A DNA stretch of 64,000 nt from an uncultured Gemmatimonadales bacterium (GTDB lineage Bacteria; Gemmatimonadota; Gemmatimonadetes; Gemmatimonadales; Gemmatimonadaceae). Below are positions 1 to 64,000 of this stretch, piece by piece (position 1 is the first letter of the stretch; each line of letters opens with the position of its first letter). The position numbers were made by a program, and so were the translations under genes. The stretch lies in NCBI GenBank assembly GCA_963850905.1, contig CAWKMU010000003.1:32001-96000 (forward strand). The letters run 5' to 3'. Under the pieces are notes generated by a model. The model was given only the letters and a program-made list of their open reading frames with translations. It did no database searches and was not told the origin of the DNA.

Positions 1-128
1 TCAGTTCCACTGGCGCTGAAGCAGGTGGCCCAACCCTCGAGGAGCGTAAGGACGGAACTCGTCACCATTGTGGGGACTATGTGCGCCGAGGCATACAAGC
101 CGCACCTCACAGACGGTCCGGAGACACC

Positions 129-635
129 ATGGCAAGAGCGGGAAGCACGATTCTCGATTCAGGCGATCCGTTCCCAAAGCTGACATTCAAGCTCACGGAT
201 GGGTCCGAGATCGAGACGCCCACCGGCCTCCGGCATCCGTGGAACGCGGTGCTATTCAATCGAGGCCATTGGTGCCCGTTCTGCATCGCACAGCTCAAGA
301 GCTTTCAAGCCGGACTTGACAGGCTCGCGGCCGAGGGCATTGGGGTGCTTTCGGCCTCGGTCGACAGTCTCGAGAAGGCCAGGGAGACCCAGGCGAGCAC
401 GGGCGCCACATTCCCGATCGCCTATGGCCTTCCGGTGAAGGAGACCGCCTCCGCTATCGGTGCATTCTATGATCCGACACCTGCCCACACGGCACCGTAT
501 GTCCAGTCGACCGGATTTGTGTTGGGGCCAGAAGGAAGGATCGTCGTGTCGGTCTACAGTTCCGGGGCGATCGGGCGCCTGGTGTGGCAAGACGTGCTGG
601 GTCTTGTGCGGTATGTCAAAAGCGCATCGAAGTAA
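129..635 (+). CDS. Peroxiredoxin-like (AhpC/TSA family) protein
   Basis: GDPFP N-terminus and RGHWCPFC motif; ATG 129 preceded by GGAG. Confidence 0.85.
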   Translation: MARAGSTILDSGDPFPKLTFKLTDGSEIETPTGLRHPWNAVLFNRGHWCPFCIAQLKSFQAGLDRLAAEGIGVLSASVDSLEKARETQASTGATFPIAYGLPVKETASAIGAFYDPTPAHTAPYVQSTGFVLGPEGRIVVSVYSSGAIGRLVWQDVLGLVRYVKSASK

Positions 636-739
636 AGCGCACACGATCGACCCGACCGTAGCATCAACAGCATCCGGCAGCCGTTCGATGCCGAGTGTGA
701 GCTGAGCCCACTGCCTGGTATCGCCGCTGGTCGCCGCCA

Positions 740-1792
740 CTACGCCTTGGGCGCGAGGTGGTATCCCGGCGTCGACCGCATGATTCCGAGCTCGTCGTCG
801 GTCATGTCCGCCGGGATATCAGCGAAGAGCGGGGTGCTGAGGTAGCGCTCTCCCGTGTCGGGGAGCATGCACAGCACCGTCGAACCCTTCGCCGCCGTCT
901 TGCATACCTCGAGCGCGCCGGCAAAGGTGGCGCCGGCGCTGATGCCCACGAAGATGCCCTCCTTCTGCGCGAGGTCGCGGCTGGAGCGCATGGCATCGGC
1001 GGCGGCGACGGTGAGCACGCGGTCGATGACGTGCATCTCCACCGCGTCGCCGGTGAGCTTGGGAACGAAGTCGGGGCTCCAGCCCTGGATCGGATGGGGC
1101 TTCCACGACGGATTGGTAGCTGCCGGCGAGCCGTCCGGGTTGCGCTCCTGTCGGGCTCCGCTCGTGAGCATGGGCGCGTCGGCGGGCTCGCAGACCACGA
1201 TCTTCGTTGCCGGCCGCTCCTTGGCGAGCACACGCGCAACGCCCTTGAGCGTGCCGCCGGTGCCGAAGCCGGTGACCCAGTAATCAAGCCCCTGGCCGGC
1301 GAAGTCGGCGAGGATCTCGGCCGCCGTGGTCCGCGAGTGCATGTCGGCGTTGGCCTCGTTCTCGAACTGGTGGGTGAGGAACCAGCCGTGCGTGCGGGCC
1401 AGCTCAACGGCCTTGTTCACCATGCCCGTGCCCTTCTCGGCCGCCGGCGTGAGCACCACCTTCGCGCCGAGGAAACGCATGAGACGCCGGCGCTCCACGC
1501 TGAAGGTCTCGGCCATCGTCACGACAAGGGGATAACCCTTCTGCGCGCACACCATGGCGAGGCCGATGCCGGTGTTGCCACTCGTGGCCTCGACTACGGT
1601 CTGTCCCGGTTTGAGCGTTCCCGTCCGTTCGGCGTCCTCGATGACGCCGAGGGCGAGGCGGTCCTTCACGGAGCCGAGCGGATTGAAGGCCTCGATCTTC
1701 ACATGAAGATCGACGCCGGGCGGTGCGAGGCGATTGATCTTGACGACCGGCGTGTTGCCGACGGTGCCGAGTATGTTTGCAAATCTGGCCAC
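740..1792 (-). CDS. cysK: Cysteine synthase A
   Basis: GNTPVV, NPLGSVKDR (PLP lysine), TSGNTG, GTGGT, PDTGERYLST; GTG start at 1792 after GGAGG. Confidence 0.93.
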   Translation of the reverse strand: MARFANILGTVGNTPVVKINRLAPPGVDLHVKIEAFNPLGSVKDRLALGVIEDAERTGTLKPGQTVVEATSGNTGIGLAMVCAQKGYPLVVTMAETFSVERRRLMRFLGAKVVLTPAAEKGTGMVNKAVELARTHGWFLTHQFENEANADMHSRTTAAEILADFAGQGLDYWVTGFGTGGTLKGVARVLAKERPATKIVVCEPADAPMLTSGARQERNPDGSPAATNPSWKPHPIQGWSPDFVPKLTGDAVEMHVIDRVLTVAAADAMRSSRDLAQKEGIFVGISAGATFAGALEVCKTAAKGSTVLCMLPDTGERYLSTPLFADIPADMTDDELGIMRSTPGYHLAPKA

Positions 1793-1851
1793 GAAGTGCC
1801 TCCGTTCGGCGTCGCGCCGAAGTGTCGCTGTAAGTCTGCCTCGGCCGGTGC

Positions 1852-1984
1852 GCATCCATGAATGCCATCGTGCGTGTGCCGGCAAGTTACCGGCTCTTCG
1901 TCTGACAGTGCCGTTATCCGTCTGATTGCCCACCCCGGAAACCGGCAGGATATCGGGTCCGATTGTCCCCAGAATTGTCCCCAA
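1852..1984 (+). repeat. Orphan copy of the conserved ~130-bp att right-flank (TGTCCCC arm type) without the tRNA core
   Basis: Aligns by eye with 5849-5976, 9303-9430 and 20363-20491; ends in GATTGTCCCCAGAATTGTCCCCAA. Confidence 0.8.
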
Positions 1985-2564
1985 CCTTCCGCCGAATGGC
2001 CGGTGTGCGGGTTCCGGAAAGTCTGGCGCGCGAATTCCTGAACCCACACCAGTGAGGCTAACCCAAGATGCGATTTGGCCGCTGACGCAAATTGAAGTCG
2101 GCGTGATGTGACGGCGGTTTGGCTTTGCACCCTTCATCCGAACGTGAACGAATAGGCCTCGGCACCCAGATCCAGAAACTCAATGTTGAAGTTGCGATCC
2201 TGCGCGCCCCGGCGCTGGCGAATGAGCTGATAGAGGCGCGCCTCACGAATCTGGTGTTCTCTTCTGGCTCGCGCAGCCATGAAACCGTCCCGCGCCCTGT
2301 TCGTCGAGGTACTGCGTCGCTGTGGCGTGTAGGGGTCTGGCCCATACCGCGATGTCGTTTGCATCGGCGATTGCGTGCGTTGCGATGTTGCGGGCGCTCA
2401 AGCGGTGGGACTGCGGACGATCTGGATCAATCCGACGCGAAGCCCACTGCCGTTCGACGCCCCCAAGCCGGATGCTTGGGTGGCTGATCTGCGCGACCTC
2501 GTGCCTGCGGATTCAGCCCACGCGCTTTAGCCGCGGCCAATCTCCCGGTCTCCGCCGAGACACG

Positions 2565-2780
2565 TTAGTTCGATGCGACGAGCGTCTGGAACTTTGGGTT
2601 ATTCCGCAACGGGGCGAACAATGGATCGATCCGTAGCTCCGCCCGTGTGACCCAGAATGGCACCCGCAGCACCTGCGCGAGCGCGTCGATCGCTTCGTCC
2701 TGCTCGCCGACCAGTACGTCCGCGCGAGCATCTGCTCATAGTATGGGCCGACATACGCGTCCTGCGCGGCCGGCACCATC
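2565..2780 (-). pseudogene. C-terminal remnant of a TPR/Ser-Thr kinase-type protein
   Basis: Across one frameshift reads DAYVGPYYEQMLARTY..LVGEQDEAIDALAQVLRVPFWVTRAELRIDPLFAPLRNNPKFQTLV, a typical C-terminal motif. Confidence 0.6.
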
Positions 2781-2794
2781 GCGACCGCGTGTCG

Positions 2795-3027
2795 CGGACA
2801 CATTCCTGTACACTCCCGCGTGCGATCCCGAGGAAGTTGCGCCGTTCGGCCGCCGTGAACCGCCCGTTCCCCTCCGCGATATTCGCCGCGATGGACAGTG
2901 CCGCGCGATTGAGCTGGTCCGCCAGGAAGTAGTACCACCGCGGGCCCCGCCCCGTCGCCGTGCACACCGCATCGGCAAACATGACGCTCTTCTGGTACAC
3001 TAGGAGCTTCTCGAAGGCGGACCCCAC
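2795..3027 (-). pseudogene. Four-helix-bundle protein (23S rRNA IVP family), 3' truncated, copy A
   Basis: AFEKLLVYQKS...LADQLNRAALSIAANIAEGNGR...ARGSVQECV, then joins unrelated sequence. Confidence 0.85.
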
Positions 3028-3068
3028 GCGCTCGCGCTACGGCCTCGCGTCAATCCAGCGTCATAGAG

Positions 3069-3208
3069 CAGAAAGGAGAAAGGAGAGAGGAGACCGAGTA
3101 GAACGGCCCCGAGGCGCTCACTGCCTTCGGGGCCGTTAGTTGCTGTTCGTCTACTTTCTACTTTCTGTGTCGCTACTCTCTATTTTTGGCCGCTGTGCGG
3201 CCAAAAAT
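3069..3208. repeat. Double-hairpin module A (heptamer-armed long hairpin 3069-3167 and triloop hairpin 3182-3208)
   Basis: CAGAAAGGAGAAAGGAGA...TCTACTTTCTACTTTCTG with inner stem AACGGCCCCGA/TCGGGGCCGTT; ATTTTTGGCCGC-TGT-GCGGCCAAAAAT. Confidence 0.85.
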
Positions 3209-3253
3209 GGGCCTGGGTAGAGTTGAACTACCGACCTCACGCTTATCAGGCGT
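3208..3253 (-). repeat. tRNA-Ile 3'-half copy 1 (att core, 46 bp)
   Basis: Identical to 40745-40790. Confidence 0.97.
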
Positions 3254-3354
3254 CCCCAAGCCGTCCGGAATGACCGCGATTTGCCCGTTTTCCCTATGAT
3301 AGCCCGCGCCACTGCCCGAGTGCGTGGGCGTAAATGCCCGAACATGACCGGCCC

Positions 3355-3376
3355 AACGGACACCGGAACGGACACC
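3355..3376 (+). repeat. Tandem direct repeat AACGGACACC x2 (putative integrase arm site)
   Basis: 12-bp period, about 102 bp right of core 1. Confidence 0.7.
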
Positions 3377-3428
3377 AGCTGACGGGTGCTTGCTACCGGT
3401 GGCAGACCCGTTGCCACCCGGCGGATCA

Positions 3429-3776
3429 TCACCCGAGTGCGATGACAGCGGTGTCGGCCTGCGCCAGCAGCATCAGGACGGCGTTCAGTTGGGAGCGGAG
3501 GAGCTGGGCAACGTCTGCGGTGGAACAGTTGCCGAGACGAATCCAGATGACCTTGGGCGGCGCTCCGTATAAAACGGTGAGCCGATGAAAGTCTTCGTCT
3601 TTCGTCACGAGGGTGAAGCCGTGCTGACGAGCATACTCCCACACTCTCGCATCGCTGGCTCCCTGGAGGTTGGCCACGCTCACGTGCGTCGAGCGCGGAT
3701 AGACGTCCGACAGTGCCTCGACGAGCCGCGCGGCAAGGTTCTCGTCGAATAACAGCCTCGGAGGAGGCTCAGGCAG
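3429..3776 (-). CDS. DUF5615 PIN-like toxin (VapC45-like)
   Basis: RLLFDENL...SDARVWEYARQHGFTLVTKDEDF...PPKVIWIRLGN; no canonical start, probable CTG at 3776. Confidence 0.85.
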   Translation of the reverse strand: MPEPPPRLLFDENLAARLVEALSDVYPRSTHVSVANLQGASDARVWEYARQHGFTLVTKDEDFHRLTVLYGAPPKVIWIRLGNCSTADVAQLLRSQLNAVLMLLAQADTAVIALG

Positions 3777-3996
3777 CGGGGTTGCTCCGAAGGGTGCGCT
3801 CGCGCTCCGCCGCGAAGGCCAGGCAGGCTCGAATGTCGTCCCGGGTCAGCACCGGGAAATCGGCGAGGACCTGGTCTTCGCTCATGCCCGAGGCCAGATA
3901 TGACAGTACGTCGCCCACGCTAATCCGGGTTCCCCGGACGATGGGTTTGCCGAACCGGATCTCGGGATCGATCACGATCCGCTGGCGGTAATCCAT
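3769..3996 (-). CDS. DUF433 antitoxin (VapB45-like)
   Basis: IVIDPEIRFGKPIVRGTRISVGDVL...DFPVLTRDDIRACLAFA. Confidence 0.92.
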   Translation of the reverse strand: MDYRQRIVIDPEIRFGKPIVRGTRISVGDVLSYLASGMSEDQVLADFPVLTRDDIRACLAFAAERERTLRSNPAA

Positions 3997-4108
3997 AGGT
4001 GGGATCCTAGGGGCCTCGATGAAGGGGGTCAATAGTGACTCGGGCGCGATGGGTAGCGCTCCCGCTCGACGACGCGACTACCCCTGAGGAGCCGCGGCCC
4101 GAGTAGGC

Positions 4109-4137
4109 TTGCCAACTATCCCACTTTGTAGTATACT
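4109..4137 (+). promoter_or_regulatory. sigma70-type promoter of the higBA-like operon
   Basis: TTGCCA-17 bp-TATACT. Confidence 0.65.
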
Positions 4138-4197
4138 TAGGCTCCGTTGGAAGGCGGCGAACTGGCTGGACCCAGCCCGTTAGGGCGGAGCCAAAAG

Positions 4198-4524
4198 GTG
4201 GACTTCGTATTCGTGGAGGTCAGCGTCTTCACTAAGCAGATCGCAAACCTTGGCCTTGATGAGAACCTCCGGCAGTTGCAAATCGAATTACTACTCAACC
4301 CGCGAAAGGGACCAGTCGAACCTGGGACCGGTGGCGTCAGAAAGGTGCGAATGGCGGACAGCTCACGCGGCAAAGGCAAACGATCTGGGACGCGGGTGCT
4401 GTACGTGTATGCTGAAAGTCGCTTGACGATCTATCTACTTTGGCTTTACTCGAAGGGTGAGACGGATCGGCTCTCTGAGGAGCAGAGGAAACAGCTCAGA
4501 GCTATCGTGAAGGGGCTTGTATAG
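4198..4524 (+). CDS. RelE/HigB-family toxin
   Basis: FVEVSVFTK...GTGGVRKVR...GKGKRSGTRVLY...IYLLWLYSKGE. Confidence 0.88.
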   Translation: MDFVFVEVSVFTKQIANLGLDENLRQLQIELLLNPRKGPVEPGTGGVRKVRMADSSRGKGKRSGTRVLYVYAESRLTIYLLWLYSKGETDRLSEEQRKQLRAIVKGLV

Positions 4525-4569
4525 CCTTTGAGTAAACGGTCGGACCAAACATCGTTGGAGTAGGCACAA

Positions 4570-5046
4570 ATGACGGATGACGCAATGGCTCCGGAACAGT
4601 TCGCGGAACTGCTCGGTGCGGTCAAGGAGGCCGCGGCACACTATCGGGGCGAGAAGCTCGAACTACGAACGACGGTGATGCCGGTCCCACCTGGGGCCAT
4701 GTCGCCCACGGCACTACGAGAGTTCAGGAATGCGCTCGGAATGTCGCAGGCCGTATTCGCCGGCTACCTAAACGTCACCCCCAAGGCGGTACAGGCGTGG
4801 GAGCAGGGCGAGCGTCGGCTCTCCGGCTCCGCGCTTGCGCTCGTCCGCCTCGGTCAGCGGAACCCCGAGATTGTATTTCCAATGCAGGCTCGCGCGGCTG
4901 CGACCGGGCTTCAGGCGATCTTCGGCAAGCACTGGACGGACCGCCAGATTGCCGCCAAGCGCGCGGGGCGACCAATTGCGAAGCGTGCAGTCGTCCACGG
5001 AAAGCGCGCCCCGACGCACGCAAAATCCGCACGCGGCTCGCGCTGA
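4570..5046 (+). CDS. HigA-like XRE HTH antitoxin
   Basis: LGMSQAVFAGYLNVTPKAVQAWEQGER; lies downstream of the toxin. Confidence 0.88.
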   Translation: MTDDAMAPEQFAELLGAVKEAAAHYRGEKLELRTTVMPVPPGAMSPTALREFRNALGMSQAVFAGYLNVTPKAVQAWEQGERRLSGSALALVRLGQRNPEIVFPMQARAAATGLQAIFGKHWTDRQIAAKRAGRPIAKRAVVHGKRAPTHAKSARGSR

Positions 5047-5207
5047 CAAGGTCCGGGCGGCCGACGCTTCCTGCCCCGCGTCAATTCGGAATCGCGCGGT
5101 CCACTATCTGGTTCTTGTGATTGCTGCTGCAAGGCGCCGCGCCCATGTCGTCCGCGAATGTCGACTCGAAGACACGCCCCCTCGAGCGCGGCGCGAATGC
5201 GACGAGC

Positions 5208-5627
5208 TCACTGCGGGTCGTCAGGCCGTAGCGCTTGCGGAGGCGTCCTTCCGCACGTACTTCCCGCGGGGCGCCGGTTCTCTAGCCCCTTGATCAGTCC
5301 CGACGTCATCCGCGAGATCTCCTCGAGCTCCGCTCGGAGGCGTGCGTGGACGTCCGCCTCCAGCACCTGTCGCCGCATCGCGATCTCGAGCAGCGGCACA
5401 CACTCCCGCACACTCCCCCGCGCAATCCCAAAGAAATTGCGCCGATCCGCAACCGTGAATCGCCCGTTCCCCTCGGCGAGATTCGCCGCGATCGAGAGCG
5501 CCGCCCGATTCAACTGATCGGCAAGGAAGAAGTATCCGCGCGGGAACCGTCTCGTCCCTGCACAGACAGCATCGGCGAAGTTGATACTCTTTTGGTAGCC
5601 GACTAGCTTCTCGAAGGCGAACGGCAC
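5208..5627 (-). CDS. Four-helix-bundle protein (23S rRNA IVP / Avd-like fold), full length, copy B
   Basis: PFAFEKLVGYQKS...LADQLNRAALSIAANLAEGNGR...IARGSVRECVPLLEIA...LEEISRMTSGLIKGL. Confidence 0.9.
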   Translation of the reverse strand: MPFAFEKLVGYQKSINFADAVCAGTRRFPRGYFFLADQLNRAALSIAANLAEGNGRFTVADRRNFFGIARGSVRECVPLLEIAMRRQVLEADVHARLRAELEEISRMTSGLIKGLENRRPAGSTCGRTPPQALRPDDPQ

Positions 5628-5668
5628 GGGCGGACGCTCGCGCTGCGGCGTCAGCCGCGCGTCATAGA

Positions 5669-5807
5669 GCAGAAAGGAGAAAGGAGAGAGGAGACCGAGG
5701 AGCCCGGCCTCGTGGCGCACTCGCCATCCAGACCGCCCGAGCTCTTCGTCTCCTTTCTCCTTTCTGCCTCGCTCCTCTCTATTTTTGGCCGCTGTGCGGC
5801 CAAAAAT
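5669..5807. repeat. Double-hairpin module B
   Basis: Perfect 19-bp IR GCAGAAAGGAGAAAGGAGA (5669-5687)/TCTCCTTTCTCCTTTCTGC (5749-5767); triloop hairpin 5781-5807. Confidence 0.9.
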
Positions 5808-5850
5808 GGGCCTGGGTAGAGTTGAACTACCGACCTCACGCTTATCAGGC
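5807..5850 (-). repeat. tRNA-Ile 3'-half copy 2 (44 bp)
   Basis: Identical to 40745-40788. Confidence 0.97.
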
Positions 5851-5976
5851 ATCTGTAATGCAGACGATCGGCCGACAACTTGCCGGTTCTGCTCTGACGG
5901 TGTCGCCATCCGCCGACCTGCACACTCTCGGAACCGACAGGATGTCGGTCTCAATTGTCCCCAGAATTGTCCCCAA
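5851..5976 (+). repeat. Conserved att right-flank with AATTGTCCCCA x2 arm repeat (5953-5976)
   Basis: Homologous to 9305-9430, 20365-20491 and 1852-1984. Confidence 0.88.
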
Positions 5977-6324
5977 TACGGCGCCCTGCCTCAAGAAAGG
6001 CACCCCATCCACGAAGTACTGTGCCGGAGAACAGGTGTCTCCGTCGCAGTCGATCATCATAGAAATCGTATTCCCGAGAAGATTCTGTGAAGTCGGGCGT
6101 CGCGTGCTCTGGAACGGCGCGCGAACGGTCGCCTTTGTTCTGACCGAGTGATACGTTGCCGGCGTTGAGGCGCAATGTGACAGGATAGCGGAAACTGCGG
6201 CCTGCAGGGGATCTGCTGCGGGAGTTCGTCCAGGGGTTCCAACCCTTTCCCACGCGGTACTGTCCTACACGTGATCCACGGCGCGCTCGCTAGGACCCGC
6301 GACCCCTGTAGCCGGCCACTCGCT

Positions 6325-8772
6325 ATGGAAGCAGCCCTCCAGACCCTGCGCTACGCGGCGCGCCGACTCGCGCGCACGCCCGCGTTCACCCTGATCGCCC
6401 TCGCCACCCTGGCGATCGCGATCGGCGCCAGCACCGCCGCGTTCAGCCTCGTGAACGGGGTGCTTCTCAAGCCACTTGGCTTCGAGCGACCGGACCGCCT
6501 CGCGTATCTCCACGCCACCGAGGCGCGGCAAGTCTTCACGGAGATGGCGCCGCCGGATGTGATCGACTACCAGAACCAGACGCACAGCTTCACCGCGATC
6601 GTTCCCTTCCGGAGTGGACAGACCGTCACCCTCCTCCGCCCCAAAGCCCCTCCGCTGCTCGTCAACGGGGCTCGGGTGGGCGCCGACTTCTTTTCCGTCC
6701 TCGGCACGCACGCACAGCTCGGACGCACGTTTGCGCACGGCGAGGATGCGAGAACGGCGACCCGAGTGCTCGTCCTGTCCGATGGCGCCTGGCATCGGTA
6801 CTTCGCCGCCGACCCCGGGGTCATCGGCAGCCAGGTCAGGCTGGACGGGGACCTTTACATCATCGTTGGTGTGGCGCTGCCTCGGTTCACGTTCCCCGAC
6901 AATGCCGAAGTCTGGTACCCGGCAGTGTGGGGGGACTGGGAGATCGGCGACATTGGCCGGGGCAATCATATTGCCCATGCGATCGCCCGGCTGCGCGATG
7001 GCGTCACGCTCGCCAGCGCCCAGCGCGACCTGAGCACCGTCGCGAGCCGCATCGCTCAACAATTCCCCAAACAGGAAGCTGGGATCGGCGTGGCCGCCGT
7101 CCCGATCCGGCAAGCGATCGTGGGCGACGTGGAGCGGCCGCTCTGGGCCATCCTGGGGGCCGTGATGTTCGTGCTGCTCATTGCCTGCGCGAATGTGGCG
7201 AACCTGCTGCTCGTCCGCGCCGCATCCCGCACGAGCGAAGTGGCCGTGCGCACCGCGCTCGGGGCGGGACGCCGCCAGCTCCTCGGCCAGTCGCTCGCCG
7301 AGAGCATGCTCATCGCCGTGGGCGGGACCGTGCTCGGCACGGTGATCGCTATCTTCGTCGTGCATGTCCTGACGGCGAGCGCCACGCTCGCGCTCCCGCG
7401 CATGCAGGATGTGGGCATCGACATCCGCGTGCTCGCCTTTGCCGCCACGCTTGCCGTTGGCACAGGTGCCGTCTTCGGGCTCATCCCCGCGCTCCATGCG
7501 TCCGGTTGGGACATCGCAACAATTCTTCGCTCTGGCCGGGGGACCGGTGGCTCCGCTGGAAGCGAGCGCGCCCGATCCGTTCTCGTCTTTGCCGAGTTGG
7601 CACTGGGGACCGTGTTGCTCGTGGGGGCTGGGCTCCTGATCCGCAGCTTTGAGCGCTTGACCAACGTAGACCCCGGCTTCAGGCCAGATCACCTCGTGGT
7701 ATTTGATGTCGCCCTGAGCGGCAACAAGTACGAGAACGATCCGCCAGTTATCCAGTTCTCGGACCGGGTGCAAGCAGGACTCGCGGCTATGCCAGGTGTG
7801 CAGAGCGTGGCGGTGGCGGCCAACCGCCCGTTCGATCCGGAAAGCGGCAGCTCGTCGCCGTCGTTCACGATCGACGGCACGCCGCCATCGACACCCGGCA
7901 CAGAGCCCTACGCCCGGCTCGTACCGGTCTCCCCCGACTTTTTCCGCACCATGGGGATGACGCTCGTGCGCGGCCGCACGTTTACCGATGACGAGAACCG
8001 GCTCGACGCGGTCCGGGTGCTGGTGATCAACCAAGCCCTGGCAGACCGCTACTTCCCAGGACAGAACCCGATCGGGCAGCACCTGACGTCCCGCTTTCTT
8101 CACGGCGGTTCCAACCCTGACAGCGCGGTGCACCCCTCCGGAGAGATCATCGGCGTCGTGCGCAATGCGAATTTCGAGTCGCTGAAGACCACACCGGAGC
8201 CGGCGACGTTCTTCCCGTACCGGCGGTTCCCGTTCAACACGACCTTCGTCCTTCGCACCGCACTCCCGCTCACAGGGCTCGAGCACGAGATCCGGCAGGT
8301 GGTCGCATCGATCGATCCTGATGTGCCGATTTATGAGCTCGGGACGATGACCGGAGCCGTGGCCGCATCAATGTCGCAGTCCCGCTTCTACACGTCGTTA
8401 CTCACGGCGTTTGCTGGCATCGCGCTGCTGCTCGCCACCCTAGGCGTTTACGGGGTGATCTCCTACGCGGTGAGCCAGCAGACCCGGGACTTCGGGATTC
8501 GTATTGCGCTGGGCGCGGCCTCGCACGATGTTGTGAACCTTGTGCTCGGACGGGGCGCATTGCTCATCCTCCCTGGCCTGGCGGCGGGCGTAGTGGGGGC
8601 CGTGTTCCTCACGCGTACGATCCGCGGACTCCTCTTCGGCATCACACCACTGGATCCGCCGACGCTTGGGCTCGTGTGCGTCGTGTTCGCCACCGTGGGC
8701 GCGATCGCGTCCTGGCTCCCAGCCCGTCGAGCCGCACGCGTGGATCCGATCATTGCGATGCGCTCGGAATGA
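6325..8772 (+). CDS. ADOP-family duplicated ABC permease (MacB/FtsX-like, orphan)
   Basis: LRYAARRLARTPAFT, LLIACANVANLLL, RTALGA, PARRAARVDPIIAMRSE. Confidence 0.93.
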   Translation: MEAALQTLRYAARRLARTPAFTLIALATLAIAIGASTAAFSLVNGVLLKPLGFERPDRLAYLHATEARQVFTEMAPPDVIDYQNQTHSFTAIVPFRSGQTVTLLRPKAPPLLVNGARVGADFFSVLGTHAQLGRTFAHGEDARTATRVLVLSDGAWHRYFAADPGVIGSQVRLDGDLYIIVGVALPRFTFPDNAEVWYPAVWGDWEIGDIGRGNHIAHAIARLRDGVTLASAQRDLSTVASRIAQQFPKQEAGIGVAAVPIRQAIVGDVERPLWAILGAVMFVLLIACANVANLLLVRAASRTSEVAVRTALGAGRRQLLGQSLAESMLIAVGGTVLGTVIAIFVVHVLTASATLALPRMQDVGIDIRVLAFAATLAVGTGAVFGLIPALHASGWDIATILRSGRGTGGSAGSERARSVLVFAELALGTVLLVGAGLLIRSFERLTNVDPGFRPDHLVVFDVALSGNKYENDPPVIQFSDRVQAGLAAMPGVQSVAVAANRPFDPESGSSSPSFTIDGTPPSTPGTEPYARLVPVSPDFFRTMGMTLVRGRTFTDDENRLDAVRVLVINQALADRYFPGQNPIGQHLTSRFLHGGSNPDSAVHPSGEIIGVVRNANFESLKTTPEPATFFPYRRFPFNTTFVLRTALPLTGLEHEIRQVVASIDPDVPIYELGTMTGAVAASMSQSRFYTSLLTAFAGIALLLATLGVYGVISYAVSQQTRDFGIRIALGAASHDVVNLVLGRGALLILPGLAAGVVGAVFLTRTIRGLLFGITPLDPPTLGLVCVVFATVGAIASWLPARRAARVDPIIAMRSE

Positions 8773-8896
8773 TCTTGCAGGCGTGAAAGGCTAAACTCTC
8801 TTGTAGAAGCACACAGGGAGAAGGAGAGCGACGGGGGACGACCGGACCTGCCGCGCTCCGACGGAAGCCTCCGAGTGAGCCAAAGACCGACCCCGC

Positions 8897-9000
8897 TTAA
8901 ACATCTATGTCACTGGGGACGTGATCTCTCGTCGTGGCCGGAGCGGTCGCACAGTACGCGCACAGGATCGTCGACCTCTTTTTTTGCGGCTTCGTCACGA
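8897..9000 (-). pseudogene. N-terminal remnant of an HNH endonuclease
   Basis: LCAYCATAPATTRDHVP motif followed shortly by a stop. Confidence 0.55.
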
Positions 9001-9184
9001 GCGAAAAATGTTCTGCTCGGCTCGCTCCAAACAACGCTCTGTGCTCGTTGCGGAGCAGTTCAAGAAGCTGCAGACGGCCGCGCGGCCAGGCGTCCGTCAG
9101 TCGAGTCGCTGCTGATCCTGGGCAACCTGACGGGTAACAGCGTCGGGGCTCTACGCCAGCTCCGATGGTTGGATATTCCCTTAT

Positions 9185-9212
9185 GACCTCACGCCTACTT
9201 AGGCGTGAGGTC
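9185..9212. repeat. Perfect 13-bp inverted repeat resembling the tRNA-Ile anticodon arm
   Basis: GACCTCACGCCTA-CT-TAGGCGTGAGGTC versus core GACCTCACGCTTATCAGGCGTG. Confidence 0.8.
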
Positions 9213-9260
9213 CACACCATTAACGCGCCTACGTAAGTGCTTGTGCAACGGTGCCTTGAA

Positions 9261-9304
9261 TGGGCCTGGGTAGAGTTGAACTACCGACCTCACGCTTATC
9301 AGGC
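9261..9304 (-). repeat. tRNA-Ile 3'-half copy 3 (44 bp)
   Basis: Identical to 40745-40788. Confidence 0.97.
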
Positions 9305-9430
9305 ATCTGGAATGCAGGCGATCGGCCGACAAGTTGTCGGTTCCCCACTGACGGTGTCGCTATCCGCCGACTTGCACACCCGCTCAACCGACAAGATGTC
9401 GGCTCCAATTGTCCCCAGAATTGTCCCCAA
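9305..9430 (+). repeat. Conserved att right-flank with AATTGTCCCCA x2 (9407-9430)
   Basis: Close match to 5851-5976. Confidence 0.88.
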
Positions 9431-9489
9431 GCTAACGCTGCGGGCGGGGGCCAGCCAACTCCGCTTGCCGTGGTCCAGTCGCCGACCCG

Positions 9490-9837
9490 TCAGCCAGCCA
9501 CGCGTCTCAACTCCGCTTCGCATGCATCGCGCAGTGGACCCAAGTCACTCTCAATCATCCGCCACATGAGTTCCTCGTCTACTTCATCGTACTCGTGGCG
9601 AAGCACGTTCCCGAGTGCGCGCACGTCGATCCACGAAATCGACGGATAGCGCGCATCCATGTGCGTTCCGAGTTTGGCGGCGGCCTCGCTGATCCGACCG
9701 AAGCACCGTTCCACGGCATCCCGGGTCAACGAGCTTTCAGCGAATGCCTCGCCGTTCATCCCGCACACATAGGCACGGATGCGGTCGATGTTCTCGACAA
9801 TGTCGCGAAGCCGACGCGCCGGATCCGACGTTGGCAC
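9490..9837 (-). CDS. HEPN/DUF86 (HepT-like) ribonuclease toxin
   Basis: RLRDIVENIDRI...DAVERCFGRISEA...GNVLRHEYDEVD. Confidence 0.9.
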   Translation of the reverse strand: MPTSDPARRLRDIVENIDRIRAYVCGMNGEAFAESSLTRDAVERCFGRISEAAAKLGTHMDARYPSISWIDVRALGNVLRHEYDEVDEELMWRMIESDLGPLRDACEAELRRVAG

Positions 9838-9849
9838 GAGACCTCGCGC

Positions 9850-10170
9850 CTAGAACGCAACAACGGCGTCCCGCTCAGCCGCGGGCCGCACATGCGGCTG
9901 AAGTCGGCGACGCTGGACCACCTCGATGGGTCTTCCAAGGAGCTCGCCCAGTCCTTGGATCTCCCGGACGGCTCCCACATACGCAAGCAGGGTCGGACGA
10001 CCGGCAGGATCTAACTCAATCATGATGTCGACGTCACTTCCCGGCAGGTCCTCACCTCGAGCCACCGAGCCGAAGACGGCAGCGTGCAACACGCCGCGCC
10101 GCTTTAGTTGTGCGGCCCGAGCGCGGAGGAGCGTGAGAACACGGTCCAGTGTCTTATCAGAGGGTGCCAT
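9850..10170 (-). CDS. Minimal nucleotidyltransferase antitoxin (MntA-like)
   Basis: FGSVARGEDLPGSDVDIM motif; adjacent to the HEPN gene. Confidence 0.9.
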   Translation of the reverse strand: MAPSDKTLDRVLTLLRARAAQLKRRGVLHAAVFGSVARGEDLPGSDVDIMIELDPAGRPTLLAYVGAVREIQGLGELLGRPIEVVQRRRLQPHVRPAAERDAVVAF

Positions 10171-10544
10171 GGTATGGAATCTAAGAACGAATGGCTTAGA
10201 GGGGCCACACCGGCCATTGCCAACCGGGCGAGGCTACTTCGTTTAGAGCTGAATGATCACGACGCTTCTCGTTCATTTGCATTCACCTCGGCCATGCAGC
10301 TGATCTGTCAGGGCCCACCAAGTCCCGCCAGCGACCCCAAGACCCAGCATTCCCTTCGAGGGTGAATAGCCGCCGTCTTCAACCTAGAACCCCGTTACAC
10401 CGCATGGCAGCCAGTTCGGATCGTGCGAGCACCCGGCCGACGCAAGTGTCGTAACAATTATTCACGACAGCCGTTGGCCGAAAAGGCTCTAGCAGGCAGA
10501 CAAGCCGTGTCTTTCCCAATGATACCTATGCGGAACCGCGGTGG

Positions 10545-11057
10545 TCAGGGATGCTGTATGAGCACCGGCCGGCCTGTCGTTGCAACTCCGGGAACCCCAA
10601 GGGCGCCACGGACATTTCGTCCCCAACAGTAGACTTTGCCGTGGTTGGCGACACCGCAGGTATGTTCGAGGCCCGCGCTGATCGACGTGACGTGTATGAT
10701 GTCAATGACGCGTGACGGGTACGGACGCCCGCGACGGTCGGCGCTTTGGTTGGCATCAACCGACCCCCCGCCGAGCTGGCCGCTGACATTTACGCCCCAG
10801 CAGTAGGCGAGGTGGTCGACGCCTATCGCGCACGTGTGCAGCGAGCCGGCGCTGATCGCGACGAAACGCGCGCCGTTTGCGACGCGTACAGGGCGCTCGA
10901 GTCGGTCGCGAAACGCCGGGCCGCCAATGTAGCCTCCGCAGCACCGCGGTACCGTGTCGGCCCCCAGCGCCCCCGTGCCGATCCAACCCCGACAGGACGC
11001 CAGGCCCGCGGCATCGAGCACACAGCCGTGCTGATATCCCATCGTCGGAGGAGCCAC
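10545..11057 (-). pseudogene. RCC1-repeat protein fragment
   Basis: ISAGSLHTCAI...AYCWGVN, ISAGLEHTCGV...VYCWGRN; degenerate with no clear start. Confidence 0.7.
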
Positions 11058-11184
11058 GGCATTCTAGGCGAGCCTTTGCCGAATGAGGCACCGATTGGAT
11101 TGGTAATCGAGTTAACCGGGCTGTTCGAGGGCCTGGCGAGCGCGTATTCACAGTCAGGCGCACAGGCGGGCCTCGTTTAGTTGC

Positions 11185-12889
11185 TCACGGGACTTTCGCC
11201 GATAGACTCAGCGATCGGCCGTCGACCGGTTGTTCCGCCTTGATGCCAAGCTCCTTGGCAAGGGTCGGCGCGATGTCCACGGTGCTGGCTGGATCTGTTC
11301 GATGCTCGGGTTTCCAAAGCCCCCAAAAGATCAGCGGTACCCGGCGATCATAGTCCCACGGAGTGCCGTGTTGCGCTGCATCGTGCTTCGGGGGACCGTC
11401 GCGCTCGACAAGCGGGTTGAAGGCGAAGAGTATGTCGGCCGACCGTCCTTCGGGCGCGCTGAGCTTCAAGCGATACAGCACGTCCTCCTCGCGAGGGTCA
11501 GGAAAGCGCTTTTGGGGCATCGCCCTCAGCTCCTCGAGCGAGGCCACGGCAGCAACTTCGGGCATGGCACGAACGATGGCGGTGATTCTGCCGATCACTT
11601 GCCTCAGACCGCCCGTTGCCGCTGCTGCCGTATGGTCAACGTAGATCTGCTGATCGCCGCCGCTCACCAGGTCCAGGTTCGTGCCCAACTCCCGTTGGAC
11701 ACGCGCTTGCAATTCCTTCGTCCATCCTTCGACATCGATCCGGTGTGCGGGGATGCCTTGGCTCCTCAATCGCTCGGCAAAATCAAGACCGCCGTGGTCT
11801 GCACTGAACACGACAACCACGCTCGTCCCCCGCTGCCGAAGCCTATCCAGAAAGATTCCCAGCCTTGCATCCAACCGGCGAATGAGATCCTGCATTTCCG
11901 GACCGGAATTGCCGAATGCATGTTCCGCGGCGTTGGTCGCCGACAGCCCCAAACACAGCAGGTCGAAGTGATTCCCCTCGCCTAGATGCTCATTCTGGAT
12001 CAATGCTTCGGCGGCATCGAATATCGCATCGTCCCAGAACGGCGAAGCCCGGTATCGATTCCAAAAGCCGCCGTCCTGTGTCTCGTTCAAGATGAAGCCG
12101 GCGTGCTGCGCATCCGGAAAGCCCTGAGTCTGGATCAACCTCGGCAGACGACTCACGATGGGATAATCGGTGAGGTCTGCCTTCCACTCACCTGGAATGA
12201 CGAGTCCATTCGGACGGGCCCATGGGAACCCAGGTGAGCGTCTCCGTCCGCAGGCGATGCATGAGATCTGAATTGAACTTCACGAGCCATGGTGGAAGCG
12301 TCCGCGCATATGCGGTAGACGTCGTAAACCCAAACCCTTCTTGGAACCAGTACACGCCGTCGGTCTTCGGGCCTGCCATTAGAATTGCCGAACGATCTTT
12401 GCCTGCCACGGCAAAGACCCGGCTATCGGGGAACGCGTCTTTGAGCCAAGTGCCAAACGTTGTGCCTCGAAACTGGACGTCACTCGCTCCAACCGGGCCG
12501 GACGACGCGCCGAAGGTCTTCGCCTGGTCGTCCTCTACGCAGTACGTTTCCTTGCCCGTGCTGGAATCCTTCCAGCTATTGGTGCCTATGCCCGTTGATG
12601 CGGGATATCTCCCTGAGAGAAGCGTGGCGTGTCCCGGACATGTCTCGGTGAACGCATGCTCCTGATACGCATTCTCGAAGACAACGCCCTCCTTGAGAAG
12701 CTTTCCCAATCCTCCGGGCAGACCGGCCGTGTACCGGTCCATGATCTCTCCCGAGAGCATGTCCACCGAAACCACGATGACCAGATTCGGCTTGGGGGTT
12801 GGAGCCACGGACTGTGCAGCAACCGAGCTGCGATCCACCATCAATAAAACGAGCACAAGGACGAGCAGAATCATTCTCCGCGTCTTCAT
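11185..12889 (-). CDS. Alkaline phosphatase superfamily protein (PafA-like), frameshift near 12190
   Basis: Signal peptide, VVSVDM, TETCPGHATL, KDRSAIL, SADHG, HGTPWDYDRRVPLIFWG split over two frames. Confidence 0.85.
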
Positions 12890-12979
12890 GATGCAAAACT
12901 CCTCGCGTCAAAGTGGGAATGGTCACGACTGTCCGGTCGGAAGCGAGCGGTCACTGTTCATCGATGTGGGTGGCTATGT

Positions 12980-13639
12980 CTAGCCGGGCGCGCAGTTGGG
13001 AGCCGTAGCGCTCACCACGACTCTCGCAATGCGGTCGAGTAGGCGTTGCTTGGATGCCGGCCACTCTTCCCGCAGCAGGCTGTGCACGACATCGTCGCGA
13101 CGGATCCTCGAGCCTCGGCCCGTCTCCGCGTACGAGCGCAGGATGCCTTCTTGCACTGCACCGATCGCCTTCAAGGCCGCTCGGGATCGTGCGTTCCTTC
13201 TGTCGCTATGGAATTCAAGGCGCTGACATTGGAGCTGCTCGAATGCCAAGGTCAGCACCAGCAATTTTGATTCGGGGTTGGCGCCGAGTCCCCACACTGC
13301 CGGTGCGAACCAGGACCCAATCGTGACTCGCCGATGCTCGGCCGAGTAATGCTTCAATCGCGTACAACCGACAAGAGCACCCGTCTTCCGCCATCGAACG
13401 ACGAATGGCGCCACAGTGCCCTCGGCGCGATCCCGCAAGGCGGCGGAGACGTAGTTGTCGAGCGCTTCTTTTGTCGACGCGTTGCTCGTGAGGAATTGCC
13501 AGATCGATTGGTCTCTTGCGATCAGGAGCAATTCGTCCGCGTGAGCAGGGAAAAGCGGTTCTAGGACAATGAGCGTTCCGGGGACGTTCGCGTCCGGCCC
13601 GATTGCCTTGAGAACATCACCTGAACAGGTATTCGGCAT
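12980..13639 (-). CDS. GNAT (RimJ/RimL-like) acetyltransferase
   Basis: VTIGSWF...NPESKLLVL..AFEQLQCQRLEF..DRRNARSRAALKAIGAVQEGILR. Confidence 0.85.
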   Translation of the reverse strand: MPNTCSGDVLKAIGPDANVPGTLIVLEPLFPAHADELLLIARDQSIWQFLTSNASTKEALDNYVSAALRDRAEGTVAPFVVRWRKTGALVGCTRLKHYSAEHRRVTIGSWFAPAVWGLGANPESKLLVLTLAFEQLQCQRLEFHSDRRNARSRAALKAIGAVQEGILRSYAETGRGSRIRRDDVVHSLLREEWPASKQRLLDRIARVVVSATAPNCAPG

Positions 13640-14202
13640 AGCCTCGGCCTTTCCGCCCATTAGGGTAGGAACGACCTCAGGCTTTTTATGCCTTAAGTTG
13701 TGCGGCTGAATCAGCCGTGGTGTCGCTCGGTCACAGGCCCAGTCGCAAACTGACTGGCGGAACCCTAGACACAATCGCGAATTGTTGTCCGATTATAAGC
13801 TCGATACAAACCTGACGCCACCTCCTGATCGCCTGCGTCTCTGCTCGTGCTCGGGCGTTGGCCGCTCTCCTTCGAGTAACCAAGGAAAGGATTCGGCTTG
13901 TACCTGAGTCCCACCACGGCTTCCCGCGACCCGGTTAGGCCATGCTCGCCAGTCTCATAACCCAAATCCGTTGCGGACGAGCGGGCGCGCGGAAGCGAGC
14001 GCGCGTCCGCCCACGACAGTGCCAAAGCCGATCGCCCGCGCACCTCGGCTCCGCGCATTGGTGCCTCCGCGCCGTAACGTCGCTGGCTATCGGGTCAGCC
14101 TCGCCAGTTCTTGCAAGCGTGCCGGCACTGGCCTGTGATGCCCTTGCAACGCCTGAATAACCCTGTCCAAACCATTGACCTGAGTGCCCCAAGCGATTCA
14201 AA

Positions 14203-14445
14203 CTCGAGCAAGGGCACGCACTCCCGGACACTGCCGCGTGCAATCCCAAAGAAATTGCGCCGATCCGCAACCGTGAATCGCCCGTTCCCCTCGGCGAGAC
14301 TCGCCGCGATCGACAGCGCCGCCCGATTCAACTGATCGGCAAGGAAGAAGTACCCGCGCGGGAACCCTCTCGTCGCCGCACAGATCGCGTCCGCGAACGT
14401 AACGCTCCGTTGGTAGACGAGAAGCTTCTCGAAGGCGAACGGCAC
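14203..14445 (-). pseudogene. Four-helix-bundle protein, 3' truncated, copy C
   Basis: Nearly identical to copy B up to RECVPLLE, then unrelated. Confidence 0.85.
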
Positions 14446-14486
14446 GGGCGGACGCTCGCGCTGCGGCGTCAGCCGCGCGTCATAGA

Positions 14487-14625
14487 GCAGAAAGGAGAAA
14501 GGAGAAAGGAGACCGAGGAGCGCGGTCCCGTGGCGCACTCGCCATCCAGACCGCCCAAGCTCTTCGTCTCCTTTCTCCTTTCTGCCTCGCTCCTCTCTAT
14601 TTCGGCCGGCTGTGCCGGCCGAAAT
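14487..14625. repeat. Double-hairpin module C
   Basis: GCAGAAAGGAGAAAGGAGA.../TCTCCTTTCTCCTTTCTGC; ATTTCGGCCGGC-TGT-GCCGGCCGAAAT. Confidence 0.9.
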
Positions 14626-14668
14626 GGGCCTGGGTAGAGTTGAACTACCGACCTCACGCTTATCAGGC
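14625..14668 (-). repeat. tRNA-Ile 3'-half copy 4 (44 bp)
   Basis: Identical to 40745-40788. Confidence 0.97.
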
Positions 14669-14675
14669 CGAAGAC

Positions 14676-14783
14676 GAGCGCTGGAGAGCGCTGGACACCG
14701 CCCATTCTTATGGCCTAGCGGTTGCGACTCGCTGGTGGGCGTCCGCCCCCGCTGAGGGGCGCTGACACTGCGGCTGGCACTGC
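14676..14783 (+). repeat. Tandem repeats GAGCGCTGGA x2 (14676-14695) and GCTG(A/G)CACTGC x2 (14761-14783), putative arm/Xis sites
   Basis: The second repeat has a 12-bp period and lies about 93 bp right of core 4. Confidence 0.65.
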
Positions 14784-15270
14784 CGAAACACAGCTGCAGT
14801 CGGTCGGTGAGCGTTCCCCGATCACTCCCCCCAGCCGTTTCTCGTCGGTGCCACGGGACGGGAGCACGACAGCTTGTCAACACCGATTGAAATTTCAAAC
14901 CTATGGTAAGACAGCTCACATGGCTGAACTATTTTTGGGTTATCGGGTCCGCAGCAGATACCTCATGTGGGTGGAATCGGACCGGCGCTGCTGTTGTCAA
15001 TCGGTACCTTGAACTGCAAGGGCGGGGGTTGGCCTCTGGGGGTTAGGAGATATCCTGCAAACCCACTTCACCTTTTGTGTTTTCCAGGGGCGAGTGGGAT
15101 TCTCACCGCACCAACAACGCTAGTGAGTGCCGATCGTTCCGATAAAGGCTCATTCTCACTGCGGACCGCTCCGTCCTCCCGCGCCAGCCTGCCGGAATCT
15201 CAAATCTCACTAGCTTAGCGTACGAATTTGGGCGCGTAATTGGCTATGACATCAGCTCAAGGAGAAAAGG

Positions 15271-15681
15271 GTGCCGTTCGCAATCAAAGCCGAGGTTCGC
15301 GATCCGCGCGCCAAGACGTTCGCGTTCACCGCACAAAAGACGATGTATGGCGGCAAGCATATCGCCGAAGGTGACACGGTTTTCGTTTTCGCGAGCGAGA
15401 ACGAAGGCGGACAGGGCCTCATCGCGCGCGGCGTCGTCACCTCCGCCGAAGCGATCCCCAAGAAGCGCGGCATCGCCCGGCAAACGCCGCGCGTGAGCAT
15501 CACCATCAGACGCACCGCGCTCGCGAAGCGGCCGCTGGGGCGGAGCGAACTCAAACACTTCACCGACTGGAATGACGGCCGGCCCGGGACCGAGCTCAAT
15601 TTCAAATTCTATCGTCAGGCCACCAACAAGATCGTCGGCATCTCGGATGAAGCGGCGGCGTTCCTCGGCGGATTCTTTTAG
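15271..15681 (+). CDS. Small conserved hypothetical protein, possible EVE/PUA-like fold
   Basis: IAEGDTVFVFASE...GLIARGVV pattern; GGAG RBS. Confidence 0.55.
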   Translation: MPFAIKAEVRDPRAKTFAFTAQKTMYGGKHIAEGDTVFVFASENEGGQGLIARGVVTSAEAIPKKRGIARQTPRVSITIRRTALAKRPLGRSELKHFTDWNDGRPGTELNFKFYRQATNKIVGISDEAAAFLGGFF

Positions 15682-15803
15682 CCGCAGACCTGGCGGAGCG
15701 CGTCAGGGGAGAGCTGCGCGGCATTCTCGGCAACCGGATAAAATTGACGGCGGACGAGCATGCTGGCTTCGCGGGATTCGCTGCAGTCCTGCCGAGCACG
15801 CCC

Positions 15804-16334
15804 TTAGACCCTGTAAGGTGCACAAACTGGCTCACGCAGCCCGTTGTGCTCGTGGAGCAATCCGCCGAGACGATCACGACGCTGGACACACGCTCCTCGC
15901 GAGTCGAACGCCCCGCTCAGGCGCCCGCGTCGAGCTCGGCGGAGTAAGGTCCAGCGCCCGATGCGCCTGTGACCGTTGTAGTGGTCGACGAACGTGTCGC
16001 ACACGCGCTCGAGATGCCGCGTGCTGAGGATCAGGAGCCAGTCCAGATATTCTGACCGAACGGTCCGAACAAAGCGCTCAGCGACGGCGTTTGCCTGCGG
16101 CGCGCGAATCGGGCGTCACCACGAACGAGCGCCAGCTGGCGGGCGGAAGGAGCCCGCTGGCCAAGAAGACTTGGTCCGTGGCCGTCAGCGGCGGCCGGCG
16201 CATTCCGCGGCGCAAGACGGCCAGCTCGTGGCGGAGCACGATGATTTCGAGTTCTTTGAATGCGTCAGACCGGAAGCGAAGGATGGCGAGTTGTAGAACG
16301 CGTCGAGAATGAGGTAGCACAGCGAGATGAGCAC
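15804..16334 (-). mobile_element. Internally deleted IS remnant (rve integrase-core transposase)
   Basis: N-terminal KELEIIVLRHELAVLRR joined to C-terminal APQANAVAERFVRTVRSEYLD...HYN...RRDRLGGLLHE, with frameshifts. Confidence 0.75.
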
Positions 16335-16510
16335 GAGGCCTCCGCCAAACCCCATTCGGTTCAGGAGCTACCTTAAATAGGCAACCTGCCGTGTTTCAGA
16401 GGGTAGCCGGGCGTCGGGTGCCGCGCGTTCCCCTCCCTCCTGCCGGTTCGGGCCGGGAGAAACGGGTAGAACCAATCGCCGAGCACGGTGAGAAAGAAAG
16501 GAACTGAGGA

Positions 16511-17759
<1,249 letters not shown>

Positions 17760-17767
<8 letters not shown>

Positions 17768-18386
17768 GGTCCTACCCGTCGACCCGACGACCACCATCCG
17801 CGCCGAGACATCACAGGCCGACCCCGACACGTGCAAGTTCACGGTCAGCCGGACGGTGCATCCGGGTGGCCCGTTCTTTTTCGACAGCAAGGATCGGGCA
17901 TCCGGCTCGCCCCTCGTCGAGCGACTCTTTGCCCTGCCGGGCGTTTCCCATGTGCTCGTGGCCGAGACCGTGGTGACGGTTGGAAAGGACCCGAGTGTCG
18001 CGTGGTCGGCGCTGAAATCGGCAATCGGCGCGGCCATCCGGACGCAGCTGCTCACAGGTGTGCCCGCGATCTTCGAGGCTCCTCGCAACGCAGGCGCGCG
18101 GGGCCGAACCGACGGCGAGATTCGTGCGTGCGTTCAGGAACTCCTGGACCGCGAAGTGAATCGTTCCATCGCAAGCCATGGCGGGAAGATCTCAATCGTC
18201 GACATTCGGCACGGCAACCTCTTCATTGCGATGAGCGGAGGCTGCCAGGGTTGCGCTGCCTCTTCCGTAACCTTGCGACAGGGGTTCGAGGTCATGGTGC
18301 GCAGGGTGGCACCGGAGATTGTCGACATCGTGGACACGACGGACCACGCGGCCGGCGAGAAACCCTTCTACCAGCGCACGGTCTAG
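17760..18386 (+). CDS. NifU/Nfu family protein
   Basis: Nfu N-terminal scaffold (SPLVERLFALPGV) and SHGG...GGCQGC. Confidence 0.88.
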
Positions 18387-18395
18387 GAGAAGTCG

Positions 18396-20173
18396 ATGGT
18401 GCTAGGTCGCCTGCCCCTCTACGGTGAACCGGAGGTTTCGCCGGACCGCTCGCAAGCGAGCAGCCTGTCTGCAGAGGAACTCGTGGTCGCCTATCACGAA
18501 CGGACGAAGCACCATTACCACCGCTTCGCCGCATCGGTTGGCTACATGGATTGGGCTACGCAGCCAGATCCGTTCCGTCGCTACGAGGGAGCGTCGCTGA
18601 TTCGCCTCCCTTTCCCCGAGATGGGGCAAGCACTTCCATACTGGCAGCTCTACGTCGCCGACAGCATGGAGCCAGCCCCGCTTTCGATTGACTCCGTCTC
18701 GCTGTTCTTCCGCTACGCCCTCTCGCTGACCGCGTGGAAACGGTTCCACGAAACGACGTGGTCTCTCTTCGCGCCAACCCCTCGAGCGGAAACCTGCACC
18801 CGACGGAGGGATATGCGCTCCTGCCTGCCGTTGGCGCCATCCACGACCGTCCCGGCGTCTACCACTACGCACCGAAGGAACACGGTCTCGAGCGTCGAGC
18901 CGATGTTGACCCGTCGGTCTGGGCTGCCCTGATGACCGCGTTTCCGGAGGATTCATTCCTCGTGGGGCTCTCGTCCATTCATTGGCGAGAGGCCTGGAAG
19001 TATGGCGAGCGCGCGTTCCGCTACTGCCAACATGACGTGGGTCATGCCCTCGGGACTCTGCGCTTCGCGGCTGCCGCCCTGGGCTGGAAACTCTTCCTCC
19101 TCGACCGTGTAGACGCCACGTCACAGCTTCTCGGACTCAACCGCGACGCCGACTACGCCGGCGCGGAGCGAGAACATCCCGAACTCTTGGCAGTTGTCGT
19201 CCGGGGGAACTGGGCCAGTGACCGGGGCCTTTGCTTATCCAAAGAGGTCGCATCCCAGGGGGCCGCTTCACGATGGTATGGCACGGCCAACGTGCTGAGT
19301 CCCGAGCACAGCGTCGACTGGCCGGTGATCGACGAGGTTGCTGCTGCCACTACGAATCCGACGACTGCGATCGACGAAGATTTCTCCGGGTTTCCTTCGG
19401 AGGAGGAACTCTTCGAGCCGCCAGTTCGATCCGGTGCGTTCACCGCGAAGAAAGTCATCCTGGGCCGCAGAAGCGCCGTGAGCATGGACGCATCCACCGC
19501 AATTTCCGCGGCGACGTTCTTCCGGATGCTCGCTCGTCTCGTGCCCACCCGAGACGGGCGATCCGTGCCGTGGGACGCTATTCCCTGGCGCCCACGCATC
19601 CACCTGGGCCTCTTCGTGCACCGCGTGAACGACCTTTCTCCTGGTCTCTACACGCTTGCTCGCGATCCGGAGAAGGTCGAGCAACTTCGGCAAGCGATGC
19701 GGCGCGAGTTCCTGTGGCGGCGCCCTCCGTCGTGCCCGCGTGGGCTCCCGCTGTACCTGCTCAAAGAAGGGGACTGCCGCGCTCTGGCTGCGAGCGTCTC
19801 CTGCGGTCAGGACATCGCGGGAGATGGGGCTTTCAGCCTAGGGATGATCGCCGACTACATGGACAGCCTGGTTACCTACGGCGCTGCGTTCTATCGAAAT
19901 CTCTTCTGGGAGGCCGGTCTCGTGGGCCAGGTGCTGTACCTCGAAGCTGAAGAGGCGAGCATTCGTTCTACCGGGATCGGCTGCTACTTCGATGATCCCG
20001 TTCACGAGGTGTTCGGCATCTCTTCGCGCGACTGGCAGAGCTTCTACCACTTCACGGTGGGTGGCCCCGTCGAGGACAAACGGCTCACGACGTTACCAGC
20101 GTACAAGTTGGAGGAAAAACGATCAGCCCGGGGGCAGCCTCCTGGCCGCCTGCCCGTCTGGCGTGGCGTCTGA
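18396..20173 (+). CDS. SagB/ThcOx-family double nitroreductase-domain protein, frameshift near 18765
   Basis: YHERTKH, DWATQPDPFR, LRANPSSGNLHPTE, WKYGERAFRYC, GIGCYFDD. Confidence 0.88.
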
Positions 20174-20320
20174 GACAAGGCGTCTGGAGCACAGGGCGGC
20201 CCGGACGTCGCCCCCTCGGGTGCGGTTAACCGATTTTCTGGTTGCAGACGGGTTTGAGCTCCACGATCAACCGCTTCTCTTCATTGTCGTAGTCCGTCGT
20301 GACCACCGTATCGGTTTAGA

Positions 20321-20364
20321 TGGGCCTGGGTAGAGTTGAACTACCGACCTCACGCTTATCAGGC
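20321..20364 (-). repeat. tRNA-Ile 3'-half copy 5 (44 bp)
   Basis: Identical to 40745-40788. Confidence 0.97.
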
Positions 20365-20491
20365 ATCTGCGTAGGGGCGCAAAGTCCGGCAAGTTGCCGT
20401 TTTTTCCTCTGACGGTGCCGCCATCCGCCTGATTGCGCACCCAAGGAAACGGCAAGATGCCGGCTCCAACTGTCCCCGAAATTGTCCCCAA
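20365..20491 (+). repeat. Conserved att right-flank with AACTGTCCCCGA-AATTGTCCCCAA (20468-20491)
   Basis: Diverged homolog of 5851-5976. Confidence 0.85.
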
Positions 20492-20604
20492 TCCCTGGCG
20501 CCGGCAAGACTACTACGTGGAACCGCGGCAGGACGCAGATGGCGAGTTGCCACTCGATACCATCCGTGCGACGACCATTCCTGACATCATCACAGCAGCG
20601 CAAT

Positions 20605-23169
20605 TCACTGATCAATGTCCGTGTCCTCCGAACCGTCGAACGAGCGGCGCACCGGGGCTGGCATCGGGACACCGGGCCTGAACGCCGCCCACAGGATCTC
20701 ATTCATCACTCGCGGATCGGCGCGATCGACACCAGAGAAATCCAGCTTCGCCGACGCCTCGGCCAGCGGGCCGGTCTTCGGGTTGAGGGCGTTGAGATCC
20801 ACCGTTTCCGGCCGCGTCGTGTAGGTCCAGAGCATCGGCTTCGCCTGAAAGAGCCTATACATCGGCGTGGCGTCGCGATCGTGTTGCGTCATCGGCGGCA
20901 GGCCTAGGATCACCTCCATCGTCCGGACCATCGACGTCATTGTGTACGGCGTGTGGTCCACGAACCCCGCCTTGACGTATGGCGAGATCACGAAGCCGAC
21001 CGAGCGGTGAGCATCGAAGTGGTCGGGTCCATCCGCTGCGTCGTCCTCGGTAACGAAGATGGCCGACGACGCCCAGAAGGAGGAATGACTTAGCGCTTCG
21101 ACGATCCGCCCGAGCCCGAGGTCGTTGTCCGCGACCATCGCCTCGGGCGTCGGCAGGCCGGGCATGAGGCCCACCGTGTGATCCCATGGCATACTGATGA
21201 CGATGAAGTTGGACCACTGCCCACTGCGTTCGGCCGCCTTTAGATCCCGGGCAAAGATCGCCCCCCGCTCGGCGTCGCTCTTCTCGAACAGATACTTCCA
21301 GTCGCGGCTCGTGTGACGATCGATGTCCAGCTGGTCCGTGTACACCGGACTCGCGCCCGCGACCTTCACGCCGAACTCGCCATAGTTGTAGTAGCTTAGA
21401 CCGGCCCGGCCTACGAGCTGCCAGAGATAGCCGGCCGGCGACCTGACTAGGCGCTGCTCGTTGTCGGGGTTCGGATAGACGGCGATGGCAAAGCCCCGGG
21501 GTCCTTCCGGGTGGCCGTTGCCGTTCGCGGCGGATGTAAGGGTATCGTGCGAGCCGGGGAAACCGCGCCAGCTCGCCGTGGCTCGCTCGTTATAGGCGGT
21601 CGAATACGCCGAGTTGGCCCATTGGTGCCCGTCCTGCGATATGACGCCTTCGACGAAGTAGCGATCGAGCAGCGGGGTCTGCTGAGCCAACGCGTGGGCA
21701 TTCGGCGTCATGCTCTGCCCGAGGTACGCTAGCTCCTTATCCCCGTCCCCGCGTGGGTCGTCGCCGAGTACTTGATCGTAAGTGCGATTCTCGCGAATGA
21801 TGAACACAACGTGTTTGATGTCGTGAAAGGCGGCGAGTGCCGTCTCACGCTCGGTGGCGGTGATCTCGTGATCGCTGACTGGCAAGTTCCCCTCGACCTG
21901 ATGCGTGAATGCCGCCAGCTGTTCGGCATCCGGTATCGCAATGACCTCGGCGTAGCCGGTCAATGCGTTTCCGGTGAAGTCGAAGGGCACGTTGGACATC
22001 CCCTTCCAGGCGTGCTTCTGGTCGCGGGCCGGCCAGTTGGGCCGCGAGTCGATCCCCTTCGCGAGACCGACGACCAGATGTCCGCCATCCGGAGTCAAGG
22101 CGAGCGCGGTCGGGTCCCAGCCGGTGGGTATGAACCCCAGCACGCGGGAGTGGCCTGGTTCGTGGATGTCGATCACCGCGATATCGTTGTTGTCGGCGTT
22201 GGCCACGTAGAGACGGCTGTCGGCGCTAACCGCCAGTCCGTTCGGCGTCGAGCCGACCGGATCGTTCGGGTGCAATGACGTGATGACGGTCTCGACGACC
22301 AGGCCGGCCCGGATCACGCTGACGCTGTTCGACTCGGCATTGGCGACGAACAGCCGGCCATCGGCGGCGTAGGTCAGGTCGGTGGGGTGCACGCCGACCG
22401 GTACTCTGGCCGTTTCCTTGAGCGTGGCTGCGCTGAGCAGACTAACCGACTGGTCACCCCAATTGGCGACCGCCAGCGTGGAGTCGCCCGGCGCTAGCGC
22501 CAGCTGAAAGGGACGATTCCCCAGCCGGACTCGGGCGAGCACCCGATCCGTAGCGGCGTCGACCTTGTACACGGAGTTGTCTTGGAAATTGATCACGAAG
22601 AGGTGGCCCCGCGGGTCCGCCGCGATGCCGGCGATGAACCGGTCTTTGTCTGCCAGGTTCGGGATCGCCAACGGCCGGTCGACTGTCAGCGCGCTCCCCG
22701 TCCCGCTTAGGCGGATGATCGGGCGCTCAAGCGACGCACGCACAGCCGGAGCGAGACCCGCCACCTCGGTGTCCTTTTGCATGTCATCCGTCACCGGCCC
22801 GCCGCCCGATACGTAGATCGCCCCGCGGGCGCCATCTACGGCGAGTCCGGCCCATGCCTTCCCGAGCGGAATGTGTTGCCGCACGACGGCGTGCTCCGGG
22901 TCGATCACCTCGAGGGAATGATCGTGGTACCCACCGGTCACGATCAGCATCGACGTGCCGTCAGTCGATGGCGCGATCCGCAGCGGCATGTCGCCTGTGA
23001 GTCGCACCAGGGTGCCAGCCGGGGTCACCCGCTGGCCAGTCGCCCAAATGGTCGCCGCCTGCTGCGGGGCCGAATCGCTCGCTGACGTGTTGCGTGTGCA
23101 CCCGGCGCTCGACACCCCTACAATTGCCGCGAGCGCTAGTCCCCAGTGCCTTTGTGGCCTCACCAGCAT
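20605..23169 (-). CDS. YncE/YVTN beta-propeller plus phosphoesterase (alkaline phosphatase-like) lipoprotein
   Basis: Lipobox SAGC, propeller repeats, IIRENRTYDQVLGD, SQDGHQW, EDDAADGPDHFDAHRS. Confidence 0.88.
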   Translation of the reverse strand: MLVRPQRHWGLALAAIVGVSSAGCTRNTSASDSAPQQAATIWATGQRVTPAGTLVRLTGDMPLRIAPSTDGTSMLIVTGGYHDHSLEVIDPEHAVVRQHIPLGKAWAGLAVDGARGAIYVSGGGPVTDDMQKDTEVAGLAPAVRASLERPIIRLSGTGSALTVDRPLAIPNLADKDRFIAGIAADPRGHLFVINFQDNSVYKVDAATDRVLARVRLGNRPFQLALAPGDSTLAVANWGDQSVSLLSAATLKETARVPVGVHPTDLTYAADGRLFVANAESNSVSVIRAGLVVETVITSLHPNDPVGSTPNGLAVSADSRLYVANADNNDIAVIDIHEPGHSRVLGFIPTGWDPTALALTPDGGHLVVGLAKGIDSRPNWPARDQKHAWKGMSNVPFDFTGNALTGYAEVIAIPDAEQLAAFTHQVEGNLPVSDHEITATERETALAAFHDIKHVVFIIRENRTYDQVLGDDPRGDGDKELAYLGQSMTPNAHALAQQTPLLDRYFVEGVISQDGHQWANSAYSTAYNERATASWRGFPGSHDTLTSAANGNGHPEGPRGFAIAVYPNPDNEQRLVRSPAGYLWQLVGRAGLSYYNYGEFGVKVAGASPVYTDQLDIDRHTSRDWKYLFEKSDAERGAIFARDLKAAERSGQWSNFIVISMPWDHTVGLMPGLPTPEAMVADNDLGLGRIVEALSHSSFWASSAIFVTEDDAADGPDHFDAHRSVGFVISPYVKAGFVDHTPYTMTSMVRTMEVILGLPPMTQHDRDATPMYRLFQAKPMLWTYTTRPETVDLNALNPKTGPLAEASAKLDFSGVDRADPRVMNEILWAAFRPGVPMPAPVRRSFDGSEDTDIDQ

Positions 23170-23218
23170 CGCGCTGTACTCCGGTCTCGGTTGGTTCCCC
23201 CCTGTAGCTGCGCGACCT

Positions 23219-24439
23219 TCACTCGGCCCAGATCATCGGGCTCTTGATCCTGCTGCTCAACAGCATCTCGGTGTCGGCGTCGTACGTATACTCCTCCCTC
23301 AGGTCATCATTGATGAAGACCCGCAAGACGCCGCTTTTTGTGTCGTCTCGCGCATAGACACGGCGAGCGTGTGGATATTTGTCGCATGAGACGTTGACAC
23401 CGGAGTCAAACCCCTTCCCGATCGGCGTCAGGCGACACGTCTTCTCGAGCGTGCCGATGACGAACACTCCGTCGGGCGTGATCATGTCCGTGTACAGAAC
23501 TCCGCTGCCATCCGGGAACAGCGTCTGGTGCGTTTCGCCGGGCTTATAGTCAACGACCTTCAATGTCACGTCATCCGCAACCGTGTCATTTGCCAGGAGC
23601 CCATCGGGCCGAATATAGAAATGCGCCGTCTCACGGCTCTTGGGGCGCTGACTCCACACGACGAATATGTGCCAGTGGGGCGGTGCGTCCTCATGGGCAA
23701 CGGCCGGACCTTGCGTGGGAAAATTGGTGTCGAACCCCATCACGCGAATGGTACCGATCCCCTGCTCGTCAACGCGTCGATCGAGACCCAAGGCCCGAAT
23801 CGCCTCGCGGGCTGCGAACTCCAGATTGAGAGCCGCCTGATGCTCGACCTCAGGCCATGGTCCAGTCGCGTAGCGCCCACGTCTGCGCTCAATGTCCGCA
23901 TGTTCAATGCGGATTTGTACCCCCGGCGTTTCAATGTAGGTGTACGTTTCCGTCGCGTCGTCACTGTCGTACCACGGCAACGCCTCTAACGCAGGGTCTA
24001 CGAGCGGCGCGTCGAACTTGATCCCGTCCGCCACCCGTACGAAAGGCACACGGCTACGGCCAACGACAACGGCCCGCACCTGGGACGGGTCGACTTTGAT
24101 CTTGACTCCGACCACGGACTGCAGCGTGGTTGGTGCGCGAAAGTGAAAGTAGAACTCCTTGGAATCCTGCCCATCCGTAAAGCGATTCGAGATCAGCCCA
24201 CACGTCGTACACGACGTTGGAAACACGACGGACCACCTCACTGAATCTGCTTTGACCTTCAAGACGCGCACGCTGAGAAAACCTGGCAACACGTACCACT
24301 CGGCAAGAAAGCCGGGCGGGATCTGAAACCCCTCCTGCTCCAATGCCACTTGTGCTGCGAGCGGGTGTGCGCGTCCTACCAACATGGCGCCCACTGTCAC
24401 AACCGTGGCAAGGGACCTCACTCCGAGCAAACCCTTCAT
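23219..24439 (-). CDS. Secreted hypothetical protein with HEDAPPHWH motif
   Basis: 406-aa ORF with signal peptide, inside the susCD-phosphatase run. Confidence 0.7.
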   Translation of the reverse strand: MKGLLGVRSLATVVTVGAMLVGRAHPLAAQVALEQEGFQIPPGFLAEWYVLPGFLSVRVLKVKADSVRWSVVFPTSCTTCGLISNRFTDGQDSKEFYFHFRAPTTLQSVVGVKIKVDPSQVRAVVVGRSRVPFVRVADGIKFDAPLVDPALEALPWYDSDDATETYTYIETPGVQIRIEHADIERRRGRYATGPWPEVEHQAALNLEFAAREAIRALGLDRRVDEQGIGTIRVMGFDTNFPTQGPAVAHEDAPPHWHIFVVWSQRPKSRETAHFYIRPDGLLANDTVADDVTLKVVDYKPGETHQTLFPDGSGVLYTDMITPDGVFVIGTLEKTCRLTPIGKGFDSGVNVSCDKYPHARRVYARDDTKSGVLRVFINDDLREEYTYDADTEMLLSSRIKSPMIWAE

Positions 24440-24459
24440 TAGTCACCTCGTGTACCGCG

Positions 24460-26039
24460 TTACGGGCAAGTCAACGTCCAGACCCCACCCCGACTCTGTA
24501 TCTCGGATACCGGCACCGGCGCCACTGTCGTGTGGTAGTCGACCCCCGCCGTGCCGGCTACAGCCTGAATAGCAGCGACCGCGAGCGCGTCGGGCCCCGC
24601 CGTCGCCGCCCAAGTGGTATCACTCACCGCCGCCATTCCCCACATGCGAATGGCAATGAGGTGGTCGGCGCTGCCTTCGAGCACGGTGGAGATCCGGAGT
24701 TCCTTCATCAACGTGTCGCGCACCGCCGTGTAGCCCGGCGCGATCGTCAGAGCGGGCAAGCCGCCTGCTTGCTGGTGCACGGTGTTGATGAGCGTGATCG
24801 CGCCCGCGTAGTCCCCGAGCCCGAGGTGAATCTCAGCGCGGACCAGCGCTAATTCCTCCGCGCGCGTAACCGGCACCGGGCCATTCACGGTCGCGGCAGG
24901 CAGATAGCTCACGTCTACGCCCGCCGCTGAGTACTCCGGTAGCTGCAACGGCAGTGGGTTTGGAACAAACTTGTTCTTCCAGCGCAAATCGGCTGCCGAA
25001 TCAACGTCGGCCAACAGATCCTGCATCGGTGCGGTCTGACCATAGTACTGGTTCATCGGATTCGCGTAATCACCCGACTGCCCGCTGTACGTCTCGTACG
25101 CGCCGTATGGATCGAGCGCGAAGGGGCCAGGGACGGGCGGTGCAATGGCGGCGAGATTGTACAGCGCTGAGGCGGCCAGCGCGCTGTCGGCGCGCGTGAG
25201 AGCCGAGGCGTCCGGTGCCCCAGGGGAGCTCGGAGTCGGACTCGTCCCCGGCGTGCTGCGGGCAATGGCATAGGCGAATTCGAGCCCCGCCTTCCCCGCC
25301 AAGGCTCGGTTGAATGCTGCAAAGGCGCCCGGGGTTGTGCTCGGTGCTGCGGTCGCCCCAACCGAGGCGAAGCCCGCCGGCAATATCACCGGCAGCGGGA
25401 TGGCTCCCGCGGTGTTGAGGTCGACAAGTCCCGAGTCGAGAACGGCGACAATGTATTTCCAGACGTCCTTATTGCAGTAGGGCGGGCTTGTGATACCGTC
25501 GTGGATGGCATAGATCGGGACTCCGAGCGTATCAGTCAGCTCAGCCACCCACATGAAGTTCAGCGCCTTGATTGTTTGCGCGATGCCCGCGACCGCGAAT
25601 GCCTGCGCCGGCGTATAGGCAGCCACCTGGGGCAGGATTGCGAGAAGCTGGTTGGCCTGCAGCGCGTATTGAAACGGAGGCGACCACCCCGCGTTGTCAT
25701 ACGGCAACATCGGCGTCTCTCCGCTATAGTGGGTGACCAGCGGAGGCTGCGACGAGAGAAACAGCACTGCGTCGCGCGAAAACGCATTCACCATCCCCAG
25801 GAAGTAACCGTTGGTCTGCTCGGTGCGCATTCCGCCGAACAACCCGGTGATGGCATTTTGCACCCCTGTCGGGCTGTTCGGTATGCTCGTCGGCGCCGTG
25901 AAGTACGGCACGCGTGACTCACCGCACGCCGAAGTCGAGAGATGAATGTGAGGCCAGCAATCAGCGCAGGCCTGTAGCAGCGGCGTGTTGCGCCCCGAGG
26001 CGACGCGGCTCGCTCGTCGATCGAGAACGAGGGAATCAT
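24460..26039 (-). CDS. SusD/RagB family lipoprotein, frameshift near 25935
   Basis: Follows susC; SAC lipobox across the shift; RAEELALVRAEI, ELRISTVLEG. Confidence 0.8.
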
Positions 26040-26040
26040 G

Positions 26041-29000
26041 TCAAAAGCCCAGATCAAGGGAAAGGAAATAACTGCGCGCAGGCGGGTAAGGCGTGATCTG
26101 AAAGCCGCGCTCCACATCCTCGCTTTGGAACCAGGTCGCCGCCGGGTCCATGCCCGTGTAACCTGACGAGTACGAGTGCAGGAGATTCCGACCGGTGAGG
26201 TTGAGCCGTGCGCTCGCGATGCGCCCGCCGAGCGCGCGACTGATCCAGCGGGCCGGAACCGTGTAGCTTAGCGCAACCTCCCGGAGCCAGATCGTACTCG
26301 CTGGCTCTACAAACGGCGTGAGGTTCTGCACGGCCTGCTGGACACGTTTCGCCTCCAGAGCGGTATCGGCCAGCAGGAAGGGACCGTAGTCGAAGTAGTA
26401 GTTCGTGAGGTTGCTGATACTCGCACCCCGCTGCCACTCGACCAGGCCAGAGAGGCGGAACCCGCCGTAGCTAATCGAGTTATTGAAGGTCATGACATAG
26501 GACGGCTGGCCGTCGCCGACCTGCTTGGGCATGCCGTCCGAGGTCAGGACTGCCGTATTCACTATGTCCGAAACGGACCGTCCCACCTGGATCCAGTATT
26601 CCCCGTACGGGCCACCGAATTCCTCGTACCCTGGGGTGAATGGCCCGACTGGCAACGCATTCACGACGCTGTAGTTGCGATAGAACGTCGTCGTCGTGAG
26701 CCACGTCAGCCCTTGCGGCGTCTGCACAGGTGTGGCCGAGAGCGATAGCTCAATTCCCTGGTTCGTGAATTCGCCACCGTTCGACCAGTCGCTCGTGTAT
26801 CCGAGCGACGCGGGCACACCCGCCTGAAGCAGTAGATTCGTGATGCGCTTTTGATACACGGTCGCGCTGAGCTGTGCTCGCGATCGAAACATCGTCCCGT
26901 CAACGCCCATCTCGATTTCCGCCTCCGACTCAGGCTTGATGGTTGGATCGCCCAGCGTGGTCGTGTTCGTGATCCCGGGCAGCCCACTCGCGATGAGTGT
27001 CGTGAGAGGCGTGTACTGGACGCCGTAATTGGGTTGCGTCCCCGATTGCCCGTACGCGGCCCGCAGCTTGAGCTCGTCCAAAAAGCCCACAAACTGTGGG
27101 ACGCGATACGACGCCGAGTACCGCGGGTAGGCGTAGAATTTGTTGAAGTTGCCGTCGTTCGACGTGCGCTCCGCCGTGACCCCGGCCGTCACGGCCAAGC
27201 GGTCCGACAGCGTGATGACTTGCTCCTGCGCGTACCACGACTGATCGTGTTGCGCCGACTTGGAGAAGAAATTGCTCTGCACCGCCCCGATCGCTGGCAA
27301 TGCCGCGCCTGCGATCAGCTGTTGCGAGACGCTGGACGGGTTGATCAGCTGTCAATGTTCGTCGCCAAATCCCACCAATGTCGTAAAGTCCAGCTGCGAC
27401 AGTCCTGTGTAGTGGTGGATAACGTTCAGCGAGAGGTTCGAGTACGAGGTGTTCGCTTCTGCGGTCGTCGCGACCCCTGGCAGTGACGTCGCCTGCTCGA
27501 CCTGCAGAGCCGGCGGCGCATAGAGATCGTCGTGTTGATCGGTGTAGTCCGCTCCGCCAAGGACGTTGACGCGAAGGCTCTGATGCTCCGTGCTCCAGGC
27601 CGTCCAGTTGATGTTGCCGCCGCCAATGAAGCGGTTTACAGTCTCCGGCGTTTGGACCTCGGCGGCGTCCGCGAACGGATTCGCGGGGCCAAACGGGTTA
27701 ACCGGCCAGAGACCGTCCGCATGCTGCTGATCCAGCGTCACGAACTGCGGCGTGTACGCAAACGCGTTGTACGGGGCGATGCCGATATTGTCGTTCCCAC
27801 TGATCCCGCGCCGGGTGAGCGAGTGCGCGTATGTGAGATTCGCCGAGACCGAGAGGGTGCTGAAGAGCTGCTGCGTGACGTTCGCGCGGACGGTGCTTTT
27901 TTGGTACCCGGTGTTCGTCTGAATCCCGTTGTCGTACTTGGCGAGCCCCGACACGAAATACTGGGTCTGCGCCAGCGCCCCGCTCAAGCTGATGTCCGTT
28001 TCGTACGCGGCCTGCGGATTGCTGAACAGCTGGCTCTGGTAGTCCTGCGGACCCGAGTAGACCGACGCGATCTTGGATTCGCCATACCCGAGCGGTGCCC
28101 CCCAATCCTGTGCACTCGCGAGCGTCGGGAACTGTCGAAGAGCTAAAGTCTGCGCATCGGTGAAGTGGCCGACCGTTTGCGAGATCAACCACGAGGGCTT
28201 GCCGGCGGTCCCATGCTTCGTCGTGATGATGATCACCCCCAATGACGCCTTGGACCCGTAGATCGCCGACGCCGACGCGCCCTTCAAGACCTCGACCGAC
28301 TCAATGTCGTCCGGGTTGAGGTCAGCAATGCGGTTGGTGCCGTTGTCGACCTCGTTGGGCTGCAGGACTCCGCCCGCAGTAATGGCACTCTCGCCGGAGT
28401 AGGCCGTCTGGTTGTTCACGATCACCCCGTCGACGACGTAGAGCGGTGTCGCCGCCGCGTTGATGGACGTGATCCCCCTGATCTGCACGTAGAGCCCCCC
28501 ACCGGGGGCCCCGCTGTTGTTCGTCTCGATCACTGCGCCGGGCACCTGGCCTTGCAGCGAGTTCTCGATAGTCGGCGCTGGCACAGCCGTGATGTTCTGC
28601 GCGGGGACGACCGCGACGTCGTTCGCGGCGTTCTGAGACGACACAGTTGTCGCCACCCCCGTGACCACCTGCGCCTCGAGGCGAAGGACGTCCTGCCGCA
28701 GCGCGACGGTGTAGTCCATCTGTCCCGCGACGATCGGCACGATCTGGGCGAGATAACCAATGCGACGCACCGTCAGTGATTTCGCACCCGTGGGAAGCCG
28801 GAAACTGAACGTTCCGCTGTCCGTGGTGTTTTGTCCTGTCGTGGTGCCTGTTACCACAACGGACGCAGCGGCCACGGGCTGCTTACTGCCGGCGTCGAGC
28901 ACTCGCCCCGTAACCCGCGAGTCTTGACGGTGCGTGCTGGTGTGTTCGTCGATACGCGGTGGTCGCCCAACCAGCACGGCATCACCGCGAATCGAGACGT

Positions 29001-29370
29001 ATGCTGGGAGTCCGGTGCCCTCGAGCACGATCGCCAAGGCGTTGGCAACACTCACGTTTGCCACGTGGAGCGAGACATGCGCTCGCGACGCCAGCACGTC
29101 TGGCCCCAACTGGATTGCGACACCTGCGGCTTCGCCGACTGCGAGCAGGGCGTCTTTGAGCGAGGAAACGCGAAGGTCGAGCGAGACCGACTCCCGAAGG
29201 ATCGCAGCGGCGCTGTTGGTCGTCCGCACCCACGTGTCCTGCCGTGTATCGGGGGGAGTGTTTGCGGCGAGCGCGTTCGAGTCAGGCGTTCGCGTCGGCT
29301 CCTGAGCTGCGATCCGAGCGGCGAACATCGCGAGAGCGAATGCGAATCGAGGTACAATTGTCACGGTCAT
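26041..29370 (-). CDS. SusC/RagA TonB-dependent receptor with N-terminal signalling domain, frameshift near 27350
   Basis: PLYVVDGV, DLNPDDIESVEVLKGASASAIYGSKA, C-terminal YPPARSYFLSLDLGF. Confidence 0.9.
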
Positions 29371-29408
29371 TGGATGTTCCGCCGAACACAAGAGGACGCG
29401 AGCAGAGC

Positions 29409-30481
29409 TCACGATCGCGGGATGGCATGGAAGGTCACTGTTCGGCCAGTACGCTCGTAGCGCGTGCCAGTGAGCAACACGAGTGCGTCGAGCACTTCGG
29501 TGCTGCTCTGGGAGCCGAATGTGACTGTCAGCAGTTGACGTCCGAGCGCGGGATCCGCGAGCTGTATGTCGAGATCCCACCAGCGACCGATCAATGCACT
29601 GACCTCGCTGAAGGGCACTGAGTCGAAGGCGAGACGTCCTTCCGTCCAGCCAATTGCTGCAGCGGATTTCACTCCGTGCCGGAGCGCAGCCAACTGACCT
29701 GACGTATCGATCAGCGCGAGATCGTTTGCTTGTAATTCGACCTGGGCGACGTTGACCTTGCCTTCGGAAACGACCACCTGCCTCCGCGTCGCGCCGCCAT
29801 AGGCCGTAACGGCGAACCGCGTCCCGATATCGCGGATAGTGAGGTGGCCGGCATGGACTGCGAAGGGACGGGCCGCGTCATGTCGGACCACAAAGTACGC
29901 TTCGCCGTCGAGGTAAACATCGCGTGTCGGCTCGCCGTAATCGTCGGGAATGCGAAGGCTTGTAGCGGCGCCCAACACGATCTGCGTTCCATCATCCAGT
30001 TGGAGATTGGCGCGTTGCGCCGGGCGGGTCGAGAATTCTCGCGCGCCCCGAGGCGACGCGGGGTGCGGCTGTCGAATCCGACCAATCGCGATGCCCCCGT
30101 CACACCCAGGACTGCGAGCACGAACGCAGCCGCGGCCGCTGCGGGAAACCGGATCAGCGCTGTCCTCCAGGAGTCCCGACGCTCGCCCCGAACCACCAAC
30201 AGGGCTTTGCGGCGCTCACTCGAAGCAATGACCCGCCCCTCGACATCGCGGCCTTCTCTCGCCGCGGCAGTCAGTCGCGCACTCAGTCGGACCCATGCCG
30301 TCTCAGGATCTGTCATGCGCGACCGCGACTCGAGGGCGCGCGCAAGTTTGCGAAGCAATGCCAGTTCTGCAGCACGATCCGGTCGAGCCGCCAGCCAGCG
30401 CTCCACCTCGGCGCGCTCGGCTGGGGAGCACGCTCCGGTAATGTGGCGAGCCAGCAAATGATGATCGGACGAATCGTGCAT
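29409..30481 (-). CDS. FecR-family anti-sigma factor, frameshift near 30040
   Basis: ERAEVERWLAA N-terminus; RDVYLDGEAYFVV, DIGTRF, VSEGKV. Confidence 0.85.
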
Positions 30482-30577
30482 CGGGTGCCTGGCGCTCGGG
30501 TCAGCGAGTTTCCGCTATTTCAATGCGGAACCTCCGGCAAAACCCAACGTCCCTTTCCAAGCGCGGTGCTAACCGAC

Positions 30578-31261
30578 TCAGAAGAACTTCTCGAGTTCTC
30601 GGCGAATGGCCCTGAGGCCGAGCATGATCTCCCGCTCGACATACTTGACGGACGTTCCCATTGTTCGCGCGACCTCGGCGTTCGCGAGGTGGTACTCCCA
30701 GCGCAACGTCACCGCCAGGCGCCGACGCTCCGGCAGGTGCCCTAATGCCGCATGCAGCGCTGCGGTCACCTCGTTCCGACGACAGGCTTCGTCGGTGGGC
30801 TCGGGGCCTTGCCCCATGCCAGTACGTTCCACGCCGCCGCTGGCAGCCGCCTCCCATCTACTCGCGACGCGGTCATGCCGCCGACGTCCGGACAGGTAGT
30901 TGCGTACCGCCACGACCAGATACGCTTGGATACTGCCGCGCAGCTTCCACCGAGGACCAAGCGCCCAAATGTTGTACATCACGTCTTGTACGCATTCGTC
31001 CGCGAGATCCTTGTCCTGCGTCAGTGCCACTACGTAGGCGTGTAGCTCGACGTAGTACACGTCGAACATGGTCTTGAACGCTCCGGCATCCCCTGCGCGA
31101 ATGCGCGCGGCCATCGCCGCATCGGCCGTCGGTGGTGACAGCTCGTCCAGCCGGTCGCGACGCACTGAACTCGGCACCTGCATCGGGCCGGCCAGCGAAA
31201 GCCCTGGGGCGGGATCCGCCATCGAACTGACGACCTGGAGGTCCGCAGCTGGATCGGTCAT
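30578..31261 (-). CDS. ECF RNA polymerase sigma-70 factor
   Basis: IRAGDAGAF...ADECVQDV...LPERRRLAVTL...EVARTMGTS; adjacent to FecR; start uncertain. Confidence 0.88.
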   Translation of the reverse strand: MTDPAADLQVVSSMADPAPGLSLAGPMQVPSSVRRDRLDELSPPTADAAMAARIRAGDAGAFKTMFDVYYVELHAYVVALTQDKDLADECVQDVMYNIWALGPRWKLRGSIQAYLVVAVRNYLSGRRRHDRVASRWEAAASGGVERTGMGQGPEPTDEACRRNEVTAALHAALGHLPERRRLAVTLRWEYHLANAEVARTMGTSVKYVEREIMLGLRAIRRELEKFF

Positions 31262-31681
31262 GGGCCGTCACGATTATGCCCACGTTTGCTGACGCGCAAG
31301 GCACCTTACCGATCGCTCTCTGGTCGACAACTATAGGGCGCGTCGAAAGAATCGACCGACACGTGACCAAGTTGTGACCACCGGAGAAACGCCCGGCCGC
31401 CTGCGGCGATCATCAACGCACAAGGAATGGCTGCTCATCCCTAGGCTCGTCGCTACAGATCGAGCAAGGGCTCGACGAGAATCAATGCCACGATCGCGAA
31501 CTCGAGGAGCTCCGCGCGGGGTGCTTAGGCTTCGCTGTTCAGCATGCGCACATCTCACGGAGGTTGGGAGCTTGCGGTCAGTGCCGCGACGCAACTCCTG
31601 GCGCCCGAAAGAGACTCGACCCCGCGGGTTGCCGGTCAGGAACTGGCCGACGACAGAGCCGGCACAAGTCGACCATCGCTG

Positions 31682-31777
31682 CAGCCCCGCGGCAAGCGCC
31701 GCCTCGCCGCGCACACAGCGTCGGCCAGTCCCACACTCTTCTGGTACCACGAGAAGCTTCTCGAACGCAAACGCCAT
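31682..31777 (-). pseudogene. Four-helix-bundle protein, short 5' remnant, copy D
   Basis: MAFAFEKLLV/(+1 G)YQKSVGLADAVCAARRRLPRG. Confidence 0.75.
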
Positions 31778-31817
31778 GCGTCTATGCTGCCCGATCGGCG
31801 TCGGCAGACCGTCAGGG

Positions 31818-31948
31818 CAGAAAGTAGAAAGTAGAGGGAGTAGCACGGCCCCGTGGCGCTCACTGCCATCGGGGCCGCTGTTGCTGTTCGTCTACTTTCT
31901 ACTTTCTGTTTCGCTACCCTCTATTTTCCCCGCTCCGCGGGGAAAAAT
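31818..31948. repeat. Double-hairpin module D
   Basis: Perfect 18-bp IR CAGAAAGTAGAAAGTAGA (31818-31835)/TCTACTTTCTACTTTCTG (31891-31908); ATTTTCCCCGC-TCC-GCGGGGAAAAAT. Confidence 0.9.
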
Positions 31949-31989
31949 GGGCCTGGGTAGAGTTGAACTACCGACCTCACGCTTATCAG
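31948..31989 (-). repeat. tRNA-Ile 3'-half copy 6 (42 bp); att end of the intact element
   Basis: Identical to 40745-40786; identity ends exactly at the 7-nt anticodon loop CTGATAA. Confidence 0.97.
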
Positions 31990-32268
31990 CCAAGTTGCCT
32001 ATCCCATCCCTCTCGCAACAGTCGCAACGATAGCACCGCCTTAGAACACTCGCCACAAGACGGCGCGCAACGAAAACACGCCCGAAGCGCGCCCGTAGGC
32101 GTACCCCACGCGTACCCTGGCGCAACCATACCAGCGGCCTCACGTCATAACCGTCGTCCCATGGCACACCCGTGCCGCAGGCGTGCCGGTCTGCCTTGTG
32201 CGGACCGACAGCGAGCGCAGCGAGCGTAGCCCCGCCGTTTGTGGTATCTGTGCAGCGCGGGAGGGGAA

Positions 32269-32517
32269 GTGAGCCGCCTCGCTCGTCGAATGCGACGGGC
32301 TCAGGACCGTGCCGTGCGCGCGTCGCTCCGCTCGCAAGCGCTCGCCGACGGCGTGTGGCTGCTAACGCTACCACTGCCGCCTGGGCTCACTGAGGCCGAG
32401 CAGCGCCAGCTCGTGGCCGCATTCGAGTCTGACCTGCAGCGGGACCCCGCCTTTGCGGATGTCCACGTGGACATCACCGGGCCGTGCAGGTGTTGCAGCC
32501 ATGGAGCGCGCCGATGA
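32269..32517 (+). CDS. Hypothetical protein translationally coupled to rep
   Basis: GGAGGGG RBS and GTG; ATGA overlap with rep. Confidence 0.55.
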   Translation: MSRLARRMRRAQDRAVRASLRSQALADGVWLLTLPLPPGLTEAEQRQLVAAFESDLQRDPAFADVHVDITGPCRCCSHGARR

Positions 32518-33053
32518 CCAGTCCTTTGGTAGAGGCGTGGTCGTCGTTCTTGGGGCGCTGGCCCTGGGATTGGTTCTGTACACTGACCTTCCGCGACTTG
32601 GTACACCCAGAATCCGCGGACAAGCGCTTTCGGTTGTTCGTCTCACAAATGAATCGACGGCTGTACGGAGCCCGGTGGTGGAAGCACGCCCAGGGCGTGC
32701 GCTGGGTCCGGGCGTCGGAACCTCAACGTCGCGAGGTTCTGCACTATCACGCCCTCCTTGGCGGCGGCGGATTGGCGAGCCTTCGTCGCCTGTCGTGGAT
32801 GGATGCATGGAACGAGATCGCAGGCTTTGCTCGTATCGAACCACCGCTCAGCGGCAATGCGGTTCGGGGCTACTGCGCGAAGTACGTGGTGAAGGGCGGC
32901 GAGATTGACATCGGCGGCCCACTGGAACGCCCGCCGCCCTTGCTGTTCTCCCCCGGCTGGGCAGAGGTGGCTGCTTGCCCGGAGGACACAAGGAGCGGCG
33001 TAGTGCCATGCCGCGCGAGCCAGTCCGTGGCCCTGGACGTTAGACGGAGCTAG
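32514..33053 (+). CDS. HUH rolling-circle replication initiator (Rep)
   Basis: Motif I FCTLTF, motif II LHYHALL, motif III YCAKY. Confidence 0.8.
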   Translation: MTSPLVEAWSSFLGRWPWDWFCTLTFRDLVHPESADKRFRLFVSQMNRRLYGARWWKHAQGVRWVRASEPQRREVLHYHALLGGGGLASLRRLSWMDAWNEIAGFARIEPPLSGNAVRGYCAKYVVKGGEIDIGGPLERPPPLLFSPGWAEVAACPEDTRSGVVPCRASQSVALDVRRS

Positions 33054-33493
33054 TCCCACCTCCTCCTCGCGTAGCAATGCTCCGAGGAGGACACCCCGGC
33101 ACCCGGTGGCCAGTGGGCAGACTGCGCCCCGTTGCTTGACGGGCGCAGTGTGTCTGGTCGGGATCGCATCACGGCGTGAAGGTGCTGACTACTTGGAGGG
33201 CTGACTTATGCAACGTCGGGGAAGATCGGCCAGAGGAACTTCGCGTGCTCCCGCCGACAGCCAGACCATCGCCATCGATCCCAAGCGGTTCTACCTCTCC
33301 CTCCCGTTTCATCCTGGTGCCAATGGCGAGGAGCGCAGAGCTGAGGTAGAACGCTTTCTCCTCGTCTTGCATCGCGAATGCCTCGTCACGGCTGCGCGGC
33401 TCGAATACCCATTCGATTTGCGCTGATGTCTTTCACTCAGCCCGTTGGGTGATCGCAACACGACGGAATTTGCGTCGGTGTTGCATCAGGCAC

Positions 33494-34348
33494 TTAGGAC
33501 CCCTCCTTGGTACGCTGAGTTAGGGCAACTTGGAAATCGTCGGCTCGAAGAGTGGCGCTGTGTAGCACCTTCACAAAGTCATCCATAAGCATGACCGCGG
33601 CCTCGGCGAGCTTACGGTTTGCAAATTCGGGTTGCTCTCCTCTTGGTACCCAAGGCCAGTTTAGAATGTCCGTCGCCGGCGAAACATGCACAATGCGGTG
33701 CCGATACTTGATGAGCCGCCGAATACGATTTAGGGTCAGTGGGCTAACGATCAGTCCGAACCGCAGATTATACGCCTTGTTGTAAAACTCTTTTGCTCGA
33801 TCGAAGTCCTGAAAAAGAAGACGCATCCGGTCCTTCAGAAGAGAGAAGACCGTGACGCCAGTACGCTTTGCCTCCGAACGGAGGACCTCAATACCTCCCG
33901 CTTGCTTCGTCGCCGCATCCAGAACAACCCGGGCTAGTCGCTCTTCATTGGGGGTTGCGCCCTCTGTTTCCATCTCACCGAAGCGGGATTTCAAGTACAC
34001 CTCTAGGCCGGTTACGAGCATCACTAGCGCAACGTTACAGACCACCATCTGAAAACGGTTCGCTTCTGATTCACCCGTAAGCATCACATCGATCGCGCTT
34101 CTAGTCTCTCCCCAGCTCTCGATTCCAGGTGTCTCGAAAGCCATCTCGCCTTCTTGGTACGCGATGCCCGTTGCCCCCATGCCCAGAGTCATGATGTCCC
34201 CGTTGGGCAACGCGTATAGCCTGGTCTCCTGCGAAGGAATCGCTGTCGATTCTACGGAATTACTCGGGTCGTCGGGTGACCCAACGCCGAACCTGGCCGA
34301 CTCAGGCGACCAATCGAAGTAGATCGTCAGTCGATCGGCTGGCGCCAT
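33494..34348 (-). CDS. Putative HEPN-domain protein
   Basis: VMLVTGLEVYL helix and Rx4H motif RHRIVH. Confidence 0.6.
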   Translation of the reverse strand: MAPADRLTIYFDWSPESARFGVGSPDDPSNSVESTAIPSQETRLYALPNGDIMTLGMGATGIAYQEGEMAFETPGIESWGETRSAIDVMLTGESEANRFQMVVCNVALVMLVTGLEVYLKSRFGEMETEGATPNEERLARVVLDAATKQAGGIEVLRSEAKRTGVTVFSLLKDRMRLLFQDFDRAKEFYNKAYNLRFGLIVSPLTLNRIRRLIKYRHRIVHVSPATDILNWPWVPRGEQPEFANRKLAEAAVMLMDDFVKVLHSATLRADDFQVALTQRTKEGS

Positions 34349-34760
34349 GCGAGACAAGTCGATGGTCGCAACCGTGGTACCCGTCCCGGGGAGGAATGGT
34401 AGTAGCTCAACCGGCGCTCCCCATCGCTTACGATTCTAAAAGCGTGGCCGCCAGCGGCGGCCTGAAACACCTTGCATCCGGCCGGGAGTCCTTCGAGTAG
34501 GGGTTTCCCCGCGGAAACCAGCTTAGCGGCGCCTCGCTGGCGTCGCATGGACGCGCAGAGTTGCCGCCACGCTGCGTCGGATAAGCCCAAGAGAGTGCGC
34601 ATCGTCAATAATTCATTCAGTCATCTTCCTGGTCGAACAGGGCCGCTGCGCGCTCGCGCGATCCAAGTATCGCTCAAAGCGACCCGGCTTGCCCACTCTA
34701 ATAGCATTCCTAAGCTCCTCATCGCTTGCGCCGTCATAGCAAAGGGCGTATGAAGGAGAC

Positions 34761-35093
34761 ATGTTCCTGCCGATTTTTGCCTATGAGGTGATCAGCATTA
34801 TCTGCGCTGTCACCGCGGGTCTTCATGTAGGGTTGAAACCCGCTGTCTGTACGCTAGGTGCCTCCGTGATCTCGGTGATTGCCGCCGGCGGCATAAAGGC
34901 TGGACTTCTGTGGGGCAAGGGGCCACAAAGAATCGGGACGCTCGCAGTCGGCGTGCTGCTGGTCGCTCTCGCATACTGGCTCGGAAGTGGTTTTTCCGTG
35001 GTGTTGTGGAGCAACGTCCTAAGCGGCCAAGAATGGGCGGGGATTGGGACCGTTGTTGGTTTGGTCTTTGTCACCAAGAAGTTGGCGACCTAG
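34761..35093 (+). CDS. Small membrane protein
   Basis: About four hydrophobic segments; AAGGAG RBS. Confidence 0.6.
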   Translation: MFLPIFAYEVISIICAVTAGLHVGLKPAVCTLGASVISVIAAGGIKAGLLWGKGPQRIGTLAVGVLLVALAYWLGSGFSVVLWSNVLSGQEWAGIGTVVGLVFVTKKLAT

Positions 35094-35298
35094 TGCGGAG
35101 CAGCTTGTTTCAACCCCGTGCCCGAGCCGCCCCGCTTCACGCGCTCGGACATAGTCCGGTGCGACGAAGCATTCCGGTCTTTGATGGAGAAGGTGAAACG
35201 AGCGCACGAACGCGGTGACGAGGTCCGCGCGGCGCAACTTGATTCCACCAGGGCAATGACATTCTCGGATACGCCGGCACCAGAACCGCGACGAGAGA

Positions 35299-35775
35299 AT
35301 GGTCGCATATCACGAGGCAGGACACGCCGTTGTGGGAATGCTATTGGGAATCCCGATCGAGCGAGTGTCCATCGCAGCTAGCGGCGATTCAGCAGGCCGC
35401 GTAGTCCAAGCTGCCCAATGGGGACGGCACGTGTCCCCCGAGGAACTGCCATGCCTCATTACGAGGTATATCGAATTTCTTCAGGCCGGCCAGCGCGCCG
35501 TCGAGCGCGGTTTCGGAGTCGAGCCGTCGGTGTCGTGCGGCGCGGGCGACGACTGTGCCCTGATGCGAGAGCGGGTGAAGTTGCTGGAACTTGACTCCCG
35601 GCAAGAAGATGCTCTTATAGAGCGCGCAGGAAGTACCGTCGCACTGATGCTTGCTAGGCCAGAGATTTGGGCGGCCGTCCGCGCCTTGGCTGAAGCAGTC
35701 ATGGAGCAGGGCACTCTCACGGGGCAAGAATGCATTCGCCAGATCGTTGAGCAGTATGTAGGACGCATCACATGA
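35299..35775 (+). CDS. Stand-alone M41 (FtsH-like) metallopeptidase domain protein
   Basis: VAYHEAGHAVVG...IERVSI...AG..A...GAGDD...AVRALAEAVMEQGTLTGQE. Confidence 0.75.
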   Translation: MVAYHEAGHAVVGMLLGIPIERVSIAASGDSAGRVVQAAQWGRHVSPEELPCLITRYIEFLQAGQRAVERGFGVEPSVSCGAGDDCALMRERVKLLELDSRQEDALIERAGSTVALMLARPEIWAAVRALAEAVMEQGTLTGQECIRQIVEQYVGRIT

Positions 35776-35980
35776 CTCACAGATTCTTGCCGCTCGTCCT
35801 ATTAGCTGGATGCTTGTCGGCGACAGCATGCACACCTGCTTCAAGCGCGGAAAAAACAGACCGCGTCAATGATGTGGCCGCAAGCCTGATAATCGACCTC
35901 TGTTGGCCAACTAGCTTCCGCGTCCTCTTCCCATGGGTAACACGGGATGAGTTTTGGGGTGGCCCCCGGCGGGGCGGCTA

Positions 35981-36436
35981 ATGAGCAATCCACGAACGAC
36001 GAGGGGGCCATGGACGAATAGTCAATACGGCCGACGCCTCGCGGCTGCTCTTGTGCTGCCTCCTTGGACTGGCTGGATTCTCGGATGGCGTAACAGGAAG
36101 TACCCTGCTCGCGCAGCGTGGGGGAGAAGACTGGCCGTTGTTTCAACGATTGCCTGGCTAAGCGGTCCGCTGTTCGAGTACATGACCACGTACCATTACG
36201 AGAGCATGGATCCAACGATATGGAGCATGCACGGAGCATGGGCTCTGTCACCTCAGGCGTTTTGCTTCCCTGCAAACTCGTTCGCCAATGTCCTGTGCTA
36301 TACTCACATTCCAGGCTACGCGACCTACTACGTCCTTTTAATTACGCTGGCCTGGTTCATTCTGTATCGCCAGTTCAGGCGGTCAGTCAAGTCGGGATCT
36401 CTCGCGATTCACGAATCGTCAGCCGGCTCGGCGTGA
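35981..36436 (+). CDS. Hypothetical membrane protein
   Basis: Hydrophobic segments; TAATG coupling with the upstream ORF. Confidence 0.45.
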   Translation: MSNPRTTRGPWTNSQYGRRLAAALVLPPWTGWILGWRNRKYPARAAWGRRLAVVSTIAWLSGPLFEYMTTYHYESMDPTIWSMHGAWALSPQAFCFPANSFANVLCYTHIPGYATYYVLLITLAWFILYRQFRRSVKSGSLAIHESSAGSA

Positions 36437-36449
36437 TGTGGAGCGCGCA

Positions 36450-36944
36450 ATGAAGGCACTCGTGGCACTCGCCGCTGGCGTTACCACGATCCATGCGATC
36501 CGGTTATGCGCCCAGCCGCCCGCCCCGATTGATCCGGACTCATCCAAGAGCGTGACGTATCTGAATGCGCACGGCTGCACCGCGTACTTCGACGCCAAGG
36601 GCTGGATTAGCAGCTATGACTGCGACAAGGACTCCGTCGCGACGCATCGTTTTTTTGCCGCCACCGATCGCGAGATTGAGACTCGTGAACGCATGGTAAC
36701 GGAGGAAGGCGTCCTTCATTTGCTGAACAAGGATCTTGAGGCACTGCAGGCCTTGGGCGGAGCCAATGCCACGTCCGCTGACACCCGCGCGAATTATGCT
36801 GAGACCCTCAGACTCCATGCAGCGGCCCAAAAGACCTATGACTCCTTAGATGCCGAACACGCGATCGCCGCAGAGGATTTTCAGCACGAAATAGCGGTAC
36901 GCAGGTACCACGAGATCCACCCGAGTGCTCCTTCAGATCCATGA
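36450..36944 (+). CDS. Hypothetical secreted protein
   Basis: Signal-peptide-like N-terminus; GGAG RBS. Confidence 0.55.
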   Translation: MKALVALAAGVTTIHAIRLCAQPPAPIDPDSSKSVTYLNAHGCTAYFDAKGWISSYDCDKDSVATHRFFAATDREIETRERMVTEEGVLHLLNKDLEALQALGGANATSADTRANYAETLRLHAAAQKTYDSLDAEHAIAAEDFQHEIAVRRYHEIHPSAPSDP

Positions 36945-37306
36945 CGAAGCCCAAGGTCTCCCGTAGCGTTCGCATCGCGAAGGCGTGGCACGACGCCGAG
37001 GACATTGTGGCGCGAGTCGCGAAAGACGTGGTCCCGCCGCTGCGGAAAAAAGCACCGGACCTGCCCAAGGTGCAGGCGACACTCCGATTCATTGAGCGTA
37101 AGGCGCGCACGGTCGCCGGAAGGGTCGGGACCTATCGCATCGCGGGCGCGAAGGCGGCTGGCGTCACTGTCGCGGAGCAGGCGACCACGCTGTGCGCCAT
37201 GCTCGACATGGAGTCGGTCGAGCGCCGGGAGGCGGAGCGTGCAGCTGCTGGGTTGCGCAATGCGGCCAACGCGTTCAGGACACAAATCTTCGACGCGATG
37301 CCTTAA
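36941..37306 (+). CDS. Hypothetical protein
   Basis: ATGA overlap with the upstream gene. Confidence 0.5.
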   Translation: MTKPKVSRSVRIAKAWHDAEDIVARVAKDVVPPLRKKAPDLPKVQATLRFIERKARTVAGRVGTYRIAGAKAAGVTVAEQATTLCAMLDMESVERREAERAAAGLRNAANAFRTQIFDAMP

Positions 37307-37409
37307 GGCCGACGTACGACCGTCGAACCATTATCTGCCAGACCGCTGCATGCCCGGTATACTACAGCGGCGACCCCCTGATGCCGAAAAGGTGGGCAAG
37401 TAGGTATCT

Positions 37410-37589
37410 ATGTCTACATATGTGCGGATAGGTGAATACGCCCGTAAGCACGGTGTGTCGGTGTCCACAGTCCGGCGCTGGGACGCCGACGGACGCATTA
37501 CCGGCCGGAGGTCACCCTCAGGGCAACGCCTCTACGACCTGGAGGAGGACCCCGCTCCCCCCGGCGCCAGCCTGTTGCCAGTCCGCTAG
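37410..37589 (+). CDS. MerR-like/excisionase HTH (59 aa, not in the ORF track)
   Basis: MSTYVRIGEYARKHGVSVSTVRRWDADGRITGRRSPSGQRLYD. Confidence 0.7.
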   Translation: MSTYVRIGEYARKHGVSVSTVRRWDADGRITGRRSPSGQRLYDLEEDPAPPGASLLPVR

Positions 37590-38230
37590 TCACCCCCTCG
37601 GTGGGCACGTGTGAAGAGGAGGACCTGGCTTCACGCGAGGTCCCCGAGTGGGAGCAGTCGGTACATCTGGCGCGCTCGCGCTACGAGGTCGCGAAGATCG
37701 ACGCTGAGCATGACGACTTGATCCGCAAGCTGGAGGAACAGGCCGAGGCGCGCGAGGCCGCACGCATCGCTGGGGGTGAGCAGGCAAGACGGGATCGGGA
37801 CGCGGCGGCTGCTCGCGCCGCGAGGGAGCAAGGCAATGGGCGACGGCTGGATTCCTACCGCAGCAACGCTCGTTGGTCCTTGATCGCATTTCCCGTTGGC
37901 TCTCCCGCGCGAGCCGAAGTCGAGGAGTTTCTAACCACCCTGACGCCAAACGCCACGCAGGAGTACGTCACCGCGCGAGTCGAATGCGATCCTCCGGCCT
38001 CACCGGGAAGCCCAGGACAACGCCCGTCGCGTAGCGGAGTTGATCGAGAGCGGGATGAGCCACGCCCGCATGGAGACGTTCGGCTCCGAGTGGGACTACA
38101 CAAGCGGCAAGGAAGCACAGGCCGAGGTTGAGCGCGTGCTACGACGAAAAGTCGAAGCAGACTGGACGGGCGCGCGCGTCGAGCGGCTAGTCCAGGCCGT
38201 ACTGGACCGCTGGGAGTGACGGATTAGGCA

Positions 38231-38563
38231 GTGGCGTACCTACGAGACGAGCAGCTCATCGGCCAGTGGGTTGAACGCCCTTTCCTCGATCCGATCGACA
38301 GCCTAGTCCTGCGTGACGCGCGCTACGGCGCCCACTTTTTTCGTTTCGTCGCCGACCAAGAGTGGCACCATTGGGTGCGCCCAGGTGAATACGTGACCAT
38401 CGATCAAGCGGCTAGACTGCTCGACGTGTCAAGCCAACTCGTAGATCGACTGTGGAGGCGCGGCGACCTCACACAGCATCACGCCACGTCCAATGGTGCG
38501 CGGCTACTGGCGCTGGCCGAGGTCCGCGCCCTACACCTCGAGCGTTCGCGCAAAGCCCGTTGA
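38231..38563 (+). CDS. Protein with C-terminal HTH_17 (excisionase-like) domain
   Basis: YVTIDQAARLLDVSSQLVDRLWRRGDL. Confidence 0.65.
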   Translation: MAYLRDEQLIGQWVERPFLDPIDSLVLRDARYGAHFFRFVADQEWHHWVRPGEYVTIDQAARLLDVSSQLVDRLWRRGDLTQHHATSNGARLLALAEVRALHLERSRKAR

Positions 38564-38588
38564 CACGTTGGGGCTGTAGTACTATCGT
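38560..38588 (+). promoter_or_regulatory. Putative sigma70 promoter upstream of the acidic ORF, xis and int
   Basis: TTGACA-17 bp-TATCGT. Confidence 0.5.
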
Positions 38589-38650
38589 CCTACAGTGCCG
38601 CTGCCGTGCTGACACGGCTCGACCCCAACCACACCCGCAAGGGGAGATCC

Positions 38651-38845
38651 ATGCCCAGCAAGCGTGAGATCGAGCAGGAGCGCAATACGCTGCGCGCCAA
38701 GCTCGAAGCCTTGTACGACAGCACGCAAGACTTGGGAGCCGACATCGCCGACGCCCTCGGGTGGCAGGACGAGGAGGAAGAGGACGAAACGGATTCGGAT
38801 GATGACCTGGACGAGGACTCAGATTTGGAAGCCGACGACGAGTAA
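38651..38845 (+). CDS. Small coiled-coil protein with very acidic tail
   Basis: GGGGAG RBS; MPSKREIEQER...DEEEEDETDSDDDLDEDSDLEADDE. Confidence 0.6.
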   Translation: MPSKREIEQERNTLRAKLEALYDSTQDLGADIADALGWQDEEEEDETDSDDDLDEDSDLEADDE

Positions 38846-39063
38846 AAGAGAACTGCCCGCGCTTTGATCTGAGCAGATCGCGCGGGCAGTTCCGATTTTC
38901 TCTCCTGCCGTTGTGGTGCCACTGGCCAGCGCGCACCAACAACGCAACCTTGAGGATCAGGACCAGTGTTGCGTCCCTGTGATACAAGTATCGGCGAATT
39001 ACCCTGGCATCGCAAGCATGCGCTGACGGTTAGCTCCGCGACGGTTCGGCGGGAGCAGGCGCC

Positions 39064-39387
39064 ATGACCGACACAGCCATCGCCGAGGCGCGGTCCGCGG
39101 CATCCATGTGGAAAGCGGAAGCCGATAAGCGGCGCATAGTCTCCCCACATGATCCAGTCGCCGACGCCTTTGAGTATTGCGCCGGAGATCTGCTTGAGCG
39201 GATGCGTCCAATCGACGCGCCCGATGCGGTACAAACGGTGGAGCAGTACGCGGCCGACCATGGTGTCACAGCGCAAGCCGTCCGCAAATGGGTCGCCACT
39301 CACCGCCTCGATGCGATAAAGACGCCTCACGGCTACCGAATCCTGCGAAGTGCGCTGGTGCGACCATCGAAAAGGAGGGCCACGTGA
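39064..39387 (+). CDS. Excisionase-like HTH protein
   Basis: TVEQYAADHGVTAQAVRKWV..HRLDAIK...GYRI; GTGA overlap with the integrase. Confidence 0.75.
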   Translation: MTDTAIAEARSAASMWKAEADKRRIVSPHDPVADAFEYCAGDLLERMRPIDAPDAVQTVEQYAADHGVTAQAVRKWVATHRLDAIKTPHGYRILRSALVRPSKRRAT

Positions 39388-40646
39388 CTGCGCGTCCCTG
39401 GTCAGAGAGTGTCGGGTTTCTGCCGCACAAGGTCACCGCATTCGAGAACCCGGAGAAACACGCCGTCGTGTATCTGCGATGGCGCGCCGCCGGTAACTGG
39501 CGGAAGCGATCGCTCGGGGTCCGCCTGCGTGACGAGAGAGGCAAGATCCGCCAGGATGTCCGCGTCGCAGTTATGGCAGAGGCGCAGACTCAACACGAGA
39601 TCCTTTCCGGCAAGCGTGCAGCCAGCAGCCCCGCAAGACTCACGATTGGCGACACGTGGGCCGTCATATCATCGCACGATGGCCTCTACCCCGTACTCAC
39701 TCCGCACGCGAAAGAGGTAGGACGCTCGCTCGCGGCGGCCGCCCGTATCTTAGGACCGCGGCTGCCGTGGGACCTGATCGACCGCGCGTACATACGGAGG
39801 ATCGGGCGCACCAGAATTGACGAGCTGCGGGCGCGCGGCAGGGACGGTTATCGAACGGCCGAGATCACCGTGCAACAAGTGCTAGCCGTTGCGGCGTGGC
39901 TGCGCGACGAAGGCAAGGTTTCGGCGACGGCCTGTCTGGCCCCGCGGCGCTGGCGTGAGGACCTTCGCAACTATTGGTCCGACAGTGCAGGGTCAACGAC
40001 GCCGCCCGAGCCTGCGCAGCCGAGGCACACGCTACAAGAGATGCGCGAGATACTCGCGGCCGCACCTTTGGTCGATCCGCGGTTCGCGCTACTACTGGCG
40101 TTCGGTCCCGAGCTGCGGCTTGGCCAAGTAGCACGCGCGCGGAGATCCGACCTCGATGAGTCCAAGCGCATCCTTCACATTCGCGGTCGCCGAAAAAAGA
40201 GAGGGACGAAGGTTGCTCTCACGGACGGTCAATTGGCTGCATGGCTCACCGCGAAGGCGACGTACTTGGCCGAGCTAGACAACAAGCTGATGGATTATCC
40301 CCTGTTCCCGCGCGGTCAGATGCCCGGCGGCCGCACGGGTAAAGGGGTGGCAACCGTACAACGACACGGATTCGCGGCGCCGATCGGCCGCACCGCCATC
40401 CGCAAATGGTTCGCGGAGGCTGAACGCAAGGCGAAGGTCTCACACGTCACCGGCCGGGGCGCATATGGCTTGCGCCGCGCGGCGGTCGATGCAGCAAAGG
40501 AGCGGCATATCGGCCGCGAGGCGCTGGAGGCTTTCGGAGGCTGGGCAGATACGCAGATACCCGACATGGTGTACGCCGACCAGGAAGCGGCGTATGCACG
40601 CAACGAGGCCGCTGAGATTCGCGCCATGATCCGGGGGGAGTCGTGA
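39384..40646 (+). CDS. Tyrosine recombinase/integrase
   Basis: LRLGQVARARRSDL (R), RKKRG (K), YGLRR (HxxR variant), GGW...MVY (W,Y); AGGAGG RBS; ends about 100 bp from the tRNA 3' end. Confidence 0.88.
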   Translation: MTARPWSESVGFLPHKVTAFENPEKHAVVYLRWRAAGNWRKRSLGVRLRDERGKIRQDVRVAVMAEAQTQHEILSGKRAASSPARLTIGDTWAVISSHDGLYPVLTPHAKEVGRSLAAAARILGPRLPWDLIDRAYIRRIGRTRIDELRARGRDGYRTAEITVQQVLAVAAWLRDEGKVSATACLAPRRWREDLRNYWSDSAGSTTPPEPAQPRHTLQEMREILAAAPLVDPRFALLLAFGPELRLGQVARARRSDLDESKRILHIRGRRKKRGTKVALTDGQLAAWLTAKATYLAELDNKLMDYPLFPRGQMPGGRTGKGVATVQRHGFAAPIGRTAIRKWFAEAERKAKVSHVTGRGAYGLRRAAVDAAKERHIGREALEAFGGWADTQIPDMVYADQEAAYARNEAAEIRAMIRGES

Positions 40647-40744
40647 CCGACCGCGTACCCCACGCGTACCCCGACGCGAAGACGGCGCACCCGCTTGGGT
40701 GCGCCGCAGTGTCCAACCACTTGCCCCGTTGTGTGTTGCAGGTA

Positions 40745-40818
<74 letters not shown>

Positions 40819-41008
40819 CAGACGGACGTAATAAGATAATACGCCGCCGCGAGAGCAGACCGGAGAACCGTAGGCCCGTCACCGTCAGATGGATGGTCGC
40901 CGAATTCGGTTGCGCCGCCGCCCGCCGACCTGTAAGGGCGGGCTTCAGCCCGCCCTCATCCGCGATCCCACCCGAAAACCGCAATGTCGCCCGGACTGGC
41001 GTCGAGCA

Positions 41009-41437
41009 TCAGTGCTTTCGTACCGCGTCGACTCTCCCACTGACGACGTCGCCCGACACGTACCGAGCCTCGAACGCACCCTTCATCGTGTCGCCGCCAT
41101 CGTAGTGCAGGATGATGTGATTGCGCTCGACGGTCTGGCCCGGCCGCACGGTACTGGGGTAGGGGCCGGCCTCAACGACGATACTGTCGCCGCTCACCAG
41201 CAGCACGCGAAGCGGGACGGCAGGGTCGGTGGCGTGCTGCATCGTCCACCCCTCCGTGCTCGCCGTCGCTGTCAGCACGCTCGCCACCAGCACGCCACTC
41301 GACGCGCCGACGACCGCCCGGTAATCCCAGGTACCTGCAATCTGCGACAACCGTACAGACGCTCCGCCATTCTGCGCCGCCACAGTCGTGGCGGAGCCCG
41401 TCAGAAGTGCCGCTGAGACGAGCAGCGCGCGATACAT
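41009..41437 (-). CDS. Hypothetical secreted beta-rich protein
   Basis: Signal peptide; GGAGGGAG RBS. Confidence 0.6.
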   Translation of the reverse strand: MYRALLVSAALLTGSATTVAAQNGGASVRLSQIAGTWDYRAVVGASSGVLVASVLTATASTEGWTMQHATDPAVPLRVLLVSGDSIVVEAGPYPSTVRPGQTVERNHIILHYDGGDTMKGAFEARYVSGDVVSGRVDAVRKH

Positions 41438-41624
41438 AGGAGCTCCCTCCCAGGACAGCGCGCTCATTGACGCAGGCAATATGCCTGCGCCATGTTCGCG
41501 CGAAGAGATACGCGAGGATGACGCCGCCACACCGACATGTAGGGGCGGCCTTCAGGCCGCCCACCCGCTCACCTCTGCTCACCACGCTTCCAGTCCGGAC
41601 CCCGCCCACGACCCGCACGCCGCT

Positions 41625-42194
41625 GTGATCCGCCCACACGCAGTCCTGCTGACCGTCATCGCACTCGGCCCCGCATCGCCCGCCCGCCAGCACGCGAGGT
41701 CCACATCTGTCGACTTGCAACCGCCAGGTTGCGTGATGTTTGTGAGCCGCGTATCGAACGCTGCATTGCGAGTCCCTCCCGTCAAGCGCTTCGCCGTCCT
41801 GTACACCAACACGCGCTACGGATTCACCGTCACGCTGCCAGATGATTGGAAGGGCTATGGCGCCGTCGAGGGACGCTGGCGTGGCTACGTGCTCCTGCCC
41901 GACGGCACGACCGGTCCCGATACCATCACGGGGCCCCAGGTCACCATCAGACATCCGCTGTGGACGGAGTCGCAGCCACGCCAGGACATTCCGATCATGG
42001 TCTTCACCCGCGCGCAGTGGCGCTCGGTGACTCAGCAAACGCTGGTCGTGAGCGCCGCACCCATCGGACCGCGAGCACTCGCGCGCAACGCGCGCTACGT
42101 CCTGGCCCTGCCCCCGCGATACAACTTCGCCGCACGCCCAGGGGCCGAACAGGTGGATACCATCCTCGCACACCACGCCGTCCGTCCGTTGTGA
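41625..42194 (+). CDS. Hypothetical secreted protein
   Basis: YTNTRYGFTVTLPDDWKGY...PRQDIPIMVFT...ALPPRYNFA. Confidence 0.55.
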   Translation: MIRPHAVLLTVIALGPASPARQHARSTSVDLQPPGCVMFVSRVSNAALRVPPVKRFAVLYTNTRYGFTVTLPDDWKGYGAVEGRWRGYVLLPDGTTGPDTITGPQVTIRHPLWTESQPRQDIPIMVFTRAQWRSVTQQTLVVSAAPIGPRALARNARYVLALPPRYNFAARPGAEQVDTILAHHAVRPL

Positions 42195-42288
42195 TGGACA
42201 CGCTGGAACCGAACCACAAACCACGGGTGCGCCGCGAGTAGGGGCGACCCGTGCGTGGCCCTCCGTCACGAATCACGAACCGCGCCCC

Positions 42289-42921
42289 TCAACCGTCAGC
42301 CACTGGCTCCGCAACGTCCGCCGGGCGGTCCGCGACATCCACACCCACACCCTCGGCCCGCAGAATCGTCGACGCGTACCGCCAGGCCGCATCGATGTCG
42401 GCGATCACCGCCGCAACCGGTCGGTCGCGCGGCACCGCCCCGCGGAGTCGCGTGGCCGCCGCCTCTACCAGGATCCGCGCGACTTCCTCCGCCTGCTCGG
42501 CCGTCGCCCCAGCGTGCTCGACGCGCTCGATGTACCCGTGCACCCGCTCGTACGCGGCGGGCGGCATCCGGTACGCCAGCACCTCGCCGGCCGCACCCGC
42601 AGCACCCATCACGCCGACGCGCCCCGCACGACCACCACCGTTGCCACGAGTCGCGACACCGCCGGACTCGGGACCCCCGGGCGTCCAGGGCTGTCCCCCG
42701 TCGTCATCCGCCAACAACCAGTCCGCCGATACCTTCAACACCGCGGCCAGTTTGCGAATGACCTGCGGATCCTTCGGACACACGCCGCTGTTCTCCCAGC
42801 GGCTCACCGTGTTGCGCTCGACACCGACCGCAACCGCAAGATCACTCTGTGTGAGCCGCCCACCAGCCGGTGTCCGAATCCGCTGCCGTGCCTCACGGAC
42901 CCGATCGCCAAACGCGATCAC
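42289..42921 (-). CDS. XRE-family HTH regulator
   Basis: LTQSDLAVAVGVERNTVSRWEN...LKVSADWLL. Confidence 0.85.
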   Translation of the reverse strand: MIAFGDRVREARQRIRTPAGGRLTQSDLAVAVGVERNTVSRWENSGVCPKDPQVIRKLAAVLKVSADWLLADDDGGQPWTPGGPESGGVATRGNGGGRAGRVGVMGAAGAAGEVLAYRMPPAAYERVHGYIERVEHAGATAEQAEEVARILVEAAATRLRGAVPRDRPVAAVIADIDAAWRYASTILRAEGVGVDVADRPADVAEPVADG

Positions 42922-43037
42922 CTTCGCCTCCTCACTTCACCAAACGACCACTCCGCCAACGTGCTCCTCCACCACCCCAGACAAGCTTTGCAGTGCCCTG
43001 CCACGCCTGACTCGCCGCGCCTGACCCGACGACCCCC

Positions 43038-43508
43038 TCATCCCTCCTCATAGTCCGAGCCACCGCGATGCCGTTCTTCATCTTCCGTATCATACTCGTC
43101 ATCGAGGTCGACTAGGTCGTCGTCGAATTCGTCGTCGTCGAGATCCTCGTCGAGGTCCTCATCGTCCTCATCCTCCTCATCGTCCTCGTCGAGGTCGTCT
43201 AGATCGTCGAGGTCGTCCGCATCGAGCTCTGCCTCATCCTCGTCGTCCTCGTCGTCCTCGTCATCATCGTCGTCCTCGTCGTCCTCGTCGTCCTCGTCCT
43301 CATCGGCCGGCCGACGCGGCGACAACCAGCCACCGCCAGGCGCTACCCATTCCGCCGTCAGCTCGCCGTCCGCGCGCTCAGGCGCCTCTCGGGCACCGTC
43401 AGCCGGCGTCACGCGCGCTACACGTGACCAGAAGTCCTCCCACGACATCGCGTCCACGACACCCGCCCGTGGCGCGCCGCCCGGCAGCGCGTCGAACAGG
43501 TCCGACAT
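43038..43508 (-). CDS. Asp/Glu-rich hypothetical protein
   Basis: Long acidic tract in an open frame; GGAG RBS. Confidence 0.55.
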   Translation of the reverse strand: MSDLFDALPGGAPRAGVVDAMSWEDFWSRVARVTPADGAREAPERADGELTAEWVAPGGGWLSPRRPADEDEDDEDDEDDDDDEDDEDDEDEAELDADDLDDLDDLDEDDEEDEDDEDLDEDLDDDEFDDDLVDLDDEYDTEDEERHRGGSDYEEG

Positions 43509-43803
43509 GGCAGTGCTCTCCGTCGCGTCAAAAGGGTGGTCCTGCGTCGAGACACCGGTCCGATCGCGCCCAGCCAATCCGCTATAGCCGCTCGACTCGC
43601 GTCGCATGCTCCCGCCAGCTGAAACCGCTCGAGCAATTCGCTGCACAGCGTGCGAAGGAAGATGACGGTGGACGGTAAGCGGGCAGGTCGAGGCCGGTGC
43701 GCCAGAGCCGGACGTGGCGCAAGTGTCGTATTCGCACGACACGCGCCGCACGGCTGTGAGAAGGACCGTTACCGGTAGTGGAGTAAGTGAGTGGTTTCGC
43801 GTT

Positions 43804-45639
43804 CTACAGCGACGCCCGCTCCCGTTTGGCTTCCCGCGACAGCTTCTTCCGATCGTTCGCGCTGAGGAACCGCTTCCGCAATCGCACCGATTGCGGGGTG
43901 ATCTCGATCAACTCGTCGTCTTCGATATACTCAAGCGCGCCCTCCAGCGTCAACTCCCGCGGGGGCTCCAGCTGGATGTTCTCGTCGCTGGCCTTGCTGC
44001 GCATGTTGGTCAGTTTCTTCTCTTTGGTCGGATTTACGTCCATATCACCCGGCCTCGAGTTCTCCCCCACAATCATCCCCTCGTAGACCGGCGTACCCGG
44101 GGCCACAAACAAGGTCGACCGCTCCGCCAGATTGGCCAAGGCGAACGCGACCACGACCCCCGCCTCCATGGACACGAGGGTGCCGCGCGAACGGCCGGCC
44201 AACGGCCCCGCCCAGGGTCCGTAATCCAGAAACCGATGGTGAATGATGCCCATGCCACGGGTATCGGTCAGGAATTCCGAGCGATAACCGAAGAGCCCGC
44301 GGGCCGGAATCCGATACAGCAGCCGCACCAGCCCCTGCCCGGGATTCTTCATCTCCAGCATCTCCGCCCGGCGCTGCCCGAGCTTCTCGATCACCACACC
44401 CAAGTACTCCTCGGGCACGTCGATCGCGAGCTCCTCGTACGGCTCCAGCCGCTCGCCCGTGGCCCCGCGCTTCGTGATCACCCGCGGTCGCGACACCTGG
44501 AACTCGTAGCCCTCGCGCCGCATCGTCTCCATTAAAATCGACAGGTGCAGCTCCCCGCGACCGGACACCGTCCAGGTATCGGTCGAATCCGTGTCCGCCA
44601 CACGAAGCGCAACGTTGCGCTCGAGCTCCCGGTAGAGGCGCTCGCGCACCTGACGCGAGGTCACGAACTTCCCGTCGCGCCCCGCAAAGGGCGAGTTGTT
44701 CACGAGGAAATCGACCGAGATCGTCGGTTCCTCGACCGCGATCCCCGCCAGACGATCAGCGTGCTCCACGTCCGTCACCGTCAGCCCGATCTCCACACCC
44801 TCGAGCCCCGCCAACGCGACGATCTCCCCGGCGGGCGCTGACTCCACCTCGATCCGCTCCAATCCCTCGAAGCCATACAGCTTCGTCGCCCGCGCGCGCT
44901 GCGCCGGCTCAGTCGGATCGAGTGGCAAGAGCGCCACGGTATCGCCCACGTGCACCGTGCCCCGCTCGATGCGCCCGATCCCCAGCCGGCCGAGATACGG
45001 CGAGTGGTCGATCGTCGAGATGAGCATCTGGAAGGGGCCCATCGCGTTACCGGGCGGCGGCGGCACGTGTTGCACAATCGACTCGAACAGCGGCGTCAAG
45101 TCGACAGCCGGTATATCGAGATCGGTCGTTGCCACCCCGTCGCGCGCCGACGCATAGATCACCGGCGCGTCGAGCTGCGCCGCATCCGCCTCGAGCTCAA
45201 TGAAGAGATCGAGCACCTCATCGTGCACGCGCAGCGGATCCGCACCGGGCCGGTCGATCTTGTTGATCACCACGATCGGCGTGCGGCCAAGAGCCAGCGC
45301 TTTCCGCAACACGAATCGCGTCTGCGGCATAGGCCCGTCGAACGCGTCGACCACCAGCAACACCCCGTCCACCATCCGGAGGATGCGCTCGACCTCGCCG
45401 CCGAAGTCCGCGTGACCGGGCGTGTCGACAATGTTGATCTTGGTCTCACGCCACCGCACGGATGTGTTCTTCGCGAGGATGGTGATGCCACGCTCGCGCT
45501 CGAGTGGGTTGGAATCCATCACCCGCTCCATGACGACCTGGTTCTCACGAAACGCCCCCGCCTGCCGAAGCATCTTGTCCACGAGGGTCGTCTTACCGTG
45601 GTCGACGTGCGCGATAATGGCCACGTTCCTGATTCGCAT
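43804..45639 (-). CDS. typA: Translational GTPase TypA/BipA
   Basis: [35 protein letters not shown]. Confidence 0.97.
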
Positions 45640-45697
45640 AGCCTTGCAATATAGTCGGTTAGGTGACCTCCACGCCGATGGCGCGTTATTCGTGACG

Positions 45698-47467
45698 ATG
45701 CCGTCGCTCGCCGCACACAAGAGCCGAAACCCTGGGAAATGGGACCGGAAGCAGCCGGCCGCGAAGACTGGGCCTTTTTCTCCTCTCTCCTTTCAGGTGT
45801 TCTCCTTTCTCGGCGCGAGCGCCGTCGCCGCCGCGGTCTACATCGGAGCCCTGGCCAACGGATTCGCGTACGACGACCTCTCCGTCATCTCGAACAACGA
45901 CTGGGTGCGGCACGGAGCCGTTCTCACGCAAGCTTTTGCCTTGCCGTACTGGCCATCCGGCGCGCTCTACCGCCCGCTCACGAGTCTCTCCTACGGCCTG
46001 GATTGGGCGCTGAGCGGTGGGCACCCCCTCCTGTTTCACGCGGTGAACATCGCGTGGTACGCACTGGACGCCGTGCTCGTCACCCGCCTGGCGCTCCGAT
46101 GGTGGCCACCGCTCGCTGCCGCACTCGCGGGCCTCCTCTTCGCCGTACAGCCGGTACACGTCGAAGCAGTGGCCAACGTCGTTGGACGAGCCGAGCTGCT
46201 CACCGGGACCGCTCTCCTCACACTCGCACTGGTCGCGTCGACACCACGCCCGCTCTCGACGGCCCGCCTGGTCGTGATCGGACTGCTATCGGCCGCCGCA
46301 CTCTGTACAAAGGAGACCGGGGTCGTCGCGCCGCTCATCGTGTGGGCAACCGCTCGCCTGCGGCCTGACACGACCACGGCAGATGTCCGCCGGATGACCG
46401 GTGCCGCCCTCCTCGGGGTCGCCGTCCCCCTCGTGCAGCGGATCAATGTCCTCGGCACCGTGACCGGGGATAGCCCGCACCCGGCGTTCATCGCCGCGTC
46501 GCATACCCAGTCGCTGGCCTTGGCGCTCGCGACGATTCCCCGCGCCACCTGGCTGCTCATCGTCCCACACCTGCCTCGCATCGACTACTCGCCGTCAACC
46601 GCGGCACTCACACACCCCGATGTCACACTCGTGTCGTGCGGCGCAGTGCTCGTCATCCTCGCCTGCGGGGTGCTCGTCGTCCACGCACGCTGGCCATCGC
46701 GGTGGACGTGGGCCGCCGTGTTCGCGATCGGTACGTTCGCGCCGGTCTCCAACTTCGTCGTGCACACCGGCGTCGTGCTGGCCGACCGCACGCTGTATTG
46801 TCCGAGCATCGGCACCTCGATACTGCTTGGCGCCGCGATCGCATTCTGTATGAACGCCGCAGCGCGCCTCCGGATCGGTGCTGCTCTTGGCCGGTTGACC
46901 CACACTCGCGGTTCCCGGCACCCGTCAGCCCATCGTGCACACGCCATCGTGCAGCGCAGCCTCACAGTCGCAGTGTCGGCCGCCGCGGCCACGCTCGTCA
47001 TCGCCAGCGTCATCGATACCGTGCGGACGGTCGGTGTGTGGCGCGACAACCAGTCGGTCTTCACCGCAATGCGCGACCGCTCACCGAACAGCTACCGCGG
47101 CTACTACATGCTCGGCGTCGAAGCCCGCACGCAGAGCGCGCGCACGCATGAGCCCTCACTCGAGGCGCACCGCGATTTCATCACCGCCATCTCGCTGTTC
47201 GACGGTGACCCGATCCTCCTCTACGAGGCCGCCGTCAACGCGTTGCAGCTCCGCGATACCTCGGACGCCCTGACTTGGCTCGCGCAATCAATCGACCGCG
47301 ACCCCAGACAGCGGCGTCCGCGGACCATGCTGGCCCTGTTGGACCTCTCCCGCGGCGAGACGTCGGCCGCGCGCGAGTTGCTCCGCACCGGCGTCGCACT
47401 CGAGCCGGATCAGCGAGCGTGGCGCAAGATGCTCGACTCGCTCGACCGCGCCGCCCACACATCCTGA
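45698..47467 (+). CDS. TMTC-like GT-C membrane glycosyltransferase with TPR tail
   Basis: [36 protein letters not shown]. Confidence 0.8.
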
Positions 47468-47474
47468 GCGCCCG

Positions 47475-49181
47475 GTGCCCCCCGCCGGCCAACCGCTTCA
47501 CCGCCCCGCTGCACCGTCCGCACGCCCGAAACCGAGCGTCGGCGGCCCACCCCTCACCGTCGCCGCCAGTTCCCCGTCATCCGTCACCCGTCGCCCGTCA
47601 CCCGTCTTTCTCGCCCTTCCTGTCCTCCTGGCCGTCCTCTGCTTCCTGCCGGCACTCCGCGACGGCTTCGCGCTCGACGATCTCCCGATCATCCGCGACA
47701 ACCTGCAGATCCATTCGCTCGCCGGGATCCCGCGGGCACTGGCGCTGCCCTACTGGTACGCCGAGCGCCACCTCTATCGCCCGCTGACGACCCTGTCGTT
47801 CGGACTTGAATGGACGTTGGGCGGAGGCCGGCCGCTGCTCTTCCATCTGCTCAACCTCCTCTGGCACGCGCTGGTCACGGCACTGGTCGTCCGCCTCGCA
47901 CTCCGCTGGTGGCCGCCGCTCGCGGCGGGTGTCGCCGGTCTGTGGTTCGCCGTCCACGCGGTCCACGCAGAGACCGTCGCGAACATTGTCGGACGGTCCG
48001 AGCTGGTCTGCGCCGCAGCATTGCTCGGCCTTGCGCTCCTCGCGAGCGGTCAACCCGCAGTTGATGCGCCCGCGGCGCGCCGGCGCGAGTGGTGGTGGGT
48101 CTTCGCGCTCGCGGCTGCGGCGATGGCAAGCAAGGAGACCGGTGCCGTCGCGCCGTTTATTGCGTGGGCCGCTGCCATCACACCAGTCGCGGACACGCCG
48201 CACCGGGACAGACATCGCGCATGGCGCCTGGCCGGCGCCGCGGCCGCCGGCGTCGTGGTGCTGATCGCCGCACGCCTCATCGTGCTTGGCTCATTCGCGG
48301 GCGACGCGCCGCACTACGCCTTCAGCCTGATCTCGGGCATACGTGCCGTGCTGCTCGCCCTCGCGACGATCCCGACCGCTGTCGGGTTGCTGCTCGTGCC
48401 GCAGCCACCGCGCCTCGACTATTCGCCGCCCGAGACGATCATTTTCCACCCCCCGTTCGCCGCCGTCGCCGCGGGGACGGCCGTAGTGCTCGCGGCCATC
48501 GCAGTCGTGGTGTGGCACGCGCGAAAGCCGAATCGCTGGACATTGGCCGCATGCTTTGCTGCGGCCACATTTGCGCCAGTCTCGAACCTGCTCGTGCACA
48601 CAGGGATCGTCGTCGCGGACCGTACGCTGTATAGCCCGAGCATCGGTGTCGCCCTCATTGCCGGTGCCGCCATCGCTGCCGCATGGTCTGCCCGCCAGTG
48701 GCTCCACGTGGCCGGCGCGGCGCTCATCATGGCGACGGGCGCCGTCTTTACCGTTTCGTCGCTCGGCGCCTGGCGCGATTCCCAGACAGCGTTCACCGCG
48801 ATCCGCGACCGCTCGCCCGCGAGCTTCATCGGCCACTACATGGTCGCCAAGGTGGAGGACTCCCAGGGCGATGCCCAAGCCGCCGGCATCGAGTACGCGC
48901 ATGCCCTCGCGCTGACGCCGCACAACGCCCCGCTGCTCTACATGGCTGGCGCCAACGCCCTGCGCCGCCGCGATACCACTGCCGCCTTTGCGCTGCTGTC
49001 GCGATCGGTCACCCTGGGCCCAACCAGTGCCCGCGCCCGCACTGCCCTTGCGACGCTGACGCTGACCCTGGGCGATACCGCCACCGCCATCCGCCTCCTC
49101 CGCGCCGGCCTCGCCCTCGATCCGACGGAGCGCGTATGGCAAATGGAACTGCGGCACTTGGGAGAGGGGACGGCACGGTAA
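47475..49181 (+). CDS. TMTC-like GT-C glycosyltransferase paralog
   Basis: GFALDD, YRPLT, HAETVANIVGRSEL, KETG, ADRTLY. Confidence 0.8.
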   Translation: MPPAGQPLHRPAAPSARPKPSVGGPPLTVAASSPSSVTRRPSPVFLALPVLLAVLCFLPALRDGFALDDLPIIRDNLQIHSLAGIPRALALPYWYAERHLYRPLTTLSFGLEWTLGGGRPLLFHLLNLLWHALVTALVVRLALRWWPPLAAGVAGLWFAVHAVHAETVANIVGRSELVCAAALLGLALLASGQPAVDAPAARRREWWWVFALAAAAMASKETGAVAPFIAWAAAITPVADTPHRDRHRAWRLAGAAAAGVVVLIAARLIVLGSFAGDAPHYAFSLISGIRAVLLALATIPTAVGLLLVPQPPRLDYSPPETIIFHPPFAAVAAGTAVVLAAIAVVVWHARKPNRWTLAACFAAATFAPVSNLLVHTGIVVADRTLYSPSIGVALIAGAAIAAAWSARQWLHVAGAALIMATGAVFTVSSLGAWRDSQTAFTAIRDRSPASFIGHYMVAKVEDSQGDAQAAGIEYAHALALTPHNAPLLYMAGANALRRRDTTAAFALLSRSVTLGPTSARARTALATLTLTLGDTATAIRLLRAGLALDPTERVWQMELRHLGEGTAR

Positions 49182-49301
49182 GGAACAGGCGGTGACGGGT
49201 TTCGGGTAATGGCAACGACGCCTGCTATTCGGCGGGTAGGGGCGACGCAATGCGTCGCCCGCCGTTGGCGAACGGCGCACGACGCCCGCGCGTCTAGCCC
49301 C

Positions 49302-50906
49302 TCACTTCTTCCCCGCGGGCCTGGGCGTCGCTGAGCCCCCCTTCGTCGCCGGATTCGATCCCGACTTCGAAGCCGAATTCGCGTCCTCGGTTTCGGCAAA
49401 GCTCATGTCGTGCCCATGGTTCTTGAGAAGCATCACGAGGCCGGTCTTGTCCTGCGCCCTCAAATAGGCCTCTCTGGGCTCGACCTGCCGCGCGTCCACC
49501 AGCTCGGCCAGCGCGTCGTTCAGCGTCACCATGCCCAGCCGTCGCGACGTTTGCATGATCGACGGGATCTGGAACGTCTTGCCCTCGCGAATCAGGTTCG
49601 CCAGCGCGGGAATCGCCAGCAGAATCTCACGTGCCGCCACCCGGCCACCGCCGATCTTGCGGCAGAGAATCTGGGCGATCACGCCCTTGAGCGACTCCGA
49701 CAACATGACGCGGATCTGTTCCTGTCGGTCGGCGGAGAACTGATCGATGATGCGGTCGACCGTGCTCGCCGCCGTCGTCGTGTGCAGCGTGCCGAACACC
49801 AAGTGGCCGGTTTCCGCGGTCTCGATCGCAATCGAGACGGTTTCGAGGTCACGGAGCTCGCCGACGAGAATGATGTCTGGATCCTCACGCAGCGCGGCGC
49901 GCAGCGCGGCCTTGAACGACTGCGTGTGTTGACCGACCTGTCGCTGCGTGATCATGCACTTCTTGTTGTTGTGCACGAACTCGATCGGGTCCTCGATCGT
50001 GATCACATGATCGTTGCGGACGCGATTCACGAGGTCCACCAATGCGCACAGCGTGGTCGACTTGCCCGAGCCCGTCGGCCCAGTGACCAGCACCAGCCCC
50101 TTACTGAGATAGCAGAGGTTCTGCACCTCCTGCGACAGCCCGAGCTGCTCGACCGTGATCACGCTCGACGGGATGATACGAAAGACCGCGGCCGACCCGC
50201 GCCGATCCCTGAGCGCGTTGGCGCGGAAGCGCGCAACGCCCTCGAGTTCGTAGGCGAAGTCGGTGTCCCAGGCGTCGGCGTACTCCTGCCGGTTCCTTGG
50301 CGGCATGATCGCCCGGAGCATCGCGGTCATCGCGTCGTCCTCGATCGCCGGATACCCCTCCAACCGCACGATCTCACCATGCAGCCGCATCAACGGCGGC
50401 TCGCCGCACCTGAGATGCAGATCCGAGGCGCCCTTCTCCGCCAGGATCTTGAGCAGACTGTCCATGTCGTGCAGTGCCGCTTTCGCCTTCTCAGTAGCCG
50501 TCTCGGCCACCGCCAGTTGGCTGTCGCCTTCGACGATGAGCGTCGCCATCCGCGGCTCGGCGCGGTCGCCGTTCACCGCGCCGTTCGTGCTCAGGTCGCG
50601 CCCGGGCACATACACGTCGATGGACGCGTACCACTTGCCAGATTCGATGGTCGTCCGGACCGAGAAGACAGTCCCGGCGTGCGTGTAGTGAAAGGCGGTC
50701 GGCAAACCCTCTGCGAGCTGCTCGGCCGCGCTCTCCGGCGCGATCTCGCGCAACAGCATGAGGAGTTGCTGGGACGAAAGTGCCTGGCGCGTGATCGGCC
50801 GCGGCACCCCCTCGACCTGCAGGACGGCCACGTCGTTCTCGATCAGATTGATCGATTCGGCGTGGTTCGACACCATGACATCGAGGAAGCGGTCGAGCTG
50901 GGCCAT
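49302..50906 (-). CDS. pilT: PilT/PilU type IV pilus ATPase with an extra N-terminal domain
   Basis: GASDLHL, GPTGSGKSTT, TIEDPIE, LREDPD, AETGHLVFGTLHT. Confidence 0.92.
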   Translation of the reverse strand: MAQLDRFLDVMVSNHAESINLIENDVAVLQVEGVPRPITRQALSSQQLLMLLREIAPESAAEQLAEGLPTAFHYTHAGTVFSVRTTIESGKWYASIDVYVPGRDLSTNGAVNGDRAEPRMATLIVEGDSQLAVAETATEKAKAALHDMDSLLKILAEKGASDLHLRCGEPPLMRLHGEIVRLEGYPAIEDDAMTAMLRAIMPPRNRQEYADAWDTDFAYELEGVARFRANALRDRRGSAAVFRIIPSSVITVEQLGLSQEVQNLCYLSKGLVLVTGPTGSGKSTTLCALVDLVNRVRNDHVITIEDPIEFVHNNKKCMITQRQVGQHTQSFKAALRAALREDPDIILVGELRDLETVSIAIETAETGHLVFGTLHTTTAASTVDRIIDQFSADRQEQIRVMLSESLKGVIAQILCRKIGGGRVAAREILLAIPALANLIREGKTFQIPSIMQTSRRLGMVTLNDALAELVDARQVEPREAYLRAQDKTGLVMLLKNHGHDMSFAETEDANSASKSGSNPATKGGSATPRPAGKK

Positions 50907-50991
50907 GTGGGGGGTTGGGGCGATGGCACGGGCGACGCGTGTGTCGCCCGCAGATTGTAGGGGCGACGTTATGCGTCGCCCGGGGTTTTTG

Positions 50992-51456
50992 TTAATCCAT
51001 GGTTTTGACCCGTTCGATCAACTCGCGGTTGATCAAACGGACGCCACCGGCACTGTACAGCGTGAGGAACCGCTGCGCGTACCGGTTCAGATAGTCGAGT
51101 AAGCGTGGACGTTCAGCTGGCATCTCGAGATACAGCCGTCCAGCCCGCACCGTCCCGTCCCGGAGCGTCACCTCGACCCCCTCTGCGCGAACCACCGGCG
51201 CGACAGCCGCCTCCTGCCCCGTGTCGTCCGTGAACTCCACCTCGCGGACCTGATGCTTCGCAATGAGCAGCGTGTCCCCCGCCCGAACGAGCGGGAAGAA
51301 CGGCTCGGGGGCATTCAGGACGTCCGGAATCTCCTCGCTCCCAGTGTGATGCCGGGAAAACCGCTGCACGAACATCTCACCGTTCAATTGCTCGCCTCCC
51401 AACATCTGAAGCGACACAACACGGCGGTCTTTCTCGATGCGGAAGTCCGTCGTCAT
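50992..51456 (-). CDS. Conserved hypothetical protein
   Basis: Two-repeat pattern DVLNAPEPFFPL / RLLDYLN...RFLTL. Confidence 0.6.
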   Translation of the reverse strand: MTTDFRIEKDRRVVSLQMLGGEQLNGEMFVQRFSRHHTGSEEIPDVLNAPEPFFPLVRAGDTLLIAKHQVREVEFTDDTGQEAAVAPVVRAEGVEVTLRDGTVRAGRLYLEMPAERPRLLDYLNRYAQRFLTLYSAGGVRLINRELIERVKTMD

Positions 51457-51779
51457 GCCGGGCACGCTGTGAACGGTGATGGCACTGAACACGAACTAGA
51501 CGCCCGGCGGGGAGGGGGGGCAACGGTAGGGACCGGGTGACGGGTGACGGGTTTCGGGTAACGGCACCGTCACCTGCTATTCGGCGGGTAGGGGCGACGC
51601 AATGCGTCGCCCGCCGTTGGCAAACGCCGCACGCCGGCCGCGCGGCGCATTTGGAGAAAGGCCGATCACGGTGCACGGTGGACGGCCTTGGACCGGTAGG
51701 GGCGACGCTTTGCGTCGCCCGTTGTTGTCGTTGCGGTTGCCGTTCCTTGACCCCAGACCCCAAACCCCAGACCCGCCGT

Positions 51780-52781
51780 TTATTGGTGCAAATGCGCCTC
51801 GCGCTCAAACATCTCACGCCGCTCGAGCTGGATCGTCACGTGCTCGATGCCGAACAGCCGCATCGCATCGTGGATGTGCTCCAGGACATGCTGATGCCGG
51901 TCCGGCTCGCGGACGATCGCGTGCGCACTCATCGCGATCACTCCCGACGTCACCGTCCAGACGTGGAGATCATGGACCGACTCGATCCCGGGGATCGCCA
52001 CCAGCTGCATGCGAACGGCGCCGGTCGAGATGTGCGCTGGCGTCGACTCGAGCAGAATGTCGACCGACTCGCGGACGAGCCGCCACGCCCCACGCATGAT
52101 CAGGAGCGTCATCACGATCGACGCGATCGGGTCCGCCTCCGGCCGCCCGGCGACCCGTACGATCACCGCCGCGATCACCGTGCCCACGGACCCCAGCAGG
52201 TCACCGAGGACGTGGATGTACGCGCCGCGCATGTTGAGACTGCCGTGCGATCCCGCGTGTAGTACGTACGCCGACACGAGGTTCGTCGCGACGCTGGCCA
52301 GTGCCACGCCCAACATCAGACCGCTCGCGATCGGCTGCGGGTGCCGGATGCGGAGGATGGCCTCCGAGATGATCCACAGCGAGACGGCGAGCAGCGTGGC
52401 GCCGTTCAGGAACGCCGCTAGGATCTCCCAGCGTAGATAGCCGTAGGTTTTCTGCGGCGTCTCCGGCACGCGGCTGAACCAGACGACAAACAGCGAGAGC
52501 CCGAGCGCGGCGACATCGGTCAACATGTGGCCGGCGTCCGAGAGCAGCGCGAGCGAGTTGGCGAGCACACCGCCGATGACTTCCGCGACGAGAAAGACAG
52601 CCGTGAGCGTCAGCGCGATCTTGAGCCCGCGCGTGTCGCTGTCCGCTCCCAGATGGCGGTGCCCGACCCCTCCGCTATGCGAATGGCCATGGTCGTGGTG
52701 CTCGTGCCCGGCATCCCCGTCGTGGCCGCGCTTGCCGTCGGGCTCCCGGCCGGGCCCGCTACCGTGGTGGGACGCGGACAT
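51780..52781 (-). CDS. Cation diffusion facilitator (CzcD/ZitB-like)
   Basis: His-rich N-terminus, SLALLSDAGHMLTD, HVLGDLLGS, HDLHVW. Confidence 0.93.
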   Translation of the reverse strand: MSASHHGSGPGREPDGKRGHDGDAGHEHHDHGHSHSGGVGHRHLGADSDTRGLKIALTLTAVFLVAEVIGGVLANSLALLSDAGHMLTDVAALGLSLFVVWFSRVPETPQKTYGYLRWEILAAFLNGATLLAVSLWIISEAILRIRHPQPIASGLMLGVALASVATNLVSAYVLHAGSHGSLNMRGAYIHVLGDLLGSVGTVIAAVIVRVAGRPEADPIASIVMTLLIMRGAWRLVRESVDILLESTPAHISTGAVRMQLVAIPGIESVHDLHVWTVTSGVIAMSAHAIVREPDRHQHVLEHIHDAMRLFGIEHVTIQLERREMFEREAHLHQ

Positions 52782-52799
52782 GGCTAGTACCTTCCGTTT

Positions 52800-54143
52800 G
52801 TGCTCGCCCGCGTACTGGCCGTCATAGCGCTCGTGTGCTTGAACGGGTTCTTCGTCGGCGCTGAGTTCGCGCTCGTTCGCTCGCGGCGCACACGCCTGGA
52901 GGCACGTGCGTCCGAGGGCGACCGCTTGGCCGCTTTGGCCTTCCGCGCTACATCTAACATCCCGCCTCTACTCTCGGCCAGCCAGTTGGGCGTCACACTC
53001 GCCAGCCTCGGCCTCGGCTGGGTCGCGCAATCGACGGTCGCGGGGTGGGTAGCGGAGGGCCTCGGGCACCTGCCGTGGGCCATCGAGATCCCGCTCAGGC
53101 TGACGATTGCGGCCGCCGTCGCGATCGCCGTTGTGACCTACCTCCACGTGGTGTTCGGCGAGTTGGCCCCCAAAGGCGCGGCCCTGCTCCACCCGGAGGC
53201 GCTGGCCCGCTGGCTCGTTCCGCCACTCATGGTCTGGGCCTGGCTCACCACACCGATCACCGCGCTCCTGAACAGGTCCGCGCAAGCCGTCCTCCGCACC
53301 GGGGGCCGCCCGCAGGACATGGGGCACGACAGCGTCCACTCGCCGGAGGAATTGCGTCTGCTCGTCGAGCAGGCCGAGGAGGGCGGCACGCTGGAGCGTC
53401 ATGACGCGGCAATGATCGACGCGGTGTTCGAGTTCTCGGAAAAGAGCGCACGCGAGGTGATGACGCCACGGACCGATATCGTCGCGCTGCCCAGCGACGC
53501 CTCCCTGGATGAGACCCTCGCCATTGTGCTGGATGGCGGCTTCTCGCGCTACCCCGTCTACACTGAGACAATCGACAATATCATCGGCATCCTGCTCGCC
53601 AAGGACCTCCTCCCCATTGTCGGAGAGCGCCCAGCGAACGTCACACCCGCCTCGATCATGCGTGCCGCCCACGTCATTCCAGCTTCGCGAGAGGTCGAGG
53701 ACGTCCTGGCGGACTTCAAGCGACTCAAGGACCACATGGCGATCGTCGTCGACGAGTACGGCGGCACGGCCGGCATTGTGACCATGGAAGACCTGCTGGA
53801 GGAAATCGTCGGCGAGATCCTCGACGAGTACGACGAGCCGCACGCGACAGCCCCGACCTCGACGCACGGTGAGCTGCTCGTCGCGGGAAGCACCAATATC
53901 GGAGAGCTCAATAGCCGCTACGAGCTCAAAGTGCCCGAGGAGGAGTTCACGACGATCGGCGGCTTCGTCTTCGGCGCGCTCGGGCGTCTCCCAGCAGTCG
54001 CCGACCGCGTCACCGCCGGCGGCGCGACGTTTACCGTCCGCGACATGGAAGGCCGGCGCGTCGAGACCCTGAGCATGGAGATCGTACCGGTGAGGGAAAA
54101 CTCAGGCTCCGAGATTGACGAAGGACAACGAGTCTCGGGTTAG
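52800..54143 (+). CDS. Hemolysin-family CNNM/CBS/CorC protein
   Basis: NGFFVGAEFA, GELAPK, VMTPR, VDEYGGTAGIVTMEDLLEEIVGEI. Confidence 0.93.
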   Translation: MLARVLAVIALVCLNGFFVGAEFALVRSRRTRLEARASEGDRLAALAFRATSNIPPLLSASQLGVTLASLGLGWVAQSTVAGWVAEGLGHLPWAIEIPLRLTIAAAVAIAVVTYLHVVFGELAPKGAALLHPEALARWLVPPLMVWAWLTTPITALLNRSAQAVLRTGGRPQDMGHDSVHSPEELRLLVEQAEEGGTLERHDAAMIDAVFEFSEKSAREVMTPRTDIVALPSDASLDETLAIVLDGGFSRYPVYTETIDNIIGILLAKDLLPIVGERPANVTPASIMRAAHVIPASREVEDVLADFKRLKDHMAIVVDEYGGTAGIVTMEDLLEEIVGEILDEYDEPHATAPTSTHGELLVAGSTNIGELNSRYELKVPEEEFTTIGGFVFGALGRLPAVADRVTAGGATFTVRDMEGRRVETLSMEIVPVRENSGSEIDEGQRVSG

Positions 54144-54290
54144 ACCCGCCGAAAATCTCACCGTCCCACCGACATGTAGGGGCGGCCTTCAGGCCGCCCG
54201 CCTCTTGCGGGTGGTCCTTGTCTCCCCTCTCCTTTCCGCGTTTCTCGTCTCTCGGGCGCGAAGCGCCCGCGGCCCCTGACCCCCCCGCAG

Positions 54291-55842
54291 CTATTGCCCC
54301 AGCACCACATGCGCCGGCCCACGCGGCAGCAACTCCGGCATGTTCGCCAGCTCGTACGCGTTCACCGCCATCACCGTAGCCGACCTGCTCCAGATCCTCG
54401 AGCACGATGTGGTCGTACGTGTCGGCCTGCGAGTGGTGCGTGTGGTTGTACCCGCGCGAGATCTGATCGTAGTTGAAGGCCGGCACGCCGTACGGCAGAA
54501 ATGAGAGGTGATCGGTGCCGGTCTTGTTCCGCACGCGCACGAGGAACGGGCCCAATGATCCAACGGGCGCAAACAACGACCGCCAGGTGTCGCGCAGGTC
54601 GTTGTGCCCCTGAAGCGAGATGCCCTCGACCCGCCCGGTCCCGTTGTCGACGACGAGGACGGCCTGATAGTTCTTGAGATCCCCCATGTGCCGCTCGGCG
54701 TACTGCTGTGAACCTAGGAGTCCCTCTTCCTCGCCGGTGAAGAGCGCAAACCGGATGGTGCGCGCGGGATGCACGCCAGCCGCCTTGAGAATGCGCGCGG
54801 CCTCCAGCACCGCGATCGCCCCCGCACCGTTGTCCGTCGCGCCAGTGCCCAGGTCCCACGAATCGAGGTGAGCGCCCAGCAGCACGACCTGGTCCGGCTG
54901 TGAGGTTCCGCGGATCTCGGCCAACGTGTTCGCGGCGTACACTGCGGTATCACCAAGGCTGTTGGCGATGTCCGCACGCAGGGTCGTACGGTTTCCATCG
55001 GCCAGGACCCGCTGCAGCATCGTGTACGTATCGTGCGGCAACACGACAAACGGCAGCGGGTACAGGACGCTCGGCGATCCGCTCATGGTGAGCAGCCCGA
55101 ACTCCTTCGCGCCGTCGCCCAGGATGCCCAGCGCACCGTCGTGCGCGAGCCGGGTGGCGAGCGTGGACCGAAAGTCGACGAGATCCGGGGAAGACGTCAG
55201 CGATGAGAAAGCCATCGCGGTGGAGTCCGCAGTCAACGTATCCGTCGCCGTCATGGGCGGTCCGTCGGAGTTCCAGACGAAGTTGGGACTGCGGGTCATG
55301 ACCCACTTGCCCTTCACCGCCGTCGTGAATTTCTGCTCGTACTCCGCGGGCGTGCGGGCGGTGAGATTGATCACGTCACCGGTCACCGGCCCGGCGGTCC
55401 CCGGCGCCCACGCCCACGAAGCGCCGAAGAGCTGTTGGGCGTGGGGCGCCAGCAGCGTCAGGGCAATCGGGCCCCGCTCCCACGGTCTGCCGAACCGCCA
55501 CAACTCGGTCCACGAACTGTCCATGCCGTATTCGTGAAACTTCCCGGCCGTCCACTCCGTGGCCCGCCGACTTCCCGGTGATCCCGTGAGGCGCGGCCCG
55601 ATGACGTCAGTCAAGTACTCGAGATCGACGCGCACGTGCGAGCGGTGCATGCCCTCTTCGTAGATCGCCCGCACGATGTTCGAGTCGGCCTTGACCGCGA
55701 GATGCAACTGCGCGACCGTCGCCGCCGTGTCAGCCACCGCCACCGTGGCCGGCGCACGTGCGCCAGCGGCGACGGGCACCGGCTGCTCGCCCGGCCGATG
55801 AATGGAACACCCAGCGATCGCCGCGATGACTCCCACTATCAT
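54291..55842 (-). CDS. M28 family peptidase (carboxypeptidase Q-like), frameshift near 54385
   Basis: IGPRLTGS, GAHLDSWD, ATDNGAG, GEEEGLLGS, TDH, HHSQADT. Confidence 0.88.
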
Positions 55843-55876
55843 CGCCCGCACTCGACCGCATACGGCCAGTCGTGGT

Positions 55877-56810
55877 CTACTTTCTACTTTCCGCATTTCT
55901 ACTCTCTCGGTCGCGCGCGCGAATGCGCCGCGCAATCTTCGCGCACAACAGCGTCGCGGCGATGAAGCTCGACGGATCGGCCAGGCCACGGCCAGCGATG
56001 TCGAGCGCCGTTCCATGGTCGGGAGAGGTCCGCGGAAATGGTAAGCCCAACGTCACGTTCACGGCCCGGCCAAACGACGCGACTTTGATGGCCGTCATGC
56101 CGACGTCGTGATACGGCGCGATGACGGCGTCGAACTCCCCGCGCATCGCCCGCACGAAGACGGTGTCGGCCGGAAACGGACCCATGATCTGCGCAGTGCG
56201 AGCCGCGGATGCGAGCAGTGTCGTGTCCTCGGTACCGAAGCGCCCGCCATCTCCCGCGTGGGGATTGAGGGCACAGAGCGCGATGCGGGGCTCGGCGATG
56301 CCAAACCACGCGCGCAACCCCTCGCGCGCAACCGTTGCAACGTCCACGATCGCCGACTCGGTCAGGGCGCGAGGGACATCGCGCAGTGGCAGGTGAGTCG
56401 TCGCCAGCACGACGCGCAGCTCGTCGGACGCAAGCATCATGGCGACCCGGTGGTTCGTCAGCGCGGCCAGCATCTCCGTGTGGCCAGGGTAGTCGTACCC
56501 TGCCGGCCAGAAGTGCGGCTTTGTCGATGGGCGCCGTCACGATGCCGTCCACCTGATCGGCTTGCGCGAGCACGACCGCGCGCTCGATCGCTCGACCGCC
56601 CAACGCACCCGCGAGTACGGCGCTGTCGCCCGCCTGCCAGGCGCCGACGACTTCCTGCACGTCGACGCCGCAGCCGGTCGGTCCGACGATCGTGAGCTCG
56701 GTCGCCTCACGCACCGCGGCGTCTGCACTTGCTGCCCGCACGATCTCCGGCCCGATGCCGCGCGGATCGCCGAGGGTGACGGCGAGTCGGACGCGACGCT
56801 GCGCGCCCAC
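55877..56810 (-). CDS. pdxA: 4-hydroxythreonine-4-phosphate dehydrogenase, frameshift near 56500
   Basis: GDPRGIGPE, TAPIDK, GHTE, LNPHAG, YHD, RTSPDHGTA. Confidence 0.92.
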
Positions 56811-56826
56811 GTCCCGACTCGCGGTG

Positions 56827-58530
56827 TTAGATCCTGATTTCGACGTACGTCTCTTTCCGGAGTGCATCGAGCAGGCGCGCGACTGCCCGCTCGTCCGCGA
56901 GTTGATCGCGAATCTTTTCGCGCCAGTCGGACACCGTGTACTGGCCACCGTTGTCCGAGGTCAGGATCTGGGCGATGACGTACTTGGCGTGGCCGGTGCC
57001 TCGATCAATGATCGCGAACGCCGAGACGTAGTCCCCCGCGACCTTGCCCGCAAACGCGCTGGAGTACGATGCCGGCAGGGAATCCCGCGGGAACGGTTGC
57101 AGGCTTCCCTTCTCCTCGTTGGCATCGTGGTAGCGCACCACGAGCGTGTCGAAGTTCGCACCAGCCTTCCAGAGCGCGAGCACACTGTCGGCCAGCTTGT
57201 GCGCCGCGACCACGTCGCCGCTGTCGATTTTCCAGCGAATGAGAATGTGACTCGCGTTCACTTCCGCGGGCTTGCGGCGATCCACCCGTATAATGTGGTA
57301 GCCGAAGACGGTCTCGATAACCGGGCTGAGCTGCCCAGGCGCGAGCGCGAACATCCACCGATCGAACTCAGGCACCATGTTGCCGCGCCGATTCCAGCCC
57401 AGGTCACCGCCCTGCTCCTTCGTGGTCTGGTCCATCGACTCGCGCTTCGCGACCTGCGCAAACTGCTCCGCGTCAGACCCGTTCTTCTTCAACTCTGCGA
57501 GGATGGAGTCCGCCTTCGCTTTCGCCGCCGCCTTCGCTTCCGGCGTCGGCTTGGGCGTAATCACGATCTGACGAAAGGTCACCGTAGCCGGGCGCTGCGG
57601 GAGCTTGTCCTTGGTCGTGTTGAACGCATTGTTGATGTCCTTCTCGCTCACACCGACCGGGATCAGCTTGCCGTCTTCCTTGATCTTCTGGATGACTTTG
57701 CGCTGCAGCTCCTGGCGCTTCTGGTTGTCGACGAGCGTCTTCCGATACTCTTCGACGTTCCCGAAGCCGGCCTTCTTCAACGCCGCGCGGAATTCCTGAT
57801 CGGACGAGAAATTCGCGCGCACGCGCTTGATCTGCTCATCCACAGCGGGCGCGACGTCATCGTCGGTGACCTCGACCTTGAGGTCTTTCGCCTTCTGCAC
57901 CAGCAGCTCTTCGTTGATGAGCTCATTCACGACGCTGCGGGCAACTTCCATCTGGCCCGCGGAATCGTTTGGCACGGACAACCCTTGCGAGCGCTCGACA
58001 TTGACCCGTTCGAGGACCTCACTCCAGAGAATCGGCTCGTCGCCCACGACGGCCGCCACCCGGTCCAGCGGGACGGTCACGGTCGCGGGATAGAGCAACT
58101 CCAGCCGCTTGATGTTCTCCAGAGAGTCTTGCTTGAGCTCATCCGGCGTCTTGGCAACGGTCGCCCCGGGCGCTGCATCGGCCGGCTTCGGCGGAGCGAG
58201 CTTTGGCACGCTGTCGGCGGCAATGGTTCCGGCGACCGGCGCCTGTGTCGTAATGGTCATGACCCGTCCGCCGGATGCCACGGCGGGCGCAGCAGTCGTG
58301 TCCGCAGGGTGCCCAGCCCCTGCCGTGATTCCGGACTGCGCAGCCGCTTTGGCTCCCGCGACCGAGTCTGCAGGAGCAGCCCCGGTGGCAGCAGCTTGCG
58401 CGGACGCCGCGCCGGCGACGACGACCGTCGCGGCCGCAGCAAGCATTACGGCAGCGGCCCACCTCGTCATGCGCGGTGGTCGATGCGCGTAACCTGAGCG
58501 TCCCCAATCGCTTACCTTATACGTTCTCAT
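56827..58530 (-). CDS. SurA-like peptidyl-prolyl isomerase
   Basis: DRVAAVVG, GGDLGW, ETVFGYHII; upstream of pdxA; start uncertain. Confidence 0.85.
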   Translation of the reverse strand: MRTYKVSDWGRSGYAHRPPRMTRWAAAVMLAAAATVVVAGAASAQAAATGAAPADSVAGAKAAAQSGITAGAGHPADTTAAPAVASGGRVMTITTQAPVAGTIAADSVPKLAPPKPADAAPGATVAKTPDELKQDSLENIKRLELLYPATVTVPLDRVAAVVGDEPILWSEVLERVNVERSQGLSVPNDSAGQMEVARSVVNELINEELLVQKAKDLKVEVTDDDVAPAVDEQIKRVRANFSSDQEFRAALKKAGFGNVEEYRKTLVDNQKRQELQRKVIQKIKEDGKLIPVGVSEKDINNAFNTTKDKLPQRPATVTFRQIVITPKPTPEAKAAAKAKADSILAELKKNGSDAEQFAQVAKRESMDQTTKEQGGDLGWNRRGNMVPEFDRWMFALAPGQLSPVIETVFGYHIIRVDRRKPAEVNASHILIRWKIDSGDVVAAHKLADSVLALWKAGANFDTLVVRYHDANEEKGSLQPFPRDSLPASYSSAFAGKVAGDYVSAFAIIDRGTGHAKYVIAQILTSDNGGQYTVSDWREKIRDQLADERAVARLLDALRKETYVEIRI

Positions 58531-58664
58531 GACGCCCCCTTCGCGCAACTCTGGCCGCGAGGTCGTGTGCAGACTGTCCGATTGACGGCGGCCGGCGGAT
58601 GGATCGATACCCTCGCCGAACGGTCTGTACCCCAACGCCCCGCCCTGGTTTCCGCCTCTAGTTC

Positions 58665-60188
58665 TTAGTGAGTACCCGGCGGAGGCGCGCCACCAGGCGG
58701 GGCGCCGGATGAGCCCGGACCACTGGGCGCCGGAGCGGCCCCCGGTGCACGGGGAGCAGGTCCACCAGGCCCACCAGGCAGCGGCACAGCCGATGGCGGC
58801 GCCTTCGCCGCCCGCGTCGAGTCGCTCTTCTTACGGATGTCGGCAGCTTGCGTGACGGCACGGTCGACGCCCGCCTCGTTGATCTCGGACGAGTAGGTCG
58901 ATCGCAGCGCCTGGTCAACTGGTTGCGCCACGTCGACGTAGCGCGCCTGCATCGCCACCATGCGCTTGAGGTAGTCGTCCACGCGCGCGGCGGCGATCCG
59001 GTCGCGGCCCGCGGCGGTCTTCGAGCTGTCCGCGAGTTCCTTGGGATCGATGCCCAGCTGCGTCCAGGCGTTCGTGATGAGCTGTACGTACGTCTGCCGG
59101 ATTGTGCTCATCTCGGCCGAGTCGAGCTTGACGCCAGCACTGTCGGCCTGACGGACCACCATCTCGTTCCTGACCACGTTGCGCACGAACACCGGAATCT
59201 GGCTGTCCGGCGCCGCATCCAGCTGTGCGCGCATCTGGGGCGGGAAGAGGCCCATCCACCGTGCCAACCGCGCCGCGGTGAAGTTGCCGCCGGCGTACGT
59301 GGCGATCGCGGTCTCGTCGGTCTTGTGCGCGTCGGGATCTTTGGTCACGGCACGCACGGTCGCGGCACCCGACGGCAGGAACTTGTAGTGCGACGCCGAG
59401 TCGACCCGGGTGATGTATTCGCTCTCCGCTTTCTGCATGCCCGCCTGTCCCAGCTTCCGCGCCACATCGTCGTGCGCTTCCGCATAAGTCGGCCGATAGA
59501 TCAGGTGCCAGCCAAATTGCGTGCGCACCGGTTGCGAGATCTCACCAGGCTTGAGCGTGACCAGCGCCTGTTCGAACGGCGCGACCATCTGACCGTGATC
59601 GAATGCGCCCAAATCGCCGCCGTGTTGGGCCGACCCGGGATCCTTGCTGTTCTTCTGCGCCACGGTCGCAAAGTTCGCCGGTGTCAGGCCGACGCGGAGC
59701 GCGACCGCTTTGCGCCGCACCGAGTCCACCGCCCCGGACGAGGTGTCGCCCTGCGGTGTCGTCAAGAGAATGTGTCGGGCGACCAGTACCTTGCCACTCG
59801 CGTACGCGGCCGCGTATCCCGCCGTGTCGTCACCTGACCACGTCTTGGACACTTGATCGAACCACTTCTTCGCGCGCGCGTTCGTCTCCATCCCCCACAA
59901 CGCTGAGTCCATCGTTTGCCGCGAATTGAGCGAGTCGTCCTGGGCGGCAGCGTGACCGAGCAGTTGGTAGTCCACCCAAATCATGGCCAGCTGGTGAACG
60001 AACTCCCGGTCCGTGGGCAGTCGCGAATCGCCAACCAGGGTCGAGAGACGATCGACCGACAACTCCTGCGGGCCTGCGCGAGCGACGACATCGACGTGCG
60101 CGGTCATCGCGTCCTTGAAACCTTTGCACCCGGCAAGGGCAGCGAAGGTGACGGTAGCAGCGGCCAGGAGGATGGAAGGACGTGGCAT
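58665..60188 (-). CDS. PpiC-type peptidyl-prolyl isomerase lipoprotein
   Basis: LAGC lipobox, ARHILL, DPGSAQHGGDLG, RTQFGWHLI. Confidence 0.85.
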   Translation of the reverse strand: MPRPSILLAAATVTFAALAGCKGFKDAMTAHVDVVARAGPQELSVDRLSTLVGDSRLPTDREFVHQLAMIWVDYQLLGHAAAQDDSLNSRQTMDSALWGMETNARAKKWFDQVSKTWSGDDTAGYAAAYASGKVLVARHILLTTPQGDTSSGAVDSVRRKAVALRVGLTPANFATVAQKNSKDPGSAQHGGDLGAFDHGQMVAPFEQALVTLKPGEISQPVRTQFGWHLIYRPTYAEAHDDVARKLGQAGMQKAESEYITRVDSASHYKFLPSGAATVRAVTKDPDAHKTDETAIATYAGGNFTAARLARWMGLFPPQMRAQLDAAPDSQIPVFVRNVVRNEMVVRQADSAGVKLDSAEMSTIRQTYVQLITNAWTQLGIDPKELADSSKTAAGRDRIAAARVDDYLKRMVAMQARYVDVAQPVDQALRSTYSSEINEAGVDRAVTQAADIRKKSDSTRAAKAPPSAVPLPGGPGGPAPRAPGAAPAPSGPGSSGAPPGGAPPPGTH

Positions 60189-60235
60189 TGAAGGATGGTG
60201 AAAGAGTAAGCGAACGGACTGAACCGCCCGCTGCC

Positions 60236-63200
60236 TCAGACCGCTGCGCTCTGTCGGAGCGCGCGGACCAGGCCGTCGAGCAGTTCCGTCCCGCCCGCAC
60301 GTGTTAATCGGAGCGACAACGGATGTGTGCGTCGAACTTCGGTGTGGAACTGGACGTCGTGGAACGCGGCGGACAAGGTCTTCATCCGCGGCATGGCGTC
60401 GGCGCGAAAGGTAATACGCGCTTCCGTCCCCCGCACCAGGATGCTCTCCACCCGCAAGCGGCCGCCCACGAGGCGCAAAAGCGCCTGGGCCATGAATACC
60501 TCCGCCGGCGGCGGAAGGGTCCCAAATCGGTCTCGCAACTCGGCTTTGAGCGCATCGACTTCGGCCGGCTCGGTGATACGCGTGAGACGCCGGTACACGT
60601 CGAGCTTGGCTTCTGGCAGCGGAATATATTCGTCCGGCAGGAAGGCGGGCACGTCGAACGACACATCTGCCGGCACGGGCTTGGGCGCGCCGCCGGCGTG
60701 CTGCACCCGGTGCACCTGCTCCTCGAGCATCCGCAGATAGAGGTCGAACCCCACCGCCTGTACGAAGCCGGATTGCTCGGGTCCGAGGATGTTGCCCGCT
60801 CCCCGTAGCTCCATATCGCGAAGCGCAACCCGGTAGCCGGACCCCAGCTCGGTGTGGTGCTCCAGGACCTGCAACCGGCGATCGGCCTCATCGTCGATCG
60901 CGTCGGGGACGAGGAGGTAGCAGTACGCGCGCCGGTGCGAGCGGCCGACGCGCCCACGCAACTGGTACAGCTGGGCAAGTCCCATCGTGTCGGCTCTGTT
61001 GACGAACATCGTGTTCGCGTTGGGCACATCGAGTCCGGACTCGACGATCATCGTCGACACCAACACGTCCACTTCACCGTTGACGAAGCGCCGCATCACC
61101 TCCTCGAGATCCCGCTCCCGCATTTGCCCGTGTCCGACGGCAATGCGCGCGCGTGGCACGAGGCGGTGCACGTGATCCGCGATGGCCACAATGGTCTCGA
61201 TCCGATTGTGCACGAAGAACACCTGTCCGCCGCGATCCAGCTCCCGCCCGATCCCCTCTTCGATCAGCGCATCGTCCCACGGCTCGACGAACGTCAGCAC
61301 GGGCGACCGGTCCCGTGGTGGGGTCTGCATCAGCGTCATGTCTCGCAATCCCGCGAGCGAGAGGTGCAAGGTCCGCGGAATCGGCGTCGCCGTGAGCGTG
61401 AGCACATCGGTCTCGAGACGCAGCTGTTTGAGCCGTTCCTTGTGCCGCACACCGAAGCGATGCTCCTCATCGATCACGATCAGTCCCAGCTCGCCGAACT
61501 TGACGTCGGTGCTCAGCAAACGGTGCGTGCCGATCACCACGTCGATCTTCTTCGCCGCAAGATCGGCCAGCGTGGCCTGCTGCTCTTTCGCCGTCTGAAA
61601 GCGGCTCAGCGCCGCGACGCGGAGCGGAAAGTCGGCATACCGGTCGCCGAACGTGCGCAGGTGTTGCTCCGCCAGGATCGTCGTCGGCACGAGCACCGCC
61701 GTTTGTCGCCCGGACTGCACGGCCTTGAACGCCGCACGCACTGCGATCTCGGTCTTCCCGTAGCCGACGTCCCCGATCAACAGGCGATCCATCGGACGAA
61801 TCCGCTCCATATCCGACTTCACATCGCCCGTCGCTTTGCGCTGATCTGGCGTGTCCTCGAAGAGAAACGATGACTCGAGCTGCCGCTGCCAGGCGCCATC
61901 GGGCGCATGCGGTGGACGGTGTGCGATTTGTCGGCGCGCATACAGGTCGAGCAGCTCCGTCGTCATCTCCTCGATCGCTGCGCGCGTGCGATCGCGCTGC
62001 TGCGCCCAGCGACGCCCCCCAAGCCGGTGCAAACGCGGAGGCGGCGCGTCCGCCGACACGTCCCGCGCAGCCCGGTACCGCTCCAGCTGGTCGATCCGGT
62101 AGAGCGGCACATTGAGGCGGTCGCCTCCCTCGTATTCGACCACCGCCACCTCGACGGTGCTCTCCTTGACGAAGATCGCCTCGATGCCGCGGAAGATGCC
62201 GATGCCGTGCTCGAGGTGGACGACATAGTCGCCCGGCTTGAGCGCCGTAACCGATTCCAGCGCCGTCCCGCCCGCATAGCGCCGCGCCCGCCGGATGCGT
62301 CGCTCGCGCCGGAAGATTTCGTGGTCGGTCAGCACACGCAGCCCCGACTCCGGACCGGTCGGCGGAACGACGAATCCGCCATCGAGCACGCCCACGGCCA
62401 GTGTGGCGGGCGACCCGACCGCGACGATGCCATCGCGCGTTCGCTCGGCCAGCAGCTCATCGAGCCGCTCGCACTGTCCGGCGTTGTCGCAGAGAATCAG
62501 CGTCGGCACACCGTCGCGTGCAATGCGTGCCAGACGGGTGATGTCCCGATCGATCGGATCAGCGGGACGGATCGGAAATCGCACGTCCGCGCCCTCGGGA
62601 TCGGCTTCCTCGATGATGGTGGCGTATGACCCGAGCGTGCCGAGCATCACTTCAGGCGGTTGGTACAGTTCCTCGCGTGATGGCGCATCTTCGCCGCGCC
62701 GCCGAGCCAGCTCCACGTGATGCTGGGCTTCCTCCCACGTACGTCGCAGCTCCGGCTCCAGATGCGCGCCGGTGGGGATCACGACGATGGTGTCGGGCGG
62801 AAACAGATCGGTGAGCGTGACGCGATCGATCGTGTCGGTGCCGGGCGCCGGTGCGTGCGCGCCATCGACCGGCAGGACGATGGCGACTTCCGCCGGACGC
62901 GTCGACCGTTGCGTCAATAGGTCGAAGTGGCGGAGCTCCGCGATCTCATCGCCGAAGAATTCCAGCCGCGCCGGATCCGCCATCCCGAACCCGTAGATGT
63001 CGAAGATCCCACCCCGGACGCTGAACTGGCCGACCTCTTCCACCATCGGGACACGGTCGAACCCGATCGCTTCGAGGTGGGTCGCGAGGTCCTGCGGCCG
63101 TGTCACGTCGCCCACCCGGAGCTCGGTTCGCGCCTCGCGAACGGCACCAGGGAGCCGCGTGCGTTCGAGGACGGCGCGAGCCGTCGTCAGCAGAATGTGC

Positions 63201-63547
63201 ACACCGCCGCGCCCAACCCGCTCCAACGTCTCCACACGTTCGCCCGCGACTTCGGCGTGCGGCTCCGCCTCGCCAAACCCCTCACGCGGCGGATACAGCG
63301 CCACCGCGGTGTCGCTCGTGAGCGACTGGAGATCGGCCAGCCACCGCTCCGCATCGGGCAGCCCCTGCGTGACGACGACGAAGAACCGCCCCGACAGCTG
63401 CCGCGCGAGTGCCGAGAGCAGCACTGCCCCGGACGATCCGGGCAGACCCGCGATGCGAATCCGTTCCCGTGGTCCCGGGAGCGTGTTGACGAGTCTCGTG
63501 AACGCCGGAAGCCGTTCGACCGCGTCAAGCAGAAGAGGAAGTGCCAC
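60236..63547 (-). CDS. mfd: Transcription-repair coupling factor
   Basis: CarD-like domain, GDVGYGKTE, DEEHRFG, TATPIPRT, QLRGRVGRS. Confidence 0.97.
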   Translation of the reverse strand: MALPLLLDAVERLPAFTRLVNTLPGPRERIRIAGLPGSSGAVLLSALARQLSGRFFVVVTQGLPDAERWLADLQSLTSDTAVALYPPREGFGEAEPHAEVAGERVETLERVGRGGVHILLTTARAVLERTRLPGAVREARTELRVGDVTRPQDLATHLEAIGFDRVPMVEEVGQFSVRGGIFDIYGFGMADPARLEFFGDEIAELRHFDLLTQRSTRPAEVAIVLPVDGAHAPAPGTDTIDRVTLTDLFPPDTIVVIPTGAHLEPELRRTWEEAQHHVELARRRGEDAPSREELYQPPEVMLGTLGSYATIIEEADPEGADVRFPIRPADPIDRDITRLARIARDGVPTLILCDNAGQCERLDELLAERTRDGIVAVGSPATLAVGVLDGGFVVPPTGPESGLRVLTDHEIFRRERRIRRARRYAGGTALESVTALKPGDYVVHLEHGIGIFRGIEAIFVKESTVEVAVVEYEGGDRLNVPLYRIDQLERYRAARDVSADAPPPRLHRLGGRRWAQQRDRTRAAIEEMTTELLDLYARRQIAHRPPHAPDGAWQRQLESSFLFEDTPDQRKATGDVKSDMERIRPMDRLLIGDVGYGKTEIAVRAAFKAVQSGRQTAVLVPTTILAEQHLRTFGDRYADFPLRVAALSRFQTAKEQQATLADLAAKKIDVVIGTHRLLSTDVKFGELGLIVIDEEHRFGVRHKERLKQLRLETDVLTLTATPIPRTLHLSLAGLRDMTLMQTPPRDRSPVLTFVEPWDDALIEEGIGRELDRGGQVFFVHNRIETIVAIADHVHRLVPRARIAVGHGQMRERDLEEVMRRFVNGEVDVLVSTMIVESGLDVPNANTMFVNRADTMGLAQLYQLRGRVGRSHRRAYCYLLVPDAIDDEADRRLQVLEHHTELGSGYRVALRDMELRGAGNILGPEQSGFVQAVGFDLYLRMLEEQVHRVQHAGGAPKPVPADVSFDVPAFLPDEYIPLPEAKLDVYRRLTRITEPAEVDALKAELRDRFGTLPPPAEVFMAQALLRLVGGRLRVESILVRGTEARITFRADAMPRMKTLSAAFHDVQFHTEVRRTHPLSLRLTRAGGTELLDGLVRALRQSAAV

Positions 63548-63701
63548 GATCGCTTTTTAAATGGGTCGGGGCGTCGCCCATTGGCGCCGTCCGCATCCGG
63601 CCGATCGGGCGGCGGGTAGGGGCGACGCAATGCGTCGCCCTCTTCTTCCGGCCGCACGGGGCCCGCTCCGCGGCGGGTAGGGGCGACGCATGCGTTGTCC
63701 T

Positions 63702-64000
63702 CTACGCCGCACGACGCAACGCGGCGCCGGACGCGGCCCCTCCCGACCGTCGTCGCGTCAATACGCTTTCGGTCAAGAGGAGCGCCAGGGCCAGCGCGAT
63801 GAAGAACGCAGCCAAGGACCGATCGGCGCGCGCGTCGAACACGGTGCTCGCCCACCGGCTCGGGTCCGTGTCCACGTGCACCGCGCTGCCTTTGAAATGC
63901 TTGGCCAACGCGTCGCTGGGGATGCGCGTGAGATCGGACTCGCTCGGCTCGGGATTGACCACGACCGCACCCACCCGGCTCCCCGCCCGCCTGAGGAAGT
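63702..64000 (-). CDS. C-terminal part of a membrane-anchored protein (BatA/vWA-associated type), partial
   Basis: VVNPEPSESDL...C-terminal TM ALALLLTESVL. Confidence 0.5.
   Translation of the reverse strand, partial: FLRRAGSRVGAVVVNPEPSESDLTRIPSDALAKHFKGSAVHVDTDPSRWASTVFDARADRSLAAFFIALALALLLTESVLTRRRSGGAASGAALRRAA

Follow-up and report, generated by a model that had tools for sequence, protein, structure and literature searches.

What places the same small module, a hairpin, a structured leader and a four-helix-bundle gene, behind one tRNA end again and again, in the position usually held by an integrase? The window, the whole 64,000-nt stretch of Gemmatimonadales DNA analyzed here, holds four such modules, all on the minus strand (Table 1). 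Each follows a core that is a 42-46-nt exact copy of the tRNA-Ile(GAT) 3′ part ending with the discriminator base (3208, 5807, 14625 and 31948), and, as the preliminary description had proposed, each consists in the direction of tRNA transcription of a 12-bp triloop hairpin starting at that base (H1; one bulge in the 31948 copy), a region of AG-rich and CT-rich heptamers and a PF05635/TIGR02436 gene. A covariance model, the building of which had also been proposed, scores the four leaders at 56-92 bits, three of them being training sequences of the model. The gene is intact at 5208-5627 and broken differently in the other three, where the match ends after ~77, ~82 and ~30 codons. Four cores was correct as a count of those with a module; two further cores (9261, 20321) lack one, and more modules lie beyond the window on contigs C3 (at 13.9 kb and 17.5 kb), C4 and C6. 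The integrase said to take the module's position beside the intact tRNA is there as a weak tyrosine-integrase match. Cargo units of the window are flanked by attL and attR.

Table 1. Features of the window discussed in the text
Feature	Position	Strand	Evidence
Paired 10-bp direct repeats, no core behind	1961..1982	-	
Four-helix-bundle gene, ends after ~77 codons	2795..3027	-	
Leader: S1 + heptamer arrays	3069..3182	-	
Hairpin H1	3182..3208	-	
att core, 46 nt	3208..3253	-	
Cargo: DUF433/DUF5615 pair + RelE-like/HTH pair (toxin-antitoxin type)	3429..5046	.	
Intact four-helix-bundle gene, 139 aa, GTG start, tRNA-end clade of TIGR02436/PF05635	5208..5627	-	
Conserved junction + pyrimidine-rich heptamer array b′	5670..5696	-	
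Helix S1, 3′ strand	5697..5703	-	
Purine-rich heptamer array b, within S1 loop	5748..5766	-	
Covarying helix S1, 5′ strand	5771..5777	-	
Hairpin H1, 12 bp, 3-nt loop, first base = discriminator	5781..5807	-	
att core, 44 nt	5807..5850	-	
Paired 10-bp direct repeats, probable arm-type sites	5953..5974	-	
Cargo: MacB/FtsX permease	6271..8772	+	
att core, module absent	9261..9304	-	
Paired 10-bp direct repeats, probable arm-type sites	9407..9428	-	
Cargo: HepT/nucleotidyltransferase pair, RCC1 repeats, alkaline phosphatase, GNAT	9490..14058	-	
Four-helix-bundle gene, ends after ~82 codons	14200..14445	-	Short-read contig matches junction
Leader: S1 + heptamer arrays	14488..14599	-	
Hairpin H1	14599..14625	-	
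att core, 44 nt	14625..14668	-	
Cargo: Mrp/NBP35, Nfu, nitroreductase	16511..20173	+	
att core, module absent	20321..20364	-	
Paired 10-bp direct repeats, probable integrase arm-type sites (role inferred)	20468..20489	-	
Cargo: phosphoesterase, SusC-like receptor, FecR, ECF sigma	20605..31261	-	
Four-helix-bundle gene remnant, ~30 codons, frame gone near codon 11	31685..31777	-	
Leader: helix S1 + heptamer arrays	31811..31923	-	Covariance-model score 55.9 bits, outside training set
Hairpin H1, one bulge, from discriminator base	31923..31948	-	
att core, 42 nt, identical to tRNA 3′ part	31948..31989	-	
Tyrosine-integrase-like gene, newest island	39288..40646	+	PF00589 E 2.7e-4, under curated cut-off
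Intact tRNA-Ile(GAT), island-array anchor, no module behind	40745..40818	-	ARAGORN; Rfam 71 bits

The window array is not an assembly chimera, the artifact that would have undone the preliminary description. Contigs from short-read runs match positions 3222-5251, 5224-5619 and 14120-14583 with 0, 2 and 0 differences; this check is one of contigs, none of which crosses the whole stretch, with the truncation points at 3208 and 31948 outside its coverage, and joints between copies in these contigs, whose sides measure 28-30 nt, were left out of it.

A census of homologs bears out the expected linkage to tRNA ends and hairpins, and not its absence. A tRNA or tmRNA end lies 106-337 bp upstream of the clade gene on the same strand at 101 of 136 loci, or at 97 of the 132 distinct loci with enough flank, and H1 starts at the discriminator base (N73) in 80 of 103 copies. 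In an evenly drawn sample, the 15 new loci included 13 with a tRNA or tmRNA in this position; other TIGR02436/PF05635 members lie behind a tRNA in 0 of 24 cases in one set, and within the same five genomes in 0 of 16 cases versus 5 of 6 for clade copies. Targets span 15 tRNA species, Pro foremost. The clade gene is patchily distributed, present in 17 of 401 Planctomycetota (~4%) and single-copy in most Planctomycetes, and the element occupies 3 of 12 and 2 of 14 related loci in a comparison that left out the G856 loci, relatives of G417 being uninformative (12 of 13 loci without a tRNA). A junction pattern drawn from the Planctomycete form found 0 of 401 Gemmatimonadota and missed G000 itself, so this count concerns that form alone. 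At three loci (G006, L326 and L327) the leader lies upstream of a tRNA instead; L326 and L327 appear to be one sequence. On the protein tree, target tRNA changes 29 times versus 30.4 when shuffled and gives no signal, a comparison of low power given the poor resolution of the tree (6 of 85 branches starred; 5 loci holding stops left out). Host class changes 15 times versus 24.7 and does give a signal, and much of the inheritance is therefore vertical.

H1 is matched to the base at which it begins. Its pairing follows the discriminator (A:T, G:C and CCA:TGG), G73 pairing with C in Gln, Ser and Trp targets and an encoded CCA being paired within H1 in 12 copies. The stem is perfect in 91 of 102 copies, with 67 different arms and 3 G.U versus 4 A.C pairs, under a scoring that favors perfect stems; the hairpin search gave no call at 8 of 104 loci. 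Among 72 triloops, 27 are of the C-GNA-G type of DNA mini-hairpins and 10 of its reverse, and the likeness of the H1 loop to this motif is suggestive only. An intrinsic terminator was rejected as the identity of H1, since the T-run precedes the stem and no terminator is called there, as was a palindrome of the P-nucleotide type, since the stems have non-complementary loops.

In the leader, the preliminary description saw a ~90-100-nt hairpin with heptamer arms. This hairpin does fold in silico (z -8.0 as RNA, -7.1 as DNA), but the covariation in the leader lies elsewhere: none is seen at the variable heptamer positions among 62 aligned copies, and neither a nested nor a parallel register of array pairing covaries (best p 0.044 of 8 tests). 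The covarying structure is S1, a 9-bp helix with compensatory changes in 8 of 9 pairs that contributes all of the best five covarying column pairs in an alignment of 59 of 101 loci and 3 window copies, and its span is constant at ~81-93 nt though the spacer sequence is free. One scan gave no S1 call at ~20 loci, several of which show S1 by eye. Folding programs assign S1 a probability below 0.5 in 96 of 101 copies, and a pseudoknot, a kinetic state or protein is therefore needed; a nested fold can contain S1 or the heptamer duplex but not both. The helices of the element show no G.U excess, unlike usual RNA helices, and the sole match of the leader to Rfam models is a chance one to a miRNA (28 bits, E 0.39). 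Both heptamer arrays lie upstream of the gene, and ~75 downstream flanks, from every second locus, hold no conserved downstream arm. A TAnnnT motif 5-8 nt before the start codon in 47 of 144 copies (null 7.4) reads by sequence and position as the -10 box of a leaderless mRNA, present in a third of copies and absent from the intact one in the window. The heptamer arrays and S1 would overlie the -35 region of the gene's promoter, so the protein probably autoregulates.

The product of 5208-5627 scores above the curated cut-offs of the TIGR02436 and PF05635 HMMs (88.2 versus 24 bits and 88.7 versus 33.8 bits, respectively). Its predicted structure of four long helices (pLDDT 88.7) matches 2GSC (rmsd 1.2 Å) and 2RLD, the closest structures; both entries have five chains, and by this analogy the protein may be a pentamer. 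The tRNA-end clade is separate within the family tree (SH-aLRT 99), with hosts that are mostly Planctomycetota (60-77% identity) plus one Gemmatimonadales genus, and dN/dS values of 0.035-0.22 in 10 of 11 pairs indicate purifying selection on the protein. The family as a whole is very large (22,669 clusters at E<=0.001), and we know of no function, catalytic activity or mobility activity for it. Searches of plasmids, phages and IMG/VR returned relatives of just 26-38% identity and no clade gene.

Acquisition of the element is visible in the one clean filled/empty pair. Between G418 (filled) and G822 (empty), whose flanking proteins are 97-99% identical, ~85 bp including the native terminator have been replaced and homology returns ~8 nt past the stop codon, with no target duplication, attR or integrase; the 5′ boundary is fixed at the discriminator base and the 3′ boundary lies near the stop codon. 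The element is gained with loss of the native terminator in this pair, and it switches between tRNA genes and between phyla. Where G769 carries it at two tRNA-Pro genes, the copies are ~98% identical from the leader to codon 9 and ~80% identical beyond. Clade loci show no downstream terminal repeat and no transposase, which with replacement in place of duplication sets them apart from insertion sequences and MITEs, and the clade gene has no integrase, RT or other recurrent neighbor. Heptamer repeats are limited to the Gemmatimonadales genus, with 43-222 matches where the gene or fragments are present versus 1-23; G003 has a gene fragment yet 1 match, and in five Planctomycetes the repeats have not spread (0-9 matches). 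A hairpin abuts 58 of 77 heptamer arms versus 4 of 500 random sites (82 clusters). One of the two origins proposed at the outset, an element of structured nucleic acid and protein at tRNA 3′ ends, is supported by the census, the patchy spread, the filled/empty pair and the two-tRNA-Pro genome.

On balance we think it probable that the module is a recombinase-free selfish element of ~0.5 kb, composed of H1, an S1 leader with two opposed heptamer arrays and the four-helix-bundle gene, that resides on tRNA and tmRNA 3′ ends and spreads by what we infer to be one-ended copying. As an Avd-like ring, the protein would bind S1 and the heptamer arrays of its own element and keep that element at the transcribed tRNA gene, with H1 stacked on the folded acceptor stem. 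Host repair would copy the element starting from the tRNA side through T-arm and acceptor homology and take the host discriminator, CCA or trailer as template for the hairpin arm; copying that halts at a variable point would leave 3′-truncated and gene-less copies. In the window, each integrase island entering tRNA-Ile would displace the resident copy to behind an att core, and a new copy would then settle on the restored tRNA end, so that the module would come to occupy the usual integrase position.

The att cores also invite a reading in which the module is a passenger on tRNA-targeting integrative elements, located on the P′ side of attP and moved in trans by tyrosine integrases, after which the remainder of the island decays. 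Every window copy lies behind such a core; arm-type repeats stand ahead of three cores, and in two relatives with island-end-like downstream DNA they also come after the intact tRNA; the cassette in common with G001 is 97% identical versus 83% for the backbone; an att-like repeat directly follows the gene in L232 and L251; and of the 35 loci that lack a tRNA call, 25 have a tRNA-remnant-like motif, in a count of short motifs with no chance control. We nevertheless consider this reading unlikely: a tRNA-end repeat occurs in the 1-3 kb downstream flank at 6 of 73 loci versus 2 in the reverse control, the filled/empty pair and the neighbors offer neither attR nor a recurrent integrase, the clade gene was not found on plasmids, on phages or in IMG/VR, and an H1 arm matched to N73 and CCA is unexplained by integrase action. 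Island traffic does operate here, and the window copies therefore follow att cores. This much survives of the other proposed origin, a native tRNA-Ile flank, taken here as a single copy duplicated through assembly chimerism or plain island carry-over. The module does lie behind an intact tRNA-Ile in G002, G003 and G007, and the MAG has strain-like duplicated contigs and long-read frameshifts; as an origin, however, the native flank is refuted and we give it almost no credence, since copies in the window genome are 71-91% identical to one another and confirmed by short-read contigs, G004 and G001 carry like arrays, and Ile is 1 of the 97 targets.

Purifying selection, single copies in most Planctomycetes, the exclusive S1 and heptamer folds and the steady S1 span would each suit a domesticated regulatory unit, whose leader RNA would switch from S1 to the later heptamer duplex and couple tRNA processing or read-through to a host-beneficial protein, with rare accidental movement. 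The ~4% prevalence, many different targets, a cross-phylum jump, plentiful truncated copies and the missing G.U excess make such a unit a distinctly doubtful proposition. A retro-element, in which an RT acting in trans, aided by the Avd-like protein, would copy the tRNA-trailer RNA for homing to tRNA ends, draws on the resemblance of the protein fold to Avd, an RT cofactor described as a pentamer binding DGR RNA (10.1101/2023.10.23.563531). PF00078 is present in G528 and G623, but it has no match in G000 (82% complete), G004 (93%), G002 (67%) or G769, RT is not among recurrent neighbors, and the variable end is the transcript 3′ end, the reverse of target-primed truncation; we regard this origin as very improbable.

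The recombinase-free element may further represent a class of mobile element that dispenses with transposase, integrase, nuclease domain and RT alike, a possibility that we entertain tentatively. Here, a 120-residue Avd-like ring would recognize both the folded tRNA-gene 3′ end and the heptamer/S1 leader of its own element, drive site-exact insertion at the discriminator with a target-templated hairpin, and mobilize gene-less hairpin-arm repeats in trans. If true, this would be the first activity for PF05635 and would hint at a mobility role at the origin of Avd; the clade gives the family what a test of it had been missing: a defined cognate nucleic acid, a precisely known target site, an allele in filled and empty form and a synthesizable 0.5-kb unit. 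An element mobile in this way would integrate at tRNA genes by a route for which no enzyme is known, and would account for the heptamer-tailed hairpin repeats and for the heads of integrase-less islets in tRNA arrays. The literature searched offered no description of a tRNA-end element.

Several known systems share parts of this arrangement. Additive flexible genomic islands at tRNA genes, exchanged between species in the account of PMC5217437, resemble the window's att-core-separated cassettes and fit the array, though not the module heading four units. With REP/RAYT, as presented in PMC3733652, the element's repeats share dispersed short palindromes with a conserved tail; REP sequences are described there as short GC-rich hairpins dispersed at gene ends, with one gene-bearing master, whereas the partner of the element is not an HUH/Y1 transposase, and the repeat flanking the genome's single Y1 gene is of another, GTAG type. 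The fold shared with Avd (PDB 4DWL, 8UB7), already claimed in the preliminary description, holds at TM 0.67/0.83 to 4DWL with 9% identity, and material in PMC10053308 also supports the Avd link. In contrast to a diversity-generating retroelement, the element has no linked RT. None of the 20 largest repeat families looked on inspection like a template/variable repeat pair with adenine mismatches. A generic four-helix-bundle gene between inverted heptamer arms has the same family, opposed heptamer arrays and gene-less repeat relatives; the element differs in having both arrays upstream of the gene, a crossing covarying S1, a discriminator-tied hairpin and a separate clade. The 23S rRNA intervening sequence (IVS), which at helix 45 in Coxiella burnetii carries an S23p ORF, belongs with the same protein family and is portrayed in PMC4990558 as a selfish, horizontally gained insert in a stable-RNA unit without a recombinase. 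By that portrayal, the IVS lies inside rRNA with its ORF in the loop of the terminal stem and its S23p is decaying, whereas the element sits in the tRNA 3′ trailer with its gene outside the paired arms, takes the place of the terminator, often brings a -10 box of its own, and maintains an ORF under purifying selection.

The array in the window is an additive tRNA island, a concept set out in PMC5217437, as identified by its att-core copies, lone integrase-like gene, cargo units and shared cassette. Six 42–46-nt copies of the tRNA-Ile(GAT) 3′ part (att cores) lie downstream of the intact gene within the window, and further copies occur at 17.5 kb of contig C3 and at the end of C4 of the same metagenome-assembled genome (MAG; G000). 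The window spans positions 32001-96000 of C3, and the nearest named relatives mark the MAG as a Gemmatimonadales bacterium from soil. Ordinary cargo genes fill the units between cores, the only integrase-like gene in the window adjoins the intact tRNA-Ile, and a cassette common to G000 and the compared genome G001 is 97% identical versus 83% for the backbones. Paired 10-bp direct repeats, which we infer to be integrase arm sites, precede three att cores and recur behind intact tRNA-Ile in G001 and G006. Duplicated segments of 81–98% identity relate the C4 end, C1, C2 and C5 of G000 to the start of C3 and to C4 600–630 kb; the island extends over more than one contig, and variant strains may be mixed in the MAG. 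The split in the window's alkaline phosphatase gene probably stems from long-read error, as may further split genes in the MAG.

Coordinates of features in the window, elsewhere in the MAG (G000) and in extracted loci (L)
Feature	Location	Strand	Remark
tRNA-Ile(GAT), single intact copy	window 40745-40818		
Intact four-helix-bundle gene	window 5208-5627		
Newest island	window 32000-40646		divergent integrase; many ORFs without Pfam match
Rep ORF2/G2P-like protein, newest island	window 32484-33053		
One-base insertions	window 11993, 12209, 12928		not present in short-read contigs
Guanidine-I riboswitch-like match	window 13674-13779	-	start of GNAT gene; 41.5 bits, below gathering score 63
Second REP family, GTAG-type, with a Y1 transposase	G000:C3:875102-875353; window 49228-63650		326 matches with one mismatch allowed; related GTAG repeat on the transposase's flanks
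IS30-like transposase	L001:14642-16195		interrupts G001-common cassette
tRNA 3′ half	L265:2295-2582 (G000:C3 ~2,004,300-2,004,582)		not called by ARAGORN; likewise G004:C1 near 1,277,500
c-di-GMP-I riboswitch	L265:3083-3179		above gathering score
Gene-less leader	L326/L327:4980-5250		upstream of tRNA gene, behind 12-bp copy of tRNA 5′ end

As the preliminary description proposed, four cores are followed by a hairpin (H1), a heptamer leader and a four-helix-bundle gene, which is intact in one copy and, as also described, truncated in the other three, after ~77, ~82 and ~30 codons. The module is missing behind two of the six att cores and behind the intact tRNA-Ile. Islands account for the att cores; the module heading four units would reflect recolonisation of a restored tRNA end or a captured donor tRNA flank.

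Relatives of the module gene (the best 80 metagenomic and best 80 GTDB loci listed, 160 in all, at 57–94% identity) come mostly from Planctomycetota and form a clade to which 11 other family members do not belong (SH-aLRT 99, from 118 columns and with long outgroup branches). A same-strand tRNA or tmRNA end lies 106–337 bp before the start in 101 of the 136 listed loci with at least 350 bp upstream; counted as distinct sequences these are 97 of 132, which bears out the suspected association of homologues with tRNA. Targets among the 97 distinct matches listed are Pro (79), tmRNA (4), Met (4), Gln (3), Arg (3), Glu (2), Ile (1) and Ala (1). In an evenly drawn sample of 401 Planctomycetota genomes, with 10 candidates scored per genome, the clade is present in at least 17; there an intact tRNA precedes 16 of 20 clade loci (13/15 among those previously unseen), adding the targets Ser(CGA), Gln(TTG), Ala(CGC) and Glu(TTC). 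Among the controls, tRNA association was seen for 0 of 24 distantly related family members near G000, and in five Planctomycete genomes a tRNA or tmRNA precedes five of six clade members and 0 of 16 non-clade members. Heptamer arms flank most non-clade genes on both sides. Within the genus of G000, the module lies behind tRNA-Ile in G002, G003 and G007, behind tRNA-Pro in G000, G002 and G004, and upstream of tRNA-Ile instead in G006 (L009). One element (L203) stands behind tRNA-Pro within a 17-tRNA-gene array, and in tandem copies (L160, L157, L196, L242, L308) the second hairpin begins at or beside the first gene's stop codon.

Among 103 distinct junctions, the discriminator is exactly the first base of H1 in 80, and in nine H1 begins one base sooner. 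Where CCA is encoded (12/103) its complement is present in the far arm, and a G discriminator (Gln, Ser and Trp in G000) is met by a closing C; 91 of 102 copies form a perfect hairpin, and 67 different arms occur. Behind H1 follow an invariant AGA, segment a, purine-rich heptamers b, a free spacer, a′, a conserved junction and pyrimidine-rich heptamers b′ before the start codon. Across 62 aligned copies, compensatory change marks 8 of the 9 pairs of helix S1 (a:a′), which also contains all five best covarying column pairs, counts that kinship inflates, and pairing at variable heptamer positions was not above shuffled. Folding energy favours the long heptamer hairpin (b:b′) of the preliminary description, S1 exceeding a probability of 0.5 in only 5 of 101 copies, but S1 alone is conserved pair by pair. 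Given the order a-b-a′-b′, S1 would be either a pseudoknot or an alternative state; its a-to-a′ span clusters at 81–93 nt. G·U pairs are not in excess over A·C in H1 (3 versus 4) or S1 (11 versus 17), which tilts the balance towards a structure in DNA or copying from a template. Of 144 copies, 47 carry a TAnnnT box 5–8 nt ahead of the start (null 7.4, with a maximum of 18 of 1000), and the window's intact copy has none; seven of the 47 boxes consist of heptamer bases, and b′ overlies the −35 position. Both arrays of sub-lineages L254, L257, L262, L306, L311 and L313 carry 8-nt repeats, so the repeat unit changes in concert. About 75 downstream flanks of element loci, every second locus, hold no conserved terminal feature, and Rfam has no model for the module.

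Comparison of the close genomes G418 (filled site) and G822 (empty site), with flanking proteins 97–99% identical, defines one gain. The G418 element begins after the discriminator and one or two bases common to G822, takes the place of ~85 bp with the native terminator hairpin, and ends ~8 nt past the stop codon; neither target duplication nor attR was found in this pair. One of 13 loci of this type is filled and three are cut by contig ends. At other sites the element occupies 3 of 12 tRNA-Pro GGG loci, where one copy is gene-less and the closest relative has no element, and 2 of 14 fMet loci. Copies at two tRNA-Pro genes of G769 have leaders ~98% identical up to codon 9 and genes ~80% identical thereafter, which on sequence evidence reads as a tract of copying fixed at its tRNA end. 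In the arrays the 5′ ends of copies fall mainly into two groups, one at the att core (−41 to −49) and one at −11 to 0 relative to the discriminator, and some copies start internally; their 3′ ends are scattered. On the protein tree, target type carries no signal (29 versus 30.4 changes; 93/300 shuffles as low) and host class does (15 versus 24.7). The protein is under purifying selection, with dN/dS of 0.035–0.22 in 10 of 11 pairs and 0.51 in the closest.

Gene-less relatives are widespread in G000, where 82 clusters of module-type heptamers occur and a hairpin abuts 58 of 77 heptamer arms versus 4 of 500 random sites. Among 49 tRNA-end rows, a script recorded an arm in seven and inspection by eye in a further three, and in four a perfect stem starts at the discriminator. 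The repeat is limited to this genus among 41 genomes, with 1 match in the other 31; within this small set of kin, six genomes with a clade gene or fragments by protein search hold 43–222 matches and the remaining four 1–23, and G003 has a short gene fragment yet 1 match. In five Planctomycetes the repeat has not spread (0–9 matches). The tRNA 3′ half in L265, preceded by a weak match to a group I intron (24.9 bits), is possibly an intron-split tRNA-Lys(UUU) or Asn, and carries a gene-less module at its discriminator.

These data establish where the element's boundaries lie, that one pair records its gain with loss of the terminator, that it has switched targets, that selection acts on the protein, and that H1 and S1 covary. 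We consider it somewhat better than an even bet that an Avd-like ring of the protein would bind the heptamers and S1, that the protein would autoregulate, and that host repair would copy the element one-endedly from the tRNA side. Within 3 kb of the loci, neither an integrase nor an RT nor any other partner turns up repeatedly; carriage as a passenger of integrases is an appreciably weaker candidate, and a domesticated switch is doubtful. An RT-dependent element is less probable again, since in four carriers no RT was found. Least credible is a native flank or chimera: the intact gene, positions 3222-5251 and the junction at 14625 are all recovered in short-read contigs, and arrays of this kind also occur in G004 and G001, which excludes the assembly chimerism considered earlier as the cause of the copies.

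One-ended, repair-mediated copying of a protein-bound element remains our preferred reading. The Avd likeness noted earlier holds, as the protein's predicted structure matches Avd, if less well than it does 2GSC and 2RLD. In open-access PMC and bioRxiv we found no literature tying the TIGR02436/PF05635 family to tRNA ends; related work appears in PMC10053308, 10.1101/2024.02.27.582315, PMC8700078, PMC3733652, 10.1101/2023.10.23.563531 and PMC4990558. The tRNA-end module is real, and is a variant form among IVS-type four-helix-bundle selfish elements.
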